Source of the DNA: Microbacterium sp. | GTDB lineage: Bacteria > Actinomycetota > Actinomycetes > Actinomycetales > Microbacteriaceae | Assembly: GCF_011620665.1 (NCBI RefSeq) | Contig: NZ_WOYQ01000006.1 | Span: forward strand, 4,168-68,167 | Direction of reading: 5' to 3' | Length of the DNA: 64,000 nucleotides | Shown here: in pieces, positions 1-64,000 of the stretch | Layout: each line of letters opens with the position of its first letter | Numbering within the stretch: the first letter of the stretch is position 1 | Notes under the pieces: generated by a model | What the model saw: the letters and a program-made list of their open reading frames with translations, nothing else | The model's database searches: none | What the model was told of the DNA's origin: nothing | Program-made: the position numbers and the translations under genes

Positions 1-1
1 C

Positions 2-253
2 GTCGAGGAGGCACTCCACCGCGTGATGGCCGCGACGACGACGCTGGTCGTCGCGCACCGGCCGTCAACGGTCATGCTCGCCGATCGGGTCGCGCTGCTC
101 GAAGCCGGACGCATCTCGGCGGTCGGCACGCACAGCGAACTCCTCCGCACGAGCGAGCACTATCGCTACGTGATCTCGAGCCTTGAGAGTGGTCTTCGGC
201 GAGCGCAGGGTCAGACCCGGACCCAGACCCGGACCGAGGAGGTGGACCTGTGA
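2..253 (+). CDS. ABC exporter ATPase/permease, C-terminal fragment (5' truncated by window edge)
   Basis: Frame reads [23 protein letters not shown] (H-loop), ends TGA 253 overlapping next GTG; likely heterodimer partner of the next gene. Confidence 0.85.
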
Positions 254-2064
254 GCACAACCGTCACCGGAACCAGCGGCGAAGACCGCTCCGACTACACG
301 CGTGATGAGTCCCGCGCGATACGACGCCGTTCGCTGCGCCTGCTCGGTTCGCTCGTCGAACCGCTGAGGCTCCAACTCGCGCTCGCCGGAATCGTGCTGG
401 TCGTCTCGACAGCGCTGCGGGTGGCCGGGCCGGCACTGATCGCCTACGGCATCAACTCGGCGCTCCCGCAGGTGATCGAGGACACGAACTGGATGCCGAC
501 GATCGCGGTCGTCGCGGTCTACCTCGTGTCCGGCATCGGCGGTGCGGCGCTCATCGGCTGGTACGCCGTCGTCGCCGCGCGCCTGACACAGGCCGTCATG
601 CTCGATCTCCGCACACGCATCTTCCTGCACACGCAGCGGCTCAGTCTGGAGTTCCACGAGTCGTACACGTCGGGCCGGATCATCTCGCGCCAGACGAGCG
701 ACCTCGACTCGATCCGCGAACTCCTCGACGGCGGTCTGAACGAGCTCGTGTCGGGCGTTCTCTACGGCGGTTTCACCCTGGTCGCGCTCCTGCTGATCGA
801 CTGGCGATCGGGGTTGGTCCTGGCTGCCGCCGGTGTGCCGCTGTATCTCCTGATGCGGTGGTTCTACCGCAACTCTCAGCGTGCGTACCGCGAATCGCGG
901 GTGATCAGCGCGAAGGTGATCGTCAAGTTCGTCGAGACGATGACCGGCATCCGCGCCGTGAAGGCGTTCCGCAAGGAGGAGCGCAACGACGACGAGTTCG
1001 GCGAGCTGTCCGGGCAGTACCGTGACGTGAATGTCCGCTCGCTGCGCCTGTTCGGCACGTTCGAGCCGGGAATGATGGTCGTCTCGGCGGTCGCGGTCGC
1101 GGGGGTGCTCCTCTGGGGCGGTTTGCGCGTGGGTTCCGGGACGCTGGCGATCGGCACCCTGCTGGCGGCCGTGCTGTACGTGCGCAACTTCTTCTCGCCG
1201 TTGCAGGATGTCGCGTTCTTCCTGAACTCGTATCAGTCCGCCACCGCTGCGCTCGAGAAGGTGTCGGGGGTGCTCGAGGAGCAACCCACGGTCGCCGACC
1301 CCACCCGCCCGGTGGACCTCTGGAACGCGCGCGGGCACGTCGAGTTCCGCGACGTCGTCTTCGGCTACGCGAGCGACCGGACGATCCTGCCGCGCTTCTC
1401 GCTCGACATCCCGGCGGGGCAGACGATCGCCCTGGTCGGGACGACGGGCGCGGGAAAGACGACGCTCGCGAAACTGGTGTCGCGGTTCTACGACCCGTCG
1501 AGCGGGGTGGTGACTCTCGACGGCGTCGACCTGCGGTCGCTGCACCCGAAGGATCTGCGCCGCGCGATCGTCATGGTCACGCAGGAGGCGTACCTGTTCA
1601 GCGGCACGGTCGCCGACAACATCGCACTCGGCAAGCCCGACGCGACGCTCGACGAGATCAAGGCCGCCGCCCGCGCAGTCGGGGCGGAGGGCTTCATCGA
1701 GAGGTTGCCGCAGAGCTACGCCACCGACGTGAACAAGCGTGGCGGCCGGGTCTCGGCGGGTCAGCGCCAGCTGATCTCGTTCGCGCGCGCGTTCCTGGCC
1801 GATCCCGCGGTGTTGATCCTCGACGAGGCGACCGCCTCGCTCGACATCCCGAGTGAGCGCCAGATCCAGCATGCCCTCCAGACGCTGCTCGCCGACCGGA
1901 CCGCGATCATCATCGCGCACCGCCTGTCGACGGTGGCGATCGCCGATCGCGTGCTCGTGATGGAGAAGGGCGAGATCATCGAGGACGGCGCCCCCGAGAC
2001 CCTGATCGCCGGCGCGGGCACGTTCGCGCGACTGCACTCGGCCTGGCAGGAATCGCTCGTCTGA
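250..2064 (+). CDS. ABC exporter, fused TMD-NBD (multidrug/MdlB-like)
   Basis: TM helices, Walker A GTTGAGKT, signature VSAGQRQ, Walker [15 protein letters not shown]. Confidence 0.95.
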
Positions 2065-2074
2065 CGGTCATGCG

Positions 2075-2111
2075 GCCGACCCGTCGGCGGGGGAGGATGC
2101 CGGGGGTCGGC
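2075..2111. terminator. GC-rich hairpin between convergent genes, possible bidirectional terminator
   Basis: GCCGACCC (2075-2082) pairs with GGGTCGGC (2104-2111); no U tract. Confidence 0.4.
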
Positions 2112-2112
2112 G

Positions 2113-2565
2113 TTACAGGCGGATCTCGGCAACGACCTCGCCGAACTCGGTCTCACCGGTCGGAGTGAACCCCACGCGGCGGAAGAACGCTTCCGGGCCC
2201 TCTTTGCCGGCTTCGTAGATCACGTCGACATGGTCGATTCCGCGCGCGCGCGCCTCCGCAAGGAGCCCGTCGATGGCGAACCTGCCGACTCCGCGGCCCT
2301 GGTCGTCGGCGTCGACGTTGATACGCCACAGTACGGAACGGAAGTGCTCCTGGGGCGCTTCGGGATCGAAGTTCGCACTGACGAACCCGACGACCTCATC
2401 GCCGTCGAGCACGACGCGCTGCCACGCGGTCGTCGGATTGACGACGGCTCCGGCGACGGCGTAACTGATCGGGGCCAGAAACTGCTCCTGACCGGGTTTG
2501 AGGGACATCGTGTTCACCGCGACGATGGTCGCGGCGGACAGTTCCACGAGGCGCAACTCGGTCAT
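2113..2565 (-). CDS. GNAT N-acetyltransferase (spermidine/diamine acetyltransferase-like)
   Basis: QGRGVG acetyl-CoA motif, AFFRRVGF; TACCCT 6 nt before ATG suggests leaderless mRNA. Confidence 0.85.
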   Translation of the reverse strand: MTELRLVELSAATIVAVNTMSLKPGQEQFLAPISYAVAGAVVNPTTAWQRVVLDGDEVVGFVSANFDPEAPQEHFRSVLWRINVDADDQGRGVGRFAIDGLLAEARARGIDHVDVIYEAGKEGPEAFFRRVGFTPTGETEFGEVVAEIRL

Positions 2566-2652
2566 GACCCCAGGGTAGCGGTCGATTCGTACTTCGGTAC
2601 CCGCTGCGGCCGGGTTTACTCGACCGGTGGTGCCCGCGAGACGGCCGCGAGA

Positions 2653-2670
2653 TATCTCGATATCGAGATA
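2653..2670. promoter_or_regulatory. Perfect 18-bp palindromic operator upstream of icd (TamR-like MarR box)
   Basis: TATCTCGATATCGAGATA, AT-rich, overlapping the expected -35 of a TAGGCT -10 at 2687-2692; TamR assignment from memory. Confidence 0.65.
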
Positions 2671-2730
2671 CTTTCGGGCGGTGGGGTAGGCTGAATCGCG
2701 AACCGCGACGATCGAGCAGAGAGATCAGAC

Positions 2731-4947
<2,217 letters not shown>

Positions 4948-5026
4948 GGGTGACGTGGTGCGGCGCTTGTCCCACTTTCGGCTGGCTTCCACGGCGCTAG
5001 ACAACCAGAATCGGGACATGGTGGCC

Positions 5027-5094
5027 GAGCTGATCAACGCCGGCAGCTGATCAACGCCGGGAGCTGATCAACGCCGGGAGCTGATCGACGCCGG
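5027..5094. repeat. 4 x 17-bp tandem repeat (GAGCTGATCAACGCCGG)
   Basis: Units 5027-5043, 5044-5060 (C at pos 1), 5061-5077, 5078-5094 (one A>G); intergenic between convergent genes; no spacers. Confidence 0.95.
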
Positions 5095-5104
5095 GTTGCT
5101 CGAC

Positions 5105-6568
5105 TCAGTCGTGAATCCACACATCGGCGCCGGTGGGCGCCCAGTCGTAGATGCGCTTGGCCTGCGAGTTCGGCATGCCGACGCAGCCGTGGCTTCGCGG
5201 GTTGCCGAAGTCGTTGTGCCAGTAGACGCCGTGGAAGGCCTGGTCGCCGTTGTAGTACATGACCCACTGGACGTTCTCGACCTCGTAGTTCCAGTACGGG
5301 TTGTCCGGATCGGAACTGGTCATTGTCTGCGAAGTGATGTGGCTGTTGATCCGATAGTGTCCCGTGTGGGTGGGCGACTCGGCGATGCCGCTCGAGATCG
5401 GCCACGAATCGACGACCGCGCCATTCTCTTTGAGGTAGAGAACCTGTGCGCCGAGGTCGACCTCGAGAAGCCGCGCGAGCGTCGTCGTGGTCGCGGGCGT
5501 GATGCCGACGGGCAGCGTGTAGACGCCGTTCGCGGAGCTGAGCTGCGCCGCGAAGTCCGTCGCGATCGACGAGGTGTCACCGAGCACGCGTCCGTCTAGG
5601 CCGGCTTCACTCGTCGAGAGGACCGTGTTGTCGGAGTTGACGACCACCGTGCCGTTGACCGGGCTGCGATCCACGGCGGCGGGAAGTGTATCGACGACGG
5701 ACTGGATCTTCGCGGCATCCGCCGTGATGGAGAACGCGCCGGTCTCGTCGGGGGCGATCGTCAGCCAGTTCGCGGCGGTTGCGGCGTCGACCGGCACCGT
5801 ACGCTCGTCGCCGACGTAGAAGCCGATCGTCCCGAGCATCGCATTGGCAGTGTCCGCGGCGCCCTGCGCGGCGTCGGTGGTGGCCGCTGCGGGGACCACC
5901 GCGGGGTCGGTGGAGACGATGGAATCGGAGGATGCGCCGCCGAGCGCGCTGCCGAGCGCTGCGGTGACGGCGGTCAGGTCGATGCCGGCGCCATCGACGG
6001 CGGGCGTGACGGTGAACTGCCCATCCGAGAAGACCACGGCCGCGGGCGTCGGGTCGGTGTAGGCGGCCGGAAGCGCGTCTCGGAGCGCCTCAGCGGCCAT
6101 GGCCGGATCGACGGCGATCTCCACGTCGATGGGGTCACCGAACCACTGCGGCAGGTTCCAGAGCGGCCGCTCGGCGAAAGCGCCCCCGGCCAGGGCGGCG
6201 GCTTCGATGGTCGCGCCGAGCTCCGCACCGCTCAGCGCGGGTCCGTCCGCGCCGAGCACGACTGCCGTCTCGGCAAGACGCTGCTCTATCGCGTCCGTCG
6301 CTGCGCCCTCGGTGAGGAAGCCGACCGAAACGCCCCCGACGGACGTTCCGGGGGCGATGAGGACCATGGATGCTGCTGCCGCGCCACCGGCGACGACGAG
6401 GGCGGGGATGCCGATCCAGAGCCACCGCCGACGCTTCTTGGGTACGGCGGATCCGGCGGGCGTCCACTCGACGGGAGCGGATTCCTGTGGCGAGGGCCCC
6501 GACGGGGTGTCGGTCACCAGGGTCGGAGCGGTGTCGTCAGCCTCATTCTTGGTGGCCAGGTCAGTCAC
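5105..6568 (-). CDS. L,D-transpeptidase with N-terminal membrane anchor
   Basis: C-terminal FHGVYWHNDFGNPRSHGCVGM (HxxxxSHGC), EVDLGAQVLY; TM segment; GTG 6568 after GGGGAG RBS (track start 6739 is over-extended). Confidence 0.9.
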   Translation of the reverse strand: MTDLATKNEADDTAPTLVTDTPSGPSPQESAPVEWTPAGSAVPKKRRRWLWIGIPALVVAGGAAAASMVLIAPGTSVGGVSVGFLTEGAATDAIEQRLAETAVVLGADGPALSGAELGATIEAAALAGGAFAERPLWNLPQWFGDPIDVEIAVDPAMAAEALRDALPAAYTDPTPAAVVFSDGQFTVTPAVDGAGIDLTAVTAALGSALGGASSDSIVSTDPAVVPAAATTDAAQGAADTANAMLGTIGFYVGDERTVPVDAATAANWLTIAPDETGAFSITADAAKIQSVVDTLPAAVDRSPVNGTVVVNSDNTVLSTSEAGLDGRVLGDTSSIATDFAAQLSSANGVYTLPVGITPATTTTLARLLEVDLGAQVLYLKENGAVVDSWPISSGIAESPTHTGHYRINSHITSQTMTSSDPDNPYWNYEVENVQWVMYYNGDQAFHGVYWHNDFGNPRSHGCVGMPNSQAKRIYDWAPTGADVWIHD

Positions 6569-6591
6569 GTCTTCTCCCCGGATTGGCGCAT

Positions 6592-7995
6592 TCACGTCCC
6601 TCCATGGTACGGGACGGCCGACGATGGCGGGGGCGGGGCGAACACCTTCCCCGGGTTGAGGATGCCGGCCGGATCGAAGACCCGGGCGATCTGCCGCTGC
6701 AGCTGCCACTGGTCCTCTCCGAGCTCGACCTTCAGCCACCGGCGCTTGAGCACCCCGATGCCGTGCTCACCGGTGAGGGTTCCGCCCAGCCGGAGGGCGG
6801 CGCGGAAGAGATCATCGGCGGCCGCCCACACGGCATCCGGCACGTCTGGCCCGGTGAAGACGAAATTCGGATGCAGGTTTCCGTCGCCGGCGTGGCAGAC
6901 GGTCGGAATCGTGAGGGCGTACTCGCGCTCGATGCGGGCGATCTCGTCGAACATCGCCGGCAGCGCGCTGCGCGGGACCGACACGTCTTCGATGAGCGTC
7001 GTCCCGAGCGCTTCCATCGCGGGGTGCAGCGACCGGCGTACGCGCCACAGCTGCGCGGCGTCGGAGTCGTCCTCCGCGAGGCGAACCTCCCCGCCGCACG
7101 CGGCGAGGACAGCCGCGATCGCGCCGGCGTCGTCGGCGGCTGTGGGACCATCGGTCTGAACCGTCAGCTGGGCTTCCCCGCGGCTCGGGTCCGGGAGCGC
7201 GAGGTGGGCGTGCACCGCCGCGAGGGAGGCGGCATCCATCAGCTCCATGATCGCGGGCTGCCTGCCCGAGGCGGTCACTGCGGCGGCAGCATTCGCTGCG
7301 TCTCTGACTCCGGTGAACGTGGCGGTGAGCGTACGGGGTGCGCCGGGGACTCGACGGCGAAGCTTCAGCGTCGCACCGACGATGACCCCGAGTGTGCCTT
7401 CGGAGCCGATCATGAGTGCGGTGAGGTCGAGTCCCGTCACGCCCTTCACGCTCCGGTGCCCGAGGTGCAGCAGGCGCCCGTCCGCGAGGACGACGTCGAG
7501 GGCGAGCACCGCATCGCGGACGACCCCGTACTTGGCGCACAGAAGTCCGCCGGCGCCCGTGGCGATGTTGCCGCCGACGGTCGACACCTCGCGACTGGCG
7601 GGGTCCGGGGGCCACCACAATCCGTGCGGCGCGAGCCCGCGATCGAGGTCGGCGTTGAGGATGCCGGGTTCGACGACAGCGAGGAGATCCTCGGCCCGCA
7701 CCTCGAGGAGGCGGTTCATCGACCTCATCGACAGCGCGATCTCGCCTGCGCCCGCGTTCGCGCCACCGGCGAGCCCCGTCGCGGCACCGCGTGTGACGAC
7801 GGGCGTACCGGTCGCCGAGGCGGTCCGCAGCGTCTCCTGGACGTCGCGGACCGAGGTCGCGTGGACGATCGCGAGCGGTGTCCCCACGGCGGCGTGCCCC
7901 GATTTGTCGGCGCGGGCGGCTTCCCGCGATGCGGTGGAGGTGTCGACGCGGTCGCCCAGCGCTGCGCGCAGGAGTGCGACGACATCGGCGGTCAT
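6592..7995 (-). CDS. FAD-linked oxidase (GlcD/D-lactate dehydrogenase family)
   Basis: RGAATGLAGG, PPDPAS...TVGGNIATGAGG, HAGDGNLHP, GEHGIG; ATG 7995 overlaps upstream stop. Confidence 0.92.
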   Translation of the reverse strand: MTADVVALLRAALGDRVDTSTASREAARADKSGHAAVGTPLAIVHATSVRDVQETLRTASATGTPVVTRGAATGLAGGANAGAGEIALSMRSMNRLLEVRAEDLLAVVEPGILNADLDRGLAPHGLWWPPDPASREVSTVGGNIATGAGGLLCAKYGVVRDAVLALDVVLADGRLLHLGHRSVKGVTGLDLTALMIGSEGTLGVIVGATLKLRRRVPGAPRTLTATFTGVRDAANAAAAVTASGRQPAIMELMDAASLAAVHAHLALPDPSRGEAQLTVQTDGPTAADDAGAIAAVLAACGGEVRLAEDDSDAAQLWRVRRSLHPAMEALGTTLIEDVSVPRSALPAMFDEIARIEREYALTIPTVCHAGDGNLHPNFVFTGPDVPDAVWAAADDLFRAALRLGGTLTGEHGIGVLKRRWLKVELGEDQWQLQRQIARVFDPAGILNPGKVFAPPPPSSAVPYHGGT

Positions 7996-8387
7996 GCGAG
8001 GCGGCGGCGTCCCGTGATGAGGCCCGCGGCGACGGCGACGGCGGCGAATGCGAGACCGGCCCACGGTGATCCGCTGGTCCACCAGACGATCGTCGCAGAG
8101 GCGTAGACCAAGAGCTCGACGAGTGCCCGGATGAAGGGATGCACGACCACGACGGCGCGCGGAGAGACGAACAGCGCCCAGAGCAGGATCGCGATCACCG
8201 GCGCGCCGATGCCGACGACGATGTTCCACGGGAACGGCCATGCTGTGAAGCCCCAGACGGCGAGCGTGCCGATGGCGAACAGCTCGCAGAGAAGCGTCAC
8301 AGCGTCGACAGCATCGACGGACGGACGCATGCCCGCCGGAAGCGGCTCGGCCGGCATCTCGGGTCGGACGGGGGGAAGATCGGCCAT
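7992..8387 (-). CDS. Small membrane protein (YrdB/DUF2568-like)
   Basis: 4 hydrophobic segments, ELFAIG...LWALFVSPRA pattern; TAAACT 6 nt before ATG. Confidence 0.75.
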   Translation of the reverse strand: MADLPPVRPEMPAEPLPAGMRPSVDAVDAVTLLCELFAIGTLAVWGFTAWPFPWNIVVGIGAPVIAILLWALFVSPRAVVVVHPFIRALVELLVYASATIVWWTSGSPWAGLAFAAVAVAAGLITGRRRLA

Positions 8388-8461
8388 GCTCTCAGTTTAG
8401 GCGGCCGGCCGGGTGAAGGCTGGGCTCGGCGTTCCGGTCGGCTCGGCTCGCAGCGGACGGG

Positions 8462-8547
8462 TCACGAGAGGGCGAAGAACCTCCAGATGGTCTCGGTGGC
8501 GGTGATCGCCGAGCCGCCAGGACCGCACCTCGTCGCCCGCCGCTCAT
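8462..8547 (-). pseudogene. Possible internally deleted relic of a secreted esterase (PHB-depolymerase/LpqC-like)
   Basis: ATG overlapping the upstream stop (ATGA) gives MSGGRRGAVLA; another frame ends ...GGSAITATETIWRFFALS*; 86 bp, not a multiple of 3. Confidence 0.3.
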
Positions 8548-9125
8548 GGCGTCCTGGTTTCGTGGCGGAGGTGGATGCCGCGGTCCTGGAACGCCTGCTC
8601 GAGTTCGGCGAGTATGGCCTGCACGTCGGCGCCGTACCCGCCTGCCTCGGCGTTCTCGCGGATCTGCTGCCGGAGCTCCGGCCGATCCTCGGCAGGCGCG
8701 GCCTGGACCTCGGCGATGTCGGACCTCAACTCTGCAGGCAGGGCATCCAGGCGCTCGTCGATGCGGTGGGCGACGACCAGGGCGCGCCGCCCGTAGTCAC
8801 CGGCCTCGGCCTGTTCGATGATCTTCCGGAACAGCTCAGGTCGGTCCTCGGGGTCGGCCGCGGCGAGCCCTCGGAGGTCTTCCCGCAGCGCCGGCGGGAT
8901 CGCAAGGCGCCCGGGGGTGTCAGCGGTCACGGTCGCAGCGGGCTCCGCGCCGACGGCGCTGGTGACGGCCACCGTCCCGACGGCGCCGACCACGAGGCCG
9001 GCCGCTGCGACACCGGCGACGAGCCGGCGGGTGCGCCGCGCGAGCCGGTTCGTCGGCATGGCCGGCGCTGCGGTGCCGACCGTGGGGGTGGGATCGGGGG
9101 TCGGGGTCGAGTCGCTCTGGTTCAT
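8544..9125 (-). CDS. Secreted/anchored helical protein with two internal repeats
   Basis: GAGGAG-like RBS, ATG 9125; Arg-rich n-region and hydrophobic stretch; repeats IPPALREDL..DRPEL..AEAGDYG and LPAELRSDI..DRPEL..AEAGGYG. Confidence 0.8.
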   Translation of the reverse strand: MNQSDSTPTPDPTPTVGTAAPAMPTNRLARRTRRLVAGVAAAGLVVGAVGTVAVTSAVGAEPAATVTADTPGRLAIPPALREDLRGLAAADPEDRPELFRKIIEQAEAGDYGRRALVVAHRIDERLDALPAELRSDIAEVQAAPAEDRPELRQQIRENAEAGGYGADVQAILAELEQAFQDRGIHLRHETRTP

Positions 9126-9207
9126 GGTGGTCCTCCTCGGTGGTTCGCCGGTCACCGGCGGGTATGGGGTGTTGCCGCCGAGCGTACGAGGGGGATGTGC
9201 GGGGCCG

Positions 9208-9246
9208 ATTCGGCTCGTGTTCGGGAAATGTTCGGGCGCGTTCGGG
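9208..9246. promoter_or_regulatory. Phased direct repeats (GTTCGGG) in the divergent promoter, likely response-regulator boxes
   Basis: ATTCGGC 9208, GTTCGGG 9219, 9230, 9240: 11/11/10-bp spacing. Confidence 0.6.
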
Positions 9247-9285
9247 CGCCCCGGAGCGGAATCGTACCCGAATACCATTGCTCGC

Positions 9286-9966
9286 ATGGACGAGGCGCGC
9301 GGGCTGGTGATGGTGCTGGAGGACGAACCGCACATCGCCGAGCTCGAGCGCGAATACCTGCGAGCCGCCGGATACGGGGTGCACATCGAAAGCGACGGCC
9401 TGACGGCGCTGGCTTCCGTCGAGCGGCTGAGCCCGGTGCTGATCGTGCTGGATGTCGGCGTGCCCGGCATCGACGGGGTCGAGTTGTGCCGACGACTGCG
9501 GGCGCGGGGGGACTGGACTCCGGTGATGTTCGTCACCGCTCGCGACGACGAGGTCGACCGGGTCCTCGGGCTCGAGCTCGGTGGCGACGACTACCTCACC
9601 AAACCGTTCTCCCCCCGCGAGCTGGTCGCCCGGGTCGGCAGCATCCTGCGTCGCCATCACGGCCCACCCACCCTCGCCCCGCTGAGCCTCGGTCAGGTCG
9701 TGCTGCACCGGGACAGCCGCCGGGTCGAGGCGGACGGGCGTCCGGTGGAACTCACCCCGACCGAGTTCGACCTCCTCGCCGAACTCATCGGGAGCCCGGG
9801 GCGGGTGTTCAGCCGACCCCGGTTGCTGGCGTCGGTCTGGGGCCAGGCCGACTACGGACAGCAGCGCACTGTTGACGTGCACGTCGCCCAACTGCGCTCC
9901 AAGCTCGGCCAGGCCTGCCCGATCCGCACGGTGCACGGCATCGGCTACCGGGCCGATGACTCCTGA
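9286..9966 (+). CDS. OmpR/PhoB-family response regulator
   Basis: LEDEPHI, LIVLDVGVPG (phospho-Asp), DYLTKPFSPREL, winged helix RTVDVHVAQLR..TVHGIGY; TACCAT 7 nt before ATG. Confidence 0.95.
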   Translation: MDEARGLVMVLEDEPHIAELEREYLRAAGYGVHIESDGLTALASVERLSPVLIVLDVGVPGIDGVELCRRLRARGDWTPVMFVTARDDEVDRVLGLELGGDDYLTKPFSPRELVARVGSILRRHHGPPTLAPLSLGQVVLHRDSRRVEADGRPVELTPTEFDLLAELIGSPGRVFSRPRLLASVWGQADYGQQRTVDVHVAQLRSKLGQACPIRTVHGIGYRADDS

Positions 9967-11356
9967 TCCGGCCGATCCGCCTGCGAGCCGCGCTCGGGCA
10001 GGATGGGGCCTGCGCGCCCGCATCACCGCCCTCGTCGTCGCGGTCGCTGCGCTCGTCGCCCTGATCGGCGGCCTGCTCAGCGTCCAGTTCGTCAGGACAG
10101 CCCTCGAAGGCCAAGCCCGCGAGCAGCTCCGCACCAGTCTCACTGCCCTCGACGATCGTGGTGACCTTCTCGTCGGCGACGCGCTGGCTGACCTCGTCGG
10201 TGCAGGCATCCTCTGGGCGGTCGTGCCCGCCGACGGCAGTGTGCGCGGACCGGCGGCCCGCTACATCGATGAGGTGATGGCAGAGACGCTGCGCGGCGGG
10301 CATCCCGTCTCCGACACCGCACGCGTCTGGCGCGCCCCCGTCGTACTCGAAGGCGTTCCCGTCGGCGGCGGCGGACTTGTGCTGGCCACCGCCGAGGGGC
10401 AGATCAACACGGTGACCCGGCAACTGGTGTGGCGGATCGCCACGGCCCTCGCCATCGGGGTGCTCGTCGCCGCGACGGCCGGGGCGTGGTTCGCCAGGCA
10501 GCTCTCCGGCCCGCTCACCCGCACCGCGGCGGCCGCCGACCGCATCGCGCGCGGAGAGCGCGGAGTGACCGTCTCCTCGGGCGGCACGATCCCCGAGGTG
10601 GCGGCGGTCACCGACGCGCTCACCGCCCTCGACCGGAGCCTCGCGGCGAGCGAAGGTCGACAGCGGGAGTTTCTGCTGTCGATCTCTCACGAGCTGCGCA
10701 CCCCGCTCACCGCGATCCGCGGCTACGCCGAGGGACTCGCGGACGGCACCTTCCACGGGGATGCGGTCATCCGCGCCGGCGAGATCCTTCAAGCCGAGAC
10801 CGCGCGGCTGCACCGTTTCGTCGACGATCTGCTCGAGCTCGCCCGACTCGAGGCCGACGACTTCACGCTCGACATCCATCCGACGGCCCCCGCCGAACTG
10901 CTTCTCGCCGTACGCGATGCCTGGAGCGCGACCGCCGCGCGTCACACCATCGCCATCGAGGTGCGGTACGACGGCGCGTCCGGGGACCTCCGGGTCGACG
11001 TCGACGCGCGTCGGCTCCGCCAGATCGTCGACGGTGTTGTCGAGAACGCGCTTCGTGTCGCCCCCTCCGGCAGCACGCTCACCCTCGAACTGACCGGGGG
11101 TGCCGAGCCTGCCCTCTCGGTCCGCGACCGCGGCCCCGGACTCACCGATGAAGACCTCGCCCGCGCCTTCGATCGCGGCGTCCTCGCCGCACGCTACCGA
11201 GGCACCCGCCCCGTAGGATCGGGTCTCGGACTGAGCATCGGGCACCGGATGGCCGCCCGGCTCGGCCTCAGGATCGAAGCCGCCCGCCCGCCCTCGGGGC
11301 CGGGCACGATCATGACCATCTACCTGCCGCCTGCGGTGCGTGTCCGGCCAACGTGA
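9956..11356 (+). CDS. HAMP sensor histidine kinase
   Basis: Two TMs, HAMP, H-box ISHELRTPL, N-box VVENALR, G-boxes DRGPG and GSGLGL. Confidence 0.93.
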   Translation: MTPDPADPPASRARAGWGLRARITALVVAVAALVALIGGLLSVQFVRTALEGQAREQLRTSLTALDDRGDLLVGDALADLVGAGILWAVVPADGSVRGPAARYIDEVMAETLRGGHPVSDTARVWRAPVVLEGVPVGGGGLVLATAEGQINTVTRQLVWRIATALAIGVLVAATAGAWFARQLSGPLTRTAAAADRIARGERGVTVSSGGTIPEVAAVTDALTALDRSLAASEGRQREFLLSISHELRTPLTAIRGYAEGLADGTFHGDAVIRAGEILQAETARLHRFVDDLLELARLEADDFTLDIHPTAPAELLLAVRDAWSATAARHTIAIEVRYDGASGDLRVDVDARRLRQIVDGVVENALRVAPSGSTLTLELTGGAEPALSVRDRGPGLTDEDLARAFDRGVLAARYRGTRPVGSGLGLSIGHRMAARLGLRIEAARPPSGPGTIMTIYLPPAVRVRPT

Positions 11357-11394
11357 GTAGCGCTGGCGCTCCGCCGCAGCGGTAGCGTGAGCAC

Positions 11395-12261
11395 GTGGCC
11401 TGGAGTGTCGTGAGTTCGCTGCTCGGTGTGGCGATCATCGGCTACGGGCTGACGGACGTGTTCCTCACGCTCGTCCACCCGCACGCGCGCGGACGACTGA
11501 CCCGCGCGATCTTCGCGGGCGTCTGGCGCGTCACTGCACGTCTCGGAAGCCGCGCCCGGGCCGCGGCGGGCCCGATCGCCGCGATCACGGCCGTGCTCGT
11601 CTGGGCGGCGACTCAGACGGTCGGCTGGGCGTTCGTCTACCTGCCGCACGTTCCCGACGGGTTCTTCTACAGCGACGGGGTCGATCCCTCGCATTACGGG
11701 GACTTCTCCGAAGCGCTGTACTTCTCACTCGTCTCCCTCTCGACGCTCGGGTTCGGCGACGTCGTCCCCACCGACCCGGTGATCCGGGTGCTCTCGCCGC
11801 TGCAGGCGGTGACAGGGTTCGCCCTGCTCACCTGCGCGGCGACCTGGTTGCTGCAGGTCTTCCCGACGCTCGCGCGCCGACGCTCGGCTGCGCTCTCGCT
11901 CACCTTCCTGGGCAGCGTGACCTACGCCGAGCGGATCAAAGAAATGGATGCCGGCGCGGCAGCGTCGGTGATCCTCGGTGTCGCGCAGCAGATGGCGGTC
12001 GTGCGGGTCGACCTCAGCCAGAATCCCGAGTCGTATTACTTCCGCGAGGGGGAGGCGCCGACCTCGCTCGGTCACGCGCTGCCCATCGCTGAGGCGCTGG
12101 CGAACGCGGCATCCGGCTCCTCTCACGTGGAGTTGCAGACCGCGGCGGCAGTGCTCGATCACGCGCTCGAAGATCTCGGGGCATGCCTTCGAGACAACTT
12201 CGGTGCGCAGGGTGAGTCGCGGTCCGAACTGATCGACTCGTTCGCCCGCGATCACTCGTGA
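11395..12261 (+). CDS. Potassium channel family protein (2-TM pore domain)
   Basis: Pore helix and filter ALYFSLVSLSTLGFGDVVP; TAGCGT 6 nt before GTG. Confidence 0.85.
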   Translation: MAWSVVSSLLGVAIIGYGLTDVFLTLVHPHARGRLTRAIFAGVWRVTARLGSRARAAAGPIAAITAVLVWAATQTVGWAFVYLPHVPDGFFYSDGVDPSHYGDFSEALYFSLVSLSTLGFGDVVPTDPVIRVLSPLQAVTGFALLTCAATWLLQVFPTLARRRSAALSLTFLGSVTYAERIKEMDAGAAASVILGVAQQMAVVRVDLSQNPESYYFREGEAPTSLGHALPIAEALANAASGSSHVELQTAAAVLDHALEDLGACLRDNFGAQGESRSELIDSFARDHS

Positions 12262-12436
12262 CAAGAGTCCGGCGGAGAACGGCTCCAGCGTGACCCGAGG
12301 ATCGCGCATTGCGGTGATTCGCGGCCGATCGCGGCCAAGATCCCCCATCCCCTCGAGACCAGGAACCTCGCAGCGGGGTCGCAGCGGGGTCGCATCGACC
12401 CGGCACCGTCGACCCGGCATCCGCTAGGATCGGAGC

Positions 12437-12510
12437 GTCGCGACTGGCGTTGAGGTGGGCCACCACCGGGGAGCGATCGACATGGCATTTTCGACCGTTC
12501 GCCTGGGTCG
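12437..12510 (+). ncRNA. ZMP/ZTP riboswitch (pfl motif)
   Basis: Conserved GCGACTGGCG...GGTGG...CCACCGGGGAGCG, linker, then CGACC-GTTCGCCTG-GGTCG P3; starts 6 nt after TAGGAT -10 (12425-12430); precedes glyA-folD. Confidence 0.9.
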
Positions 12511-12585
12511 GCCCTGGTTTGGACATACCGCCGACTGCGATCCCCGGGGATCGCCGGGCAGCGGCACTCAACCACCGGAGGACCC

Positions 12586-13860
12586 ATGACCGATTCGTAC
12601 TTCAACGCCCCGCTCTCGGAGGTCGACCCCGAGATCGCCGCGGTGCTCGAGCGCGAGCTCGATCGTCAGCGCGGCTACCTCGAGATGATCGCCTCTGAGA
12701 ACTTCGTGCCGGTCTCGGTGCTGCAGTCGCAGGGTTCGGTGCTCACCAACAAGTACGCCGAGGGATACCCCGGCCGCCGCTACTACGGCGGCTGCGAGGA
12801 AGTCGACGTCGCCGAAGAGCTCGCGATCTCCCGCGCCAAGTCGCTCTTCGGTGCGGAGTTCGCCAACGTCCAGCCGCACTCGGGTGCAACCGCCAATGCG
12901 GCGGTGCTGCACGCGATCGCTCGCCCGGGCGACACGCTCCTCGGGCTCTCGCTCGACCACGGTGGTCACCTCACCCACGGCATGAAGATCAACTTCTCCG
13001 GCCGGCTCTACAACATCGTGGCGTACGGCGTCGACCCCGAAACCTCGATCATCGACATGGAGGAGGTTGCTCGTCTCGCACGTGAGCACCGCCCCAAGGT
13101 CATCATCGCGGGCTGGTCGGCATACCCCCGGCAGCTCGACTTCGCACGGTTCCGCGAGATCGCCGATGAGGTCGGCGCCCTCCTGTGGGTCGACATGGCG
13201 CACTTCGCCGGGCTCGTGGCCGCCGGCATCCACCCCTCACCCGTGCCGCACGCGCACGTGGTCTCGTCGACCGTGCACAAGACGATCGGCGGCCCGCGCT
13301 CGGGCTTCATCCTCACGAACGACGCCGACCTCGCCAAGAAGATCAACAGCGCGGTCTTCCCCGGGCAGCAGGGTGGCCCGCTCATGCACGTGATCGCCGC
13401 GAAGGCGACCGCCTTCAAGCTCGCGGCGACGCCGGAGTTCAAAGAGCGGCAGGAGCGTGTCCTTCGTGGCGCGGCCCTGCTCGCCGATCGCCTTTCTCAA
13501 CAGGACGTGAAGGATGCCGGCATCACGGTCCGCTCCGGCGGCACCGACGTCCACCTCGTGCTCGTCGATCTCCGCGATGCCGCGATCGACGGCAAGCAGG
13601 CCGAGGATCTGCTGCACGAGATCCGCATCACGGTGAATCGCAACGCGGTGCCGAACGATCCGCGTCCGCCGATGGTGACGTCGGGCCTGCGCATCGGGAC
13701 TCCGGCGCTCGCGACCCGCGGGTTCGGCGACGCCGATTTCACCGAGGTGGCCGACATCATCGCCCTCGCGCTCCTGCCCGGCGCCGACGTCGAATCGCTC
13801 CGCGCCCGCGCGATCGCGCTGACCCAAGCCTTCCCCCTCTACCCCCACCTCCACCAGTAA
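12586..13860 (+). CDS. glyA: Serine hydroxymethyltransferase
   Basis: [32 protein letters not shown] (PLP Lys), GLRIGTPA. Confidence 0.98.
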
Positions 13861-14004
13861 CCCCGCCCCGCCCCGCCCCCCCGCGAGACACCGTCCCTGC
13901 CCCGAGACACGCGTTGTGGACCGGTGTCTCGGGGCGAGACCGGGGTCTCGCGGCAGGCGAACGGGGGCGAACGGGGGGAGAGAGAGAAAGAGAGAAAGAG
14001 AGAA
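13861..14004. repeat. Composite intergenic element: C-tracts, nested inverted repeat, (AGAGAGAA)x3
   Basis: CCCCG x3 + C7 (13861-13882); CCGCGAGAC/GTCTCGCGG (13881-13889/13945-13953); GCCCCGAGACAC/GTGTCTCGGGGC (13899-13910/13924-13935); 8-mer x3 at 13981-14004. Confidence 0.8.
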
Positions 14005-14005
14005 C

Positions 14006-14893
14006 ATGACGGCGCAGATGCTCGATGGGACTGCCGCGGCGGCGGCGATCAAGGCCGAACTGACCACGCGGGTGGCGGCGCTCGCCGAGCGCGGGATCGT
14101 GCCGGGGCTCGGAACCCTGCTGGTGGGCGCGGACCCGGCATCCCGCTCATACGTCACCGGCAAGCACCGCGACTGCGCCGAGGTCGGCGTCGCCTCGATC
14201 TCGGTCGAGCTCCCCGAGACCGCGACACAGGAGGAGATCGCCGACGCGGTGCTCGCTCTCAACGCCGATCCCGCGGTCACGGGGTTCATCGTCCAGCTGC
14301 CGCTGCCGTGGGGCATCGACCAGAACACGATCCTCGAGCTGATCGATCCGGACAAGGATGCCGACGGACTGCACCCCACCAACCTCGGTCGCCTGGTGCT
14401 GGGGGTCGATCCGGCGACGGCGGTCGCGGCGCCGTTGCCGTGCACGCCGGCGGGGATCGTCGAGCTGCTCAGCCGGCACGGTGTCGAGATCGCCGGTCGG
14501 CACGTCACCGTCATCGGCCGAGGCATCACGGTCGGCCGCCCGCTGGGATTGCTGCTGACACGCAAGGGCATCGATGCGACGGTGACGCTCACGCACTCGC
14601 GCACGCCCGACCTGGCCGCCGACGTTCGCCGCGCCGACATCGTCGTGGCCGCCGTCGGTCAGCCGTACCTCGTGCAGGCGGACTGGATCAAGCCCGGCGC
14701 AGCCGTCCTCGACGTGGGGGTCACTCGGGTCGGCACGACCGAGTCGGGGGGCGCGAAGCTCGCCGGTGACGTCGACCCGGCGGTGGCCGAGGTCGCCGGC
14801 TGGCTGTCGCCCAACCCGGGCGGGGTGGGGCCGATGACTCGCGCGATGCTGGTCGCGAACGTCGTGGAGATCGCCACCCGGCTCACCCGCTGA
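14006..14893 (+). CDS. folD: Bifunctional methylene-THF dehydrogenase/cyclohydrolase
   Basis: [37 protein letters not shown]. Confidence 0.97.
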
Positions 14894-14917
14894 GCCCGGG
14901 ATGCCTGGGCGAGCGCC

Positions 14918-15652
14918 TCAGGCCGGCAAGCGTGCGAGGAACTCGCGCGTGCGCGCCTCTCGGGGGGAGCCGAACACCGCAGTCGGGGTCCCCTGTTCGA
15001 TGATGGTCCCCGCATCGAGGAACACGACCCGGTCGGCGATCTCACGGGCGAAGGCCATCTCGTGTGTGGCCATCAGGATCGTCGCTCCCTCTCCGGCGAG
15101 TTCACGCACGAGTGCGAGCACATCGCCGACCAGTTCCGGATCCAGCGCCGAGGTGATCTCGTCGAGCAGCAGCACTTCGGGGTCGGTGGCGATCGCGCGT
15201 GCGATCGCCACGCGTTGCTGCTGTCCGCCGGACAGGCGATCGGGATGCTCGTCGACCTTGTCGGCGAGTCCGACTCGCTCCAGGAGCGCCAGGGCCCGTG
15301 CATCGGCCTCACGCCGCGGCATCCGGTGCACGACGCGCGAGGCGAGCGTGATGTTCTGTTGCACGCTGAGGTGGGGGAACAGGTTGTATGCCTGGAAGAC
15401 GATCCCGAACCGGGCGCGGACGGCATTCTCGTCGATGCGCGGATCGGAGATGTCCTGCCCGTCGAGCAGGATCTGCCCGTCGTCGATCGGCTCGAGGAGA
15501 TTGAGGCAGCGCAGCAGGGTCGACTTGCCCGATCCGCTCGCCCCGATGAGGGCGACGACCTCGTGCTGGTTGAGCTCCAGCGACACGCCGCGCAGCACGG
15601 CGCGATCGGCGAAGGACTTCCAGAGGCCGGAGGCCTTCAGCAGCGCGCTCAC
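14918..15652 (-). CDS. Polar amino-acid ABC transporter ATPase
   Basis: GASGSGKST, LSGGQQQRVAIAR, LLLDEITSALDPE; GTG 15652 overlaps permease stop. Confidence 0.93.
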   Translation of the reverse strand: MSALLKASGLWKSFADRAVLRGVSLELNQHEVVALIGASGSGKSTLLRCLNLLEPIDDGQILLDGQDISDPRIDENAVRARFGIVFQAYNLFPHLSVQQNITLASRVVHRMPRREADARALALLERVGLADKVDEHPDRLSGGQQQRVAIARAIATDPEVLLLDEITSALDPELVGDVLALVRELAGEGATILMATHEMAFAREIADRVVFLDAGTIIEQGTPTAVFGSPREARTREFLARLPA

Positions 15653-16509
15653 AGGAGCGAGCCTTGCTGCTCGCGCTCGCGCAGCCGCGCGGTGTACCAG
15701 TCGGTCAGCCGGATGCTCGGGATCGCCATCAGGATGAACAGGATGCCGGCCAGCACATACGGCGTGAAGTTGTAGCTCTGCGATGCCTCGATCTGAGCGG
15801 CGCGCACCGCGTCGACGGCGCCGAGGATCGAGATGAGCCCGACGTCCTTCTGCATCGAGATGAAGTCGTTCATCAACGGTGGGGTCATCTTCCGGAGAGC
15901 CTGTGGCAGCACCACTCGGCGCAGGGTCTGCAGGTGGCTGAGTCCCAGTGCGCGGGCCGCGAGTCGCTGCGACGGATGCACGGCCTCGATCCCCGCGCGG
16001 ATCACCTCGGCGACGTATGCCGAGTAGGTCAGCGTGATGGCGAGCACGCCCAGCCACAGCACGGAGATGCGGGTGTTCGTGATCGTGGGCAGCCCGAACC
16101 CGACGAGGTAGGCCACGATGATGAAGGGCAGTCCGCGGAAGATGTCGGTGTAGCCGGCCACGAGCGCCCGTGCCGGGAAGAACACCGGGCCCCGGAGCGT
16201 CCGGATGCTCGCCAGCACGAGCGCGACCAGGCCGACGGAGATGACGGACAGGCCGAGCACCTGCAGGTTGAAGAGGAACCCGTTCCACACGCGGGGGAGT
16301 GCCTGCAGTGCGACCTGCGGATCGAAGAACGCCTGCTGGACGGCAGCCCACCCGGGGGTGTCGATGACGGTGACCCAGACGATCGCGGCGAACGCGAGGG
16401 TCGAGACGATCGCGACCAGCACCGAACGCTGCTCGCGACGGCGCCGGAAGGCACGCCGATCGAGCTCGAGCGCACTCGGCTCGTACCCTGCGGACAGCTC
16501 TACACCCAC
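15649..16509 (-). CDS. Polar amino-acid ABC transporter permease
   Basis: IFRGLP, SAYVAEVIRAGI EAA loop, PQALR. Confidence 0.92.
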   Translation of the reverse strand: MGVELSAGYEPSALELDRRAFRRRREQRSVLVAIVSTLAFAAIVWVTVIDTPGWAAVQQAFFDPQVALQALPRVWNGFLFNLQVLGLSVISVGLVALVLASIRTLRGPVFFPARALVAGYTDIFRGLPFIIVAYLVGFGLPTITNTRISVLWLGVLAITLTYSAYVAEVIRAGIEAVHPSQRLAARALGLSHLQTLRRVVLPQALRKMTPPLMNDFISMQKDVGLISILGAVDAVRAAQIEASQSYNFTPYVLAGILFILMAIPSIRLTDWYTARLREREQQGSLL

Positions 16510-16537
16510 GAGACGACGTTAGCGGAGCTGTTCGGCC

Positions 16538-17398
16538 TCACTTCAACCGGGTCACGCCGTCGGTGAAGACCGACAGCCACTTCTTCTCGAGCGAGTCGAG
16601 CGTCCCGTCCTCGCGCAGCGTGTCGACGGCGGTGGTCACCGACGCCGTCAGCGGGGAGTTCTTCGCCAACAGCAGACCCCACTGATCGGGCACACCCGCG
16701 GTCGGCAGCTCGCCCACGATGAAGGAGTTCTCGATGTAGACGTTGGCCGCGACGTAGGCCGTCGGGGTGTCGAGGACGATTGCGTCGATCAGGTTGGCGC
16801 CCAGCGCGGCGACGGCGTCTTCGTTGGAGTTGTACAGCTTCGGGGCGACCGACGGCTTCACGGCTTCCGAGATCGTGGTCGCGCTGGTCGACCCGGCCAT
16901 CGCGCCGAGCTCCAGCCCCTTCAACCCTGCGATGTCGGTGACTCCGTCCGCGGCGCCGCCTTTCAGCGCCACGACCGACTGGCCCGCCTCATAGTAGGGG
17001 GAAGAGAAATCCACGGCCTGCCTGCGCTCATCGGTGATCGTGTACTGCTGGATGTTGATGTCGAAGCTCTTCGGCCCGGGTGCGATCGCCGACTCGAAGC
17101 TCGTGCGCACCCAGACGACGTCTTCCTTCGCGAATCCCAGCTGGTCGGCCACCGCGTACGCGACGGCCGACTCGAAGCCTTCACCGGTGCCGGGGTCGTC
17201 GTTGATCACGTACGGCTCATACGCGGTCTCGCCGGTGGCGAAGGTGAGTTTCCCCGCAGTGACGAAGTCGTCGGGCGCCGGGGCGCCGCCCGACTCGGAT
17301 CCCGACGGAGCTGTCGATCCGGACGCGCAGCCGGCGAGCAGGAGGGCAGCCGCCGCGGCGGTCGTGGCGAGGACGGTGCGCAGGGCAGAACGCGTCAT
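16538..17398 (-). CDS. Amino-acid ABC substrate-binding lipoprotein
   Basis: Lipobox LLAGC, YTITDERRQAVDFSSPYY. Confidence 0.92.
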   Translation of the reverse strand: MTRSALRTVLATTAAAAALLLAGCASGSTAPSGSESGGAPAPDDFVTAGKLTFATGETAYEPYVINDDPGTGEGFESAVAYAVADQLGFAKEDVVWVRTSFESAIAPGPKSFDINIQQYTITDERRQAVDFSSPYYEAGQSVVALKGGAADGVTDIAGLKGLELGAMAGSTSATTISEAVKPSVAPKLYNSNEDAVAALGANLIDAIVLDTPTAYVAANVYIENSFIVGELPTAGVPDQWGLLLAKNSPLTASVTTAVDTLREDGTLDSLEKKWLSVFTDGVTRLK

Positions 17399-17425
17399 GG
17401 GAGGTCCTTCGGGTGTGGGATACGG

Positions 17426-17457
17426 GGCCGCGCCTTCGCGGGCGAACGGGCGCGGCC
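17426..17457. terminator. Stem-loop between transglutaminase-like gene and SBP gene
   Basis: GGCCGCGCC/GGCGCGGCC stem with inner TTCG/CGAA pairing. Confidence 0.45.
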
Positions 17458-17462
17458 GGTTC

Positions 17463-18260
17463 TCAGGCGATCGAGACGAGCTGATCGATGTCGTCCACGG
17501 GAAGCCTATCGGCGACTGCCGTGATCTCGGTGGAGACGAGATCGGCGCGGCCGCTCAGGACGTTCAGGAACGCCGTGTCGGCGGCATCCCGTCCGGTCGA
17601 GATCCGCACCAGGGTCTGGCGTGGCGCGAGCGTGGTCGCGTCGACGACTCTCCACGCTTCGTCGACCCACGCTTCGGCGACGGCGTGGAAGTCCATCGGG
17701 TCGAGACCCGGTGCGTAGACGGCGACGAGGCGCGCCGGAACGCCGGAGGCCCGCAGGAGTGCGATGCACAGGTGTGCGTAGTCGCGACAGACGCCCTGGC
17801 GGTTCATCAGGGTGCGCGTCGCGCCATCGGTCGGCAGGGAGGATCCGCTCACGTAGCTCAGGTGAGTGCCGACCCATGACGACACCGCGGTGAGGAGGGA
17901 TGCCGGCTCCTCGATGCCGGCGAACTCTGCCGCTGCGGTCGGTGCGAGCGAGTCGGACTCGGCGTAGCGGCTCGGCCGCACGTAGACCAGTGGTGCCGAT
18001 TCATCGGTTTCGGGGGATGCGCCGATGCCATCGATCGTCGCGGAGTAGGTCACCACCAGTTCTCCCGGGTGCGCCACCAGGCGGTGCAGGCGGCCGCCGT
18101 GGATGTCGTCGATCTCCCGGAGCTGCACGGTGCTGCCATCGACCGTCGCGGTGAGCGTCTCGGTGGTCGGCGTGTACGCGTGACTCACGGCGATGGCGAA
18201 CACGAGGTCGGCTGTCTCGGAGACGTTCAGGACGATACGACTGGTCACGGTGCGCTGCAT
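17463..18260 (-). CDS. Transglutaminase-like cysteine protease family protein
   Basis: Triad GVCRDYAH, DFHAVAEAW, VDAT. Confidence 0.9.
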   Translation of the reverse strand: MQRTVTSRIVLNVSETADLVFAIAVSHAYTPTTETLTATVDGSTVQLREIDDIHGGRLHRLVAHPGELVVTYSATIDGIGASPETDESAPLVYVRPSRYAESDSLAPTAAAEFAGIEEPASLLTAVSSWVGTHLSYVSGSSLPTDGATRTLMNRQGVCRDYAHLCIALLRASGVPARLVAVYAPGLDPMDFHAVAEAWVDEAWRVVDATTLAPRQTLVRISTGRDAADTAFLNVLSGRADLVSTEITAVADRLPVDDIDQLVSIA

Positions 18261-18319
18261 CGTCCCAGCCTGTCACGGGTACGCCACCGGCAGATGACAG
18301 CCGCATGAAGTTCCGTGCG

Positions 18320-19615
18320 TCAGGCGAACATGCCCGCACCGACATACGATCCCGCCGGCGCTCCGGGGGGCACGGCCCACACGCCCGACCCGATGTGCTT
18401 CACGTACTCGGCCATCAGGTCGGTCGACAGAGCTCGCTGGATCGTGACGAACTGCTCGGGGGAGCGCTGGTACGCGAGGAAGAAGAGCCCGGCATCCAGG
18501 CGACCGAGGGCATTGTTGCCGTCGACGTAGTTGTACCCGCGACGCAGGATCCGGGAGCCGCCGTTGGACTTCGGGTGGGCCAAGCGCACGTGGCTGTGGG
18601 CATCGATTGCGGTGCCTCCGGTCGCGCCGGGCGCCGAGAAGTCCGGTTCGCTCGCCTCGGTGCCGCCCGACAGCGGCGCGCCGTGCGCTTTGTCTCGCCC
18701 CGTGATGCGCTCTTGCTCGGACAGACGCACGCGATCCCACGTCTCGATGAGCATGGCGATCTTCCGCGCCACGAGGTACGAGCCTCCGGCGAGCCACGCG
18801 GGCTCGTCAGACGGGCCCACCCAGACGTGCGTGTCGAGGGCCGCCGTGTCGTCGGCGAGGATGTTGGCGGTTCCGTCCTTGAACCCGAAGAGATTTCGGG
18901 GCGTGGCCTGGGCGGCCGTCGTCTTCGAGGTCTTCCCGAAGCCCAGCTGCGACCAGCGCAGCCGCGCTCGGCCGAAGGCGATCCGGCTGAGGTTGCGAAT
19001 CGCGTGCACCGCGACCTGCGGGTCGTCAGCGCAGGCCTGGATGCAGAGGTCGCCGCCCGAGAGCTGAGGATCGAGGTCGTCGCCGAGAAACGCCGGCAGC
19101 GTCCGCAGCAGTGCGGGCTGCCGGGACGCCAGCCCGTACCGATCGGCGCCGTCTGCGGCGCGGAACAGGCTCGGCCCGAAGCCGAAGGTGATGGTGAGGC
19201 CGTTCGCGGCGAGCCCGAGTGCTTCGCCCGTGTCGTCCGGCGGAGCCTGGGGAGAGCCACCCACCGCGCCGGTTGCGCTGACATCGAGCCCCTGCGTCAG
19301 CCGCGCGGCCGCGTATGACCAGTCCTGCAGAAGTTCGATCAGGTCGGCGCGGTTCGTGCGGGCCATCATGTCGAACGCCGCGAAGTGCAGGTGCTCCTGT
19401 ACGGGCGTCGTGATGCCGGCCTGGTGCTCTCCGAAGAACGCGTGGGCGGATGCCGCGTCCTCGCCCGCCCGCGCACGCCCCGTCGCCACCCCGGCCGCAG
19501 TGCCGGCGCCGGCGCCGAGCGCGAGTCCGGCGGCCCCGATGCCCGCGGCGAGCCCGAGCATCCCGCGACGGCTGAGCCCCGCGGTCGGGATCGACTCCGG
19601 TGTCTCGGCGGTCAC
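18320..19615 (-). CDS. efeB: Tat-exported Dyp-type heme peroxidase
   Basis: Tat motif LSRRGMLG, FGFKDGTAN, ILRRGYNY; downstream of efeU/efeO. Confidence 0.93.
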   Translation of the reverse strand: MTAETPESIPTAGLSRRGMLGLAAGIGAAGLALGAGAGTAAGVATGRARAGEDAASAHAFFGEHQAGITTPVQEHLHFAAFDMMARTNRADLIELLQDWSYAAARLTQGLDVSATGAVGGSPQAPPDDTGEALGLAANGLTITFGFGPSLFRAADGADRYGLASRQPALLRTLPAFLGDDLDPQLSGGDLCIQACADDPQVAVHAIRNLSRIAFGRARLRWSQLGFGKTSKTTAAQATPRNLFGFKDGTANILADDTAALDTHVWVGPSDEPAWLAGGSYLVARKIAMLIETWDRVRLSEQERITGRDKAHGAPLSGGTEASEPDFSAPGATGGTAIDAHSHVRLAHPKSNGGSRILRRGYNYVDGNNALGRLDAGLFFLAYQRSPEQFVTIQRALSTDLMAEYVKHIGSGVWAVPPGAPAGSYVGAGMFA

Positions 19616-19616
19616 G

Positions 19617-20843
19617 TCACTCCAGGATCGTGGAGGTGAGCTGCGAAAGAGGCTCCGCGAGGGCGTTGATGAGGTCGATCAGCTGACGCTTGTCGGCATC
19701 GGTGAGCTCGCGGAACCCCACGAACCCGGCACTGAGCGAACCGTGTGTGCCCAGCGCCGCGTCGAGGTCGGCGTAGCCCCGGTCGATCGCGGCGACGAGA
19801 GTCTCGCCCTCTTCGCCCTGCGCTGCAGCGAAGTCGCGGACGAGTGAGAATGCCATCTCGGAACCCTCGACGTTCGCCGCGAAGTCCCACAGGTCGGTCC
19901 CCGACCACCAGTCCTCCTCGCCCGAGATCTTGCCCGTCGCGACTTCGTCGAGCAGGGCGATCGCGCCGTTGGAGATCCCGGCGATGCCCTGGGCATCGAG
20001 CGCGTCCGTGAAGTCGTCGGAGTGGACGTAGTCGTTGAGCTCGGCGACGTCGGCGATGAGCTGATCGCCGAATGCCGCCCGCTCCGATGCGCTGGAGGGC
20101 TGCCAGTTCTGCCACGCCGGCGCGCCGTCGGAGTTGACGGCATCCTGCGCGGGCTGCCAGAGGTCCTTCTCGATGCGGTGGAATCCGGTCCAGTCCAGGC
20201 CCTCGGCCACGGCATCCACCTCCCGGAAATCGATGCGCGGGTCGAGATCGCCGAGAGACTCCGCGACGGGTTCGATGCGCTCGTAGAACGCGCGTACGTC
20301 GGGGAACTGCGCCCGTGCGGCCGCGTCGTCCCCCGACTCGTATGCCGTCACGAACGTGTCGGTGGCCGGTACGAGCTGCTCGACCTGGTCTTTCACGAAA
20401 GCCGCATAGAGGTCGACCGCCTGTTGCTTCTGCTCGGCGTTGTCACCGGTGGCGATGACCTGTGCGCCGGTGATCGAGAAGCTCGCTTTGCCGACGCCGT
20501 CGCCGACCATACCCGGCTTGCAGAGCGTGAAGTAGTCGCCGGGCTGCGCGAGGACGCTGAGGGTGCGCGAGGCGCCGGGTGCGATGTTCTCGACCTCGCC
20601 GACGATGCGCAGGCCGTCATCGGCGAGCAGATAGAACTCGGTGATCTGTGAGCTTGCGTTGCTGATCTCGAATGTCAGTGTGCCGCTGGTCGCCGTGGCC
20701 GTCGACACCTCGCACGATGTGTCGGTCGAGGTGACGGTGAGCGAGTCGGACGCGGCGAGGTCGGCCTTTGCGACGCATCCCGAGAGCGCCAGCGCCCCGA
20801 GGCCGACGACGGCGACGGCGGCGAGGGTGCGGGGACGGATCAT
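19617..20843 (-). CDS. efeO: Iron uptake lipoprotein (cupredoxin + M75/imelysin-like)
   Basis: Lipobox LSGC, EVENIAPG, YERIEPVAE, GFHRIEKDLW; AAGGAG RBS before ATG 20843. Confidence 0.92.
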   Translation of the reverse strand: MIRPRTLAAVAVVGLGALALSGCVAKADLAASDSLTVTSTDTSCEVSTATATSGTLTFEISNASSQITEFYLLADDGLRIVGEVENIAPGASRTLSVLAQPGDYFTLCKPGMVGDGVGKASFSITGAQVIATGDNAEQKQQAVDLYAAFVKDQVEQLVPATDTFVTAYESGDDAAARAQFPDVRAFYERIEPVAESLGDLDPRIDFREVDAVAEGLDWTGFHRIEKDLWQPAQDAVNSDGAPAWQNWQPSSASERAAFGDQLIADVAELNDYVHSDDFTDALDAQGIAGISNGAIALLDEVATGKISGEEDWWSGTDLWDFAANVEGSEMAFSLVRDFAAAQGEEGETLVAAIDRGYADLDAALGTHGSLSAGFVGFRELTDADKRQLIDLINALAEPLSQLTSTILE

Positions 20844-21769
20844 GATGCTCCTTGAGCTGAGGGGACCGATGCGGCCGCCATGGCGGGGGTGGCGCTGCGG
20901 CGCGGAAAGGCCCCTCGGGCGAAGAACGCGCCGACGACGATGATGTAGAGCGCCCACGTGATCACCTGGAGCCACGACATCTGCGGCATGAACCCGACCG
21001 TGGCCTGAAGCACGACGGCGAGCGGTCCGCCGGGCGGGATCGTGGCGCTCAGGTCGAACGCCCACCCGAACGGGAACCCGGCTGCGCCGATCGCGACGGC
21101 GCCGGTGGCCGGATCGAGCGGGGCAGCGGCGGTGAAGGGCCCGGGGAGCGCGCCCGCTTCCTGGAGGTCATGGACGGCGTAGGCGAGAACACCCGCCGCG
21201 ACGATCACGAGGAAGGCCCCCGTCCAGGTGAAGAAGCGACGCAGGTCGAGATTCAGCATGCCGCGTGCGAGGAGCCACCCCAGCAGAGCGGCCGTCGACA
21301 GCCCGATGAGGGCGCCGAGGAGGGCGGCGGGGGCATCGCCGAAGGACTGCACCATGGACCAGAGCAGGAGCGTGGTCTCGAGGCCCTCTCGGGCCACCGA
21401 TACGAAGCCGATCACGACGATCGCCCATAGGCCGCCCTCAGCGAGCGCCCGGGCCAGCCCGCCCTCGAGCGATTTCTTCAACGTCCGGGCGGTCTTCTGC
21501 ATCCAGAAGATCATCCAGGTCACCATCGCGACCGCGACGAGCGACAAGAGGCCGCCGACCAGTTCTTGGGCCTGGAAGGTGAGTCCGTACGCGCCGAAAG
21601 TCAGGACGGCGCCGATCACGAGCGAGAGCACGGCGGCCGAACCGACGCCCATCCACATGCGGGGGAGGACGTCGCGGCGATCGATGCGCGTGAGGTAGGC
21701 CACGAGGATGCCGATGACAAGGGCGGCTTCGAGGCCCTCGCGGAGGCCGATCAGGATGGTGGCGAGCAC
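20840..21769 (-). CDS. efeU: FTR1-family iron permease
   Basis: Two RExxE motifs (LREGLEAA, AREGLETT); GGAGG upstream. Confidence 0.92.
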   Translation of the reverse strand: MLATILIGLREGLEAALVIGILVAYLTRIDRRDVLPRMWMGVGSAAVLSLVIGAVLTFGAYGLTFQAQELVGGLLSLVAVAMVTWMIFWMQKTARTLKKSLEGGLARALAEGGLWAIVVIGFVSVAREGLETTLLLWSMVQSFGDAPAALLGALIGLSTAALLGWLLARGMLNLDLRRFFTWTGAFLVIVAAGVLAYAVHDLQEAGALPGPFTAAAPLDPATGAVAIGAAGFPFGWAFDLSATIPPGGPLAVVLQATVGFMPQMSWLQVITWALYIIVVGAFFARGAFPRRSATPAMAAASVPSAQGAS

Positions 21770-21851
21770 GGTGATCGTTGTCGATTCAGGTCGGAGGAGT
21801 CGGTGCCGCAGCGGCGGCGTCGCCGGCGCCCGGGACACCAGCTCCGGCAAG

Positions 21852-21870
21852 CAAGGTTAGGGTTACCTCA
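21852..21870. promoter_or_regulatory. DtxR/IdeR iron box upstream of efeUOB
   Basis: CAAGGTTAGGGTTACCTCA matches TWAGGTWAGSCTWACCTWA at 16/19; overlaps TAACCT -10 on minus strand. Confidence 0.8.
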
Positions 21871-21947
21871 CCGCGAATCGACAGTACACCGCTTCTTCGC
21901 CGCAATCAAAGCCGGCCGCGCCGAAGAGCTCGAATCGGGTCGGGCAC

Positions 21948-23390
21948 CTACTCGGCCGCGTGGCGCTCGAGGAAGGTGTAGACCTCGCCGTCGTCTACTC
22001 CGGGGAAGGCGCCGCTGGGCAGCGGAGAGAACATCTGCTGGTGCACGCGGGCGCTGGGCCAGGCTTTGCCGGCCCAGCGGGCGGTCACGTCGGCCGGCGG
22101 GCGCCGGCAACACGACTCGTCGGGGCACAGCGAGACGGCGCGCTTCGGCGTCTCGCGCCCCCGGAACCAGCGTGCGTCGTCGAACGGCACCCCGACGGTC
22201 ACCGAGAACTCGCCGTCGGACGTGGTCCCGGTCTGCGTGGAACACCAGAATGTGCCTGCAGGCGTATCGGTGTACTGGTAATGCTCGGTCGTGCGGTTGT
22301 GCTCCTCGAAGGCCGAGCGCGCGAGAAAGCGCCGGCATGCGATCTGCCCCTCGACCGACCCGGTCACGTCTTCCGGGAGCGGCAGGCCATCGTTCTCATA
22401 GACGCGATTGATGGCGCCGGCCCCGTCTACGCGCAGGAAGTGCAGGCGAATGTCGAAGTGCTCGGTGAGGAGGTTCGTCAGCCGCATCGCGGCGGCTTCG
22501 TGCGTCACGCCGAAGGCATCGCGGAAGTCCTCGACGGCGAGGTTCCTGTTTTTCTTCGCCTGGTCGAGGAACTCGATCGAGGCGGTCTCGGGCATGAGGC
22601 AGCACGCCGCGAAGTAGTTGATTTCGAGGCGTTGCCAGAGGAACTCGGCGTAGTCCGTCGGCGGCTGGTGGCCGAGCAGCCGGTGCGCCATGGCCTGCAG
22701 CGCCATCGAGCGCAGGCCGTGCCCGCCGGGGATCGATGCGGGAGGCAAGTAGATCCGGCCGTTCTCGAGGTCGGTGACCGAGCGTGCCGAGTGCGGCAGG
22801 TCATTGACGTAGATCAGTTCGAACCCCAGCTGCTCGGCCATGACCCCGACCGTGCGGTGCTTGAGGGCGCCCGACACGTGCCCGGCCGCCTTGAGCTGCC
22901 TTTCGGCGAGTTTCTCTATCTCGGGGAGGTAGTTGTGCTGCTCGCGCATCCGCAGCCGCTGCTCGGTGTTGGCTCGACGCGCCTCCTCCGGCGTGGCGAT
23001 CGCTTGCCGTTCACGCCGCTGCAGTTCGCGATGCAGGCCCAGTACGCTCTCGATCGTCTCGTCGGTCATGTTCTTGCTGGGTTTGACGGGCGGGATGCCG
23101 AGTCTGCGGAACGCGGTGCTCGATTGCGCACGCGCGAGCTCGAGTTCGAGGGCGGCGCGCGGATTGGGGGGCTCGGGCGAGAGGAGATCGGTGACATCGG
23201 TGTCTGTCGCGACGGCGATCGCCTGAAGCAGCGAGAGTTTCGGCTCGCGCTTCCCGTTCTCGATGAGGCTCAGCTGGCTGCCGGCAACCCCGACGATCGC
23301 GCCGAGTTCGTCGAGCGTGTGGCCGTGGGCGAGACGTTGGTGCCGGATGCGGTGACCAAGCGTCGACAGTTCCAATCCGGACGGAGTCAT
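21948..23390 (-). CDS. XRE-family regulator, RamB/PrpR (short-chain acyl-CoA regulator)-like
   Basis: N-terminal XRE HTH (SQLSLIENGKREP), IrrE-like middle, EINYFAACCLMP, C-terminal Cys cluster; TATGAT 6 nt before ATG. Confidence 0.85.
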   Translation of the reverse strand: MTPSGLELSTLGHRIRHQRLAHGHTLDELGAIVGVAGSQLSLIENGKREPKLSLLQAIAVATDTDVTDLLSPEPPNPRAALELELARAQSSTAFRRLGIPPVKPSKNMTDETIESVLGLHRELQRRERQAIATPEEARRANTEQRLRMREQHNYLPEIEKLAERQLKAAGHVSGALKHRTVGVMAEQLGFELIYVNDLPHSARSVTDLENGRIYLPPASIPGGHGLRSMALQAMAHRLLGHQPPTDYAEFLWQRLEINYFAACCLMPETASIEFLDQAKKNRNLAVEDFRDAFGVTHEAAAMRLTNLLTEHFDIRLHFLRVDGAGAINRVYENDGLPLPEDVTGSVEGQIACRRFLARSAFEEHNRTTEHYQYTDTPAGTFWCSTQTGTTSDGEFSVTVGVPFDDARWFRGRETPKRAVSLCPDESCCRRPPADVTARWAGKAWPSARVHQQMFSPLPSGAFPGVDDGEVYTFLERHAAE

Positions 23391-23421
23391 TCTTTAATCA
23401 TATGAAAGAATCGCGATTCTT
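23390..23421. promoter_or_regulatory. AT-rich divergent promoter with palindromes
   Basis: Perfect AAGAATCGCGATTCTT (23406-23421); TTCTTT-N9-AAAGAA (23390-23410); -10 candidates TATGAT (minus 23397-23402) and TAAAGT (plus 23438-23443). Confidence 0.6.
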
Positions 23422-23510
23422 GCACCGTAGCGGCTCATAAAGTGTGTGATGACGCGAGTGAGAATCGAGATACCAGTCCCCCGCCGACGCCACGCACGAA
23501 GGAGATCGAG

Positions 23511-25400
23511 ATGGCCATCGCCGACATCGTCACCCGCCAGACCCCGAACGACCGCGCCGACGGCAGTGCGACAGTACCCCGCTACGGGGAGCGTCCTCGG
23601 ATCACCGGGCCTTCGATGGCGGAGTTGGAGGCGTGGGTGGCGGAGATCGCCGAGCTCACTCAGCCCGCCCGCATCCACTGGGTCGACGGGTCGCGCGCGG
23701 AGAACGACGCTCTCCTGCGCGAACAGGTCGACGAGGGCAAGCTGATCAAACTCAACCCCGAATGGCGTCCCGGGTCGTACCTCGCTCGTTCGCACCCGAG
23801 CGACGTCGCCCGCACGGAGGCGCGCACCTTCATCGCCTCCGAGAGGGAAGAAGATGCCGGGCCCACGAACAACTGGGTTGCACCGGCGGAGATCCGCGCG
23901 ACCATCACGCCGCTCTTCCGCGGCTCGATGCGCGGTCGAACGATGTACGTCGTGCCGTTCTCGATGGGTCCCGTCGGCGGCCCGCTCTCGCACATCGGGG
24001 TTCAGATCACCGACTCGGCGTACGCCGTCACCTCGATCGGGATCATGACCCGCGTCGGCACCGAGGTGCTGGAGCAGATCGCTGCGGGCAAGCCCTGGGT
24101 GAAGACCGTCCACTCGGTCGGCGCACCGCTCGCAGCGGGCGAAAAGGACGTCGCGTGGCCGTGCAATGACGAGAAGTACATCGTGCACTTCCCCGAAACC
24201 CTCGAGGTCTGGTCATTCGGCTCCGGCTATGGCGGCAACGCGATCCTCGCCAAGAAGTGCTTCGCCCTGCGTATCGCGTCGGTCATCGGCCGGGATGAGG
24301 GTTGGCTCGCCGAGCACATGCTCCTCATCCGCGTGATCGACCCGAAGGGGAAGGCGTACCACCTGGCCGCCGCATTCCCCTCCGCGTGCGGCAAGACGAA
24401 CCTGGCGATGCTGCGTCCGACGATCCCCGGCTGGCGCGTGGAGACGCTCGGCGACGACATCGCGTGGATCCGGCCCGGCGAGGACGGACGTCTGCACGCC
24501 ATCAACCCCGAAGCCGGGTTCTTCGGCGTTGCTCCGGGAACGGGCCAGTCCACCAACGTCGCCGCGGTCGAGACCCTGTGGGGAAACACCATCTTCACGA
24601 ATGTCGCCTTGCGTCCGGACGGCGATGTCTGGTGGGAGGGTCTCACCGATGAGGTGCCGGCCGAACTCATCGACTGGGAGGGGAACGCGTGGACCCCGGC
24701 ATCCGGCCGCCCCGCCGCCCACCCCAACTCTCGCTTCACCGTTGCAGCGGCCCAGTGCCCGCAGATCGCTCCCGACTGGGAGGCTGCTGAGGGTGTCCCG
24801 CTCGATGCGATCCTCTTCGGCGGTCGTCGGGCCACGAATGTGCCGCTGGTGCTCGAGGCCACGGACTGGACGCACGGCGTGTTCCTGGGGTCGAACATCT
24901 CGTCCGAGCGCACGGCGGCCGCCGAGGGCACGGTCGGGGAGCTTCGCCGCGACCCGTTCGCAATGCTTCCGTTCTGCGGGTACAACATGGCGGACTACTT
25001 CGCCCACTGGCTCGATGTGGGCCGGAAGCTGCGCTTCGATCGCGCGCCGCGGATCTTCCAGGTGAACTGGTTCCGCAAGGGCGCGGACGGCCGGTTCCTG
25101 TGGCCCGGTTTCGGCGACAACTCGCGCGTCATCGAGTGGATCATCCGTCGCATCGATGGCAGCGTGCCCGCGGTCGACAGCCCCATCGGCCGTCTGCCGC
25201 GGACGGAGGATCTGAACCTCGACGGGATCCACGTACCGCAGGAAGACCTCGACGAGCTCTTCGCGGTCGACCCGGAGCTCTGGCTGCACGAAGCCGACCT
25301 CACAGAGGAGTTCTACCAGACCTTCGGGGGCAAAGTGCCTGCGGCGCTCTACTCGGAGCTCGCTGCCCTGCGTTACCGGCTCAAGCTCGCGCAGCGCTGA
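23511..25400 (+). CDS. pckG: GTP-dependent phosphoenolpyruvate carboxykinase
   Basis: [45 protein letters not shown]; AAGGAG RBS before 23511. Confidence 0.97.
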
Positions 25401-25449
25401 CGGCTCAGAGATCGGTCCGTACTGAACGAGGAGTCGAGCCGCAGCCCCG

Positions 25450-25755
25450 TCAGGGGACGGTGATGCGGCTCACGCGCACCGTGACACGCGCATCCGGTTC
25501 GTCGAGCACGGCGCGCACTCGCGCGGCAACGGTGCGAGCCACATCGGCCGCGCGTCCGTGGGAGACGCCGATGCTGACGACTGCCTCAAGCACCCCATTG
25601 CGCCGCAGCACGTCGCTGTAGACCTCTCGTCGCTCTACGGTCGCGGTCCATAACCGGGCAGGGAGTGCCGCGGCGTGGTACAGCTCTGCCACCCCCGACA
25701 CCTCACGGACGGCAGCGTCGACCTGTGCGATCAGTTCGGCGACTTCTCGCATCAT
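25450..25755 (-). CDS. Small Asp23-like hypothetical protein
   Basis: Coupled to upstream gene; VSGVAEL...VARTVAARVRAVL..RVTVRVSRI resembles the Asp23/Gls24 pattern. Confidence 0.6.
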   Translation of the reverse strand: MMREVAELIAQVDAAVREVSGVAELYHAAALPARLWTATVERREVYSDVLRRNGVLEAVVSIGVSHGRAADVARTVAARVRAVLDEPDARVTVRVSRITVP

Positions 25756-26330
25756 CGGCTCTCCCCCTGCAGTCGCAGGGAGTCGATGGTGACATCCACC
25801 CGATCGACCGCCCAGGTCGTGTGCTCGAGGAGTGCGCGGCGTACTTCGTTGCGCACGTCCCCGGCGACGGTCGGCAGGGTCAGTCCGTGCAGAACGCTGA
25901 TCGACAGCGCGATGCTGACCGTGCGTGCACCGTCCGGCGCTGCGCCGTCGATCAGCACCTCGACGCGCTCGACCAGTACCCCGGGCACCCTGTCTCCCGC
26001 TGCGCGCACGAGGCCGCGCACCGCGCCCTCGGTCACAACGAGCTGGACGTCACCTCCGCCTTCCATCGGCATGTCCCTGCCTGCACGCGACTCGCGCGCG
26101 ACTTGCCCCAGGATCTTCTGCAACCACGATTCCGAGAGGTCGAGCGCGGAGTCGCTCTCGAGGAGATTCCGCGAGAGCATCCCGAGGTGATCCATCGAAT
26201 CCAGCACCGAGCAACACTGCGGGTCGCCGTCGATCGCCGGATCCGCGGGAACACGGCCGCGATCGTGGTACGCAGCGAGATCCTCGAGGGTGTACCCCGA
26301 CTCGCCGATGCCGTCTCCCATGGCGTTCAC
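25752..26330 (-). CDS. Putative anti-sigma: degenerate ZAS-like N-terminus fused to Asp23/Gls24 domain
   Basis: Overlaps sigma stop; LEDLAAYHDRG..IDGDPQCC; C-term AVRGLVRAAGDRVPGV..VAGDVRNEVRRAL..VDRVDVTI; start GTG 26330 or ATG 26321. Confidence 0.7.
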   Translation of the reverse strand: MNAMGDGIGESGYTLEDLAAYHDRGRVPADPAIDGDPQCCSVLDSMDHLGMLSRNLLESDSALDLSESWLQKILGQVARESRAGRDMPMEGGGDVQLVVTEGAVRGLVRAAGDRVPGVLVERVEVLIDGAAPDGARTVSIALSISVLHGLTLPTVAGDVRNEVRRALLEHTTWAVDRVDVTIDSLRLQGESR

Positions 26331-26872
26331 CTCCACTCCTGCATGCGTTGATAGATTGTCGCGCGTGCGCGGGCGAGGCGGCCACGGACAGCCGTCCCGG
26401 AGATGCCCATTTCGCGGGCGATCTCGTCGTATCCGTATCCACTGGCTTCGCGCAGCAACCATACGGTGCGCTGTTCGAGAGGCAGGCTGTCGATCACGGC
26501 CCTCAGCGAGTCCAGCTGGGAGGACGTGATCGCCGCCTCATCGGGGCGCGGTGCGGTCGCGACCGGCTCCGCGTCGTCGATGCGCGTCGTCGGCCGGGCC
26601 GAGCGCAGCCGGTCGGTGGCCTTCCGCGCGACGATGGCCGACAGCCAGGCGCGCACCTGCGCGGGGTCTCGCAGATCGGGCAGCCGGCGCCACGCGACGA
26701 TCAACGCCTCCTGCACACAGTCATCGGCATCGGAGCGAGAGCCCAGAAGTCGGGTCGCGAAGCCGAGGAGATACCCCCCGTGCCGGCGCACAAGCGTGGC
26801 GAAGGCCCGCTCATCGCCGTCGGCGGCGCGCCTTGCGAGGATCGCATCCTCGATATCTGCCCACGAATCCAT
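26327..26872 (-). CDS. ECF sigma-70 factor
   Basis: Region 2 DADDCVQEALIVAWRRL, region 4 LPLEQRTVWLLRE..YDEIAREMGISGTAVRGRLARAR. Confidence 0.93.
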   Translation of the reverse strand: MDSWADIEDAILARRAADGDERAFATLVRRHGGYLLGFATRLLGSRSDADDCVQEALIVAWRRLPDLRDPAQVRAWLSAIVARKATDRLRSARPTTRIDDAEPVATAPRPDEAAITSSQLDSLRAVIDSLPLEQRTVWLLREASGYGYDEIAREMGISGTAVRGRLARARATIYQRMQEWR

Positions 26873-27079
26873 CGTTCTCCTGAGCGGGATCTCGCATCCC
26901 GCCTCACCGAGGGTGCCACACGCACCCGGAGTTTCCGCGGGGGTTGCGATCCGGACGGCGGCATGCTGTGCAGGGCCGCGCTCAGGAAACTGCCAGCATC
27001 ACGACCGTGACGAATCGGCCGCGGCGGACGTCTCACTCCTGAACGCCCCCGCACGAGGGGCCGCGGAAAGGACCACATC

Positions 27080-27508
27080 ATGGCCACCACGAACATGCCT
27101 GCTGCCGGATCGAGCGTCGGAGCCGTTATGCCTGCGGAGCAGGGCAAGACCGTCATCGTCGACCCGGTCATCGCGAAGATCGCCGGAATCGCGGCGGCGT
27201 CCGTTCCCGGCGTCTACGCCCTCGGAGGTGGAGCGGCGCGCGTCCTCGGCAGCATCCGTGAGGCGGTCGGTGCGAAGGACCTCTCTCAGGGAGTGAGCGT
27301 GGAGGTCGGCGAGACACAGGTCGCTGCCGACATCACGATCGTCGCTGAGTACCCCGTACAGCTGCAGCGGGTCGCCCAGGATGTGCGCGGTGCGGTCGCC
27401 GACGCCATCACCCAACTCGCCGGGATGGAGGTCGCGGAGATCAATGTGACCGTCGTCGATGTCCGGATTCCCGGTGACGAGGACTCGGCTCCGGAGCGTG
27501 TCCAGTGA
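27080..27508 (+). CDS. Asp23/Gls24 envelope stress protein
   Basis: GKTVIVDPVIAKIAGIAA..VPGVYALG, GVSVEVGETQVAAD, EINVTVVDV; AAAGGA RBS. Confidence 0.92.
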   Translation: MATTNMPAAGSSVGAVMPAEQGKTVIVDPVIAKIAGIAAASVPGVYALGGGAARVLGSIREAVGAKDLSQGVSVEVGETQVAADITIVAEYPVQLQRVAQDVRGAVADAITQLAGMEVAEINVTVVDVRIPGDEDSAPERVQ

Positions 27509-27693
27509 CACCGATCGCCTGGGGAGCGACGGTGGGCGCTATTCTGGCGTTCGCCGCCCTCGCCTTCGGCTTCTGGGGAATGGTGCTCGTTGCCGCGTTG
27601 GCGGCCGTCGGCGGACTCATCGGCGGCGCCGTGTCCGGACGCATCAACGTCCGTGCGGGTCTCGACGCCGCCCGCGGACGGCGAGTGGGCTGA
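27505..27693 (+). CDS. Small membrane protein (DUF2273-like)
   Basis: 62 aa, two hydrophobic segments, typical position after asp23. Confidence 0.75.
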   Translation: MTPIAWGATVGAILAFAALAFGFWGMVLVAALAAVGGLIGGAVSGRINVRAGLDAARGRRVG

Positions 27694-27695
27694 TC

Positions 27696-28007
27696 ATGGA
27701 CGCCATGCAGCTGCCTGGCCGGGTCATGATTGCGGCTCGGGCCTACGAGCGTGTCGCTGCGACCGTGATCGCCGACGAACTCGGAGTCGCCGCGCGGGGC
27801 GCCCGCGCCGTCGTGCGCGACGCCGACGGAGCGATCGCCGCGGATCTCACCTGCGGCATCGGTCTCGGCGAAGCGCCGATAGCGCAGCGCGCCGCACGGG
27901 CGCGCACGCGTACCGCCGAGAGGCTGGCTGAGATCACCGGCGCCCGGGTGGCCGATGTGCGACTACGCGTGTCCCATGTCGTCGATGAACGGGGGGGAGC
28001 ATCGTGA
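27696..28007 (+). CDS. Small Asp23-like hypothetical protein
   Basis: PGRVMIAARAYERVAA..LAEITGARVADVRLRV; coupled to neighbours. Confidence 0.65.
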   Translation: MDAMQLPGRVMIAARAYERVAATVIADELGVAARGARAVVRDADGAIAADLTCGIGLGEAPIAQRAARARTRTAERLAEITGARVADVRLRVSHVVDERGGAS

Positions 28008-28594
28008 CCCACGAGCCGGCGCCGACAGCTGTCGCCGATCAGCGCCGCGACGCCCGTCTCGCGCGTCGCCTCCTGCACCGCACCCGAAGCATATGGGTGT
28101 CCATCGCTCTGATCCTCGCAATGGCCCTCGCGATCCTCGTGATCGTCGAGACGCTTCTGTGGGGACGAGACCTGCCTCCCGCACTCGTGGCTCCTGACGC
28201 GGTGCGCGCCGCTATGACCGAAGGAGGATTCTTCGGCGGCGTGGTCGCGGGGATCGCGCTCGTGCTGGGCCTGGCGTGCCTCTGGGGCGCCCTCGCCCCC
28301 GGCGGCACGCACCGCCGCATCGTGACGACCGAGCGCGCGCCGATCGTCGTCGACGACGCGATCCTGGCGGGTGGGCTCTCGCGGACCTGCGCGCATGCGG
28401 CGGGCGTATCGGCGACGCAGGTCACGACGCGGGTCACCCGGCACCGCGCCCTCATCGCCGTGACACCCTCGAGCGGCTTCGCGGTCGACGCGAGCGAGGT
28501 CGAGCGCGCCGCCGGCGAACTGCTCGAGGTCCTCGGTGCAGGAACGCACATGAAGACCCGGGTAGAGCTGGCCAGGAAAGGAAACCTGTCATGA
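28004..28594 (+). CDS. Membrane protein, AmaP/DUF6286-like
   Basis: Two TMs then a cytoplasmic domain; GTGA overlap with previous gene. Confidence 0.7.
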   Translation: MTHEPAPTAVADQRRDARLARRLLHRTRSIWVSIALILAMALAILVIVETLLWGRDLPPALVAPDAVRAAMTEGGFFGGVVAGIALVLGLACLWGALAPGGTHRRIVTTERAPIVVDDAILAGGLSRTCAHAAGVSATQVTTRVTRHRALIAVTPSSGFAVDASEVERAAGELLEVLGAGTHMKTRVELARKGNLS

Positions 28595-29148
28595 ATGCCC
28601 GCGGTCGCGTTCTCAACCGGACGCTGCTCACGCTGCTCGCTCTGACCGCCTTCGCCGTCTGCGCAGTGGCAGCATGGCCGCTCGTCACCGGTGCACCCGC
28701 GCCCGTGCTGGATCAGGGGGCGCGTTTCGCGGAGGAACTCGGAGTCGGCTTGCCGGCTCTCATGTGGGTCGGCGTCGCCCCGCTGGTCGTCGCGGTCATC
28801 GTCGCCCTCGCCGTGATCCTGACCCGCCCACCGCGGCACGTTCGCGCTGCGTTCGAGGACGGCGGGCTCACGATCGACGCGGCGGTCGTCGAAGGGGTCT
28901 TCCACTCGGCGCTGGCTGCGACGCCCGACGTGCTCGGCGTCTCGTCATCGACCTCGGAGCACCGGCGTCGACGCACGGTCGTGCTCCGGGTGCGGGTGCG
29001 GCCTCGCGCTGACCTGGAGACCGTGCTGACCCAGGTGCGGTCGGCCCTCGAGACGACCGACCGACGGATCGGCGTGCGCCTGCCGTTGATCGTGCACATC
29101 ACGGGTGGCATCCGCTCGACGTTCGCGCACGACCGGCGAGTGGTGTGA
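28591..29148 (+). CDS. AmaP-like membrane anchor protein
   Basis: NRTLLTLLAL TM, second TM, C-terminal beta-rich domain (VLRVRVRPRAD); ATGA overlap. Confidence 0.7.
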   Translation: MNARGRVLNRTLLTLLALTAFAVCAVAAWPLVTGAPAPVLDQGARFAEELGVGLPALMWVGVAPLVVAVIVALAVILTRPPRHVRAAFEDGGLTIDAAVVEGVFHSALAATPDVLGVSSSTSEHRRRRTVVLRVRVRPRADLETVLTQVRSALETTDRRIGVRLPLIVHITGGIRSTFAHDRRVV

Positions 29149-29192
29149 TCCGTCGGCGGCGCGGCGGCGCTGCGGCGCGGCGGGGGATCGGC

Positions 29193-31088
29193 TCACACCA
29201 GCAGCTGGTGCCGAGCGAGTTCGCGGTACAGCGGCACGGTCTCGACGAGGTCGGAGTGGGTTCCCTGCCCGACAACCGTGCCGTGGTCGAGCACGATGAT
29301 CAGATCGCTGTCGACCACGGTCGACAGCCGGTGCGCGATCACAACGAGGGTCCGCCCGGTCGCGACGGCATCGATCGCGTCGCGCATCCTCTGTTCGTTG
29401 AGCCCATCAAGCGACGACGTCGACTCATCCAGGAGCAGGATCGGCGGGGCTGCCAGCAGTGCACGTGCGATCGCCAGCCGCTGACGTTCACCACCCGAGA
29501 GCATGACGCCGCCCTCGCCGACCGGAGCGTTCAGCCGGAGGGGACTGCGCTCCAGCACCTCACCGAGATTCACGGCGCGGAGCACTCTCTCGCATTCGGC
29601 ATCACTCGCGGCGGGCGAAGCGAGCCGCAGATTCTCGGCGATCGTGCCGGCCAGGGTCGGGGCATCCTGCTCGACGTACCCCAGTTGCGCGCGCAGGTCA
29701 CGCCGGTCGAGAGTGCGCACATCCCGCCCGTTCAGGAGTATTGCACCCTCGCTCGGGTCGTAGAACCGTTCGATGAGGGCGAGCGTCGTCGACTTGCCGG
29801 CGCCCGACGGACCGACCAGGGCGACACGCGCTCCACGCGGCACGCGGAACGAGACCCCGCGCAGCACCTCACGAGGGGAGGCCTGTTCCGCCGATGGCAG
29901 AGTGATCGCCGCGGAGTCGACGTGGGCGTCTTCGAGGGCCGCAAGTGCCTCGGTCTCGGCCTTGCGTCGAGCCGCGACGACGTGCTCGGGATACCGGAAG
30001 CGGACGTCGCGGAACTCGAGTGCATCTGACCCCGCGACGTCGCCGACCGCGCCGCGGGCGAGGTGCGGATCGCCCGCGGTCTCGGTCGGCAGATCCAGAA
30101 TCTCCTGGATGCGTCCGAGGGCGCCCAGCGCCTGATTCACGGAGGTGATCGCCCCGAAGAAGGATCCGAGCGGCGCCACAAGCAGGAAGAGGAACATGAC
30201 GAAGGTGATCAGGCTCGCGATCGGGATCGCGCCGGATGCCACGCGGAACCCGCCGAGGCCGAGCACCACCAGCAGCGACACCTGAAGAGCGATGCCGGCG
30301 ATCGGGACGACGAGCGCCGACACCTTCGCGATCCTCACGCCGATGCCGTAGACGTCGGTCGCGACGGCGGTCACCGCTTCGGTTTCGCGGTCGGTGGCAC
30401 CGGCGGCGCGTACGGTGCGGATCGAGCCGATGGCTCGCTCGACGCCGGAGGCGAGTTCGCCGACCTTCTCCTGCTGCTGCTGTGTCGCCCGGCGGATGCG
30501 GCCGCTCAGCAGGGCGACGCCCCCGACAGACAGGCCGATGACGACGACGATCGCCACCAGCAGGATCGGGTCGAGGAAGGCCATCGCGAGGATCGCTCCG
30601 ATGAAGAGCAGGGCATTGCCGACCGAATCGGCGAGGCCCTGGGTCAGTACGGCGTAGAGAAGCGTCGTGTCGGTGCCGACCCGTGAAACGAGATCTCCGG
30701 TGCGGCGCGAGTCGAATTCGCTGATCGGGAGGTGGAGGATCCGGGCGATCAGCTGGCGCCGTGACGAATAGACGACGGCGGTGCCTGTGCGCTGCAGGAG
30801 ATAGTGCTGGTATCCCGTGATGAGCGAACCTCCGATCACGAGAGCGACGATTCCCCAGATGAGCGTCCCGAGACCTTGTTCGTTCTGCACCCGCTCGATG
30901 ATCTGCCCCACCAGCAGCGGCTGGGCGAGAGTTGCCCCGGCGCCGACGATGCTCAGCACGACGATCAGGACGAGGACGCGCTTGTGCTCGAAGATGTAGG
31001 GGAGCAGTTGCGTGAGGCGAGCGCGGGGCCCGCCCTCGGGCGCGGAGCGGCGGCCGCGGCGACGCGGTGATGCGGTGGCAGAGGACAT
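29193..31088 (-). CDS. ABC exporter, fused TMD-NBD
   Basis: GPSGAGKST, LSGGERQRLAIAR, LLLDESTS, AHRLST. Confidence 0.95.
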   Translation of the reverse strand: MSSATASPRRRGRRSAPEGGPRARLTQLLPYIFEHKRVLVLIVVLSIVGAGATLAQPLLVGQIIERVQNEQGLGTLIWGIVALVIGGSLITGYQHYLLQRTGTAVVYSSRRQLIARILHLPISEFDSRRTGDLVSRVGTDTTLLYAVLTQGLADSVGNALLFIGAILAMAFLDPILLVAIVVVIGLSVGGVALLSGRIRRATQQQQEKVGELASGVERAIGSIRTVRAAGATDRETEAVTAVATDVYGIGVRIAKVSALVVPIAGIALQVSLLVVLGLGGFRVASGAIPIASLITFVMFLFLLVAPLGSFFGAITSVNQALGALGRIQEILDLPTETAGDPHLARGAVGDVAGSDALEFRDVRFRYPEHVVAARRKAETEALAALEDAHVDSAAITLPSAEQASPREVLRGVSFRVPRGARVALVGPSGAGKSTTLALIERFYDPSEGAILLNGRDVRTLDRRDLRAQLGYVEQDAPTLAGTIAENLRLASPAASDAECERVLRAVNLGEVLERSPLRLNAPVGEGGVMLSGGERQRLAIARALLAAPPILLLDESTSSLDGLNEQRMRDAIDAVATGRTLVVIAHRLSTVVDSDLIIVLDHGTVVGQGTHSDLVETVPLYRELARHQLLV

Positions 31089-31157
31089 ATCGGCTTTCTG
31101 GAGAATCGGGTGGTTCCATTCTCACCCGCGCTTCCCCCGGGGGCTCCGTCGATCGCG

Positions 31158-32609
31158 CTACAGTGATCCGGTCTCGCCGAGCCCGAGATTGGCGTCGTAG
31201 TCGACGTCCTTCGTCTCTTTCGACAGCAGCAGCGCGACGAGCGTCAGAATCGCGGAGCCGCTGAGGTAGACGCCCACGAGCCACGGCTGCCCACCCGCGG
31301 CTGCCCACAGCGCGACGGCGACGATCGGAGCAAGCGCGGCGCCGAGGATCGAGGAGACGTTGTACGCGATCGCCGAACCCGTGTAGCGCACGTTCGTCGG
31401 GAAGAGCTCTGGAAGGATGGCGCCCATCGGGCCGAACGTGGAACCCATCAGCACGAAGCCGAAGACCAGGAACGCCTGAACGAGCGCGCCCGTGAACTTC
31501 GGATCCGCTTGCGGCAGCAGGAACACGTTGAACAGCAGACCGAAGACCGCGATGCCGCCCGTCACCCAGAGGAGCAGCTTGCGGCGGCCGACGGCGTCGG
31601 CGATCGGACCCGACAGCAGGGTGAAGACGCCGAAGAAGATGACGCCGACGATCTGCATGAGCACGAAGTCGGTATAGCCGAATCCGAGCCCCGCGACGTA
31701 GGTGTTCGGGTCGAATGCTGTGCCGGCGGCGTCGGCGGCGGCCCGAGCGGCATCCGTCGTCGGCTTCGTTCCGTACGAGAGCGTGAAGCTCGTCATGAGG
31801 TAGAAGAGGACGTACGTCGCGAGCATGATGAACGTGCCGAGGATGAGATTCTTCCAATGGGAACGGATGACCTCGCCGAGCGGGAAGCGGCGAATAGCGC
31901 CGGCGGACTCGGCCTTCGCGAACGTCTCGGATTCGACCAGGCGCAGACGCACCCAGAGGCCGATGATGACCATGACCGCAGAGAAGAGGAACGGCACCCG
32001 CCAGCCGAAGGCCAGAAACGCCTCCGAGCGCTGGGTGGGTCCGTCCGGGTGCGGCAGCGCGAAGTTGATGACGAGGAAGATCGTGTTGGCGATGATGAAG
32101 CCGATGGGCGCACCCAACTGCGGGAAGGTGCCGTACCAGGCGCGCTTCCCCTTCGGTGCATTCTCGGTGGCCACGAGGGCGGCGCCCGACCACTCGCCGC
32201 CGAGCGCGAATCCCTGAAAGAGTCGCAGGATCAGCAGGAGCAGCGCTGCCCACCAGCCGATCTCGTTGAAAGTGGGCAGGAATCCGATCAGGAACGTCGC
32301 GATCCCCATCGTCAGCAGAGACGCGACGAGTGTCGCCTTGCGGCCGAATCGGTCGCCGAAGTGCCCGAAGATGACAGCTCCGACCGGGCGCGCGACCATC
32401 GCGGCTCCGAACACGGCGAATGACGACAGCAGTGCCGTGGTTTCGTTGCCGGTCGGGAAGAAGAGGATCGGGAAGACGAGTACAGCGGCCGTCGCATAGA
32501 CGTAGAAATCGTAGAACTCGATCGTGGTGCCTATGAGACTCGCCGTGATGACCCGCGAGCGGGGATTGGCCGGAGCGAGGGCGGGGGCAGGGGTGGAGGC
32601 GGAGGACAT
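31158..32609 (-). CDS. MFS metabolite:H+ symporter (MHS, ShiA/ProP-like)
   Basis: GTTIEFYDFYVY, GHFGDRFGRK, GFALGGEWSGA, FGWRVPF. Confidence 0.93.
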   Translation of the reverse strand: MSSASTPAPALAPANPRSRVITASLIGTTIEFYDFYVYATAAVLVFPILFFPTGNETTALLSSFAVFGAAMVARPVGAVIFGHFGDRFGRKATLVASLLTMGIATFLIGFLPTFNEIGWWAALLLLILRLFQGFALGGEWSGAALVATENAPKGKRAWYGTFPQLGAPIGFIIANTIFLVINFALPHPDGPTQRSEAFLAFGWRVPFLFSAVMVIIGLWVRLRLVESETFAKAESAGAIRRFPLGEVIRSHWKNLILGTFIMLATYVLFYLMTSFTLSYGTKPTTDAARAAADAAGTAFDPNTYVAGLGFGYTDFVLMQIVGVIFFGVFTLLSGPIADAVGRRKLLLWVTGGIAVFGLLFNVFLLPQADPKFTGALVQAFLVFGFVLMGSTFGPMGAILPELFPTNVRYTGSAIAYNVSSILGAALAPIVAVALWAAAGGQPWLVGVYLSGSAILTLVALLLSKETKDVDYDANLGLGETGSL

Positions 32610-32681
32610 GCGCGTGGGACTACCTGTCGAATCAGTCTGGAAGGTCCTCGTGGGACGCGGCGGTGGCGGGCATGCGCGCGA

Positions 32682-33032
32682 TCAGCGCCAGAGGACGGCG
32701 AGAGCGGCGTTGACGAAGGTCAGGATGCCGACGAGCCAGAACAGCGCCGGAGCCACGGAGCCGCTCTTACGCTGGCGGGCCGTCCCGATGCCCAAGAGTG
32801 CGCCGATGATCAGGAGGATGACGAGCTTCGTGCCGATCTTGGCGTAGTTCAACTCCTCCGTGATGCCCCACGGCGCGGAGAGGGCGAGGCCTGCGACAGC
32901 GGCGATGAGCATGCCCCAGGTCATGATCGGGGTGATCCGGCGCGCGCCGACGGCCTCGACGACCCAGGAGCCGAAGAGGACGGCGAAACCGACGAGATGG
33001 ACGAGGACGACGGCGTGACGCAGGATTTCCAT
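32682..33032 (-). CDS. Small 4-TM membrane protein of unknown function
   Basis: 116 aa hydrophobic; TAGTCT 6 nt before ATG. Confidence 0.75.
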   Translation of the reverse strand: MEILRHAVVLVHLVGFAVLFGSWVVEAVGARRITPIMTWGMLIAAVAGLALSAPWGITEELNYAKIGTKLVILLIIGALLGIGTARQRKSGSVAPALFWLVGILTFVNAALAVLWR

Positions 33033-33055
33033 ACCCTCAGACTAGCTGAAGGGGC

Positions 33056-33529
33056 TCAGGCGCGCAGGCGGCGCAAGAGGAGTGCGGTGCGCAGCGCCGC
33101 CTCGGCGGCCTCGGCACCCTTGTCCTCGAGCGAACCCGGAAGCCCCGCCCGCTCGAGCCCCTGCTGCTCGTCATCCAGGGTCAGCAGCCCGAAGCCGACG
33201 GGCTTGCCGCAGTCGAGTGCAACCCGGGTGAGTCCATCCGTAGCTGCGGCCGACACATACTCGAAGTGCGGAGTGCCGCCTCGGATGATGACGCCGAGCG
33301 CCACGACGGCATCCGCCCCGGCATCCAGGACCGCCCTGCTCACGACGGGGAGCTCGAACGAACCGGCGACGCGTTCCAGACGCCATGAGGCTCCGGATGC
33401 CTCGAGCACCCGCTCAGCACCGGCGATCAGCCCGTTGCTGATGACCTGGTGCCACTGGCCGGCGACGATCACGACGTTCAGGCCCGTCGCGTCGACGAGC
33501 TGGGTGTCGGGTGCGCCGTGCCCGCTCAC
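33056..33529 (-). CDS. ribH: 6,7-dimethyl-8-ribityllumazine synthase
   Basis: GSFELP, ALGVIIRGGTPHFEYV, GLEDKG-like C-term. Confidence 0.96.
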   Translation of the reverse strand: MSGHGAPDTQLVDATGLNVVIVAGQWHQVISNGLIAGAERVLEASGASWRLERVAGSFELPVVSRAVLDAGADAVVALGVIIRGGTPHFEYVSAAATDGLTRVALDCGKPVGFGLLTLDDEQQGLERAGLPGSLEDKGAEAAEAALRTALLLRRLRA

Positions 33530-34791
33530 ACCGGCTCCTCTCTGACGCTCAGGGCCCCGTCAAGCAGCGCGCCATCGATGAGGTGCCCCATACGGTCGCG
33601 CTTCGTCGCCAGGTACTCATGGTTGCTCGCGCCGATCCCGACGAGCAGCGGCACCTGTTCGACGACATCGATCCCCCGATCGCGCAGCTGAGTGACCTTG
33701 TCGATGTTGTTGGTGAGGAGGCGGATCTTCGTGATCCCGAGATCGTCGAGGATTCCGGCGGCTGCGCCGTAGTCCCGCGAATCGGCCGGAAGACCGAGGG
33801 CGAGGTTCGCGTCGACGGTGTCCAGGCCACGCTCCTGCAGGCTGTATGCGCGCAGTTTGTTGATGAGACCGATGCCGCGCCCCTCGTGCCCGCGCATGTA
33901 GATGACGACGCCGCCATGGCTCGCGATGAGGTCGAGGGCCATATCGAGCTGAGGGCCGCACTCGCACTTGAGCGAACCCAGCGCCTCGCCGGTGAGGCAT
34001 TCGGAGTGCACGCGCACGAGGGGTGCGTCGTCGGTGAGGTCACCCGAGACGACCGCGACGTGGTCGGTGCCGCTGACGCGATCTTTGTACGCGAGGAAAC
34101 GGAAGGGCCCGTGCGATGTCGGAACCTGGGCTTCTGCCCGCAGGCTCACCCGGCGGCGCGGCGCGTGCTCGACGGGGGAGCCCTCGCTCGAGTCCAGGTG
34201 CGCGATCAGCTGCTCGATCGTGATCACCGGGATTCCCTCGCGCTCGCCCATCGCCAGCAGGCCCGGCAGGCGCATCATCGATCCGTCCTCGGCGACGACC
34301 TCGCCGATCGCCGCGACCGGCTGCAGTCCCGCGAGTCGCATGAGCTCGACGCCCGCTTCGGTGTGGCCGGCGCGTTCCCGCACGCCGCCGTCGACGGCGC
34401 GCAGCGGCAGGACGTGTCCCGGCCGGATCACCGAGGTGGGAACGGACGCCGGATCTGCCAGCACGTTGAGGGTGTGCGATCGGTCGGCCGCGCTGATGCC
34501 CGTCGAGATGCGGTCGGCGGCATCCACACTCACGGTGTACGCGGTGCCGCGGCTGTCCTCGTTGACGGCCACCATGGGCGGCAGGTCCAGCCGATCGGCC
34601 CAGTCCGCGGGCATCGGCGCGCAGAGGAACCCGCTGGACCACCGGATCGTCCACGCGAGCCACTCGGGCGTCGCGAGCTGGGCGGACAGGATGATGTCGC
34701 CCTCGTTCTCGCGGTTCTCGTCATCGGCGACGATGACCGGCTTCCCGGCGCGGAGCGCGTCGAGGGCCTCGGGGATGGTGGAAAGACTCAT
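33526..34791 (-). CDS. ribA: Bifunctional DHBP synthase / GTP cyclohydrolase II
   Basis: DDENRENEGD, GHTEA, RVHSECLTGE..KCECG, HEGRGIGL. Confidence 0.96.
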   Translation of the reverse strand: MSLSTIPEALDALRAGKPVIVADDENRENEGDIILSAQLATPEWLAWTIRWSSGFLCAPMPADWADRLDLPPMVAVNEDSRGTAYTVSVDAADRISTGISAADRSHTLNVLADPASVPTSVIRPGHVLPLRAVDGGVRERAGHTEAGVELMRLAGLQPVAAIGEVVAEDGSMMRLPGLLAMGEREGIPVITIEQLIAHLDSSEGSPVEHAPRRRVSLRAEAQVPTSHGPFRFLAYKDRVSGTDHVAVVSGDLTDDAPLVRVHSECLTGEALGSLKCECGPQLDMALDLIASHGGVVIYMRGHEGRGIGLINKLRAYSLQERGLDTVDANLALGLPADSRDYGAAAGILDDLGITKIRLLTNNIDKVTQLRDRGIDVVEQVPLLVGIGASNHEYLATKRDRMGHLIDGALLDGALSVREEPV

Positions 34792-35420
34792 CGGGAGCCT
34801 CCTTCATGGGTCGGTGCGGAAAAGGCGAGCAGGCGCTGAACGTGGCGCGCGAGGATGTCGGTCTCGAGGTTGACGGTGTCACCGATCGCACGGGCGCCCA
34901 GAGTCGTGACCTCGAGCGTCTCGGGGATGAGTGAGACCTCGAGCCACTGCGGTGTGTCGCCGGCGGTGCTGGCGTCCGAGACGGTCAGCGAGACACCGTC
35001 GATCGTGATCGATCCCTTGTCCACCACGAGCGGGGCCAGCTCCGCCGGAATCCCGATCCGGATGACGCGCCACTGCGCCCCGGGCCGGATGTCGGTGACC
35101 GTGCCGACGCCGTCGACGTGACCCTGCACGATGTGTCCGCCGAGGCGGTCGTGTGCGGCCATCGCGCGCTCGATGTTCACGCGCGTGCCGGACTCGAATG
35201 CATCCAGGCCCGACATGTCGAGCGTCTGACGCATGACATCGGCCGTGAACCAGTCCTCGCCCTGCTCGATGACCGTCAGGCACACTCCGCTGACCGCGAT
35301 CGAATCCCCGCGGTGTGCATCTGAGACCGCCAGCGGAGCGCGGACGGTCACGCGCACACCGTCGCCGGAGGGCGCCACCGCGGTCACGGTTCCCTGTTCT
35401 TCGATGATTCCCGTAAACAT
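34788..35420 (-). CDS. ribE: Riboflavin synthase
   Basis: MFTGIIEE, GGHIVQGHVD, VNLETD. Confidence 0.96.
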   Translation of the reverse strand: MFTGIIEEQGTVTAVAPSGDGVRVTVRAPLAVSDAHRGDSIAVSGVCLTVIEQGEDWFTADVMRQTLDMSGLDAFESGTRVNIERAMAAHDRLGGHIVQGHVDGVGTVTDIRPGAQWRVIRIGIPAELAPLVVDKGSITIDGVSLTVSDASTAGDTPQWLEVSLIPETLEVTTLGARAIGDTVNLETDILARHVQRLLAFSAPTHEGGSR

Positions 35421-36452
35421 TCAGTTCTCCTGTTCGGTGGGGGCCGGGTGGGCGAGGATCACCAGGTCCTCGCCGAGCGGGGTGACGGAGCTGACCGCCA
35501 GGCGGCGCTGCTGAACGATGGTCTCGACTCCGATGTCGGAGACGGCGACCCGCGGGCCGCCGAGCAGCGTGGGCGCGAGATAGATCAGCACATCGTCGAC
35601 GAGACCCGCGCGGAGGAACGAGCTGACCACGCTCGGACCGCCCTCGATGAAGACGCGGTGCATGCCGAGCTCGCGCAGCCGATCGAGAAGGTCCGGCAGG
35701 TCTTCGCCCCCGTCCTGCATGAACGGGAGGGGATGGCGTCGCACCCGCGCGTCTTGAGGTGTCGCTCGCGTGCCGAGGATCACAGGGCGAGGCTGGTGCT
35801 CGTGAAGGCTTCCATCGGGCCGCCGGGCGGTCAGGGCCGGATCGTCGGCCAGCAGCGTGCCGGTGCCGACGACGATCGCGTCGGCGGCGCTGCGCCGCAC
35901 ATGCACGTCGGCGCGGGCATCCGGCCCGGTGATCCATCGGCTCGTGCCGTCGGCGGCTGCAGCGCGCCCATCGAGGGACTGCGCCCACTTGACGGTGACG
36001 TGCGGGCGTCCGAGCTCCTGCACCGAGAGCCAGGTGTCCAGCACCGCGCGCCCTTCGGCTTCCAGGACACCGGCTTCCACGTCGATCCCGGACGCACGAA
36101 GGCGCGCTGCGCCGCCCGCCGACGCATGCCCTGGATCGGCGACGGCGAAGACGACCCGCGCGACACCGGCGGCGATCAGGGCATCGGCGCACGGCCCCGT
36201 CCGTCCGGAGTGGTTGCAGGGTTCCAGGCTCACGACGGCGGTCGCTCCCCGGACGGCATGCGGCGACACCTGCGACAGCGCGTCCACTTCGGCGTGGGCC
36301 GTGCCCGCGCCCCGGTGCCACCCTTCGGCGAGTACGTCACCGGCGGGTGAGAGCAGCACGGCGCCCACTTGCGGATTGACGCCCCGGGGACCGTTCAGCG
36401 CGAGGGCGAACGCGCGACGCATCGCCTGGCGTTCACGGTCTGTCGCGACCAT
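35421..36452 (-). CDS. ribD: Bifunctional diaminohydroxyphosphoribosylaminopyrimidine deaminase/reductase
   Basis: HAEVDAL, LEPCNH..PC, KWAQSLDG, EGG. Confidence 0.95.
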   Translation of the reverse strand: MVATDRERQAMRRAFALALNGPRGVNPQVGAVLLSPAGDVLAEGWHRGAGTAHAEVDALSQVSPHAVRGATAVVSLEPCNHSGRTGPCADALIAAGVARVVFAVADPGHASAGGAARLRASGIDVEAGVLEAEGRAVLDTWLSVQELGRPHVTVKWAQSLDGRAAAADGTSRWITGPDARADVHVRRSAADAIVVGTGTLLADDPALTARRPDGSLHEHQPRPVILGTRATPQDARVRRHPLPFMQDGGEDLPDLLDRLRELGMHRVFIEGGPSVVSSFLRAGLVDDVLIYLAPTLLGGPRVAVSDIGVETIVQQRRLAVSSVTPLGEDLVILAHPAPTEQEN

Positions 36453-36514
36453 CGGTCTTCCTCCTGTGAGGCACCGGGTACGGTCGACACCGCAGACGTC
36501 GTGACCGACGCTGC

Positions 36515-36689
36515 GTGCTGCCTTCCATCCGGACTAGCGACAAGAGTTCTCGAAGAACTGTGTCGATCACCGTCGGTCCCGGAATTTCACCGGGTCGGCC
36601 CCGCGTCGAGACCAGGTCTCTGTGACGAAGGGTTCGCGGACTGTCACCGCCGGTTCGGATTCTCACCGACCCCGGAGCACGTTGAACTG
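36515..36689 (-). ncRNA. FMN riboswitch (RFN)
   Basis: Minus strand GGGGTCGGTGAGAATCCGAACCGGCGGTGACAGTCCGCGA...CCGGTGAAATTCCGGGACCGACGGTGA...AGTCCGGATGGAAGG; TAGGAT -10 at 36695-36700; upstream of rib operon. Confidence 0.95.
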
Positions 36690-36820
36690 CTTCAATCCTA
36701 CCCAACGAGACGGCGTGGGTTTCATTCCCGAATACTGGATGAAGAGTTGCTGTCCGATCGGCCTCGACGCGCCGGGGCGTTCCGCGGCGGACGTAGCCTG
36801 GGAGAGGAGGGGGCCGGGGT

Positions 36821-38539
36821 ATGGACACAGTGCGCACGGGGGTCGAGGAGCTGAGGGAGCGCCCGCACGCGGACGTGCTCATCATCGGGGGCGGGGTCAA
36901 CGGCCTGGCCACGCTGCGCGATCTCGCACTGCAGGGTGTGGATGTGGTGCTCGTCGAGCAGAACGACTTCGTATCGGGCGCCTCGGCGGCGTCGAGCCAT
37001 ATGATCCACGGCGGCATCCGGTATCTCGAGAACGGCGAGTTCCGGCTCGTTCACGAGGCCGTGACGGAGCGCAACGGCCTTCTGAAGATCGCCCCGCACT
37101 ACGTGCGTCCCCTTCAGACCACGATCCCGATCTACTCGACGTTCTCGGGCCTGCTCTCGGCGCCCGTGCGATTCCTGCGCCACGGCGGCGGCAAGCCGAA
37201 AGAGCGCGGTGCAGCGCTCATCAAGATCGGTCTCGTCATCTACGACTCCTTCTCGCGCGGTGGCGGGCGGGTCCCCCGCCACGCGTTCCACGGTCGCAGG
37301 CGATCTCTCGAGGAACTGCCTCAGCTCAACCCCGGGGTCAAGTACACGGCCACCTATTGGGACGCATCCCTGCAGGACCCGGAACGGCTCGCGATCGATC
37401 TCCTTCGCGATGGTCTTCGTGCGGGCGGCGCGCGGGCACGCGCGTCGAACTACACCGCGGCGATCGGGGTTCGGGACGGCCGCGTGCTTCTTCGCGGCGA
37501 GGACGGTGGGGAGTTCGCTTTCGCGGCATCCGTCATCGTCAACGCGTCGGGACCATGGACAGATCTGACCAACCGCGACCTCGGCCATCGGACGCACTAC
37601 ATGGGCGGAACGAAAGGGTCGCACGTCGTCCTCGATCATGAGGAGCTGTTTCTCGCGACCGGCGGACGCGAGATCTTCTTCGAGCACTCCGACGGACGGA
37701 TCGTGCTGATCTACCCGCTCAAGGGCAGAGTGCTCGTCGGCACGACCGATCTCGAACACGACATGGCCGATCCGATCGTGTGCACCGAGGCGGAGGTCGA
37801 CTACTTCTTCGATCTCATCTCGCACGTGTTCCCGGGCATCGCCGTGGACCGCGAGCAGATCGTCTACCGTTTCTCCGGCGTGCGGCCGTTGCCGGGGCAC
37901 GGCGACGTCGCGCCCGGCTTCGTTTCGCGCGACTACCGCATCGAGGCCGAGACCTCGCCCGGGCTCGATGAGGCGACGGTGCTGAGCCTCGTCGGCGGCA
38001 AATGGACGACATTCCGTGCCTCGGCGGCCCACCTCACCGACCGCGTGCTCGATCTGCTCGCCCGCCCCCGCGTGCGCAGCACAGAGGGCATTCCCATCGG
38101 CGGCGGTCTGGGCTATCCGAAGTCCGAACGCGCGCGTCGCCAGTGGATCTCCGCGCACTCGCCGGGCATCGGATCCGACCGGGCGGCCACGCTTCTCGAT
38201 CGCTACGGCACGGTGGCCTCGGGGCTGATCGACGCTCTGGGTGATGACGACGCGCCGCTGCAGTCGCTGCCCGCCTACAGTACCGGCGAGCTGAGGTACG
38301 TGGCATCCACAGAGCGTGTCGTGCACCTTGCCGATGTGCTCCTGCGTCGCACCTCGATCGCCTTCACCGGCGCGGCGACGGCGCCCGTCGCCGTCGAGAT
38401 CGCCGCGGTGCTCGCGCCGGTCCTCGGGTGGGATGCCGCCGCGCAGGCGGCCGAAGTCGACGCCGCCCTGGCCGAGGTGCACGCGGCTGACCCCGCGGGC
38501 CCCCCGATCCCGGTGGGGGAGCCGATCGCAGCACGGTAG
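36821..38539 (+). CDS. glpD: FAD-dependent glycerol-3-phosphate dehydrogenase
   Basis: [28 protein letters not shown]. Confidence 0.93.
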
Positions 38540-38573
38540 CGTGGGAGGGACGCACCTCGAAGGAGAGACCCAC

Positions 38574-40109
38574 GTGGCAGATCATGTGATCGCGCTCGAT
38601 CAGGGCACCACGTCGACGCGCGCGATCGTCTTCGACGGACGCGGGTCCATCGTCGCGACCGCGCAGCGGGAGCACGCGCAGATCTTCCCGCGCGCGGGGC
38701 GCGTCGAGCACGACCCGGCCGAGATCTGGGTGAACGCCCGGGAGGTCCTCGCCGCTGCGCTGCGGGATGCCGGGCTGCAGGCGGCCGACATCGCCGCGGT
38801 GGGCGTCACGAATCAGCGCGAGACGGTGGTCGTGTGGGACCGCCGCACGGGCGTGCCCGTGCACAATGCTCTGGTCTGGCAAGACACCCGCACGCAGCCG
38901 GCGATCGACCGCCTGATCTCCGCGCACGGCGTCGATGCGTTCGCCGTGCAGACGGGACTCCCGCTGGCGACCTACTTCTCCGCATCCAAGATCGCATGGA
39001 TCCTCGACCACGTCGACGGTGCTCGGGAGCGCGCCGAGGCGGGGGAACTCCTGTTCGGAACGCCGGACACCTGGGTCGTGTGGAACCTCACCGGCGGCGC
39101 GGACGGCGGCATCCATGTCACCGACGTGACCAACGCCAGCCGTACTCTGCTGATGGACCTGCGAACCCTGGACTGGGCCGAGGAACTCCTCGATGTCTGG
39201 CGGATTCCCCGGGCCATGCTGCCCGAGATCCGCTCGTCGGCCGAGGTGGTCGGCGAGGTGAGCCGGCCCGCCGAGCTCCGGGGAGTTCCGATCGCGGCCA
39301 TTCTGGGCGACCAGCAGGCGGCGACCTTCGGACAGACCGCCTTCGACGCGGGCGAGTCGAAGAACACGTATGGCACGGGCAACTTCCTGCTCGTCAGCAC
39401 GGGGACCGACATCGTGCGCTCGCGCGCGGGGCTGATCACCACTGTCGCCTACCGGATCGGCGAGGAACCTGCCCGCTACGCCCTCGAGGGCTCGATCGCC
39501 GTCACCGGGTCGCTCGTGCAATGGCTGCGCGACAACCTCGGGATCATCCGCGACTCCGAAGAGATCGGGCCCCTCGCCGCTTCGGTCAGCGACAACGGCG
39601 GCGCCTACTTCGTGCCCGCGTTCTCGGGCCTGTTCGCGCCGTATTGGCGACCCGACGCGCGCGGCGCGCTCGTCGGACTCACCCGGTACGTCACGAAGGC
39701 GCACATCGCGCGCGCGGCGCTGGAGGCGACCGCGTTCCAAACCCGCGATGTGATCGAGGCGGTCGTGACCGACGCGGGACGGGAGCTCGAAGAGCTGCGC
39801 GTCGACGGCGGGATGACCCGCAACGAGGTTCTCATGCAGTTCCAAGCAGACATCCTCGGGATCCCGGTGGTGCGCCCGAAGATCGTCGAGACCACGGCGC
39901 TCGGCGCTGCGTATGCGGCCGGACTCGCGGTGGGCCTGTGGAAGGACCGGGAAGAGCTCCGCTCGCACTGGCAGGAGGACGTGCGGTTCGAGCCGCAGAT
40001 GAATGCTGTGGAGGCCGGCCGCCGCTATCGCCAGTGGAAGAAGGCGGTGGGCAAGTCGATCGACTGGGTCGATGACGATGCCCGTATCCTGATGGGCACC
40101 ACCGACTGA
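38574..40109 (+). CDS. glpK: Glycerol kinase
   Basis: [33 protein letters not shown]; AAGGAG RBS before GTG 38574. Confidence 0.96.
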
Positions 40110-40157
40110 CCGGGTCCGGCAGGTGCGCGGCGCTGCGTTCGGCGAGAACGCGACCGC

Positions 40158-41021
40158 CTACTTGAGCAGCCGGCTGAGCCTCCGGTCGGCGAGCAGCTTC
40201 CCGCCGGTCTGGCACGTCGGGCAGTACTCCAGCGACCTGTCGGCGAAGAACACCGAGCGCACCTGGTCGCCGCAGACCGGGCAGGCCTCGCCGCGGCGGC
40301 CATGGACGGCCATTCCACGTCGCTTGGCATCCTTCAGGTCGGCGGGCGGCGTGCCGGAAGCCGCCGCGACCGCCTCGGTCAGGGTACGACTCAGCGCTGC
40401 ATACAGAGCATCGATGTCGTCGGCATCCAGACCCGTCGCGAGCGCATACGGTGACATGCGCGCGGCGTGGAGGATCTCATCCGAGTACGCGTTGCCGATG
40501 CCGGCGATGATCGACTGGTCGCGCAGGACGCCTTTGATCTGGGTGCGCCGGCCCGCGAGCAGACCCGCCAGGGTGTCGCGGGTGAATTCGCCGGTGAGGG
40601 GATCCGGACCCAGCCGGGCGATGGCGGGCACATCCCCGGGGTCGCGGGCCGCGTAGACAGCCAGCGACTTCCTGGTCCCGGCCTCGGTCAGATCGAATCC
40701 CGATTTGTCGTCGAAGGCGACTCGAAGTGCGATCGCGCTCTTGCCCGGGCGGATCAGGGTGCCGGGCAGCTGCTCATACCACCGGAGCCATCCCGCTCTG
40801 GCCAAGTGGAAGATGAGGTGGATGCCGGCATCCGTCATCACATCGACGAACTTGCCGTGCCGCGCGGCCGCTGTCACCGTCGACCCGACGAGCGCGTCGA
40901 GCGGCGGGTCGTAGGTCTTGAGCGCCGCGATGTTCGCGACGGTCGCCTTCGTCACCTTCAGCCCGGCTGCACGCGCCGCGAGGAAATCGACGAGGCCCTG
41001 CACCTCCGGCATCTCCGGCAT
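40158..41021 (-). CDS. Fpg/Nei DNA glycosylase/AP lyase
   Basis: N-term PEMPEV, H2TH DQSIIAGIGNAYSDEILH, zinc finger CPVC..YCPTCQ. Confidence 0.92.
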   Translation of the reverse strand: MPEMPEVQGLVDFLAARAAGLKVTKATVANIAALKTYDPPLDALVGSTVTAAARHGKFVDVMTDAGIHLIFHLARAGWLRWYEQLPGTLIRPGKSAIALRVAFDDKSGFDLTEAGTRKSLAVYAARDPGDVPAIARLGPDPLTGEFTRDTLAGLLAGRRTQIKGVLRDQSIIAGIGNAYSDEILHAARMSPYALATGLDADDIDALYAALSRTLTEAVAAASGTPPADLKDAKRRGMAVHGRRGEACPVCGDQVRSVFFADRSLEYCPTCQTGGKLLADRRLSRLLK

Positions 41022-41052
41022 GTGCACATCCTGCCACGTGGCCTGAGTACTG

Positions 41053-41619
41053 TCAGTCCGCCAGCACCGGCCACGGGGACGGGGCGCGGTCTTCGGTTCT
41101 CCGCAGCGCCGCGAGCCAGCAGTCGTCGCGGTCGTCGACCCCGGCGATGCCATCGCGCAGGTACCCCTCGTATCGGAAGCCGAGCGCGCGCGCCGACCGT
41201 GCCGATGCGACATTGCCGACGACGGCGCGCCACTCGATCCGGTGGAGGTCGGCCCCCTCCGGCGCGAACCCCCAGTCGAGCACGGCGCGGGCGGCTTCCG
41301 TGCTGAGCCCGCGCCGCCGTGACCACGGGGAGACCCAGTATCCGAGCTCGCCGGTTCCGGCGCCGTCGAGGCGATAGAGCCCGACCGTGCCCGCGAGAAC
41401 GGCGCCCTCGCGCATCGCCCAGGTCAGGTGCACGCCGTCGTCCCATTCCGCGGCGACCCGAGGAATGAACTCCTCCGCATGCCGTCGCTCGTAGGGGGAG
41501 GGTACTGTCGTGAAGCGCTGGATGTCGGCATCCTGGCACGCCTCGTAGATCGCGTCGATGTCGCTCGCGCGCGGCGGAGAGAGCACGAGGCGCTCCGTCC
41601 GCAGGGTCACGGGTTGCAT
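41053..41619 (-). CDS. RimJ/RimL-type GNAT acetyltransferase
   Basis: LRTERLVL, ELGYWV, NVASARSARALGF; TAGGGT 6 nt before ATG. Confidence 0.9.
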   Translation of the reverse strand: MQPVTLRTERLVLSPPRASDIDAIYEACQDADIQRFTTVPSPYERRHAEEFIPRVAAEWDDGVHLTWAMREGAVLAGTVGLYRLDGAGTGELGYWVSPWSRRRGLSTEAARAVLDWGFAPEGADLHRIEWRAVVGNVASARSARALGFRYEGYLRDGIAGVDDRDDCWLAALRRTEDRAPSPWPVLAD

Positions 41620-41660
41620 CCTCCGACCCTACTCGCGGCGCCGCCGGGGCCGCGGAGGAC

Positions 41661-42665
41661 CTACAGCCGCCGGAGGAGCCCGATCTTGTCGTAGACGTCG
41701 GCCAGGGTCGCGTCGGCGACCTCGTCTGCACGCTCGGCGTTCGCGGCGAGCACGCGGTCGAGCTCGGCGGGGTCATCCAACAGCTCGAGAGCGCGGGCGC
41801 GGACGGGCCCGAACTCCTCGACCACGACGTCGGCCAGCCCCTTCTTGAAATCCCCGTACCCGCGGCCGGCGTACTCATCCTCGATGGCCGGCATCTGGCG
41901 ACCGGTGAGCGCTGCGTAGATCACGAGCAGGTTCGAGACACCCGGCTTGTTCTCGCGGTCATAGCGCACCGTGCCGTCCGAGTCGGTCACCGCACGCATG
42001 ACCTTCTTCGCCGACACGGCCGGGTCATCGAGCAGCCACAGCACGCCGGCGTCGGACTCGGCCGACTTGCTCATCTTCGCGGCCGGGTTCTGGAGGTCGT
42101 AGATGCGTGCCGTGTCTTTCTGGATCACCGGCATCGGCACCGTGAACGCCTCTCCGTAGCGCGAGTTGAAGCGCTCGGCGAGATCACGGGTCAGTTCGAC
42201 GTGCTGCTTCTGGTCGTCACCCACGGGGACGATGTCGGTCTGGTACAGCAGGATGTCGGCCGCCATCAGGACCGGGTACGTGAACAGCCCCACACTGGTC
42301 GCGTCGGCGCCGTAGCGGGCGGATTTGTCTTTGAACTGCGTCATTCGGCTGGCCTCGCCGAATCCGGTGATGGTCGACAGGATCCACGCGAGCTCGGCGT
42401 GCGCACGCACGTGCGACTGGACGTACAGGGTCGATCGCGACGGCTCGATCCCCGCGGCGATGTACTGAGCGGCCGTGCGGCGGGTCTTGGCGCGAAGATC
42501 CGCCGGGTTGCTCGGCTGCGTCAGGGCGTGCAGGTCGACGACCGAGAAGAACGCCTCGTACGACTCCTGCAGGTCGCGCCACTGCATGAGCGCCCCGATG
42601 TAGTTGCCGATCTGGAGGGAGTCGGCCGAAGGCTGCATTCCGGAGTACAGGCGGGGTTTGCTCAC
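41661..42665 (-). CDS. trpS: Tryptophan-tRNA ligase
   Basis: [30 protein letters not shown]. Confidence 0.98.
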
Positions 42666-42707
42666 CTGTCCAGTCTATTGAGCCGATGCGGCGCGGCCCG
42701 CCGAGCG

Positions 42708-43541
42708 TCAGAACGCGTAGTCGGCCACCACGGGCGCGTGATCGCTCCACCGAGTGTTCCATGACGGCGCGCGGACGACGCGATAGTCGACCACCCGCTC
42801 CGCGAGCGCCGGCGTCGCGAGGTGGTAGTCGATCCGCCATCCGGTGTCGGTGTCGAAGGCCTTGCCGCGGTTCGACCACCAGGAGTACGGTCCAGGGACG
42901 TCCCCCGCCCAGCGACGTCCCACATCCACCCAGCCGAGCCCGATTCCGGTCGTACCGTCGACGCACGCGATATCGCTCCCGGCCGGTCCGAGGAAGCGAT
43001 CGAAGTAGGCGCGCTCGCGCGGGAGGAAACCGGCCTTCTTGACGTTGCCCCTCCAGTTGCGGATGTCGAGCTCCCGGTGCCCGACATTCAGGTCACCGGT
43101 GATCAGCGCGAGCTCGCCGAGGTGCTGCATCCGGGCCTCCATGGCGTCGAGAAAGGCATACTTCGCGAGCTGCTTCTCGGTGCCGTCCTCGCCGGTGAAG
43201 ACGTAGGCGCTGACGACCGTCACGCGCTCGCCATCCACGTCGATGTCGGCCTCGACCCAGCGCCCCCGTGAGTCGAGCGTTCCGTCGCCGAGGTCGACCC
43301 GCCAGATGTCGATCGGCGCACGCGCCGCGATGGCGACGCCCGCGCGTCCCTTGGCCAGGGCTTCGTCGTTCACGATGTGCCACCCGGGCAGCGCTTCGAC
43401 CAGATGCGTCGCCTCCGCACGAACTTCCTGCAGGCTCAGCACGTCGACGTCGGCGGCCTCGAGCCATGACGACATGCCGTTGCGGGTGGCGGCTCGAATG
43501 CCGTTGACGTTGACTGAGGCGATGCGAAGAGTCCGGGGCAC
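42708..43541 (-). CDS. xth: Exodeoxyribonuclease III / AP endonuclease
   Basis: SVNVNGIRA, LQEVR, GDLNVGH, GWRIDY, SDHAPV. Confidence 0.94.
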   Translation of the reverse strand: MPRTLRIASVNVNGIRAATRNGMSSWLEAADVDVLSLQEVRAEATHLVEALPGWHIVNDEALAKGRAGVAIAARAPIDIWRVDLGDGTLDSRGRWVEADIDVDGERVTVVSAYVFTGEDGTEKQLAKYAFLDAMEARMQHLGELALITGDLNVGHRELDIRNWRGNVKKAGFLPRERAYFDRFLGPAGSDIACVDGTTGIGLGWVDVGRRWAGDVPGPYSWWSNRGKAFDTDTGWRIDYHLATPALAERVVDYRVVRAPSWNTRWSDHAPVVADYAF

Positions 43542-43570
43542 CGGATCAGCCTAGGGTGCGCCCGTGACGC

Positions 43571-44761
43571 TCAGTCCAGCAGTCCGCGCCGCGGCGGCGG
43601 GGGAGCGGATGCCTGCACCCGCGCCAGCTCGTCCTCGGCGCGGCGCACGGCACGCTCGGCCTGAAGCCCGCGCCACCACGGTGCGGCACCTCGCGTGAGC
43701 TCCGCATCGCGGACCCGCACCCGCGCCGCGGTCAACAGGGCGGCGTGCTCGGCGGCGCGCCGTTCGCGCTCGGAAAGCTCGACAAGCGGCACGTCCTCGT
43801 CCGCTGCGCGCACCGCGACCCATGACGCAGCCACCAGGATCACGATGCCGGCCAGCCGGAACCACAGGAGGAGGCCGACGAAGACCGAGAACGTGGCCAG
43901 CAGGGGATTCGAGGGGGTGTAGAACAGCAGGAGTCCGGCGCCCACCTGCAACACGATGAGCGCCCCGCCGCCGAGCAGCGCGCCCGGCCAGATCAGCCGC
44001 CAGTGCAAGGATGTGCCGGTCAGAAAGCGGATGAGTGAGGCCAGGGCGGCCGTGTTGATCGCAAACCCGGCTGCCACCGACGCCACGCGACCGATCAGTG
44101 AGACCCACCCGGATGAGCCCGAGACGCCGAGCAGCTCGAACAGCAGTCCCACGGCACCGCTGGCGAGCCAGGCCGCGACGGCGCCGATGACCAGCGCGAT
44201 ACCGAAGAGCAGCGCGGCGACCAGGTCGCGTGCCTTGAGGATGACGTAGTTGCGGCGGTCGAACGACAAGCCGAAGATGTCGCGGACGGCGCGCCGCGTG
44301 AACGTGACGAAACTGATCGCCGTCCAGATCGCGACGACGAACGCCGCCGCACCGGTCACCGCCAGCACCCCGGTCGAGGCCTGGGCTATGGCGGCCACGT
44401 CGTCGTCACTGATCAGTCCCGGTTGCTCCCCGTTCCCGATCAGGCCCGGGATGTACGAATTGACGATGGCGATCAGGCCGGCGATCGCCGGTTCGCTGCC
44501 GCCGAGCCACACCCCGACGACAGCGCCGCCGAAGTAGATGACGGCGAAGATGGCGAAGAGCGACTGGTAGCTGATCGCGGCGGCCAGCAGGAATCCATTG
44601 TGCTGAAGGAAGTGGCGCCAGACCCGGATCGGAAACCAGGCGAGCGTCTTGCGCGTCAGCTCGGTCGCACGCTCGATCGGCTCGTCCCAGCGTTCACGCA
44701 GGCCGGAATGCTCCCACAGTGCGCGCCAATCCGCATCCGACTGCCTGTCGTGCTCGCTCAC
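43571..44761 (-). CDS. YihY/BrkB-family membrane protein
   Basis: LLAAAISYQSLFAIF and multiple TMs; second GTG (44761) lies 6 nt after TAGTCT. Confidence 0.88.
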   Translation of the reverse strand: MSEHDRQSDADWRALWEHSGLRERWDEPIERATELTRKTLAWFPIRVWRHFLQHNGFLLAAAISYQSLFAIFAVIYFGGAVVGVWLGGSEPAIAGLIAIVNSYIPGLIGNGEQPGLISDDDVAAIAQASTGVLAVTGAAAFVVAIWTAISFVTFTRRAVRDIFGLSFDRRNYVILKARDLVAALLFGIALVIGAVAAWLASGAVGLLFELLGVSGSSGWVSLIGRVASVAAGFAINTAALASLIRFLTGTSLHWRLIWPGALLGGGALIVLQVGAGLLLFYTPSNPLLATFSVFVGLLLWFRLAGIVILVAASWVAVRAADEDVPLVELSERERRAAEHAALLTAARVRVRDAELTRGAAPWWRGLQAERAVRRAEDELARVQASAPPPPRRGLLD

Positions 44762-44805
44762 GGCCACAGACTATCGACTGCCGGCGACCGAGCCCTGCGG
44801 CCGAA

Positions 44806-45572
44806 TCAACGACCGCGCAGAACCGCCTGCTTCACCTCGGCGATCGCCTTGGTCACCTCGATGCCGCGGGGGCAGGCCTCGGTGCAGTTGAAGGTCGTTC
44901 GGCAGCGCCACACGCCTTCTTTGTCATTGAGGATGTCGAGGCGCACGTCGCCCGCATCGTCGCGCGAGTCGAAGATGAAGCGGTGTGCATTGACGATCGC
45001 CGCGGGGCCGAAGTACTGGCCGTCGGTCCAGAACACGGGGCACGACGAGGTGCATGCCGCGCACAGAATGCACTTGGTCGTGTCATCGAAAATGGCGCGA
45101 TCGGCGATCGACTGGACGCGCTCCTTGCCGGCTTCGGGCTTCGAGTTCGCGATCAGGAAGGGCTGCACTTCGCGGTACGACGCGAAGAACGGCTCCATGT
45201 CGACGATCAGATCCTTTTCCAGGGGCAGGCCCTTGATGGCCTCGACATAGATCGGCTTCGAGATGTCGAGGTCCTTGATCAGCGTCTTGCATGCCAGGCG
45301 GTTGCGCCCGTTGATGCGCATCGCGTCGGACCCGCAGATGCCGTGCGCGCACGAGCGGCGGAAGGAGAGCGAGCCGTCGACCTCCCATTTGATCTTGTGG
45401 AGCGCATCGAGCACGCGGTCGGTCGGGTAGAGCTCGACGTCGTAGTCGACCCAGCGCGGCTCGTCGTCGATCTCGGGATCGAAGCGGCGGATGATGAAGG
45501 TGACCAGGTAGGACTGGATGCCGGAATCCGTGCCGGCGGCTGATTCCACCGCCGAAGCGTCAACGAGGGTCA

Positions 45573-45573
<1 letters not shown>
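44806..45573 (-). CDS. sdhB: Succinate dehydrogenase Fe-S subunit
   Basis: SCAHGICGSD, CILCAACTSSC, CRTTFNCTEACP. Confidence 0.97.
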
Positions 45574-47396
<1,823 letters not shown>

Positions 47397-47437
47397 GTCA
47401 GGATGCCTCTTCGTCTACTCTTCGTCGCCGACCCGAC

Positions 47438-47899
47438 TCACAGAGCCTGGCAGGCCTCCCAGAACGCACTGTCGGTGGTCACGCCGTTGCACGGGTCGAA
47501 CGCGAACACGACGAGCGTGCCGAGGACGATCAGCAGGCCCGCGGCCGCGACGATCGCCCACACGAGGGTCTTGCGCACCGCTTCGCCGGTCACATAGTCG
47601 TTGACGATCGTGCGCATGCCATTGGCGCCATGGATGAGGGCCAGCCACAGCATGAGGATGTCCCACACCTGCCAGAAGGGGTTCGCGAGCTTGCCGGCCA
47701 CGAAGCCCCAGTCAAGCGCGTGGATGCCCTCCCCCGCCACGAGGTTGGTGAACAGATGGCCGAAGATGAGCACCACCAGCACGACGCCGGAGATGCGCAT
47801 GTAGAGCCAGCCCCACTTCTCGAGGTTGGGGCCCTTCCTCCGGATGCGGGGGTCGGTGCCCTGCGGCGACCGGGGAGCGGCCAGCGTGTCGGCGGTCAT
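47438..47899 (-). CDS. sdhD: Succinate dehydrogenase membrane anchor
   Basis: WLYMRISG, LALIHGANGMRTIVNDY. Confidence 0.92.
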   Translation of the reverse strand: MTADTLAAPRSPQGTDPRIRRKGPNLEKWGWLYMRISGVVLVVLIFGHLFTNLVAGEGIHALDWGFVAGKLANPFWQVWDILMLWLALIHGANGMRTIVNDYVTGEAVRKTLVWAIVAAAGLLIVLGTLVVFAFDPCNGVTTDSAFWEACQAL

Positions 47900-48333
47900 C
47901 AGTTTCCCCCTCCCGTGCTGGCGAACACGTTCATCAGGTGACGCGGCGCGAACCCCGCAAGCGTCACGGCCCACAGGCCGAGGACGCCCCACCACAGCTG
48001 ACGCTGGTGGCGCGTGGCCCACGGCCACAGATCGACGGCGATGATGCGCAGGCCGTTGTAGGCGTGATAGGCGATCGCGGCCACCAGCACGAGCTCGCCG
48101 ATGCCCATGATCGGGTTCTTGTAGGTGCCGATCACCGTGTCATAGGCCTCGGGCGAGAGGCGGATGAGCGCCGTGTCGAGTACGTGCACCAGTAAGAAGA
48201 AGAAGATGGCGATGCCGGTGATGCGGTGCAGAACCCACGACCACATGCCCTCTCGGCCGCGGTACAGCGTGCCGCGCGGGGTCCTGGACGTGGTTTCAGC
48301 TGCCGACGTCGTGACGCGTGCTGGTGCAGACAC
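47899..48333 (-). CDS. sdhC: Succinate dehydrogenase cytochrome b subunit
   Basis: WVLHRITG, YHAYNGLR; GGGAGGA RBS before GTG 48333. Confidence 0.92.
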   Translation of the reverse strand: MSAPARVTTSAAETTSRTPRGTLYRGREGMWSWVLHRITGIAIFFFLLVHVLDTALIRLSPEAYDTVIGTYKNPIMGIGELVLVAAIAYHAYNGLRIIAVDLWPWATRHQRQLWWGVLGLWAVTLAGFAPRHLMNVFASTGGGN

Positions 48334-48550
48334 TTCGTCCTCCCTGGGGGTGATCGGACACCTCGATACGACGGGGGACGAATCCCCGGGGCGTTTCGGC
48401 CCTCGGCGTCGCACGCGGGCGCATCCATCATCCTATGTGTCGTCCTCGGCTGTGAGCGAGTGAGGTCGACCTAAGTTCTCCGCAGATCGAGGAACACCGG
48501 GCGCGATGCCGACTTTCGGGGAGGAAGGTGACGGGCGGTACTCTCGAGGC

Positions 48551-49666
48551 ATGCCCCAGCCGATCGAGGACTTCTACGCCGTCATCCCCGCTGGAGGTGT
48601 GGGCAGCAGACTCTGGCCGCTCTCTCGGGCGGATGCCCCGAAGTTCCTGCACGACCTCACCGGGTCGGGTCACTCGCTGCTGCGTGACACCTGGGACCGT
48701 CTTGAACCGCTGACCGGTCCCGACCGGATCGCCGTGGTCACCGGGCGTGCCCACCGCGCGGCCGTCGAAGAGCAGCTGCCGGGCATAGCCGATCTGAATG
48801 TGATCCTCGAATCGGAGCCGCGCGATTCGGCGGCTGCGATCGGCTTGGCCGCGGCGATCCTGCACCGCCGCGAGCCGGACGTGATCATCGGCTCGTTCGC
48901 CGCCGACCACGTCATTCGCGGCACGCGCGTGTTCGAGTTCGCGGTCCGCGACGCCGTCGAGGTCGCGCGCGAGGGCTATGTCTGCACGATCGGGATCACG
49001 CCCTCGGAACCCGCGGTCGGGTTCGGGTACATCAAGCGGGGTGACGAGCTCATCGTCGACGGCGCGCGCGATGCGTCACTCGTCGAGCGCTTCGTCGAGA
49101 AGCCCGACCTCGAGACCGCGAAGCAGTACGTCGCCGATCGTGACTATCTCTGGAACGCGGGCATGTTCATCTCGCGCGCAGACGTTCTTCTCTCCGAGAT
49201 CGAAGCATCCAACCCGGACATGTACGCGGGACTGATCGCGCTCGCCGAAGCGTGGGACGACCGCGATCGCCGGGGCCCCGCGGTCGATCGCATCTGGCCG
49301 ACCCTCCCGAAGATCGCGATCGACTACGTCGTTGCCGAACCAGCCGCCGAGCGCGGGCGTCTGGCCGTCGTACCGGGGCACTTCGACTGGGACGACGTCG
49401 GTGACTTCGCGAGTCTCGCGAAGCTCAATTCGCACGGCCGGAAGAACGATCTCGCCATCCTCGGCGAGAACGCACGCATCCTCTCCGACGCGGCCAGCGG
49501 CATCGTCGTCAGCCACACGGACCGCGTCATCAGTCTCATCGGCGTCAAGGACATCGTCGTCGTCGACACGCCCGACGCGCTGCTGGTGACCACGAGCGAA
49601 CACGCGCAGCGCGTCAAGGGCGTCGTCGACGCGCTCAAGCTCACCGGTGGCAGCGACGTCCTGTAG
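48551..49666 (+). CDS. Mannose-1-phosphate guanylyltransferase
   Basis: IPAGGVGSRLWPLSR..PKF, FVEKPD, WNAGMF, WDDVG; TACTCT 6 nt before ATG. Confidence 0.93.
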   Translation: MPQPIEDFYAVIPAGGVGSRLWPLSRADAPKFLHDLTGSGHSLLRDTWDRLEPLTGPDRIAVVTGRAHRAAVEEQLPGIADLNVILESEPRDSAAAIGLAAAILHRREPDVIIGSFAADHVIRGTRVFEFAVRDAVEVAREGYVCTIGITPSEPAVGFGYIKRGDELIVDGARDASLVERFVEKPDLETAKQYVADRDYLWNAGMFISRADVLLSEIEASNPDMYAGLIALAEAWDDRDRRGPAVDRIWPTLPKIAIDYVVAEPAAERGRLAVVPGHFDWDDVGDFASLAKLNSHGRKNDLAILGENARILSDAASGIVVSHTDRVISLIGVKDIVVVDTPDALLVTTSEHAQRVKGVVDALKLTGGSDVL

Positions 49667-49835
49667 ATCTGCTCAGCCGCAGAGTGCACAGCATGCCGGG
49701 CGCGTGACGGCTTGATTGCGTCTTTGTAACCATTCCTGCGGAGGGGCGGAAGGAGCGTGCAGATCGGGGGTCGCACTCGGTAACTTCGTCAGGTGCGTCC
49801 GCGAAATCCGCGGTCATATCAATGTGGAGGCTGCA

Positions 49836-50981
49836 TTGACCATTTCGACCACCAAGAAGCTCGCCGGCATCACCGCGGCCGCGGGACTCATCATCGCCCT
49901 CGCCGGTTGCGGCTCCGCACCCGAGGCCACTCCCACGAGCAGCGGCGCCGCCGGTGAGATCGTGGACGGGTTCCAGCCCTGCCTGATCTCAGACGCGGGA
50001 GGCTGGAACGACAAGTCGTTCAACGAGTCCGCCAAGAACGGAATGGACAAGGCTGCCGACGAGCTGGGCATCGAGCCTCTCGAGTTCGAGTCGACCAACG
50101 ACAACGACTACGCGCCCAACATCGCGACCGCGGTTTCGGAGGGCTGCAGCCTGATCATCGCCGTCGGGTTCAAGCTCGCCGCCGCGACGGTAGAGGCCGC
50201 GACCGCGAACCCCGAACTCGACTTCGCGATCATCGACGACTACGCCGACGGCACGACTGTGGACGCGGACGGCAACCCGGTGTTTGACGGCGCGCCCGAT
50301 GCACCGAACATCAAGCCGCTCGTCTTCAACACGGCCGAGGCGGCGTACCTCGGCGGCTATGCCGCCGCCGCGTGGTCGGCCGAGTCGGGTGTGAACAAGG
50401 TCGGGACGTTCGGCGGAATGCAGATCCCGTCGGTCGCCGTGTTCATGGACGGCTACCAGCTCGGTGTCGAGAAGTACAACGAGGACAAGGGCGCCGACGT
50501 CCAGGTCTTCGGATGGGACACCGCCACGCAGGAAGGCGCCTTCACCGGCGGCTTCGACGCGAATGACACAGCGAAGCAGACTGCCCAGTCCGTGCTCGAC
50601 CAGGGTGTGGACGTCATCCTCCCCGTCGGCGGCCCGATCTACCAGAGCGCTGCAGCGGCCATCGCCGACGGTGGCACCGATACGCTGATGCTCGGCGTCG
50701 ACAGTGACCTCGCCGTCGCCGACCCGAGCGTGACCGACGTCACGCTGGTGTCGATCATGAAGGCGATCGATGTCGCCGTCTACGATGCGACGATTGCCGC
50801 CTCGACGGGTGACTTCGACCCCGCGCCGTACATCGGCACGTTGGACAACGAGGGCGTGAAGCTCTCGAGCTTCCACGACTTCGAGTCGCAGCTGCCCGAC
50901 GGCCTGCTCGACGAGCTCGCCGCTCTTCAGGCGTCGATCATCGCCGGCGACATCACGGTAGAGTCGCCGAACTCCCCGTAA
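49836..50981 (+). CDS. BMP-family nucleoside ABC substrate-binding lipoprotein
   Basis: GGAGG RBS, TTG start, lipobox LAGC, DKSFNE, MLGVDSD. Confidence 0.92.
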
Positions 50982-50993
50982 GGAATTCTCGCG

Positions 50994-51033
50994 AGAACGG
51001 GGCCGTGAGGGTGAGTCCTCTCGGCCCCGTTCT
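50994..51033 (+). terminator. Stem-loop after SBP gene (mRNA stabiliser/partial terminator)
   Basis: Perfect 12-bp stem AGAACGGGGCCG/CGGCCCCGTTCT. Confidence 0.65.
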
Positions 51034-51070
51034 GTGTGAGGTGATCTCCGTTGTCGATAGATTGGCCGAT

Positions 51071-52585
51071 ATGAAGCTCGAGCTCCGCGGGATCACGAAG
51101 AGATTCGGCACCCTCGTCGCCAACGACCACATCGATCTCGTGGTCGAACCGGGGGAGATCCACGCTCTTCTCGGTGAGAACGGCGCGGGCAAGTCCACAC
51201 TCATGAACGTGCTGTACGGCCTGTACCGCGCCGATGAGGGCGAAATCGTGCTGGACGGCATCGTCCAGCACTTTCGCGGCCCCGGCGACGCGATGTCGGC
51301 CGGAATCGGCATGGTCCACCAGCACTTCATGCTGATTCCCGTGTTCACGGTTGCCGAGAACGTCATGCTGGGGCACGAGGAGACGAAAGGGCTCGGTCGG
51401 CTCGATCTGACCCGGGCGCGTGAGCACGTGCGCTCTGTCGCCGACCGCTTCGGCTTCCAGATCGATCCCGACGCTCTTGTCGGAGACCTGCCGGTCGGGG
51501 TGCAGCAGCGCGTCGAGATCATCAAAGCGCTCTCCCGCGACGCGAAGGTGCTGGTCTTCGACGAGCCCACCGCGGTCTTGACGCCTCAGGAGACCGACGA
51601 GCTGATGTCGATCATGCGCCAGCTCCGTGACGAGGGCACCTCGATCGTGTTCATCACGCACAAGCTGCGCGAGGTGCGCGAAGTCGCAGACCGTATCACG
51701 GTCATCCGCCTCGGCGCCGTCGTCGGTGAAGCGTCTCCGACTGCGACCAATGCCGAACTCGCCTCGCTCATGGTCGGCCGCGCGGTAGAGCTGACCGTGC
51801 ACAAGCAGCCGTCCGAGCCGGGCGAGGGCGGGCTGCAGATCCGCGACCTCCGGGTGCTGACCTCCACCGGGGCGATCGTCGTCGACGATGTCAGCTTCGA
51901 CGTGCGGCCCGGCGAGGTGCTCGCTGTCGCCGGAGTTCAGGGCAACGGTCAGACCGAACTCGTCGAAGCCATTGTCGGCCTCGCGGCACGCGCGGAAGGC
52001 TCGATCCGACTCGGCGACGAAGAACTCCTCGGCAAGAGCGTCCGCGGCATCCTCGAGTGCGGGGTGGGATTCGTCCCCGAAGACCGCACGGAGGACGGCC
52101 TGGTCGGCGGGTTCTCCGTCGCGGAGAACCTCATTCTCGACCGGTCGACCGACCCCGACTTCTCGCGCCTGGGGACGATCCGGCGCGGCGCGCTCGATGA
52201 GTTCGCGCGCGCCCGCATCACCGAGTACGACATCCGCACTCAGGGGCCCGACGCCCTGGCGGAGACCCTGTCCGGCGGAAACCAGCAGAAGGTCGTGATC
52301 GCGCGCGAGATGAGCCGTGATCTCCGGTTGCTCGTGGCCGCGCAGCCGACGCGGGGTGTTGACGTCGGGTCGATCGAATTCATCCACAAGCGCATCATCG
52401 ACACGCGGGATGCCGGCATTCCCGTCGTCGTCGTCTCGACCGAGCTCGACGAGGTCACCGCCCTGGCCGACCGCATCGCGGTGATGTATCGCGGGACGAT
52501 CGTCGGGATCGTTCCCGGCGGTACTCCGCGCGAGATCCTCGGGCTCATGATGGCGGGCGCCACCGAACCGGAGGTGGCCGCATGA
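51071..52585 (+). CDS. Nucleoside ABC ATPase (CUT2, tandem NBD)
   Basis: [34 protein letters not shown]. Confidence 0.95.
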
Positions 52586-53817
52586 CCAGTGACGAGACCC
52601 CCGGTCCTTCGCGCGCGAACAGCGCGATGAAGGAGATTCTGCGGGGCAGCGCGGTGACGACCTTCCTCGCGATCGTGCTCGCGATGGTCGTCGGCGGTGT
52701 GCTCATCGCCGTCACCAATTCGGAGGTCCAGAGCGCCGCAGGCTACTTTTTCTCGCGTCCCGGCGACACGATCGTCGCGGTGTGGAACGCCGTCTACAAC
52801 GGCTACGAAGCCCTTTTCCGCGGCGCGGTGTTCAATCCGCGCGGCGCGGACTTCGCGGCGCAGATTCGGCCGCTGACGAACTCGCTGGGGTTCGCCGCGC
52901 CGCTCATCGCCGCCGGCCTGGGCGTGGCGCTCGCCTTCCGCGTCGGCCTGTTCAACATCGGTGCGCGCGGTCAGATGCTGATCGGAGCACTGTTCGCGGG
53001 GCTGTTCGCCTTCAATCTCGACCTGCCGATGTGGATCCACCTCCCGCTCACGCTGATGGCCGGCATCGTCGGCGGGGCGCTCTGGGGCGGTCTCGTCGGG
53101 CTGCTCAAGGCGAGGACCGGCGCGCACGAGGTGATCCTCACGATCATGCTCAACTATGTGGCGTTCTACCTTCTTCTGTGGATGCTGCGCACCCCCGGAC
53201 TCCTGCAGATGCCCGGCAGCAATCAGCCGCAGACACGGCCGACGCCCGCATCGGCGCAGTTCCCCGATCTGCTGGGACCGCTGTTCCCCGCGCTGGACTG
53301 GGGATTCGTCGTGGTCGTCCTGGCGACATTGCTCGTCTGGTGGCTCATCGAGCGCTCGAGCCTCGGAATGCGCCTGCGCGCGGTGGGCGAGAACCCGCAT
53401 GCGGCGCGCGCGGCGGGGATCAATGTGGAACGCATGTACGTGTACGCGATGGTGTTCGCCGGTGGCCTCGCCGGCCTCGGCGCGATGAATCAGATTCAGG
53501 GGAATGTGACGACCGGCTTCGGCGCGACGATCGATGCGGGTATCGGCTTCGACGCGATCACCGTCGCGCTCCTCGGACGAAGCCGCGCGTGGGGCACGTT
53601 CGCGGCAGGAGTTCTCTTCGGCGCGCTGAAGGCCGGATCTTTCTCGATGCAGGCCCAGGGCATTCCGGTCGACATCGTCCTGGTCGTCCAGTCGCTCATC
53701 GTGCTGCTGATCGCCGCGCCTCCCCTGCTGCGCGCAGTGTTCTTCCTCCCGAAGACGGACGTCGAGAAGGCCGCCAAAGCCCGAGCCAAGGCCGCGAAGA
53801 AGGCGGTGGCAGCATGA
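52582..53817 (+). CDS. Nucleoside ABC permease 1
   Basis: [32 protein letters not shown]. Confidence 0.93.
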
Positions 53818-55097
53818 GCACTTCAGCGCTCGAAGCCGACGACGGAACGATCCAGCTGGCAGTGGTCAAGGAGCGTCACTTCAAGGTGCCGATCGTCTTC
53901 GGTGTCGTCGTGGCGCTGCTGGGTGCGCTCTTTCTCTCGGCTCCGCGCAGCGGTACCTCCACGTTCCGCCTCGGCGACCCGTCCTCGGCCGTTGCACTGC
54001 CCGATATCGGGGTTCCGACGGGCGCGACCAGCTGGGCGGCCCTGGTCCTCCTGCTCCTCCTCGCTCTGTGGGCGACGTGGGCGGCGTGGTCGTATCGACG
54101 AACTCCGCTGTGGCTCACGATCGTCTTCAGCGTCCTCGGTGTCTTCGCCTTCCTCGTGTGGGCCGCCGCCGGCGGGCTCGTGCCCGTCTCCAGCCTGCTC
54201 TTCGGAGCGGTCTCGCTCTCGGTCCCGCTCGTGTTCGGTGCCCTCGGCGGCGTGATCGGCGAGCGCGTCGGTGTCGTCAACGTCGCCATCGAGGGTCAGC
54301 TCCTGCTCGGAGCGTTCTCGGCGGCGCTGCTGTCGAGCATCACGAACAGCCCCTTCATCGGGCTGGTCGGTGCGATGATCGGCGGTGTGCTGGTCTCTTT
54401 CGTCTTGGCGGCGTTCGCGATCCAATACCTCGTCGACCAGGTGATCGTCGGTGTCGTCCTCAACGTCCTCGTGACGGGCCTCACCGGTTTTCTCTACGGC
54501 GCGCTGCTGGTGCCCAACGAGACCGAGCTCAATCGCCCGGAGCGGTTCGATCGCATCCAGATCCCGGTGTTGAGCGAGATCCCGGTCATCGGACCCGTGC
54601 TGTTCAATCAGACGTTCATCGTGTATCTGATGTTCTTCACTGTCGCCGTCGTTGCGTGGGGTCTTTACCGCACCCGCTGGGGTCTGCGCCTGCGCGCCGT
54701 CGGGGAGCATCCTCAGGCGGCCGACACGGTCGGCATCAAGGTGAATGCCACCCGGTTCTGGAACGTGTCGCTCGCCGGCGCCATCGCCGGCATCGGCGGT
54801 GCCTACTTCACGCTGGTATCGGTTCCGCAGTTCGGCAAGGAGATGACGGCCGGCCTGGGCTTCATCGCTTTGGCCGCGGTCATCTTCGGTCGCTGGGACC
54901 CCATCCGCGCGACCCTCGCTGCGCTCCTGTTCGGGTTCGCGACGAACCTGCAGAACCTCTTGACGATCCTCAAGACGCCGATCCCGAGTGAGTTCATGCT
55001 CATGCTGCCGTACGTCGTCACGATCCTCGCGGTCGCCGGCTTCGCGGGGCAGATTCGAGGACCCGCCGCATCCGGCAAGCCGTACATCAAGGGATGA
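53814..55097 (+). CDS. Nucleoside ABC permease 2
   Basis: ERVGVVNVAIEG, RAVGEHP, GFIALAAVIFG; ATG 53814 overlaps previous stop. Confidence 0.92.
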   Translation: MSTSALEADDGTIQLAVVKERHFKVPIVFGVVVALLGALFLSAPRSGTSTFRLGDPSSAVALPDIGVPTGATSWAALVLLLLLALWATWAAWSYRRTPLWLTIVFSVLGVFAFLVWAAAGGLVPVSSLLFGAVSLSVPLVFGALGGVIGERVGVVNVAIEGQLLLGAFSAALLSSITNSPFIGLVGAMIGGVLVSFVLAAFAIQYLVDQVIVGVVLNVLVTGLTGFLYGALLVPNETELNRPERFDRIQIPVLSEIPVIGPVLFNQTFIVYLMFFTVAVVAWGLYRTRWGLRLRAVGEHPQAADTVGIKVNATRFWNVSLAGAIAGIGGAYFTLVSVPQFGKEMTAGLGFIALAAVIFGRWDPIRATLAALLFGFATNLQNLLTILKTPIPSEFMLMLPYVVTILAVAGFAGQIRGPAASGKPYIKG

Positions 55098-55101
55098 GAT
55101 C

Positions 55102-55500
55102 GTGACCGACATCGATTGGGACGAACTGCGCGGCGTCGCCGCCCAGGCCATGGAGCGCGCCTACGCGCCCTATTCGCGCTACCGGGTGGGGGCGGCGGCC
55201 CTCGTCGCCGACGGCCGCATCGTCTCGGGCTGCAACGTCGAGAACGCCTCGTACGGGGTGAGCCTGTGCGCCGAGTGCGCACTGGTCGGCGACTTGCACA
55301 TGTCCGGCGGCGGACAGCTCGTCGCGTTCGTCTGCGTCAACAACGACGGCGAGACCATCATGCCGTGCGGACGCTGCCGGCAGCTGCTCTACGAGTTCGC
55401 GCTGCCCGGAATGCTCCTGGAGACCGTCTCCGGCATCCGGACGATCGACGAAGTGCTGCCGGATGCCTTCGGACCCCGCGATCTTGAAGCCGCCCGATGA
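55102..55500 (+). CDS. cdd: Cytidine deaminase
   Basis: YAPYSRYRVGAA, NVENAS, CAE, PCGRCRQ. Confidence 0.96.
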   Translation: MTDIDWDELRGVAAQAMERAYAPYSRYRVGAAALVADGRIVSGCNVENASYGVSLCAECALVGDLHMSGGGQLVAFVCVNNDGETIMPCGRCRQLLYEFALPGMLLETVSGIRTIDEVLPDAFGPRDLEAAR

Positions 55501-56810
55501 GTCTTCAGCAGACGCAGGGTCCGGCCGTCGAGCCCTTCGATGCCGTGGATGTCATCCGCGCCAAACGCGACGGAGGGGCAGTCCCCGAAGACGCACTGCG
55601 GTGGATGATCGATGCCTACACCCGCGGCTACGTCGCCGACGCGCAGATGGCGGCCTTCGCTATGGCGGTGCTCCTCAACGGCATGGGACGCGACGAGATC
55701 CGGGTGCTGACGGCGGCGATGATCGCCTCCGGCGAGCGGATGAGCTTCGCCGGACTCGGCAAGCCGACCGTCGACAAGCACTCCACCGGCGGCGTCGGAG
55801 ACAAGATCACCCTGCCGCTGGCCCCGCTGGTCGCCGCGTTCGGCGTTGCGGTCCCGCAGCTGTCCGGTCGTGGCCTCGGTCACACGGGCGGCACCCTCGA
55901 CAAGCTCGAATCGATTCGCGGGTGGCGCGCCGCGCTCAGCAACGAGGAGATGCTCGCGCAGATGCGGGGCGTCGGCGCGGTCATCTGCGCCGCCGGATCG
56001 GGGCTTGCCCCGGCCGACAAGAAGCTCTACGCGCTGCGCGACGTCACCGGCACGGTCGAAGCGATTCCGCTGATCGCCTCGTCGATCATGTCCAAGAAGA
56101 TCGCCGAGGGCACGGGCGCGCTCGTGCTGGACGTGAAGTTCGGGTCGGGCGCGTTCATGCGCGATGTCGACAGGGCCCGCGAACTCGCCCGCACGATGGT
56201 TGCGCTGGGGACGGACTCGGGCGTGGCGACCACGGCACTGCTGACCGACATGAACACGCCGCTGGGACGGACGATCGGCAACGCGAACGAGGTGCGCGAA
56301 TCGGTCGAGGTGCTCGCCGGCGGCGGCCCCGCCGACGTCGTCGAACTGACGCTCGCGCTCGCCCGCGAGATGCTGGCGCTGGCCGGTCAGCCCGACGCTG
56401 ACGTCGCGAAGGCGCTGCAGGACGGCCGCGCGATGGACGCATGGCGCAGGATGATCCGTGCGCAGGACGGCGACCCGGATGCCGCGCTCCCCACTCCGCG
56501 CGAGACGCACACCGTGGTCGCCGAGACGGAGGGCGTCGTCGCCCGCATGGATGCCTTGCCGTTCGGCGTCGCCGCGTGGCGTCTGGGCGCCGGGCGTGCG
56601 CGCGCAGAGGACCCCGTCGTCCACTCGGCCGGGATCGACCTGCACGTGCGACCGGGCGACCGGGTGAGCGCCGGACAGCCGATGTTCACTCTGCTCGCCG
56701 ATGATGGCAACCGCTTTGCGCGCGCACTGGACGCCCTTGACGGCGCGTGGGAGATCGGCGCGACCGCGCCGGCATCCTCCCCGCTCGTCCTCGAACGCAT
56801 CACCGCCTGA
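55497..56810 (+). CDS. deoA: Thymidine/pyrimidine-nucleoside phosphorylase
   Basis: DKHSTGGVGDK, SGRGLGHTGGTLDKLE, SIMSKK. Confidence 0.96.
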   Translation: MSLQQTQGPAVEPFDAVDVIRAKRDGGAVPEDALRWMIDAYTRGYVADAQMAAFAMAVLLNGMGRDEIRVLTAAMIASGERMSFAGLGKPTVDKHSTGGVGDKITLPLAPLVAAFGVAVPQLSGRGLGHTGGTLDKLESIRGWRAALSNEEMLAQMRGVGAVICAAGSGLAPADKKLYALRDVTGTVEAIPLIASSIMSKKIAEGTGALVLDVKFGSGAFMRDVDRARELARTMVALGTDSGVATTALLTDMNTPLGRTIGNANEVRESVEVLAGGGPADVVELTLALAREMLALAGQPDADVAKALQDGRAMDAWRRMIRAQDGDPDAALPTPRETHTVVAETEGVVARMDALPFGVAAWRLGAGRARAEDPVVHSAGIDLHVRPGDRVSAGQPMFTLLADDGNRFARALDALDGAWEIGATAPASSPLVLERITA

Positions 56811-56841
56811 ACACCCGAACCCGAATCTCCTGGAGAACCCC

Positions 56842-57957
56842 ATGGCTATCGAACAGCACGGTGACACGACGCTCGACGGCGTCTCGATCCGGTCCCTGCC
56901 GAAGGTGTCGCTCCACGACCACCTGGATGGGGCGCTGCGTCCGCAGACCATCATCGAGCTCGCCGAGGGAATCGGATTCGAGATCCCGTCATCGGATGCC
57001 GGCGACCTCGCCGACTGGTTCGCGGAGCAGAGCGACTCGGGCTCCCTGGTGGAGTACCTGAAGACCTTCGACCTCACGACCGCGGTCATGCAGACCGCCG
57101 ACGGCCTCCGCCGGGTCGCGCGTGAGTTCGTCGAGGATCTCGCGGCCGACGGGGTCATCTACGGCGAGGTGCGCTGGGCGCCTGAGCAGCATCAGGCCGG
57201 GGGGCTGTCGCTGGAGGAAGCCGTCGAGGCCGTGCAGGAGGGCATCGAGGAGGGCGAGGATGCCGTCTCGGGCTCTGACCGCGACATCCGGGTGGGACAG
57301 CTGATCACCGCGATGCGGCACACGGATCGTTCCCTGGAGATCGCGGAGCTTGCCGTCGCGTACCGCAGTCGCGGCGCCGTCGGATTCGACATCGCGGGCC
57401 CGGAAGCCGGATTCCCCCCGTCGAACCACCGCGCTGCCTTCGACTATCTGGCGGCCCAGTTCTTCCCGGCGACGGTGCACGCGGGAGAAGCCGCCGGTCT
57501 CGAGTCCATCCGCTCGGCGCTCATCGACGGCCGCGCGCTGCGCCTGGGCCACGGTGTGCGGATCGCCGAGGACCTCGAGGTCATTCAGCAGAAGGGCGAC
57601 GAGGTGCTGGTGACCTTCGGCGATCTGGCCCGCTGGGTGCGCGATCGCGAGATCCCGCTGGAGCTCTCGCCGTCGTCGAACCTGCAGACCGGTGCCATCG
57701 CGGCCTGGGGGACGACCCTGGAAGACCACCCGTTCGATCTGCTGTATCAGCTCGGGTTCGCCGTCACGGTCAATGTCGACAACCGCACGATGAGCCGCAC
57801 CTCGCTCACCCGCGAACTCGCGCTCCTGGCGGAGACCTTCGATTACCGGCTGGAGGATCTCGAGGCGTTCCAGCTCAACGCGGCCGCCGGGGCCTTCCTG
57901 TCGATCGAGGAGCGCGAAGAACTCATCGAGCTCATCGGCGAGGGCTTCGGCGGCTGA
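56842..57957 (+). CDS. add: Adenosine deaminase
   Basis: SLHDHLDG, TVHAGE, RLGHG, ELSPSSN, VNVDN. Confidence 0.95.
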   Translation: MAIEQHGDTTLDGVSIRSLPKVSLHDHLDGALRPQTIIELAEGIGFEIPSSDAGDLADWFAEQSDSGSLVEYLKTFDLTTAVMQTADGLRRVAREFVEDLAADGVIYGEVRWAPEQHQAGGLSLEEAVEAVQEGIEEGEDAVSGSDRDIRVGQLITAMRHTDRSLEIAELAVAYRSRGAVGFDIAGPEAGFPPSNHRAAFDYLAAQFFPATVHAGEAAGLESIRSALIDGRALRLGHGVRIAEDLEVIQQKGDEVLVTFGDLARWVRDREIPLELSPSSNLQTGAIAAWGTTLEDHPFDLLYQLGFAVTVNVDNRTMSRTSLTRELALLAETFDYRLEDLEAFQLNAAAGAFLSIEEREELIELIGEGFGG

Positions 57958-57976
57958 CCGGCCGGAACGGTGTCGA

Positions 57977-59644
57977 CTACGCCGAGGTGTGGTCGTCTGC
58001 GGCCGCTTGGGCCGCAGCTCGCGCCGAGGCCGCGTCGGCGGCTCCCAGCGCCGCCGACGCGATGCGCTCGGCGTCTCGCATCGTCTGCTTGAGCAGGGCG
58101 GCGCGGACGTCGGCCAGGGCCGTGGGCGCCATGGACAGGCTCGTCGCTCCGAGACCCACGAGGACGACCGCGAGCAGCGGATCTGCTGCGGCCTCGCCGC
58201 AGATTCCCACGGGCTTGCCCTGGGCCTTGCCGGCTGCGCCGGTCATCCCGATCAGCCGCAGGACGGCCGGGTGCCACGGATCCTGGAAACTGGACACCGA
58301 GCCCAGCAGGCGGTCGGCGGCCATCGTGTACTGGGTGAGGTCGTTCGTCCCGATCGAGGCGAAGTCGGCGATCGCGAGCACCCTGTCGGCCATGAGCGCG
58401 GCCGAGGGCACTTCGACCATGACTCCGGCCGTCTTGATGCCGTACTCGCGACACAGCGACGTGAAGTACTCCGTCTCTTCCACGGTGCCCACCATGGGGG
58501 CCATGACCCACAGGTCGGCCTCGGTCGCGGCGTCGGCCTGCTGCAGTGCCGTTAGCTGCTCCCGCAGGATGTCTTCGCTCGCACGCAGCGCGCGGATGCC
58601 GCGCAGTCCCAGCGCGGGGTTCTCTTCGTGCGCGTCGTTGAGGAAGGCCAGCGGCTTGTCGGCGCCGGCATCCAATGCCCGTACGACGACCTTCTGGCCG
58701 GGGAAAGCGGTGAGCAGCTCGGTGTAGGCCCTCGTCTGCTGGTCGACGGTGGGGGCGTTGGTCGAGCTGAGGAAGAGGAATTCGGTGCGGAACAGGCCGA
58801 CGCCCTCGGCCCCGAGCTCGACAGCCTCGTCGGCGCCACCGGGCTTGCCCAGGTTGGCCAGCAGCGGAATCGCGGTGCCGTCGGCGAGAGCGCCCGGCGT
58901 GATCGGCGCCGAGGTCGCCGCCGCGCGGGCATCGGCGCGGTGCCGTGCGTGGGTGAGTTCCTCTTCGGTCGGGTGCACGGTCACGACGCCCTTGGCGGCA
59001 TCGACGATCACGGTCTGGCCATCGACGAGATCCTTCGCAGCGCCCACGCCGACGACCGCGACGATCGACTTCTCACGAGCCAAGATCGCGGTGTGCGAGG
59101 TCGGGCCGCCGTCAGTGGTCACCAGCGCGAGCACCGTGTCGAGGTCGAGGAGGGCCGTGTCGGCCGGTGCGAGCTCCTTCGCGACCAGGACGAACGGGTG
59201 ACCCGGATCAGGGACGCCCGGCGCGGGGAGACCCCGCAGCCGCGCGACGACGCGCTGTGCGACGTCGTCGAGGTCGGCGGCTCGTTCGCCGAGGTACCCA
59301 CCCATCGCCGCGAGGGTGTCGCGGAAGGAGGCGAACGCATCGTGCACCGCGAACTCGCCGGTTTTTCCCGCCGCCAGGCGGGTGCCGATCTCTGCATCCA
59401 GGCTCGGGTCTTCGGCCATCATGGCCTGCGCCTCGAGCACGTCGCGGGCTGTGCCTCCCGCGTGAGATCCGCGCTGTTCGAGCTCACGGGCGACGGCGGC
59501 GACGGCTTCGCGCACCCGCGCCGTCTCGTCTTCGACGCTCAGCGTGCTCGGCGTGTCTTCCGGGGCGGGCAGGGGATCTGCCATCCGTGCGACCGGACCC
59601 TGGGCCACGCCCAGCCCGATGCCGACTCCTCGCAGTTCGCTCAT
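57977..59644 (-). CDS. ptsI: PTS enzyme I
   Basis: GGPTSHTAIL (phospho-His), GLFRTEF, LGLRGIR, SIGTNDLTQY, GICGE. Confidence 0.95.
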   Translation of the reverse strand: MSELRGVGIGLGVAQGPVARMADPLPAPEDTPSTLSVEDETARVREAVAAVARELEQRGSHAGGTARDVLEAQAMMAEDPSLDAEIGTRLAAGKTGEFAVHDAFASFRDTLAAMGGYLGERAADLDDVAQRVVARLRGLPAPGVPDPGHPFVLVAKELAPADTALLDLDTVLALVTTDGGPTSHTAILAREKSIVAVVGVGAAKDLVDGQTVIVDAAKGVVTVHPTEEELTHARHRADARAAATSAPITPGALADGTAIPLLANLGKPGGADEAVELGAEGVGLFRTEFLFLSSTNAPTVDQQTRAYTELLTAFPGQKVVVRALDAGADKPLAFLNDAHEENPALGLRGIRALRASEDILREQLTALQQADAATEADLWVMAPMVGTVEETEYFTSLCREYGIKTAGVMVEVPSAALMADRVLAIADFASIGTNDLTQYTMAADRLLGSVSSFQDPWHPAVLRLIGMTGAAGKAQGKPVGICGEAAADPLLAVVLVGLGATSLSMAPTALADVRAALLKQTMRDAERIASAALGAADAASARAAAQAAADDHTSA

Positions 59645-59664
59645 GGTCGTGTCTCTTCTCGGTT

Positions 59665-59940
59665 TCAGTTCTCGTCGTGGTCGGCGGACAGCAGGTCGGC
59701 GAGAGTGTCGAGCAGTTCTTCGACGTTCTCCGCCTCCGCGGTGAGTGTGACGTAGTCGCCCTTCTCCGCGCCCAGCGAAATGACGCCGAGAATGCTCGCG
59801 GCGTTGACGGGAGCCCCCGATCCCTTCGCGATCGTCACCGGGGTGCCTGAGTCCTTCACCGCCTGCGCGAACAGCTTCGCCGGTCGTGCGTGGAGCCCAT
59901 GGGAGGATCCGATGCGGATCGTACGGGTGGCCTGAGTCAT
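59665..59940 (-). CDS. ptsH: PTS phosphocarrier HPr
   Basis: GLHARPA (His15), NAASILGVISL (Ser46). Confidence 0.95.
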   Translation of the reverse strand: MTQATRTIRIGSSHGLHARPAKLFAQAVKDSGTPVTIAKGSGAPVNAASILGVISLGAEKGDYVTLTAEAENVEELLDTLADLLSADHDEN

Positions 59941-60089
59941 TGCGGGTCCGTTCGTTCGGCGTGGCGGGGGAGCGCATCGTCGATGAGCGCGAGACCGCGA
60001 GTCCCATCGAGATCCGCGAAGACGTCGGCCGGGAGGAGCACGACGGCCGCGCGGCGAAGGGCGGCATCCATCTCGAGCGGCGTCCACAT
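59937..60089 (-). CDS. Putative 50-aa small protein coupled to ptsH
   Basis: AAGGAG RBS before ATG 60089; stop overlaps ptsH start (ATGA); track extends it to 60200 through a repeat region. Confidence 0.45.
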   Translation of the reverse strand: MWTPLEMDAALRRAAVVLLPADVFADLDGTRGLALIDDALPRHAERTDPQ

Positions 60090-60138
60090 CGATCCGTCTC
60101 CTTCCCCGCCATTCTCGTGCCCGTGCGGGAAAGAGGCA

Positions 60139-60187
60139 ACCGGGCAGAATCCTGCGGTTTCCGCAGCGACCGGGACAGATCCTGCGG
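60139..60187. repeat. Imperfect 19-bp direct repeat pair with internal hairpin (REP-like)
   Basis: ACCGGGCAGAATCCTGCGG (60139-60157) and ACCGGGACAGATCCTGCGG (60169-60187); CTGCGG-TTT-CCGCAG hairpin. Confidence 0.6.
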
Positions 60188-60219
60188 AGATCACGACCAT
60201 CTGCGGGAGTCCGTGCTGC

Positions 60220-60792
60220 TCAGCCGCGAGTCAGGCGCTCGTCGAGGCCCCGCCGCACACCGGGCCATTCGTGCGGGAGGATCGAGAAGACCACGGTGTC
60301 GCGCGGGCTCCCGTCGGGTCCCAGCCGGTGGTTGCGGAGGATGCCGTCCTGGCGCGCACCCAGCCGCGCGATCGCCGCACGGGACTGCAGGTTGTGGAAG
60401 TGCGTGCGCAACTCGACGGCGATCACACCGCACTCCTCGAACGCGTGCGCGAGCAGGAGGAGCTTCGCGGCGGTGTTCACGGCGGTGCGCTGGACGCCCG
60501 GCGACAGCCAGGTGTAGCCGATCTCGACGCGCGGGCTCTCCTGATCGATGCCGCAGAACGTCGTCATGCCGACCGCGCGCCCGTCGCGGAGCACCGCGAA
60601 GGGGTTCATGCTGCCCGCGGCATGTTGGGCCAGACGATGCTCGATCTCGATCGGCACGTCGGCCGGGATAGATGTGTACCACGCGTACTCCAGACCCGTG
60701 CGGGCCTCGGCCAGATCATCCGCGTGGCCCCGGCTCAGCGGCTCGAGCCGCACGTGGGCGTTCTCGAGCACGACGGGTTGGTTCAGCAGCAC
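60220..60792 (-). CDS. RimJ/RimL-type GNAT acetyltransferase
   Basis: VRLEPL, VEIGYTWL, NLQSRAAIARLGA, RDTVVFSIL; TAGGCT 7 nt before GTG. Confidence 0.9.
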   Translation of the reverse strand: MLLNQPVVLENAHVRLEPLSRGHADDLAEARTGLEYAWYTSIPADVPIEIEHRLAQHAAGSMNPFAVLRDGRAVGMTTFCGIDQESPRVEIGYTWLSPGVQRTAVNTAAKLLLLAHAFEECGVIAVELRTHFHNLQSRAAIARLGARQDGILRNHRLGPDGSPRDTVVFSILPHEWPGVRRGLDERLTRG

Positions 60793-60876
60793 GTGCTCGA
60801 GCCTAGCCGCGGTGTGCGTCCGGGCGCGGGGCGCCGTGTTCCCCCTCACCCGGAGCACCCGGGGCGGCAGCAGCGT

Positions 60877-62535
60877 TCAGCGCTGCAGCGACGCCAGCAG
60901 CGCCCGAGCACCGGCATCGAGCGCGCGGACGCGCGCGGCTGCATCGTCCGGAGTGTCACCGCGCACATCCAGATACACCTTCAGCTTCGGCTCGGTGCCG
61001 CTCGGGCGCACGATCACGCGCGAGCCGTCGACGAGCCAGATCCGCAGGACATCGCTCGACGGCACCCCCTCCGCACCGGCGAGCAGGTCTTCGACGCGTG
61101 CGACGCCGGTGTCGCCGATGGATGTCGGCGCCTGCTCCCGGAGCGCCGCCATGATGGTCCGGATCTCTGCGACATCCACCACCCGGATCGAGACCTGCCC
61201 GCTCGCGAAGGCACCGAAGGTGTCGGAGAAGCGCCGGATCACGTCGGCGAGGGTCTCGCCCTGTTCGCGCGCCTCGGCGATCATGCCGAGCAGAGCCACG
61301 GCGGCTGAGATCCCATCCTTGTCGCGCACGGAGCCCGGGTTCACGAGGTACCCGAGGGCTTCCTCGAAGCCGTAGACGAGCCCGGGGGCGCGTGAGATCC
61401 ACTTGAACCCGGTGAGGGTCGCGTGGAAGTCCAGCCCGTAGTACTCGGCGACCGCCTGCAACCCGGGCGAAGAGACGAGCGAGCACGCGAGTGCGCCGCT
61501 CGACGCGCGCTCGGCCGCACGCCAGCCCAGCAGCAGTCCGACCTCGTTGCCGGACAGTCGCCGCCAGCCGCCATCCGCGGCAGGGTCGGGGATGGCCACG
61601 GCGAGCCGGTCGGCATCCGGGTCGTTCGCCAGCACGAACTCCGCCCCGGCCGCGCGCGCGGTCTCGAACGCGAGATCCATCGCGCCGGGCTCTTCGGGAT
61701 TCGGGAACGCGACCGTCGGGAAGCGTCCATCCGGCTCGATCTGGGGCTCGACCACGGTCGGCAGAGGGTAGCCCGCCGTCGTCAGGACCCGTGCGAGCGT
61801 CTCGTAGCCGACGCCGTGCATCGCGGTGTACACCCAGGTCATCCCGGCTGCGCCCGCCGGCGCCGGGGCGACGATCGCCGTCTCGGCGATGTACGCCTCG
61901 ATGACGCCCTCGTCGGCGATCTCGTATGCTTCCGAGCGCGGCAGCGCGCCGAGGTCTGCGGCATCGGCGATCCGCTGGATGTGTGCGGCGATTTCGCCGT
62001 CGGCCGGTGACACGATCTGCGATCCCTCATCCGTGCCTCCGAGGTAGACCTTGTACCCGTTGTCGTCGGGCGGGTTGTGGGATGCCGTGACCATCACGCC
62101 CGCGGCCGCGCCCAGATGGCGCACAGCGAAGGCGAGGACCGGTGTGGGCAGCAACCGGGGCAGCAGCACCGCGTCAAGGCCCGCCCCCGCAAAGAGTTCC
62201 GCACTGTCGCGCGCGAACACATCGGAGTTTCGTCTTCCGTCGTAGCCGATCACGACGGTCGGGGTCGCCCCCGCGGCCTTCTCGCGCAGGTAGGCGGCCA
62301 GTCCGGCCGCCGCCTGCCCGACGAGGACCCGGTTCATGCGGTTGCTGCCCGCGCCCAGGCGCCCGCGCAGGCCCGCCGTGCCGAACGCGAGACGCCCGGC
62401 GAAGCGATCCTCCAGATCGGCGGCGGCCGCGGAGTCCCCGCCGTCGGCCCGGGCGATGAGGTCGGTCAGCTCAGCACGCGTGACCGGGTCCGGATCCTGC
62501 GCGAGCCACGCGCGCGCGGCGGCGGCGACGCTCAC
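60877..62535 (-). CDS. Alpha-D-phosphohexomutase family mutase (PmmB-like; candidate phosphopentomutase)
   Basis: FGTAGLRG, VTASHNPP (phospho-Ser), NDPDADRL, GFEEALG, RPSGTEPKLK; GTG 62535 overlaps punA stop. Confidence 0.92.
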   Translation of the reverse strand: MSVAAAARAWLAQDPDPVTRAELTDLIARADGGDSAAAADLEDRFAGRLAFGTAGLRGRLGAGSNRMNRVLVGQAAAGLAAYLREKAAGATPTVVIGYDGRRNSDVFARDSAELFAGAGLDAVLLPRLLPTPVLAFAVRHLGAAAGVMVTASHNPPDDNGYKVYLGGTDEGSQIVSPADGEIAAHIQRIADAADLGALPRSEAYEIADEGVIEAYIAETAIVAPAPAGAAGMTWVYTAMHGVGYETLARVLTTAGYPLPTVVEPQIEPDGRFPTVAFPNPEEPGAMDLAFETARAAGAEFVLANDPDADRLAVAIPDPAADGGWRRLSGNEVGLLLGWRAAERASSGALACSLVSSPGLQAVAEYYGLDFHATLTGFKWISRAPGLVYGFEEALGYLVNPGSVRDKDGISAAVALLGMIAEAREQGETLADVIRRFSDTFGAFASGQVSIRVVDVAEIRTIMAALREQAPTSIGDTGVARVEDLLAGAEGVPSSDVLRIWLVDGSRVIVRPSGTEPKLKVYLDVRGDTPDDAAARVRALDAGARALLASLQR

Positions 62536-63365
62536 AGCTGGCCGATCACGCGCGCGAGCAGCGCCGAGATCACCGGCTCTGCCGCCTGCCCGGCCTCGAG
62601 CACCTCGCGATGGCTGAGGGGAGTGGTCTGGATGCCGGCGGCCATGTTGGTGATGAGCGAGAAGCCGAGGATCTCCATGCCGGACTCGCGGGCGGCGATC
62701 GCCTCGAGGGTCGTGGACATGCCGACGATGTGTCCTCCGATCGTCTTGGCCATCCGCACCTCGGCGGGAGTCTCGTACTGCGGACCGCGGAACTGGCAGT
62801 ACACGCCTTCTTCGAGCGACGGGTCGACGTGACGGGCGAGGTCGCGCAGCCGTGTCGAGTAGAGGTCGGTCAGGTCGATGAAGGTCGCGCCCTCCAGCGG
62901 AGAATCTCCGGTGAGGTTGATGTGGTCGCTGATGAGCACGGGCTGGCCGGGGGTCCACGTCGGCTTGATCCCGCCGGCGCCGTTGGTGAGCACCATCGTC
63001 TTCGCCCCGGTCGCGGCCGCGGTGCGCACGCTGTGCACGACGCGGCGGACGCCGTGGCCCTCGTAGTAGTGCGTGCGGGCCCCGATGACCAGCACCCGCT
63101 TGCCCGACGAGGTGAGGATGCTGCGGAGCGACCCCACGTGGCCGGCCAGCGCGGGCGCGCTGAAGCCGGTCACATCGGTGGCCGCAAGGGTGGCGGTCGT
63201 CTCGCCGATAAGGTCGGCGGCCTTGCCCCATCCGCTGCCGAGGGTGAGGGCGATGTCGTGCCGGTCCACTCCCGTCAGACGGGCGATATCGGCGGCAGCG
63301 TCGGCGGCGACGGCGAACGGGTCAGCGCCCGGGTCGTCGAGAGGGTGGGTGATCGAATCGGACAT
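62532..63365 (-). CDS. punA: Purine-nucleoside phosphorylase (trimeric type)
   Basis: LGSGW, RTHYYEG, LTNGAGG, GPQYETPAE, VGMSTTLE, ITNMAAG. Confidence 0.95.
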   Translation of the reverse strand: MSDSITHPLDDPGADPFAVAADAAADIARLTGVDRHDIALTLGSGWGKAADLIGETTATLAATDVTGFSAPALAGHVGSLRSILTSSGKRVLVIGARTHYYEGHGVRRVVHSVRTAAATGAKTMVLTNGAGGIKPTWTPGQPVLISDHINLTGDSPLEGATFIDLTDLYSTRLRDLARHVDPSLEEGVYCQFRGPQYETPAEVRMAKTIGGHIVGMSTTLEAIAARESGMEILGFSLITNMAAGIQTTPLSHREVLEAGQAAEPVISALLARVIGQL

Positions 63366-63449
63366 GGTCCTACTCTATGAATCCAGAGGCCCACGGGCCA
63401 GGCGGAGCCGGTCGCTGTGCGCCGCGCGCGGACTGAGAGAATGGAAGGC

Positions 63450-64000
63450 ATGTCCGTGAGCTTCGTGAGCAACCAGAGCGTCGCCGTCCTCGGCGGCGGT
63501 CCCGGCGGATACGAAGCGGCACTCGCCGCCGCCCAGCTCGGCGCTGAAGTCACGCTCGTCGAGCGTGCCGGCGTCGGCGGCGCGGCCGTCATGACAGACG
63601 TCGTCCCGTCGAAGAGTCTCATCGCGACCGCGGATGCCGCGGTGGCCATCGCGGAGGCTTCCGACCTCGGGGTTCAGCTGTTCTCGAAGTCGGACAGCGG
63701 GAGTCCGATGAAGCCCGAGATCGCGATCAATCTTGCTGCCGTGAACAGGCGCCTCTTGTCGCTCGCGCGACAGCAATCCGACGACATGCGGGCACAGCTG
63801 GTCGATGCGGGGGTCCGGATCGTCTCAGGCCACGGACGGCTGGACGACCGCAACTCGATCGTCGTCTCCACCGGCCCCGGGGGGACGGACTTCGACCGGG
63901 TCGAGGCGGACACACTCGTCGTGTCGGTCGGTGCCTCTCCCCGTGCGCTTGCGAGCGCGCAGCCCGACGGCGAGCGGATCCTCACCTGGACGCAGCTCTA
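63450..64000 (+). CDS. lpdA: NAD(P)H-quinone reductase LpdA-like flavoprotein (3' truncated by window edge)
   Basis: Absent from ORF track (no stop); VLGGGPGGYEAA, GGAAVMTDVVPSKSLIA: the LPD CxxxxC disulfide is replaced, as in mycobacterial LpdA. Confidence 0.85.
   Translation, partial: MSVSFVSNQSVAVLGGGPGGYEAALAAAQLGAEVTLVERAGVGGAAVMTDVVPSKSLIATADAAVAIAEASDLGVQLFSKSDSGSPMKPEIAINLAAVNRRLLSLARQQSDDMRAQLVDAGVRIVSGHGRLDDRNSIVVSTGPGGTDFDRVEADTLVVSVGASPRALASAQPDGERILTWTQL

Follow-up and report, generated by a model that had tools for sequence, protein, structure and literature searches.

To our knowledge, only three kinds of hyper-abundant genome word have received any explanation: uptake sequences, Chi sites and polar translocase guides. 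Uptake sequences, whose defining property is preferential uptake, include the USS of Pasteurellaceae (core AAGTGCGGT) and the DUS of Neisseriaceae (GCCGTCTGAA and dialects). Chi is exemplified by GCTGGTGG, which is read by RecBCD, and by AGCGG, which is read by AddAB. Another such word, HIP1, is still unsolved after 30 years. USS and DUS occur about once per kb, equally in both orientations and without polarity, with a frame bias and enrichment of the peptides that they encode; foreign DNA is depleted in them, their spacing is more even than random, and copies come and go through mutation, not transposition (PMC2817400). The HIPs of cyanobacteria are palindromes that co-occur with cognate orphan methyltransferases (PMC4390886). 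Chi is a self marker that is read in one orientation and is accumulated by some phages (PMC3784561), and replication polarity is used in the literature as a criterion for calling it.

We describe here an 8-mer, GGATGCCG, that is as dense as USS and DUS in another phylum. The window, which is the whole 64,000-nucleotide stretch analysed (1..64000), contains 80 exact GGATGCC/GGCATCC sites on both strands (38 GGATGCC and 42 GGCATCC on the plus strand). The chance level, based on 100 dinucleotide-preserving shuffles, is 16.3 +/- 4.0, with 31 as the largest value. A first-pass annotation had counted about 37 and 42 sites where about 15 were predicted, and both its count and the excess were borne out. 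Its named reading frames were all correct (W-M-P at 491, G-I-R at 946, S-A-S at 2991 and 3414, K-D-A at 13512 and 14356), and its intergenic sites at 2095, 12416, 14899 and 47401 hold up. Among the 80 heptamers, 63 are the 8-mer GGATGCCG/CGGCATCC, 29 on the plus and 34 on the minus strand, or about 1 per kb. Representative features of the window are as follows.

491..498, plus strand: GGATGCCG copy in the frame xGG-ATG-CCG (W-M-P), in the gene at 250-2064; this frame class has 95 observed versus 37 expected.
945..952, minus strand: GGATGCCG copy whose sense-strand reading is C-GGC-ATC-C (G-I-R), the preferred-codon frame; 535 versus 252 expected.
2095..2102, plus strand: intergenic GGATGCCG copy, flanked by genes that end at 2064 and 2113.
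2990..2997, minus strand: GGATGCCG copy in the frame xCG-GCA-TCC (S-A-S), with the rare Ala codon GCA; the top-enriched frame, 329 versus 18 (18x).
12415..12422, minus strand: intergenic GGATGCCG copy upstream of glyA.
13512..13519, plus strand: GGATGCCG copy in the frame xxG-GAT-GCC-G (K-D-A-G), with the minor Asp codon GAT, in glyA.
24705..31747, no strand assigned: longest GGATGCCG-free stretch of the window (7.05 kb), with a sigma/anti-sigma/Asp23-like cluster and its neighbours.
40820..40833, no strand assigned: 14-bp palindrome GGATGCCGGCATCC, made of two overlapping GGATGCCG copies in opposite orientation, within a gene.

Composites like this palindrome number 8 genome-wide versus about 0.3 expected. 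Across the 2.2-Mb Microbacterium genome, GGATGCCG has 1,993 copies (980 on the plus and 1,013 on the minus strand; about 1 per kb) and tops the ranking of 8-mers, with observed/expected ratios of 7.8, 7.1 and 5.3 under Markov models of orders 1-3. The heptamer had been put forward as a genome signature; its genome-wide excess stands, but the unit is the 8-mer, as G follows GGATGCC in 78% of heptamers. The signal requires all 7-8 bases, with GGATG alone merely 1.2-1.5x over expectation. Examination of the flanks found no information outside positions 1-8 except weak preferences at -1 and +9, and flank "dialects" vary between genera. A longer repeat, a mobile element or a REP/MITE-type dispersed repeat was rejected on the basis of the lack of a conserved flank and the location of 91% of copies in genes; REP/MITE-type repeats have conserved sequence beyond their core and are mostly intergenic. 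String searches of the literature for the word matched only primers.

One alternative is that GGATGCCG simply follows from the usage of amino acids, codons or codon pairs, or is the relic of a repeated mobile element. The frame GGC-ATC-C does consist of preferred codons with a high baseline (252 expected), and composition alone gives motif/control ratios of about 2 in other families. However, after within-gene, protein-preserving shuffling of synonymous codons, the 1,812 coding copies observed compare with 471.5 +/- 18 expected (3.8x), and the 2,299 coding heptamers with 910 +/- 18. The first-pass annotation had named a codon-preserving shuffle as the test that could refute its signature, and the excess survives it. 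Its suggestion to check frames and spacers likewise led to a clear result: all six frames are enriched, from 2.1x to 18x (frame totals 13 to 786), the largest class being xxG-GAT-GCC-G (786 versus 153 expected), and 176 intergenic copies were found versus 20-33 expected. This roughly 8x intergenic excess makes GGATGCCG the top-ranked intergenic 8-mer, at 0.84/kb (expectation about 0.1/kb) compared with about 0.9/kb in coding DNA. Its remark on disfavoured codons was also right: GAT encodes 29% of Asp residues and GCA 9% of Ala residues. Since the excess survives the synonymous shuffle and extends to all six frames and to intergenic DNA, it is not an effect of codon or dipeptide usage. The use of rare codons, the unconserved flank beyond position 8 and the lack of any excess in relatives with similar GC and proteins are further arguments against a by-product or mobile-element relic, to which we assign next to no probability. 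A coding or chance origin of the abundance is ruled out.

The peptides that the word encodes are enriched. The ratio of R-H-P to its reverse order is 1.8-4.0 in word-rich genomes versus 1.0 in the word-free genome G079, and compared with the latter, G-I-[PLHQR] peptides are raised about 1.6x per residue. A terminator role was rejected: convergent spacers (0.78/kb) are not enriched beside tandem (0.88/kb) and divergent ones (1.01/kb), 30 of 40 close inverted pairs lie within genes, and inverted pairs have no terminator association.

Where the protein sequence allows the word, it is often present. GGATGCCG occupies 33% of 5,453 synonymous-permissive positions versus 7.9% expected; log-odds are raised in each of the frames, by +1.4 to +3.2, and by about +2 per eligible position. 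Occupancy in three other genera is 34-35%. At jointly permissive positions where this genome lacks the word, relatives carry it in 30-35% of cases, compared with 7-17% for controls. Extra sharing of sites between species declines with divergence, and special conservation of individual sites was rejected, being no stronger than for control words. Copies of GGATGCCG are thus lost and gained over time, with different species acquiring them anew on their own, in a process that is active and convergent. The only other matching contigs found were 99.9-100% identical and belong to the same population.

The two orientations are equally represented. Plus and minus counts per contig fit 1:1 (chi2 25.5, 34 df), the strand of copies is unrelated to GC skew (Spearman rho 0.007), and a 400-kb stretch of one replichore in G122 has 173 and 168 copies on its two strands. 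Per-contig counts and GC skew show no replication or transcription polarity of GGATGCCG, and a polarity of the Chi/KOPS type was rejected on the same grounds, in agreement with the earlier view of a strand-symmetric, DNA-level signature of the HIP1/DUS kind.

Neighbouring copies do, by contrast, show a strand effect. Adjacent copies form 805 same-strand versus 1,108 opposite-strand pairs. Where a same-strand copy lies no more than 250 bp away, occupancy falls to 0.230, versus 0.352 where there is none (OR 0.55, p=1e-13), and suppression fades with distance (OR 0.76 at 250-500 bp, 0.84 at 0.5-1 kb). Opposite-strand neighbours cause no suppression (OR 1.09-1.25). The interference was replicated in three other genera (same-strand OR 0.51, p=6e-10; opposite-strand 1.15) and is unique to GGATGCCG among 157 abundant 8-mers. 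It is not gene-bound; a coding artefact was rejected by the shuffle null (0.46 opposite versus 0.66 observed), as was an RNA-level cause, the effect being equal on sense and template strands. Spacing of all copies pooled is Poisson (CV 1.02), whereas copies of one orientation taken by themselves are under-dispersed over short distances (CV 0.91-0.96), with half the expected number of gaps <=100 bp. This suppression of same-strand copies within about 0.5-1 kb is new here. Its restriction to one strand argues for a strand-specific reader of limited reach and against local mutation bias, although it could instead reflect an unrecognised mutational or structural process.

We propose, at a probability of roughly 45%, that GGATGCCG is a cis-acting DNA tag that is read in a strand- or orientation-specific manner by a cellular machine with a reach of a few hundred bases to about 1 kb. 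That a protein reads the word, acting on single strands or directionally, is inferred, as is the pathway that it would serve. A continuing genome-wide pressure (log-odds about +2) would write the word wherever its cost is low, that is, at synonymous positions in six frames, in spacers and occasionally through an amino-acid change; individual copies would be lost and then regained independently in different species. Same-strand copies would be thinned within about 0.5 kb, and opposite-strand copies independent, because the strands act separately and a second nearby copy adds little. The process served would most likely be the treatment of DNA that has come in or been broken, for homologous recombination, with the word as a "self" tag like an uptake sequence or Chi. 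Weak selection, a transmission bias linked to recombination, or the two together would supply the pressure.

Strong enrichment of GGATGCCG is limited to Microbacteriaceae and includes most of the family. Densities there form a continuous range from 0.02 to 1.4/kb that varies even within one genus, and about 50 other actinomycete families have <=0.21/kb. A "dialect" replacement word was sought in the word-free genus g67, and none of comparable strength was found. Foreign-looking DNA carries 0.60/kb versus about 1.0/kb and includes near-empty stretches of 10-20 kb. Lytic phages of the genus carry the word at 2.0x the codon-shuffle expectation, in both orientations, which is weaker than the host excess, and temperate phages carry no more of it than lytic ones. 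Phages with Exo/recombinase systems do not avoid the word (observed/expected 2.3-3.3). A strand bias in phages was rejected as a polarity signal, being accounted for by coding-strand constraint, and a link between phage recombinase content and GGATGCCG excess was rejected as the Chi pattern was not seen.

The first-pass annotation had offered maintenance by a methyltransferase plus biased repair. In such a scheme, modelled on HIP1, an enzyme acting on GGATG/GCATC or the whole word would be coupled to methylation-linked mismatch repair that converts near-matches. The co-occurrence of cyanobacterial HIP words with cognate methylases, a PF01555 methylase conserved in most of the family, and the somewhat elevated C>T variants GGATGCTG and GGATGTCG could be read in its favour. 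The genomes do not bear it out. This genome has no C5 methyltransferase (PF00145) gene, and together with 16 others it makes up 17 genomes with a motif/control ratio >12 that lack PF00145; the check across Microbacteriaceae proposed at the outset found no association of C5 methylase presence with abundance (p=0.13; 151 genomes). The PF02384 N6 methylase is absent here and from six other word-rich genomes, and the PF01555 enzyme is present whatever the abundance, including in 9/9 baseline genomes outside g67. No single-base variant of GGATGCCG, T-variants included, is depleted as very-short-patch repair would predict. C5 methylation with very-short-patch repair and the N6/N4 methylases were thus rejected, as was a Type IIS target GGATG/GCATC, given the weak excess of GGATG alone and the lack of methylase association; restriction-modification sites are usually avoided and not accumulated. 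GGATGCCG is also not a palindrome, and same-strand interference at 250-1,000 bp argues against local repair bias, which does not predict it. We regard maintenance by a methylase as very unlikely.

Returning to a strand-specifically read tag, one version is an uptake sequence for natural transformation, in which a surface or channel-associated receptor would prefer the word, and biased uptake and recombination would accumulate it. The orientation of the word would set the imported strand or direction, giving interference per strand. In density, symmetry, absence of polarity, frame bias, peptides, foreign-DNA depletion and perhaps, at short range, per-strand spacing, the word matches the properties listed in PMC2817400. 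Its flank dialects differ between genera, and turnover with convergent re-acquisition fits molecular drive. ComEC is found in 148/151 family genomes, including all word-rich genomes tested, but it is equally present in word-free genomes. Competence in Microbacteriaceae is undocumented in the literature searched, no receptor candidate was found, and we know of no natural transformation in the family. Coding density equal to intergenic density and a lack of terminator dyads also differ from USS and DUS, and the 2x excess in lytic phages, with temperate phages no higher, fits poorly. We consider this version fairly unlikely.

A second version is a Chi-like signal on the unwound 3' strand, read by an AdnAB-type helicase-nuclease or another end-processing motor. 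On meeting the word, the enzyme would cease to degrade and turn to recombination, which would mark the DNA as self, and both orientations would be equally needed if breaks are two-ended or if linear DNA entering the cell is what the enzyme acts on. Orientation-specific interference is expected of a translocase that moves in one direction with diminishing returns, GGATGCCG is an asymmetric 8-mer as is E. coli Chi, and the excess in lytic phages would be in keeping with shielding against a host nuclease. An AdnAB-type architecture was present in 26/26 genomes tested, all word-rich ones among them; according to the literature it is not known if there is a Chi for AdnAB, and Chi independence has also been proposed for this enzyme. 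AdnA similarity does not track GGATGCCG abundance, with AdnA equally conserved in baseline genomes, so ComEC and AdnA, both universal, were rejected as predictors. RecBCD was rejected as reader, with RecC in 0/151 family genomes, and the AddAB-type pair on contig C34 (with an eroded-helicase subunit), which had resembled a Chi reader, was rejected as island cargo found in 1/26 genomes, namely this one. No reader is singled out, as ComEC, AdnA and the conserved PF01555 methylase all occur in genomes without the excess. The lack of polarity, a density about 4x that of E. coli Chi, and the excess in Exo/recombinase phages, opposite to the Chi pattern in PMC3784561, also count against this version, which we consider unlikely.

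Thirdly, the word could have a housekeeping role as a strand-specific site, with weak selection maintaining thousands of copies much as it maintains codon bias. It might, for instance, be where strand-directed repair enters or nicks the DNA, or where a topoisomerase or other single-strand-acting enzyme works, and be needed on both strands throughout the genome. Even spread over coding and spacer DNA without polarity, per-strand interference that reaches about as far as repair tracts do (about 1 kb), a lesser excess in phages replicating in the same cytoplasm, and a log-odds of about +2, of the order seen for codon selection, are all consistent with this. However, we know of no such sequence-specific system in Actinobacteria, no candidate gene was found, and many members of the family, as well as every other family, manage without the word. 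A housekeeping site is accordingly distinctly unlikely.

Our tentative and more specific hypothesis, which may well be wrong, is that GGATGCCG belongs to a hitherto unrecognised, family-wide "self-DNA" tagging system of Microbacteriaceae. The word would be read strand-specifically when incoming or broken DNA recombines and be maintained by recombination-linked drive, with interference marking the reach of the reader, and it would be either the first uptake sequence outside Proteobacteria or the long-sought equivalent of Chi in the actinobacterial AdnAB pathway. If AdnAB is the reader, the mycobacterial and actinobacterial question of a Chi for AdnAB can be put to a direct test; if an uptake system is, sequence-specific transformation exists in Gram-positives. 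The family is large and culturable, and its genomes number in the thousands and its sequenced phages in the hundreds. Abundance is continuous, from none to 1.4/kb even in one genus, and amounts to a natural experiment in which phylogenetic association could lead to the reader. Any mechanism has to reproduce the quantitative footprint of the interference (about 0.5 kb, each strand separately), and the same statistic is applicable to USS, DUS and Chi and to further words that lack an explanation. Foreign DNA in these genomes is sensitively marked by the density of GGATGCCG, and the word in vectors or recombineering substrates might improve Microbacterium genetics.

Among known systems, KOPS, SRS and other architecture-imparting polar motifs are also 8-mers, read directionally by a translocase (FtsK/SpoIIIE), but they are defined by a pronounced strand skew with reversals at ori and dif, and GGATGCCG has no such skew. 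With Chi it shares an asymmetric short word (an 8-mer in E. coli) and over-representation in core DNA with scarcity in atypical DNA, and the directional logic of Chi would fit the interference. Unlike Chi, GGATGCCG is not polarised, its neighbours share a strand less often than chance, its density is about 4x that of E. coli Chi, its excess in phages does not follow their recombinase content, and its family lacks RecBCD, with no Chi known for AdnAB. HIP1 (GCGATCGC) is likewise an 8-mer at about 1/kb in all frames and spacers against codon preference, is lineage-wide with exceptions where it was lost, and has an unknown function (PMC4390886). Yet GGATGCCG is asymmetric (GGATGCCG and CGGCATCC differ), has no associated methylase and no replacement word where it is absent, and shows an orientation-specific interference that is impossible for a palindrome. 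USS and DUS differ from GGATGCCG in that the latter is not under-represented in coding DNA, is not paired as terminators, is raised 2x in lytic phages, and has a Gram-positive actinomycetotal host without documented competence or receptor. Like them, GGATGCCG is short, non-palindromic and present at about 1/kb, with orientations equal and without replication polarity; it lies in genes with a frame bias, enriches the encoded peptides and is depleted in foreign DNA; and it is lineage-restricted, with variable flanks, mutational turnover and perhaps, within each strand at short range, a similarly even spacing.

In the window, 80 exact GGATGCC/GGCATCC sites were counted, versus 16.3 ± 4.0 in dinucleotide-preserving shuffles. 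The first-pass annotation had judged the motif abundance accurately: 38 copies of one heptamer and 42 of the other lie on the + strand, and the reading frames and intergenic positions it listed were all correct on checking. The window spans C64:4168-68167. Across the assembly (2.21 Mb, 82 contigs, 68% GC), GGATGCC occurs 1,254 times and GGCATCC 1,287 times. A maximal-order Markov model leaves the heptamer merely 1.2x over-represented genome-wide, so the signal sits also in its sub-words and extensions. When all k-mers were ranked, the asymmetric 8-mer GGATGCCG and its reverse complement CGGCATCC (hereafter, the word) came out as the genome's top 8-mer under Markov orders 1-3, with 1,993 copies (0.90/kb) and observed/expected (O/E) ratios of 7.8, 7.1 and 5.3, respectively; 78% of heptamers have G at position 8. 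Beyond positions 1-8, the flanks weakly favour C (43%) or T (23%) at -1 and follow codon periodicity but display nothing more, and the word is thus not part of a longer repeat. None of its 24 single-base variants is depleted genome-wide, and several, among them C>T at positions 6 and 7, are elevated ~2-3x, the pattern expected of a decay halo.

Genes were called with our own simple caller (1,945 genes, 91% coding, GC3 85%), and synonymous codons were shuffled inside each gene so that proteins and codon usage were preserved. The codons GAT and GCA, previously remarked upon as disfavoured, account for 29% of Asp and 9% of Ala codons, respectively. The excess persisted under this codon-preserving shuffle, which had been suggested as a check: coding sequence holds 1,812 copies of the 8-mer versus 471.5 ± 18 expected, and 2,299 heptamers versus 910 ± 18. 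The word is enriched over the synonymous shuffle in six of six reading frames:

xxG-GAT-GCC-G: 786 observed, 153 expected
xCG-GCA-TCC: 329 observed, 18 expected
xxC-GGC-ATC-C: 535 observed, 252 expected
xGG-ATG-CCG: 95 observed, 37 expected
CGG-CAT-CC: 54 observed, 7.6 expected
GGA-TGC-CG: 13 observed, 2.9 expected

Intergenic DNA (209 kb) carries 176 copies (0.84/kb; 20-33 expected), and the word is its top 8-mer. Taken together, the excess over the shuffle and the intergenic excess mean that codon and dipeptide usage do not fully explain the word. The finding is real, and the excess is a property of the DNA, not of the proteins. Among 5,453 permissive positions, at which the word can be written synonymously, 1,801 (33%) carry it versus 431 (7.9%) expected from codon usage, a log-odds shift of +1.4 to +3.2 across all frames; occupancy in three other genera is 34-35%. 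The rarer-frame peptides R-H-P and G-I-x are mildly enriched relative to a word-free relative, so that the pressure sometimes alters proteins.

The reported lack of strand bias was borne out, as + and - counts per contig fit 1:1 (chi2 25.5, 34 df) and orientation is uncorrelated with GC skew (rho 0.007). Gene orientation is likewise without relation to it, and the 894 sense copies are matched by 918 antisense ones. With both orientations pooled, gaps between copies are Poisson (CV 1.02), and density is independent of within-gene position. Low-GC3 genes are poorer in the word (0.60 vs about 1.0/kb), the most codon-adapted genes are also lower in density, and a few atypical stretches of 10-20 kb are almost devoid of it. 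A terminator role was rejected because tandem, divergent and convergent spacers do not differ in density and most close inverted pairs are found inside genes. Two opposed copies form the palindromic composites GGATGCCGGCATCC (8 copies genome-wide) and GGATGCCGCGGCATCC (7 copies), which occur at ~20x expectation and mostly within genes; the reverse-arranged composite CGGCATCCGGATGCCG has just 2 occurrences. The window holds one of these opposed-copy composites:

40820-40833: opposed-copy palindromic composite, with 14 other places in the genome

Two further motifs were seen in spacers. TAGGCTG(G/A) is strongly over-represented (its two 8-mers have 36 and 31 copies versus ~2 expected), and 71% of copies lie ≤150 nt from the next same-strand start, often ~5-7 nt ahead of ATG/GTG; it resembles the usual -10 box (TANNNT) of leaderless transcripts. 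AAGTGGGAC (often CGAAAGTGGGACA) has 41 copies genome-wide (spacers 34-44 versus 3-5 expected), sometimes in adjacent 25-nt units (GAAAGTGGGACATGCATCCCCGCC), and lies far from the starts of genes, the next one on the same strand being a median 1.8 kb away.

Copies of the word are not placed independently of each other's strand. This same-strand INTERFERENCE between copies is described here as a new property. Adjacent copies are on opposite strands in 1,108 cases versus 805 on the same strand. Same-orientation pairs at 0-250, 250-500 and 500-750 bp number 139, 180 and 210, respectively, against a far-distance baseline of ~230, and opposite-orientation pairs are at baseline or slightly above. At short range, 62-66% of pairs are opposite, versus 45-49% in the codon-shuffle null. 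The interference tracks distance, not shared gene, is equal for a word on the sense or template strand, appears in every major frame class and is the same towards 5' as towards 3' neighbours. Testing occupancy of permissive positions gives full control for peptide context: positions with a same-strand copy at 9-250 bp are occupied in 23.0% of cases versus 35.2% otherwise (OR 0.55, p=1e-13), and the OR rises with distance to 0.76 (250-500 bp), 0.84 (0.5-1 kb) and 1.14 (farther away). With an opposite-strand neighbour the OR is 1.09-1.25, equal to the level of regional heterogeneity. The effect was replicated in three other genera sampled at 400 kb each, with 77 same-strand versus 149 opposite pairs within 250 bp (p=2e-6) and permissive-position ORs of 0.51 (same strand, p=6e-10) and 1.15 (opposite strand). 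Among 157 abundant non-palindromic 8-mers, the opposite-pair fraction has a median of 0.46 (5-95%: 0.35-0.53); the word's value of 0.65 is the highest, and the next ranks are held solely by words overlapping it. Perfect copies nearby make no difference to one-off variants, with the exception of GGATGCCA/T and GGATGCTG (0.61-0.67, small numbers), a hint that reading is strict over positions 1-6 or 1-7. Each orientation behaves as a point process of its own, inhibited at short range and independent of the other.

Same-strand interference is not what a local, context-dependent bias of mutation or repair would produce. Interference is predicted for a site that would exert an orientation- or strand-specific effect over hundreds of bases with diminishing returns. 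The best-supported reading is that the word is a cis-acting tag, read strand-specifically, with a reach of ~0.5 kb; an active, family-specific pressure would keep this tag at ~1/kb. A strand-specific site with a housekeeping function is a rival reading that we consider unlikely.

SdhA shares 98% identity with its counterpart in Microbacterium memoriense and 95% with the one in M. paulum, which places the organism in Microbacterium, family Microbacteriaceae. Short metagenome contigs (SRR10568510, SRR10568503; L136-L138) are 99.9-100% identical to the window, suggesting that the assembly is metagenome-assembled; judging from these matches, they probably mark the environmental population from which it came. 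Word density is 0.22-1.44/kb in twelve congeners and 0.08-0.21/kb in eight other families of the order. In 151 family genomes from >100 genera, the ratio of the word to its reversed control word varies continuously from 0.7 to 34 (median 5.9) and is consistent inside genera with some within-genus spread. In 156 genomes from ~50 other families of the class, density is at most ~0.21/kb and the ratio about 1-6. Across 80 orthologous 22-kb loci, M. schleiferi, M. oleivorans, M. arthrosphaerae and M. memoriense reach 1.3-1.5/kb, Mycetocola 0.7-0.9/kb, and both Leucobacter and a group of M. barkeri, M. oryzae, M. azadirachtae, M. sorbitolivorans and M. mitrae 0.09-0.32/kb.

Samples of relatives' genomes covered 314-400 kb. 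The same 8-mer ranks first in genera g10, g84 and g33, where its flank preferences differ. Such flank "dialects" vary by genus, the studied genome having merely a weak C/T at -1. Two genomes (G096 and G139; stretches L096-L135) have a strong C before the word, with CGGATGCC nearly as common as the 8-mer, and ACGGATGC is enriched in G139. Another (G122; L003-L022) has A before and C/T after it (GGATGCCGTC, 50 vs 3); this extended form, seen in some genera, shares ATGCCGTC with the Neisseria AT-DUS (ATGCCGTCTGAA), probably by coincidence. Genus g67 has the word at chance level (8 vs 9.9 in 314 kb), without a substitute of similar strength. The g67 genome G079 (L040-L055, 314 kb) has moderately enriched words of its own, namely GATCCGC (137 vs 36), CGATCCGC (79 vs 17.6) and CGGGAA (251 vs 83), all much weaker than GGATGCCG in other genomes.

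Turnover was compared at aligned positions permissive in both species, the nearest relative having a DNA identity of only ~85%. Where the studied genome has the word, relatives have it at 77%, 62% and 49% of positions, declining with divergence; where it lacks the word, they have it at 30-35%, versus 7-17% for control words. The has/lacks ratio of control words (2.3-3.2) is not below that of the word (2.6 falling to 1.4), so there is no special conservation of individual sites. Copies disappear and arise anew, density is what is maintained, and the pressure is active in many lineages.

Maintenance by a methyltransferase with biased repair, raised in the first-pass annotation, fared poorly. C5 methylases are absent from the studied genome and from 16 others with a ratio above 12, and their presence is not associated with word abundance across the family (Mann-Whitney p=0.13). 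PF02384 is found neither in the studied genome nor in six other word-rich genomes. A conserved PF01555 enzyme does occur in word-rich genomes, but also in nine of nine baseline genomes outside g67. This N6/N4 DNA methyltransferase of ~300-400 aa (C41:202-1020) has orthologues in almost all family genomes tested; a close orthologue is missing only in g67 and is elsewhere present whatever the word abundance. Methylation-linked repair is thus very improbable. RecC occurs in 0 of 151 genomes, and ComEC in 148 of 151, word-free ones included. The studied genome encodes an AdnAB-type pair, both subunits combining a UvrD helicase with a PD-(D/E)XK nuclease; AdnA is present in 26 of 26 genomes, with a degree of similarity unrelated to word abundance. 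The studied genome also has an AddAB-type pair, in which the 1,032-aa subunit keeps the nuclease alone; this pair is island cargo, carried by 1 of 26 genomes. No reader of the word was identified among these methylase, RecC, ComEC, AddAB-type and AdnAB-type candidates.

The AddAB-type genes lie outside the window in a cluster of very large genes that share one strand (contig 34; C34:35268-54769). Besides the pair (1,116 aa, UvrD plus PD-(D/E)XK; 1,032 aa, nuclease-only), it encodes proteins of 1,181 and 911 aa and a 1,001-aa P-loop protein, relaxase/TraA-like in appearance. Of 26 family genomes, the studied one alone has the AddB-like gene. Since the contig's first 20 kb are almost without the word and lower in GC, this is probably an integrated or conjugative element.

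Seventeen Microbacterium phages carry 267 copies in 888 kb, with an apparently strong strand bias. For 13 of the 17, gene calling specific to phages with subsequent codon shuffling gave 71 sense GGATGCCG versus 27.0 expected and 141 sense CGGCATCC versus 79.6. As the expectations differ by orientation, the bias is a coding constraint; an excess of 2.0x is nevertheless real and present in both orientations. Temperate phages are no higher in the word than lytic ones. Phages of clusters EC, EI and Appa, which have their own Exo/recombinase systems (PMC7302621), have O/E of 3.3, 2.4 and 2.3, not below other phages. The paper describing them does not mention the word (PMC7302621).

Our literature searches found no description of GGATGCCG or of uptake sequences in Actinobacteria. 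In our judgement, the most likely function is that of a recombination-linked "self" tag. One version is a Chi-like tag for AdnAB, which we hold doubtful, if somewhat more credible than a housekeeping site. Chi candidates have been required to be polarised (bioRxiv 10.1101/2020.08.13.249359), whereas the orientation of GGATGCCG is anti-correlated between neighbours; published work on AdnAB describes the existence of any Chi as unknown and reports a proposal that the enzyme acts independently of Chi (PMC5314763). The earlier comparison with HIP1 and uptake sequences stands in part. HIP words are palindromes tied to cognate methylases (PMC4390886), and GGATGCCG is neither. Uptake sequences differ in being under-represented in genes and often arranged as terminator dyads, neither of which applies to GGATGCCG. 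They resemble it in density, in occurring equally in both orientations without polarity, in frame bias, in enriched peptides and, when each orientation is taken alone, in even spacing at short range, and in an origin by mutation plus recombination (PMC2817400). A self tag of the uptake-sequence kind is the version to which we give most credence, if only tentatively.

Follow-up and report, generated by a model that had tools for sequence, protein, structure and literature searches.

We describe an eight-gene module in a 64,000-nucleotide stretch of a Microbacterium genome (the window), and we lean towards reading it as a dedicated, self-contained ECF sigma module which controls the operon of an Asp23 membrane scaffold. 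The genes form two divergent, tightly coupled operons, with an ECF sigma factor, a fusion protein and a 101-aa protein encoded on the minus strand and Asp23, a DUF2273-like protein, a 103-aa protein, a DUF6286 protein and an AmaP-like protein on the plus strand. All eight reading frames are present at the coordinates given here, with one stop codon each. Four junctions are 4-nt overlaps of the ATGA or GTGA type (fusion/101-aa, asp23/DUF2273, 103-aa/DUF6286 and DUF6286/AmaP), and the DUF2273 and 103-aa reading frames are spaced by 2 nt. The original prediction of two divergent, translationally coupled operons is right for the layout and for these overlaps; the sigma and fusion genes do not overlap and are separated by a 5-nt gap, with a GGAGG upstream of the fusion ATG. 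Between positions 25200 and 29400 we found neither a sigma-70-type consensus promoter nor an intrinsic terminator.

The Asp23 operon is the predicted target of the sigma through a conserved ECF promoter. Of 67 loci from Microbacteriaceae, Promicromonospora and Arachnia, 61 have the pattern GTGAC-N17-CGTC in front of asp23, compared with 10 of 400 random pieces. In the window it lies in the 207-bp divergent intergenic region (26873 to 27079), which should also house the sigma's own promoter, and reads GTGACGAA-N14-CGTCTCA (27007 to 27035, plus strand), composed of a predicted -35 element, GTGACGAA (27007 to 27014), and a predicted -10 element, CGTCTCA (27029 to 27035), the latter 47 nt before the asp23 ATG. 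The -10 consensus is CGTC-y-y-A and the orientation relative to asp23 stays constant. In shape the asp23 element agrees with ECF promoters of the AAC...CGT type. When 2.19 Mb of loci were scanned with a position weight matrix (PWM), 61 of the 80 matches fell at asp23. Two matches exceed 17 bits in the genome of the window; the asp23 promoter is the top match of the whole genome (31.5 bits) and the sole intergenic one of the two, while the other (28.8 bits) sits within coding sequence on a different contig. The Asp23 operon is apparently the only target of the sigma in this genome.

As the sigma is tied to this site by comparative evidence, the element might instead be read by another ECF sigma, or by a dimeric transcription factor acting on the partial inverted repeat GTGACG...CGTCAC, which we regard as highly improbable. 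The motif is indeed partly palindromic, with reverse-strand scores of up to 10.7 bits, but in most loci it is asymmetric (GTGACGAA versus CGTC-y-y-A). In Curtobacterium the motif lies in antisense orientation upstream of the sigma and leads into no recognisable gene; on the other side, the orientation at asp23 is always towards the gene, at promoter-like distances. The presence of the motif also tracks the sigma. Unlinked Asp23 genes in sigma-bearing genomes carry it as well, and it is absent from two Microbacteriaceae genomes which have the Asp23 operon with no fusion or sigma nearby (best scores -17.6 and -8.1 bits).

The sigma factor itself (26327 to 26872, minus strand; 181 aa) possesses sigma-2 and sigma-4 domains only (Pfam Sigma70_r2, E 3.5e-16; r4_2, E 5e-13) and can be aligned from end to end with ECF sigmas of solved structure (CnrH, RpoE and SigE). 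It reaches no equivalog cut-off in NCBIfam, the best model being SigM with 110 bits against 190. Upstream of the sigma gene, on its own strand, there is no copy of GTGAC-N17-CGTC (best score 10.7 bits), and therefore the divergent arrangement gives no sign that the sigma regulates itself, as ECF sigmas typically do; such control is plausible only in loci which have the sigma gene downstream of the motif. In Arachnia a GlsB-like gene leading into the sigma operon has the same motif in front of it.

Co-conservation of the two operons had been set beforehand as a test of the module, and it is borne out. The five-gene Asp23 operon is found beside the sigma and fusion genes in about 59 of 91 related loci, and the linkage is kept in three gene orders (divergent, tandem upstream and downstream). 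Of 201 Microbacteriaceae genomes, 64 have both the N-terminal domain of the fusion and Asp23, 3 have only one of the two (1 and 2 genomes) and 134 have neither (Fisher's test p = 5.5e-49, with genomes counted irrespective of shared ancestry). Asp23 is entirely missing from seven genomes of the same genus which lack the sigma-fusion pair.

The soluble fusion protein (25752 to 26321, minus strand; 189 aa) starts with the ATG at 26321, in agreement with the N-termini of its homologues, and its gene adjoins the sigma gene, just downstream, in 90 of 91 related loci. Its C-terminal Asp23 domain (residues ~89-189; 25752 to 26057 including the stop codon) scores 23.8 bits (E 6e-5) in Pfam, below the gathering score of 28, and matches Asp23 orthologues with 96.6% in profile-profile comparison (hhalign). 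The domain is present in 26 of 26 family members tested, and the AF2 model shows a beta-beta-alpha-beta-beta-alpha-beta fold with pLDDT >90. The N-terminal domain (residues 1 to ~88; 26058 to 26321) is modelled with helices at 12-20, 28-31, 34-56 and 64-81. It gives no match in Pfam, in the PDB sequence search or in Foldseek, the latter finding no anti-sigma structure, and falls short of significance in direct comparison with ZAS domains (8%). It does match the N-domains of distant relatives which keep a C..HxxxCxxC pattern (hhalign 99.0%, E 3.6e-18), and these in turn match genuine ZAS domains with the ligand positions in register (86.5%, E 4.6e-6). Through these intermediate relatives, residues 1 to ~88 can be traced to a ZAS anti-sigma domain, of which they form a zinc-less version. 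The window fusion lacks HxxxCxxC: it has I30, P34 and C37 where H, C and C would stand, and Ser-Gly in place of the first Cys, so that zinc or redox sensing by this protein is unlikely. The earlier description of the protein as an anti-sigma-type domain joined to an Asp23 domain agrees with the evidence for both halves.

From this homology and its gene position, the fusion is likely the inhibitor of the sigma, that is, its anti-sigma. Like the ZAS anti-sigmas of the RsrA/RshA class (zf-HC2, PF13490) it is soluble and encoded directly downstream of an ECF sigma, and its helical N-domain is related through the intermediates to their HxxxCxxC domains, but RsrA-type proteins have no counterpart of the Asp23 C-terminal domain. 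An unlikely alternative is that the fusion and the 101-aa protein are structural Asp23 paralogues and members of the regulon, the sigma being controlled through its own transcription or stability. The lost zinc ligands and the lack of an anti-sigma signature in the Pfam, PDB sequence and Foldseek searches would suit such paralogues, whereas the homology to full C..HxxxCxxC domains which match ZAS does not. The N-domain is furthermore strongly conserved (W66 and G81 invariant; Y18, G22, P25 and I30 nearly so), does not occur away from a sigma gene and is encoded at tight spacing in the classic anti-sigma position. The sigma without an obvious autoregulatory promoter speaks for the paralogue reading, as does the caution of Casas-Pastor et al. 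(2021, NAR 49:986, PMC7826278) that neighbouring genes may be targets and not regulators.

The association of ECF sigmas with Asp23 is already known in silico from the same study, in which the groups ECF286 and ECF292 have several Asp23 (PF03780) neighbour genes and the Asp23 proteins are proposed as regulators. The statement in the original prediction that actinobacterial ECF groups with Asp23 neighbours had been noted bioinformatically is correct, and a 2022 review lists both groups without experimental data. We liken the window sigma to these groups by the description of their neighbourhoods, as ECF sigmas in Asp23-rich surroundings without a canonical regulator. Asp23 was considered there as potentially a novel kind of anti-sigma; in the window the sigma's partner carries a diverged ZAS-type domain in front of its Asp23 domain, and the other Asp23 genes belong to a predicted target operon whose promoter is defined.

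The third gene of the sigma operon (25450 to 25755, minus strand) overlaps the fusion stop codon by ATGA and encodes a soluble protein of 101 aa, with no hydrophobic segment and no Pfam match, which by profile comparison is Asp23-like (hhalign 94.3%, E 1.1e-7, 94 columns). The 103-aa soluble protein of the other operon (27696 to 28007, plus strand) is probably Asp23-like, if weakly so: it scores E 0.05 against Pfam Asp23, aligns with Asp23 over just 40 C-terminal columns (hhalign 83%, E 9e-6) and compares weakly with the other families. Of the four Asp23-fold proteins originally predicted, Asp23, the fusion and the 101-aa protein are therefore firm and the 103-aa protein is only probable.

Sigma, anti-sigma and a third partner make up the familiar gene order of partner-switching systems. 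This raises the question whether the 101-aa protein is an anti-anti-sigma which releases the sigma by pairing with the fusion's Asp23 domain. In that case the 101-aa protein and not the membrane-anchored scaffold would receive the signal, for instance by being modified, proteolysed or bound by a ligand, and the Asp23 operon would be pure output. The Asp23-like character of the 101-aa protein suits such a cytoplasmic switch, and its production is linked to the fusion's by the ATGA overlap. Most of the 91 loci have the genes in the order sigma, fusion, 101-aa, at least 16 of them with no Asp23 operon nearby, and the trio is also kept in distant relatives; in some loci, such as Rathayibacter, the 101-aa gene is nevertheless weak and scores below threshold. 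We consider the switch rather doubtful, as the 101-aa protein has no recognisable modification site or sensory domain and the near-perfect co-occurrence with Asp23 is explained no better than by the scaffold-controlled module we favour.

The predicted target operon starts with the Asp23/Gls24-family protein (27080 to 27508, plus strand, as are the genes that follow; 142 aa), which matches PF03780 with 88.9 bits (E 3.8e-25; gathering score 28) and has orthologues of 49-77% identity across Microbacteriaceae. The DUF2273-like small membrane protein (27505 to 27693; 62 aa, GTG start within a GTGA overlap) is hydrophobic over residues 1-47, with about two TM helices, and falls just below the PF10031 cut-off (24.3 bits, E 3.2e-5; cut-off 25.4); its gene and the 103-aa gene keep the same operon positions in 59 loci. 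The DUF6286 protein (28004 to 28594; 196 aa) scores 28.1 bits against PF19803 (E 3e-6; cut-off 35), and has an Arg-rich N-terminus and hydrophobic segments at 26-55 and 70-102. The AmaP-like anchor (28591 to 29148; 185 aa; segments 7-40 and 49-84) scores 39.8 bits against NCBIfam NF033218 (anchor_AmaP; E 3.8e-10; cut-off 55). The two families are paralogues (hhalign 94.7%, E 6e-8), each with two hydrophobic segments, taken as TM helices, followed by a soluble C-terminal domain, which is predicted to be cytoplasmic from hydropathy and charge distribution. By sequence profile these soluble domains have no detectable likeness to Asp23.

The staphylococcal asp23 operon, driven by the general stress sigma B, shares the trio of cytoplasmic Asp23, small DUF2273 membrane protein and AmaP-type anchor, but here a private ECF sigma is predicted to drive the operon. 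The window differs further by its pair of anchor paralogues, by two additional small Asp23-like proteins and by an AmaP-like protein below the equivalog cut-off. In S. aureus, as summarised in PMC6954212, Asp23 forms filaments and is anchored at the inner membrane face by AmaP (Mueller et al. 2014), and its loss induces cell-wall stress genes.

These observations lead to the following hypothesis. The sigma would recognise the predicted promoter, and the asp23, DUF2273, 103-aa, DUF6286 and amaP genes would be transcribed as one translationally coupled unit. The co-transcribed fusion, as the cognate anti-sigma, would keep the sigma inactive through its first ~88 residues, a putative ZAS descendant with three of four ligands lost. 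Its Asp23 domain may be the sensor, which, probably with the 101-aa protein, would associate with or dissociate from the assembly of Asp23, AmaP and DUF6286. Sigma activity might then report the state or amount of the assembly, in a homeostatic loop like that of PspA and PspF, in which the inhibitor of the transcription factor comes from the very family of membrane-associated, oligomerising effectors which that factor controls, so that expression would follow the membrane state. The proteins are unrelated, however, and PspF is a sigma-54 activator and not an ECF sigma. Recruitment of the anti-sigma by the scaffold and its release under envelope stress are hypothesised steps.

The only physiological lead is desiccation, and not a cell-wall or alkaline signal. 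In the Curtobacterium aetherium data given in PMC12029717 desiccation raises the orthologous Asp23-to-DUF6286 cluster by a log2FC of 6 to 7.7, and UV has no effect on it; the induced sigma in the desiccation data is not identifiable as an orthologue of the window sigma. The natural trigger may be water or membrane stress, such as desiccation. Curtobacterium induces both the Asp23/Gls24 and the GlsB/YeaQ/YmgE families on desiccation, two families which are also co-regulated in the gls24/glsB stress operon of Enterococcus faecalis, although a GlsB-like gene is missing from the window and the two systems have different regulators.

Beyond the first reading of this DNA, the analysis adds the predicted promoter, the zinc-less ZAS derivation of the fusion N-domain and a grading of the small reading frames. 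As the sigma apparently has a single target, the role of Asp23 would be easier to test in this organism.

The locus consists of two divergent operons. On the minus strand lie the genes for an ECF sigma factor (26327-26872), for a 189-aa fusion protein composed of an N-terminal domain and a C-terminal Asp23 domain (25752-26321) and for a 101-aa protein (25450-25755). The plus strand carries the genes for Asp23 (27080-27508), a 62-aa DUF2273-like membrane protein (27505-27693), a 103-aa protein (27696-28007), a DUF6286 protein (28004-28594) and an AmaP-like protein (28591-29148). Each of these eight open reading frames has a single terminal stop and was found where the original prediction had placed it, so that its observation is confirmed; its interpretation is partly supported. 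Convergent genes bound both operons, a PEP carboxykinase gene on one side and an ABC transporter gene on the other. The window has a G+C content of about 68-70% and comes from a genome of 2.2 Mb in 82 contigs. Four of the gene junctions are 4-nt ATGA/GTGA overlaps and one is a 2-nt gap. The sigma and fusion genes are separated by a 5-nt spacer with a GGAGG before the fusion ATG and are therefore non-overlapping, and in all 12 loci inspected by hand they are in different reading frames.

The sigma factor (181 aa) contains Sigma70_r2 at residues 27-93 and r4_2 at residues 121-172 according to Pfam, scores 89 bits against the NCBIfam family TIGR02937 (cut-off 42.9) and aligns end to end with solved ECF sigma factors. 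It has sigma-2 and sigma-4 domains only, with neither region 1.1 nor region 3, as is characteristic of ECF (group 4) sigma factors. Several PF03780 genes are found a few positions from sigma and there is no canonical regulator, which is the neighbourhood of ECF286 and ECF292. These groups with several Asp23 neighbours were described by Casas-Pastor et al. 2021 (PMC7826278) and correspond to the actinobacterial groups to which the original prediction referred without a name. A 2022 review records no experiments on ECF286 or ECF292, and our literature searches found none either. In Cryobacterium sandaracinum (L082:5305-5930) the sigma gene is broken over three frames beside an intact fusion gene and Asp23 operon, and is either a pseudogene or the result of a sequencing error.

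Pfam and NCBIfam give firm matches for sigma and Asp23, and sub-threshold but specific matches for the Asp23 half of the fusion, DUF2273, DUF6286 and AmaP. The fusion scores 23.8 bits against PF03780, under the gathering score of 28, and matches Asp23 orthologues with 96.6% by hhalign; we assign its C-terminal half to Asp23 on these comparisons. An AlphaFold2 model built from a 95-sequence alignment (mean pLDDT 88) has four N-terminal helices followed by a beta-beta-alpha-beta-beta-alpha-beta domain. When the whole model was searched with Foldseek, the C-terminal domain matched just generic ferredoxin-like domains (MamM CTD), and no solved Asp23 structure was among the matches. The N-terminal 88 residues are strongly conserved and have no match in Pfam or in the PDB, either by sequence or by fold. 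A Foldseek search with this domain alone found nothing (best E 9.6), and when the profile of the fusion family was run against PDB sequences, only a chance match to a lipoyl domain came up.

The origin of the N-terminal domain becomes visible only through intermediates with a zinc motif. All 21 distant relatives examined among the HMM-search matches keep C...HxxxCxxC. Their N-terminal domains match the clade of the window with 99.0% (E 3.6e-18, 82 columns) by hhalign, and they also match genuine zinc-binding anti-sigma (ZAS) domains with 86.5% (E 4.6e-6), with the four ligand positions in register. A direct hhalign comparison of the fusion N-terminal domain with the ZAS domains of relatives is not significant (8%), with the register as expected, and Pfam zf-HC2 is detected below threshold in only two of ten distant relatives. 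The window fusion does not have HxxxCxxC and reads I30-x3-P34-x2-C37 instead, so that its ligand positions are occupied by Ser/Gly, Ile30, Pro34 and Cys37. Because the relatives with a zinc motif bridge the window clade and genuine ZAS domains, the most plausible reading of the N-terminal domain is that it descends from a ZAS anti-sigma domain and is now zinc-less, and the zinc site appears to have been lost in the Microbacteriaceae clade. The fusion gene lies directly beside sigma, with the 5-nt gap and a ribosome binding site in the window, and is adjacent to it in 90 of 91 loci. From homology and gene position we infer that the fusion binds sigma and is probably its cognate anti-sigma factor. 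On this reading sigma's partner has a classical anti-sigma domain that has diverged, and its Asp23 domain more probably serves as the input.

Unbiased counting of gapped dyads in upstream regions identified the motif GTGAC-N17-CGTC. Of 67 loci, 61 have it before asp23, compared with 10 of 400 random pieces, and near-variants are found in four further loci. The aligned sites read yGTGACGww...CGTC-y-y-A, are always oriented toward asp23 and are shaped like an ECF promoter. The predicted elements of the window lie on the plus strand at 27007-27014 and 27029-27035, with the asp23 ATG 47 nt further on. A scan of the whole genome with a position weight matrix gave two matches above 17 bits, of which the asp23 site scores 31.5 bits. 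The second (28.8 bits) is on another contig of the same genome (C75:18380-18415). Since it lies inside a 1335-aa DUF2126/transglutaminase-like open reading frame and encodes a conserved peptide, LVTYWQRHPSLS, we take it as a probable coincidence; an internal promoter is possible. Unlinked Asp23 genes in genomes that bear the sigma factor also carry the motif, and in relatives it is present before additional copies of Asp23 as well as before a GlsB/YeaQ-like and a PRC-barrel-like gene. It is absent from the two genomes that have a complete Asp23 operon without the sigma-fusion pair. We tie the motif to the sigma factor because the unlinked and extra copies carry it and the two sigma-less operons do not. 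That sigma would drive the Asp23 operon from this predicted promoter is well supported by these comparisons.

Other features were observed around these sites. Just upstream of the -35 element, the plus strand of the window reads CTCAGGAAACTGCCAG at 26981-26996, and other divergent loci have an A/T-rich run at the same position (on the strand of sigma, TTTTTCCTGAC...). Such a run is unusual at about 70% G+C; it may belong to the sigma promoter or serve the asp23 promoter as an UP-like element. Consensus scans of window positions 25200-29400 found no sigma-70-type promoter and no intrinsic terminator. In Curtobacterium (L100:5345-5380 and equivalents in L092, L096, L101 and L102) the ECF motif, at 14-23 bits, lies upstream of sigma but is directed the other way, at the 3' end of a LigD-like gene. 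There is no recognisable open reading frame downstream, and its target could be a small open reading frame or an sRNA.

No second copy of the motif was found before sigma in the window, nor any on its strand upstream, so that the divergent layout gives no evident sign of autoregulation. For the tandem layout, we infer that read-through from the motif could reach sigma. Arachnia propionica (L088:4998 and L093:5000) has the order motif, GlsB/YeaQ/YmgE-like membrane gene, sigma, fusion and Asp23-like gene, which would give an autoregulated layout; its GlsB-like and Asp23-like neighbours echo the enterococcal gls24/glsB pairing. In three Microbacterium loci (L080:4869, L084:4869 and L085:4887) the motif scores about 32 bits and is found some 490 nt before sigma on the same strand; asp23 is missing from the interval, and the motif could drive sigma. 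The spacer of these loci contains a GATCCGATCCG...TCCGAA element that is common to the loci still having asp23 there, and the arrangement looks like a deletion of asp23 that has left the promoter and leader behind. The minus strand of the window reads GTGTGGCACCCTCGG at 26907-26921, a GTGGCA-N3-TCG element some 55 nt before the start of sigma. Related loci of Microbacterium and Rathayibacter share this element, which is a candidate -10 region of sigma's own, non-ECF promoter.

The closest named relatives of the fusion are from Microbacterium. A scan of one genome per species yielded 79 loci from many Microbacteriaceae genera, Promicromonospora and Arachnia propionica, and searching 1.84 billion representatives with an HMM gave 94 clusters at E <1e-30 and 211 at E <1e-10. 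One match, P0120, is a protein of 3237 aa in which the Asp23-domain part of the profile matches at 25 separate places, and is thus a giant Asp23-repeat protein. The N-terminal domain is found in 65 of 201 sampled Microbacteriaceae genomes (39 of 101 genera); in a sample of 401 genomes from the whole phylum just 4 have it. The two distant matches retain the order sigma, fusion, Asp23-like gene.

To describe co-conservation, open reading frames were called in 91 loci and classified with HMMs built on the window proteins. Sigma precedes the fusion gene in all but one locus, a truncated contig, and the 101-aa gene is 3' of the fusion in most. The five-gene Asp23 operon adjoins the pair in about 59 loci with constant internal order, placed divergently in 33, upstream on the same strand in 24 and downstream in 1; asp23 alone is kept in about 9 loci, and in about 22 nothing is found within 5 kb. 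A linkage that outlasts rearrangement argues for a functional tie. Among the 201 family genomes, 64 contain the N-terminal domain together with the Asp23 orthologue, 1 and 2 have just one of them and 134 have neither (Fisher's test, p = 5.5e-49, calculated without correction for phylogeny). Their presence is patchy within genera, and in seven genomes of the same genus that lack the fusion, Asp23 genes are missing altogether. The co-conservation expected of the two operons is thus seen both in linkage and in shared presence and absence. Multiple copies of both genes occur in many Microbacteriaceae, with two or three N-terminal domain copies and two to four Asp23 genes in G432, G435, G485, G557, G604 and other genomes, as if a single cell ran paralogous sigma/Asp23 circuits in parallel.

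Of the four proteins originally proposed to have an Asp23 fold, three can be kept and one is similar just in part. The 142-aa Asp23 scores 88.9 bits against PF03780 (gathering score 28), the fusion carries the domain discussed above, and the 101-aa protein is a diverged Asp23 domain (94.3%, E 1e-7 by hhalign against Asp23). The 103-aa protein has only partial similarity to Asp23 (83% over 40 columns by hhalign) and no better match among the other families compared. The idea that it is a free copy of the C-terminal domain of the anchors found weak matches (19% and 1% by hhalign). The DUF2273-like protein scores 24.3 bits against PF10031 (gathering score 25.4), is hydrophobic over residues 1-47 of its 62 and occupies the same operon slot in 59 loci. 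The DUF6286 protein reaches 28.1 bits against PF19803, with a threshold of 35, and covers the whole profile. Against the AmaP equivalog NF033218 the 185-aa protein scores 39.8 bits and the DUF6286 protein 18.5 bits, both below the cut-off of 55; the name AmaP-like is fair for the former, whose score does not reach the rank of an AmaP orthologue.

These two putative anchors are paralogues of each other, and each has an Arg-rich N-terminus, two hydrophobic segments and a soluble C-terminal domain that should face the cytoplasm, following the positive-inside rule. This topology of two transmembrane helices and a soluble domain is compatible with the predicted tethering of Asp23. Profile comparison of the soluble domains of the anchors with Asp23 by hhalign was not significant, and we dropped the idea that every soluble domain of the locus is Asp23-like. 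Sigma, the fusion, Asp23 and the 101-aa and 103-aa proteins have no membrane segments. The site of action of the system should accordingly be the inner membrane face, as in S. aureus, in which filament-forming Asp23 is tethered by AmaP (PMC6954212).

In the proposed mechanism sigma transcribes the Asp23 operon. Hypothetically, the fusion would link the switch, through its Asp23 domain, to the assembly of Asp23 and its anchors, possibly with the 101-aa protein as partner, which would create a Psp-like feedback loop. A tentative and rather doubtful extension is that the anti-sigma factor and its 101-aa paralogue co-assemble with an Asp23 polymer held beneath the membrane by the AmaP and DUF6286 anchors, the Asp23 domain being a sensor of the assembly state. 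The main rival is a cytoplasmic partner switch via the 101-aa protein. The sole physiological lead comes from Curtobacterium aetherium, in which the orthologous cluster from Asp23 to DUF6286 is up by log2FC 6 to 7.7 on desiccation and flat under UV (PMC12029717). The orthologous sigma could not be clearly identified through its neighbours in the desiccation tables. This strong induction, like the tight pattern in which the module is gained and lost as a whole among Microbacteriaceae, suggests that it helps cells to survive drying.

Gram-positive bacteria contain Asp23/Gls24 proteins as abundant stress proteins; to our knowledge, decades of work have not yet explained what these do at the molecular level. 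The kind of system described here, an ECF sigma factor with a partner carrying an anti-sigma domain, is already known. New are the distinction of the putative regulator from its target, the definition of a predicted promoter and a regulator whose classical anti-sigma domain seems to have diverged, with the apparent loss of its zinc site in the Microbacteriaceae clade. The module links an Asp23 domain to a sigma/anti-sigma switch with the Asp23/AmaP operon as its sole predicted output. This makes the GTGAC-N17-CGTC promoter available as a simple reporter, along with eight defined proteins. Its chief value is a tractable route to the function of Asp23 and to what the scaffold senses. If the assembly-sensor reading is true, sigma activity would report the amount of intact scaffold on the membrane. 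The Microbacteriaceae would then possess a homeostatic circuit, similar to Psp, that deals with water and membrane stress, and what Asp23 assemblies sense could for the first time be read out genetically.
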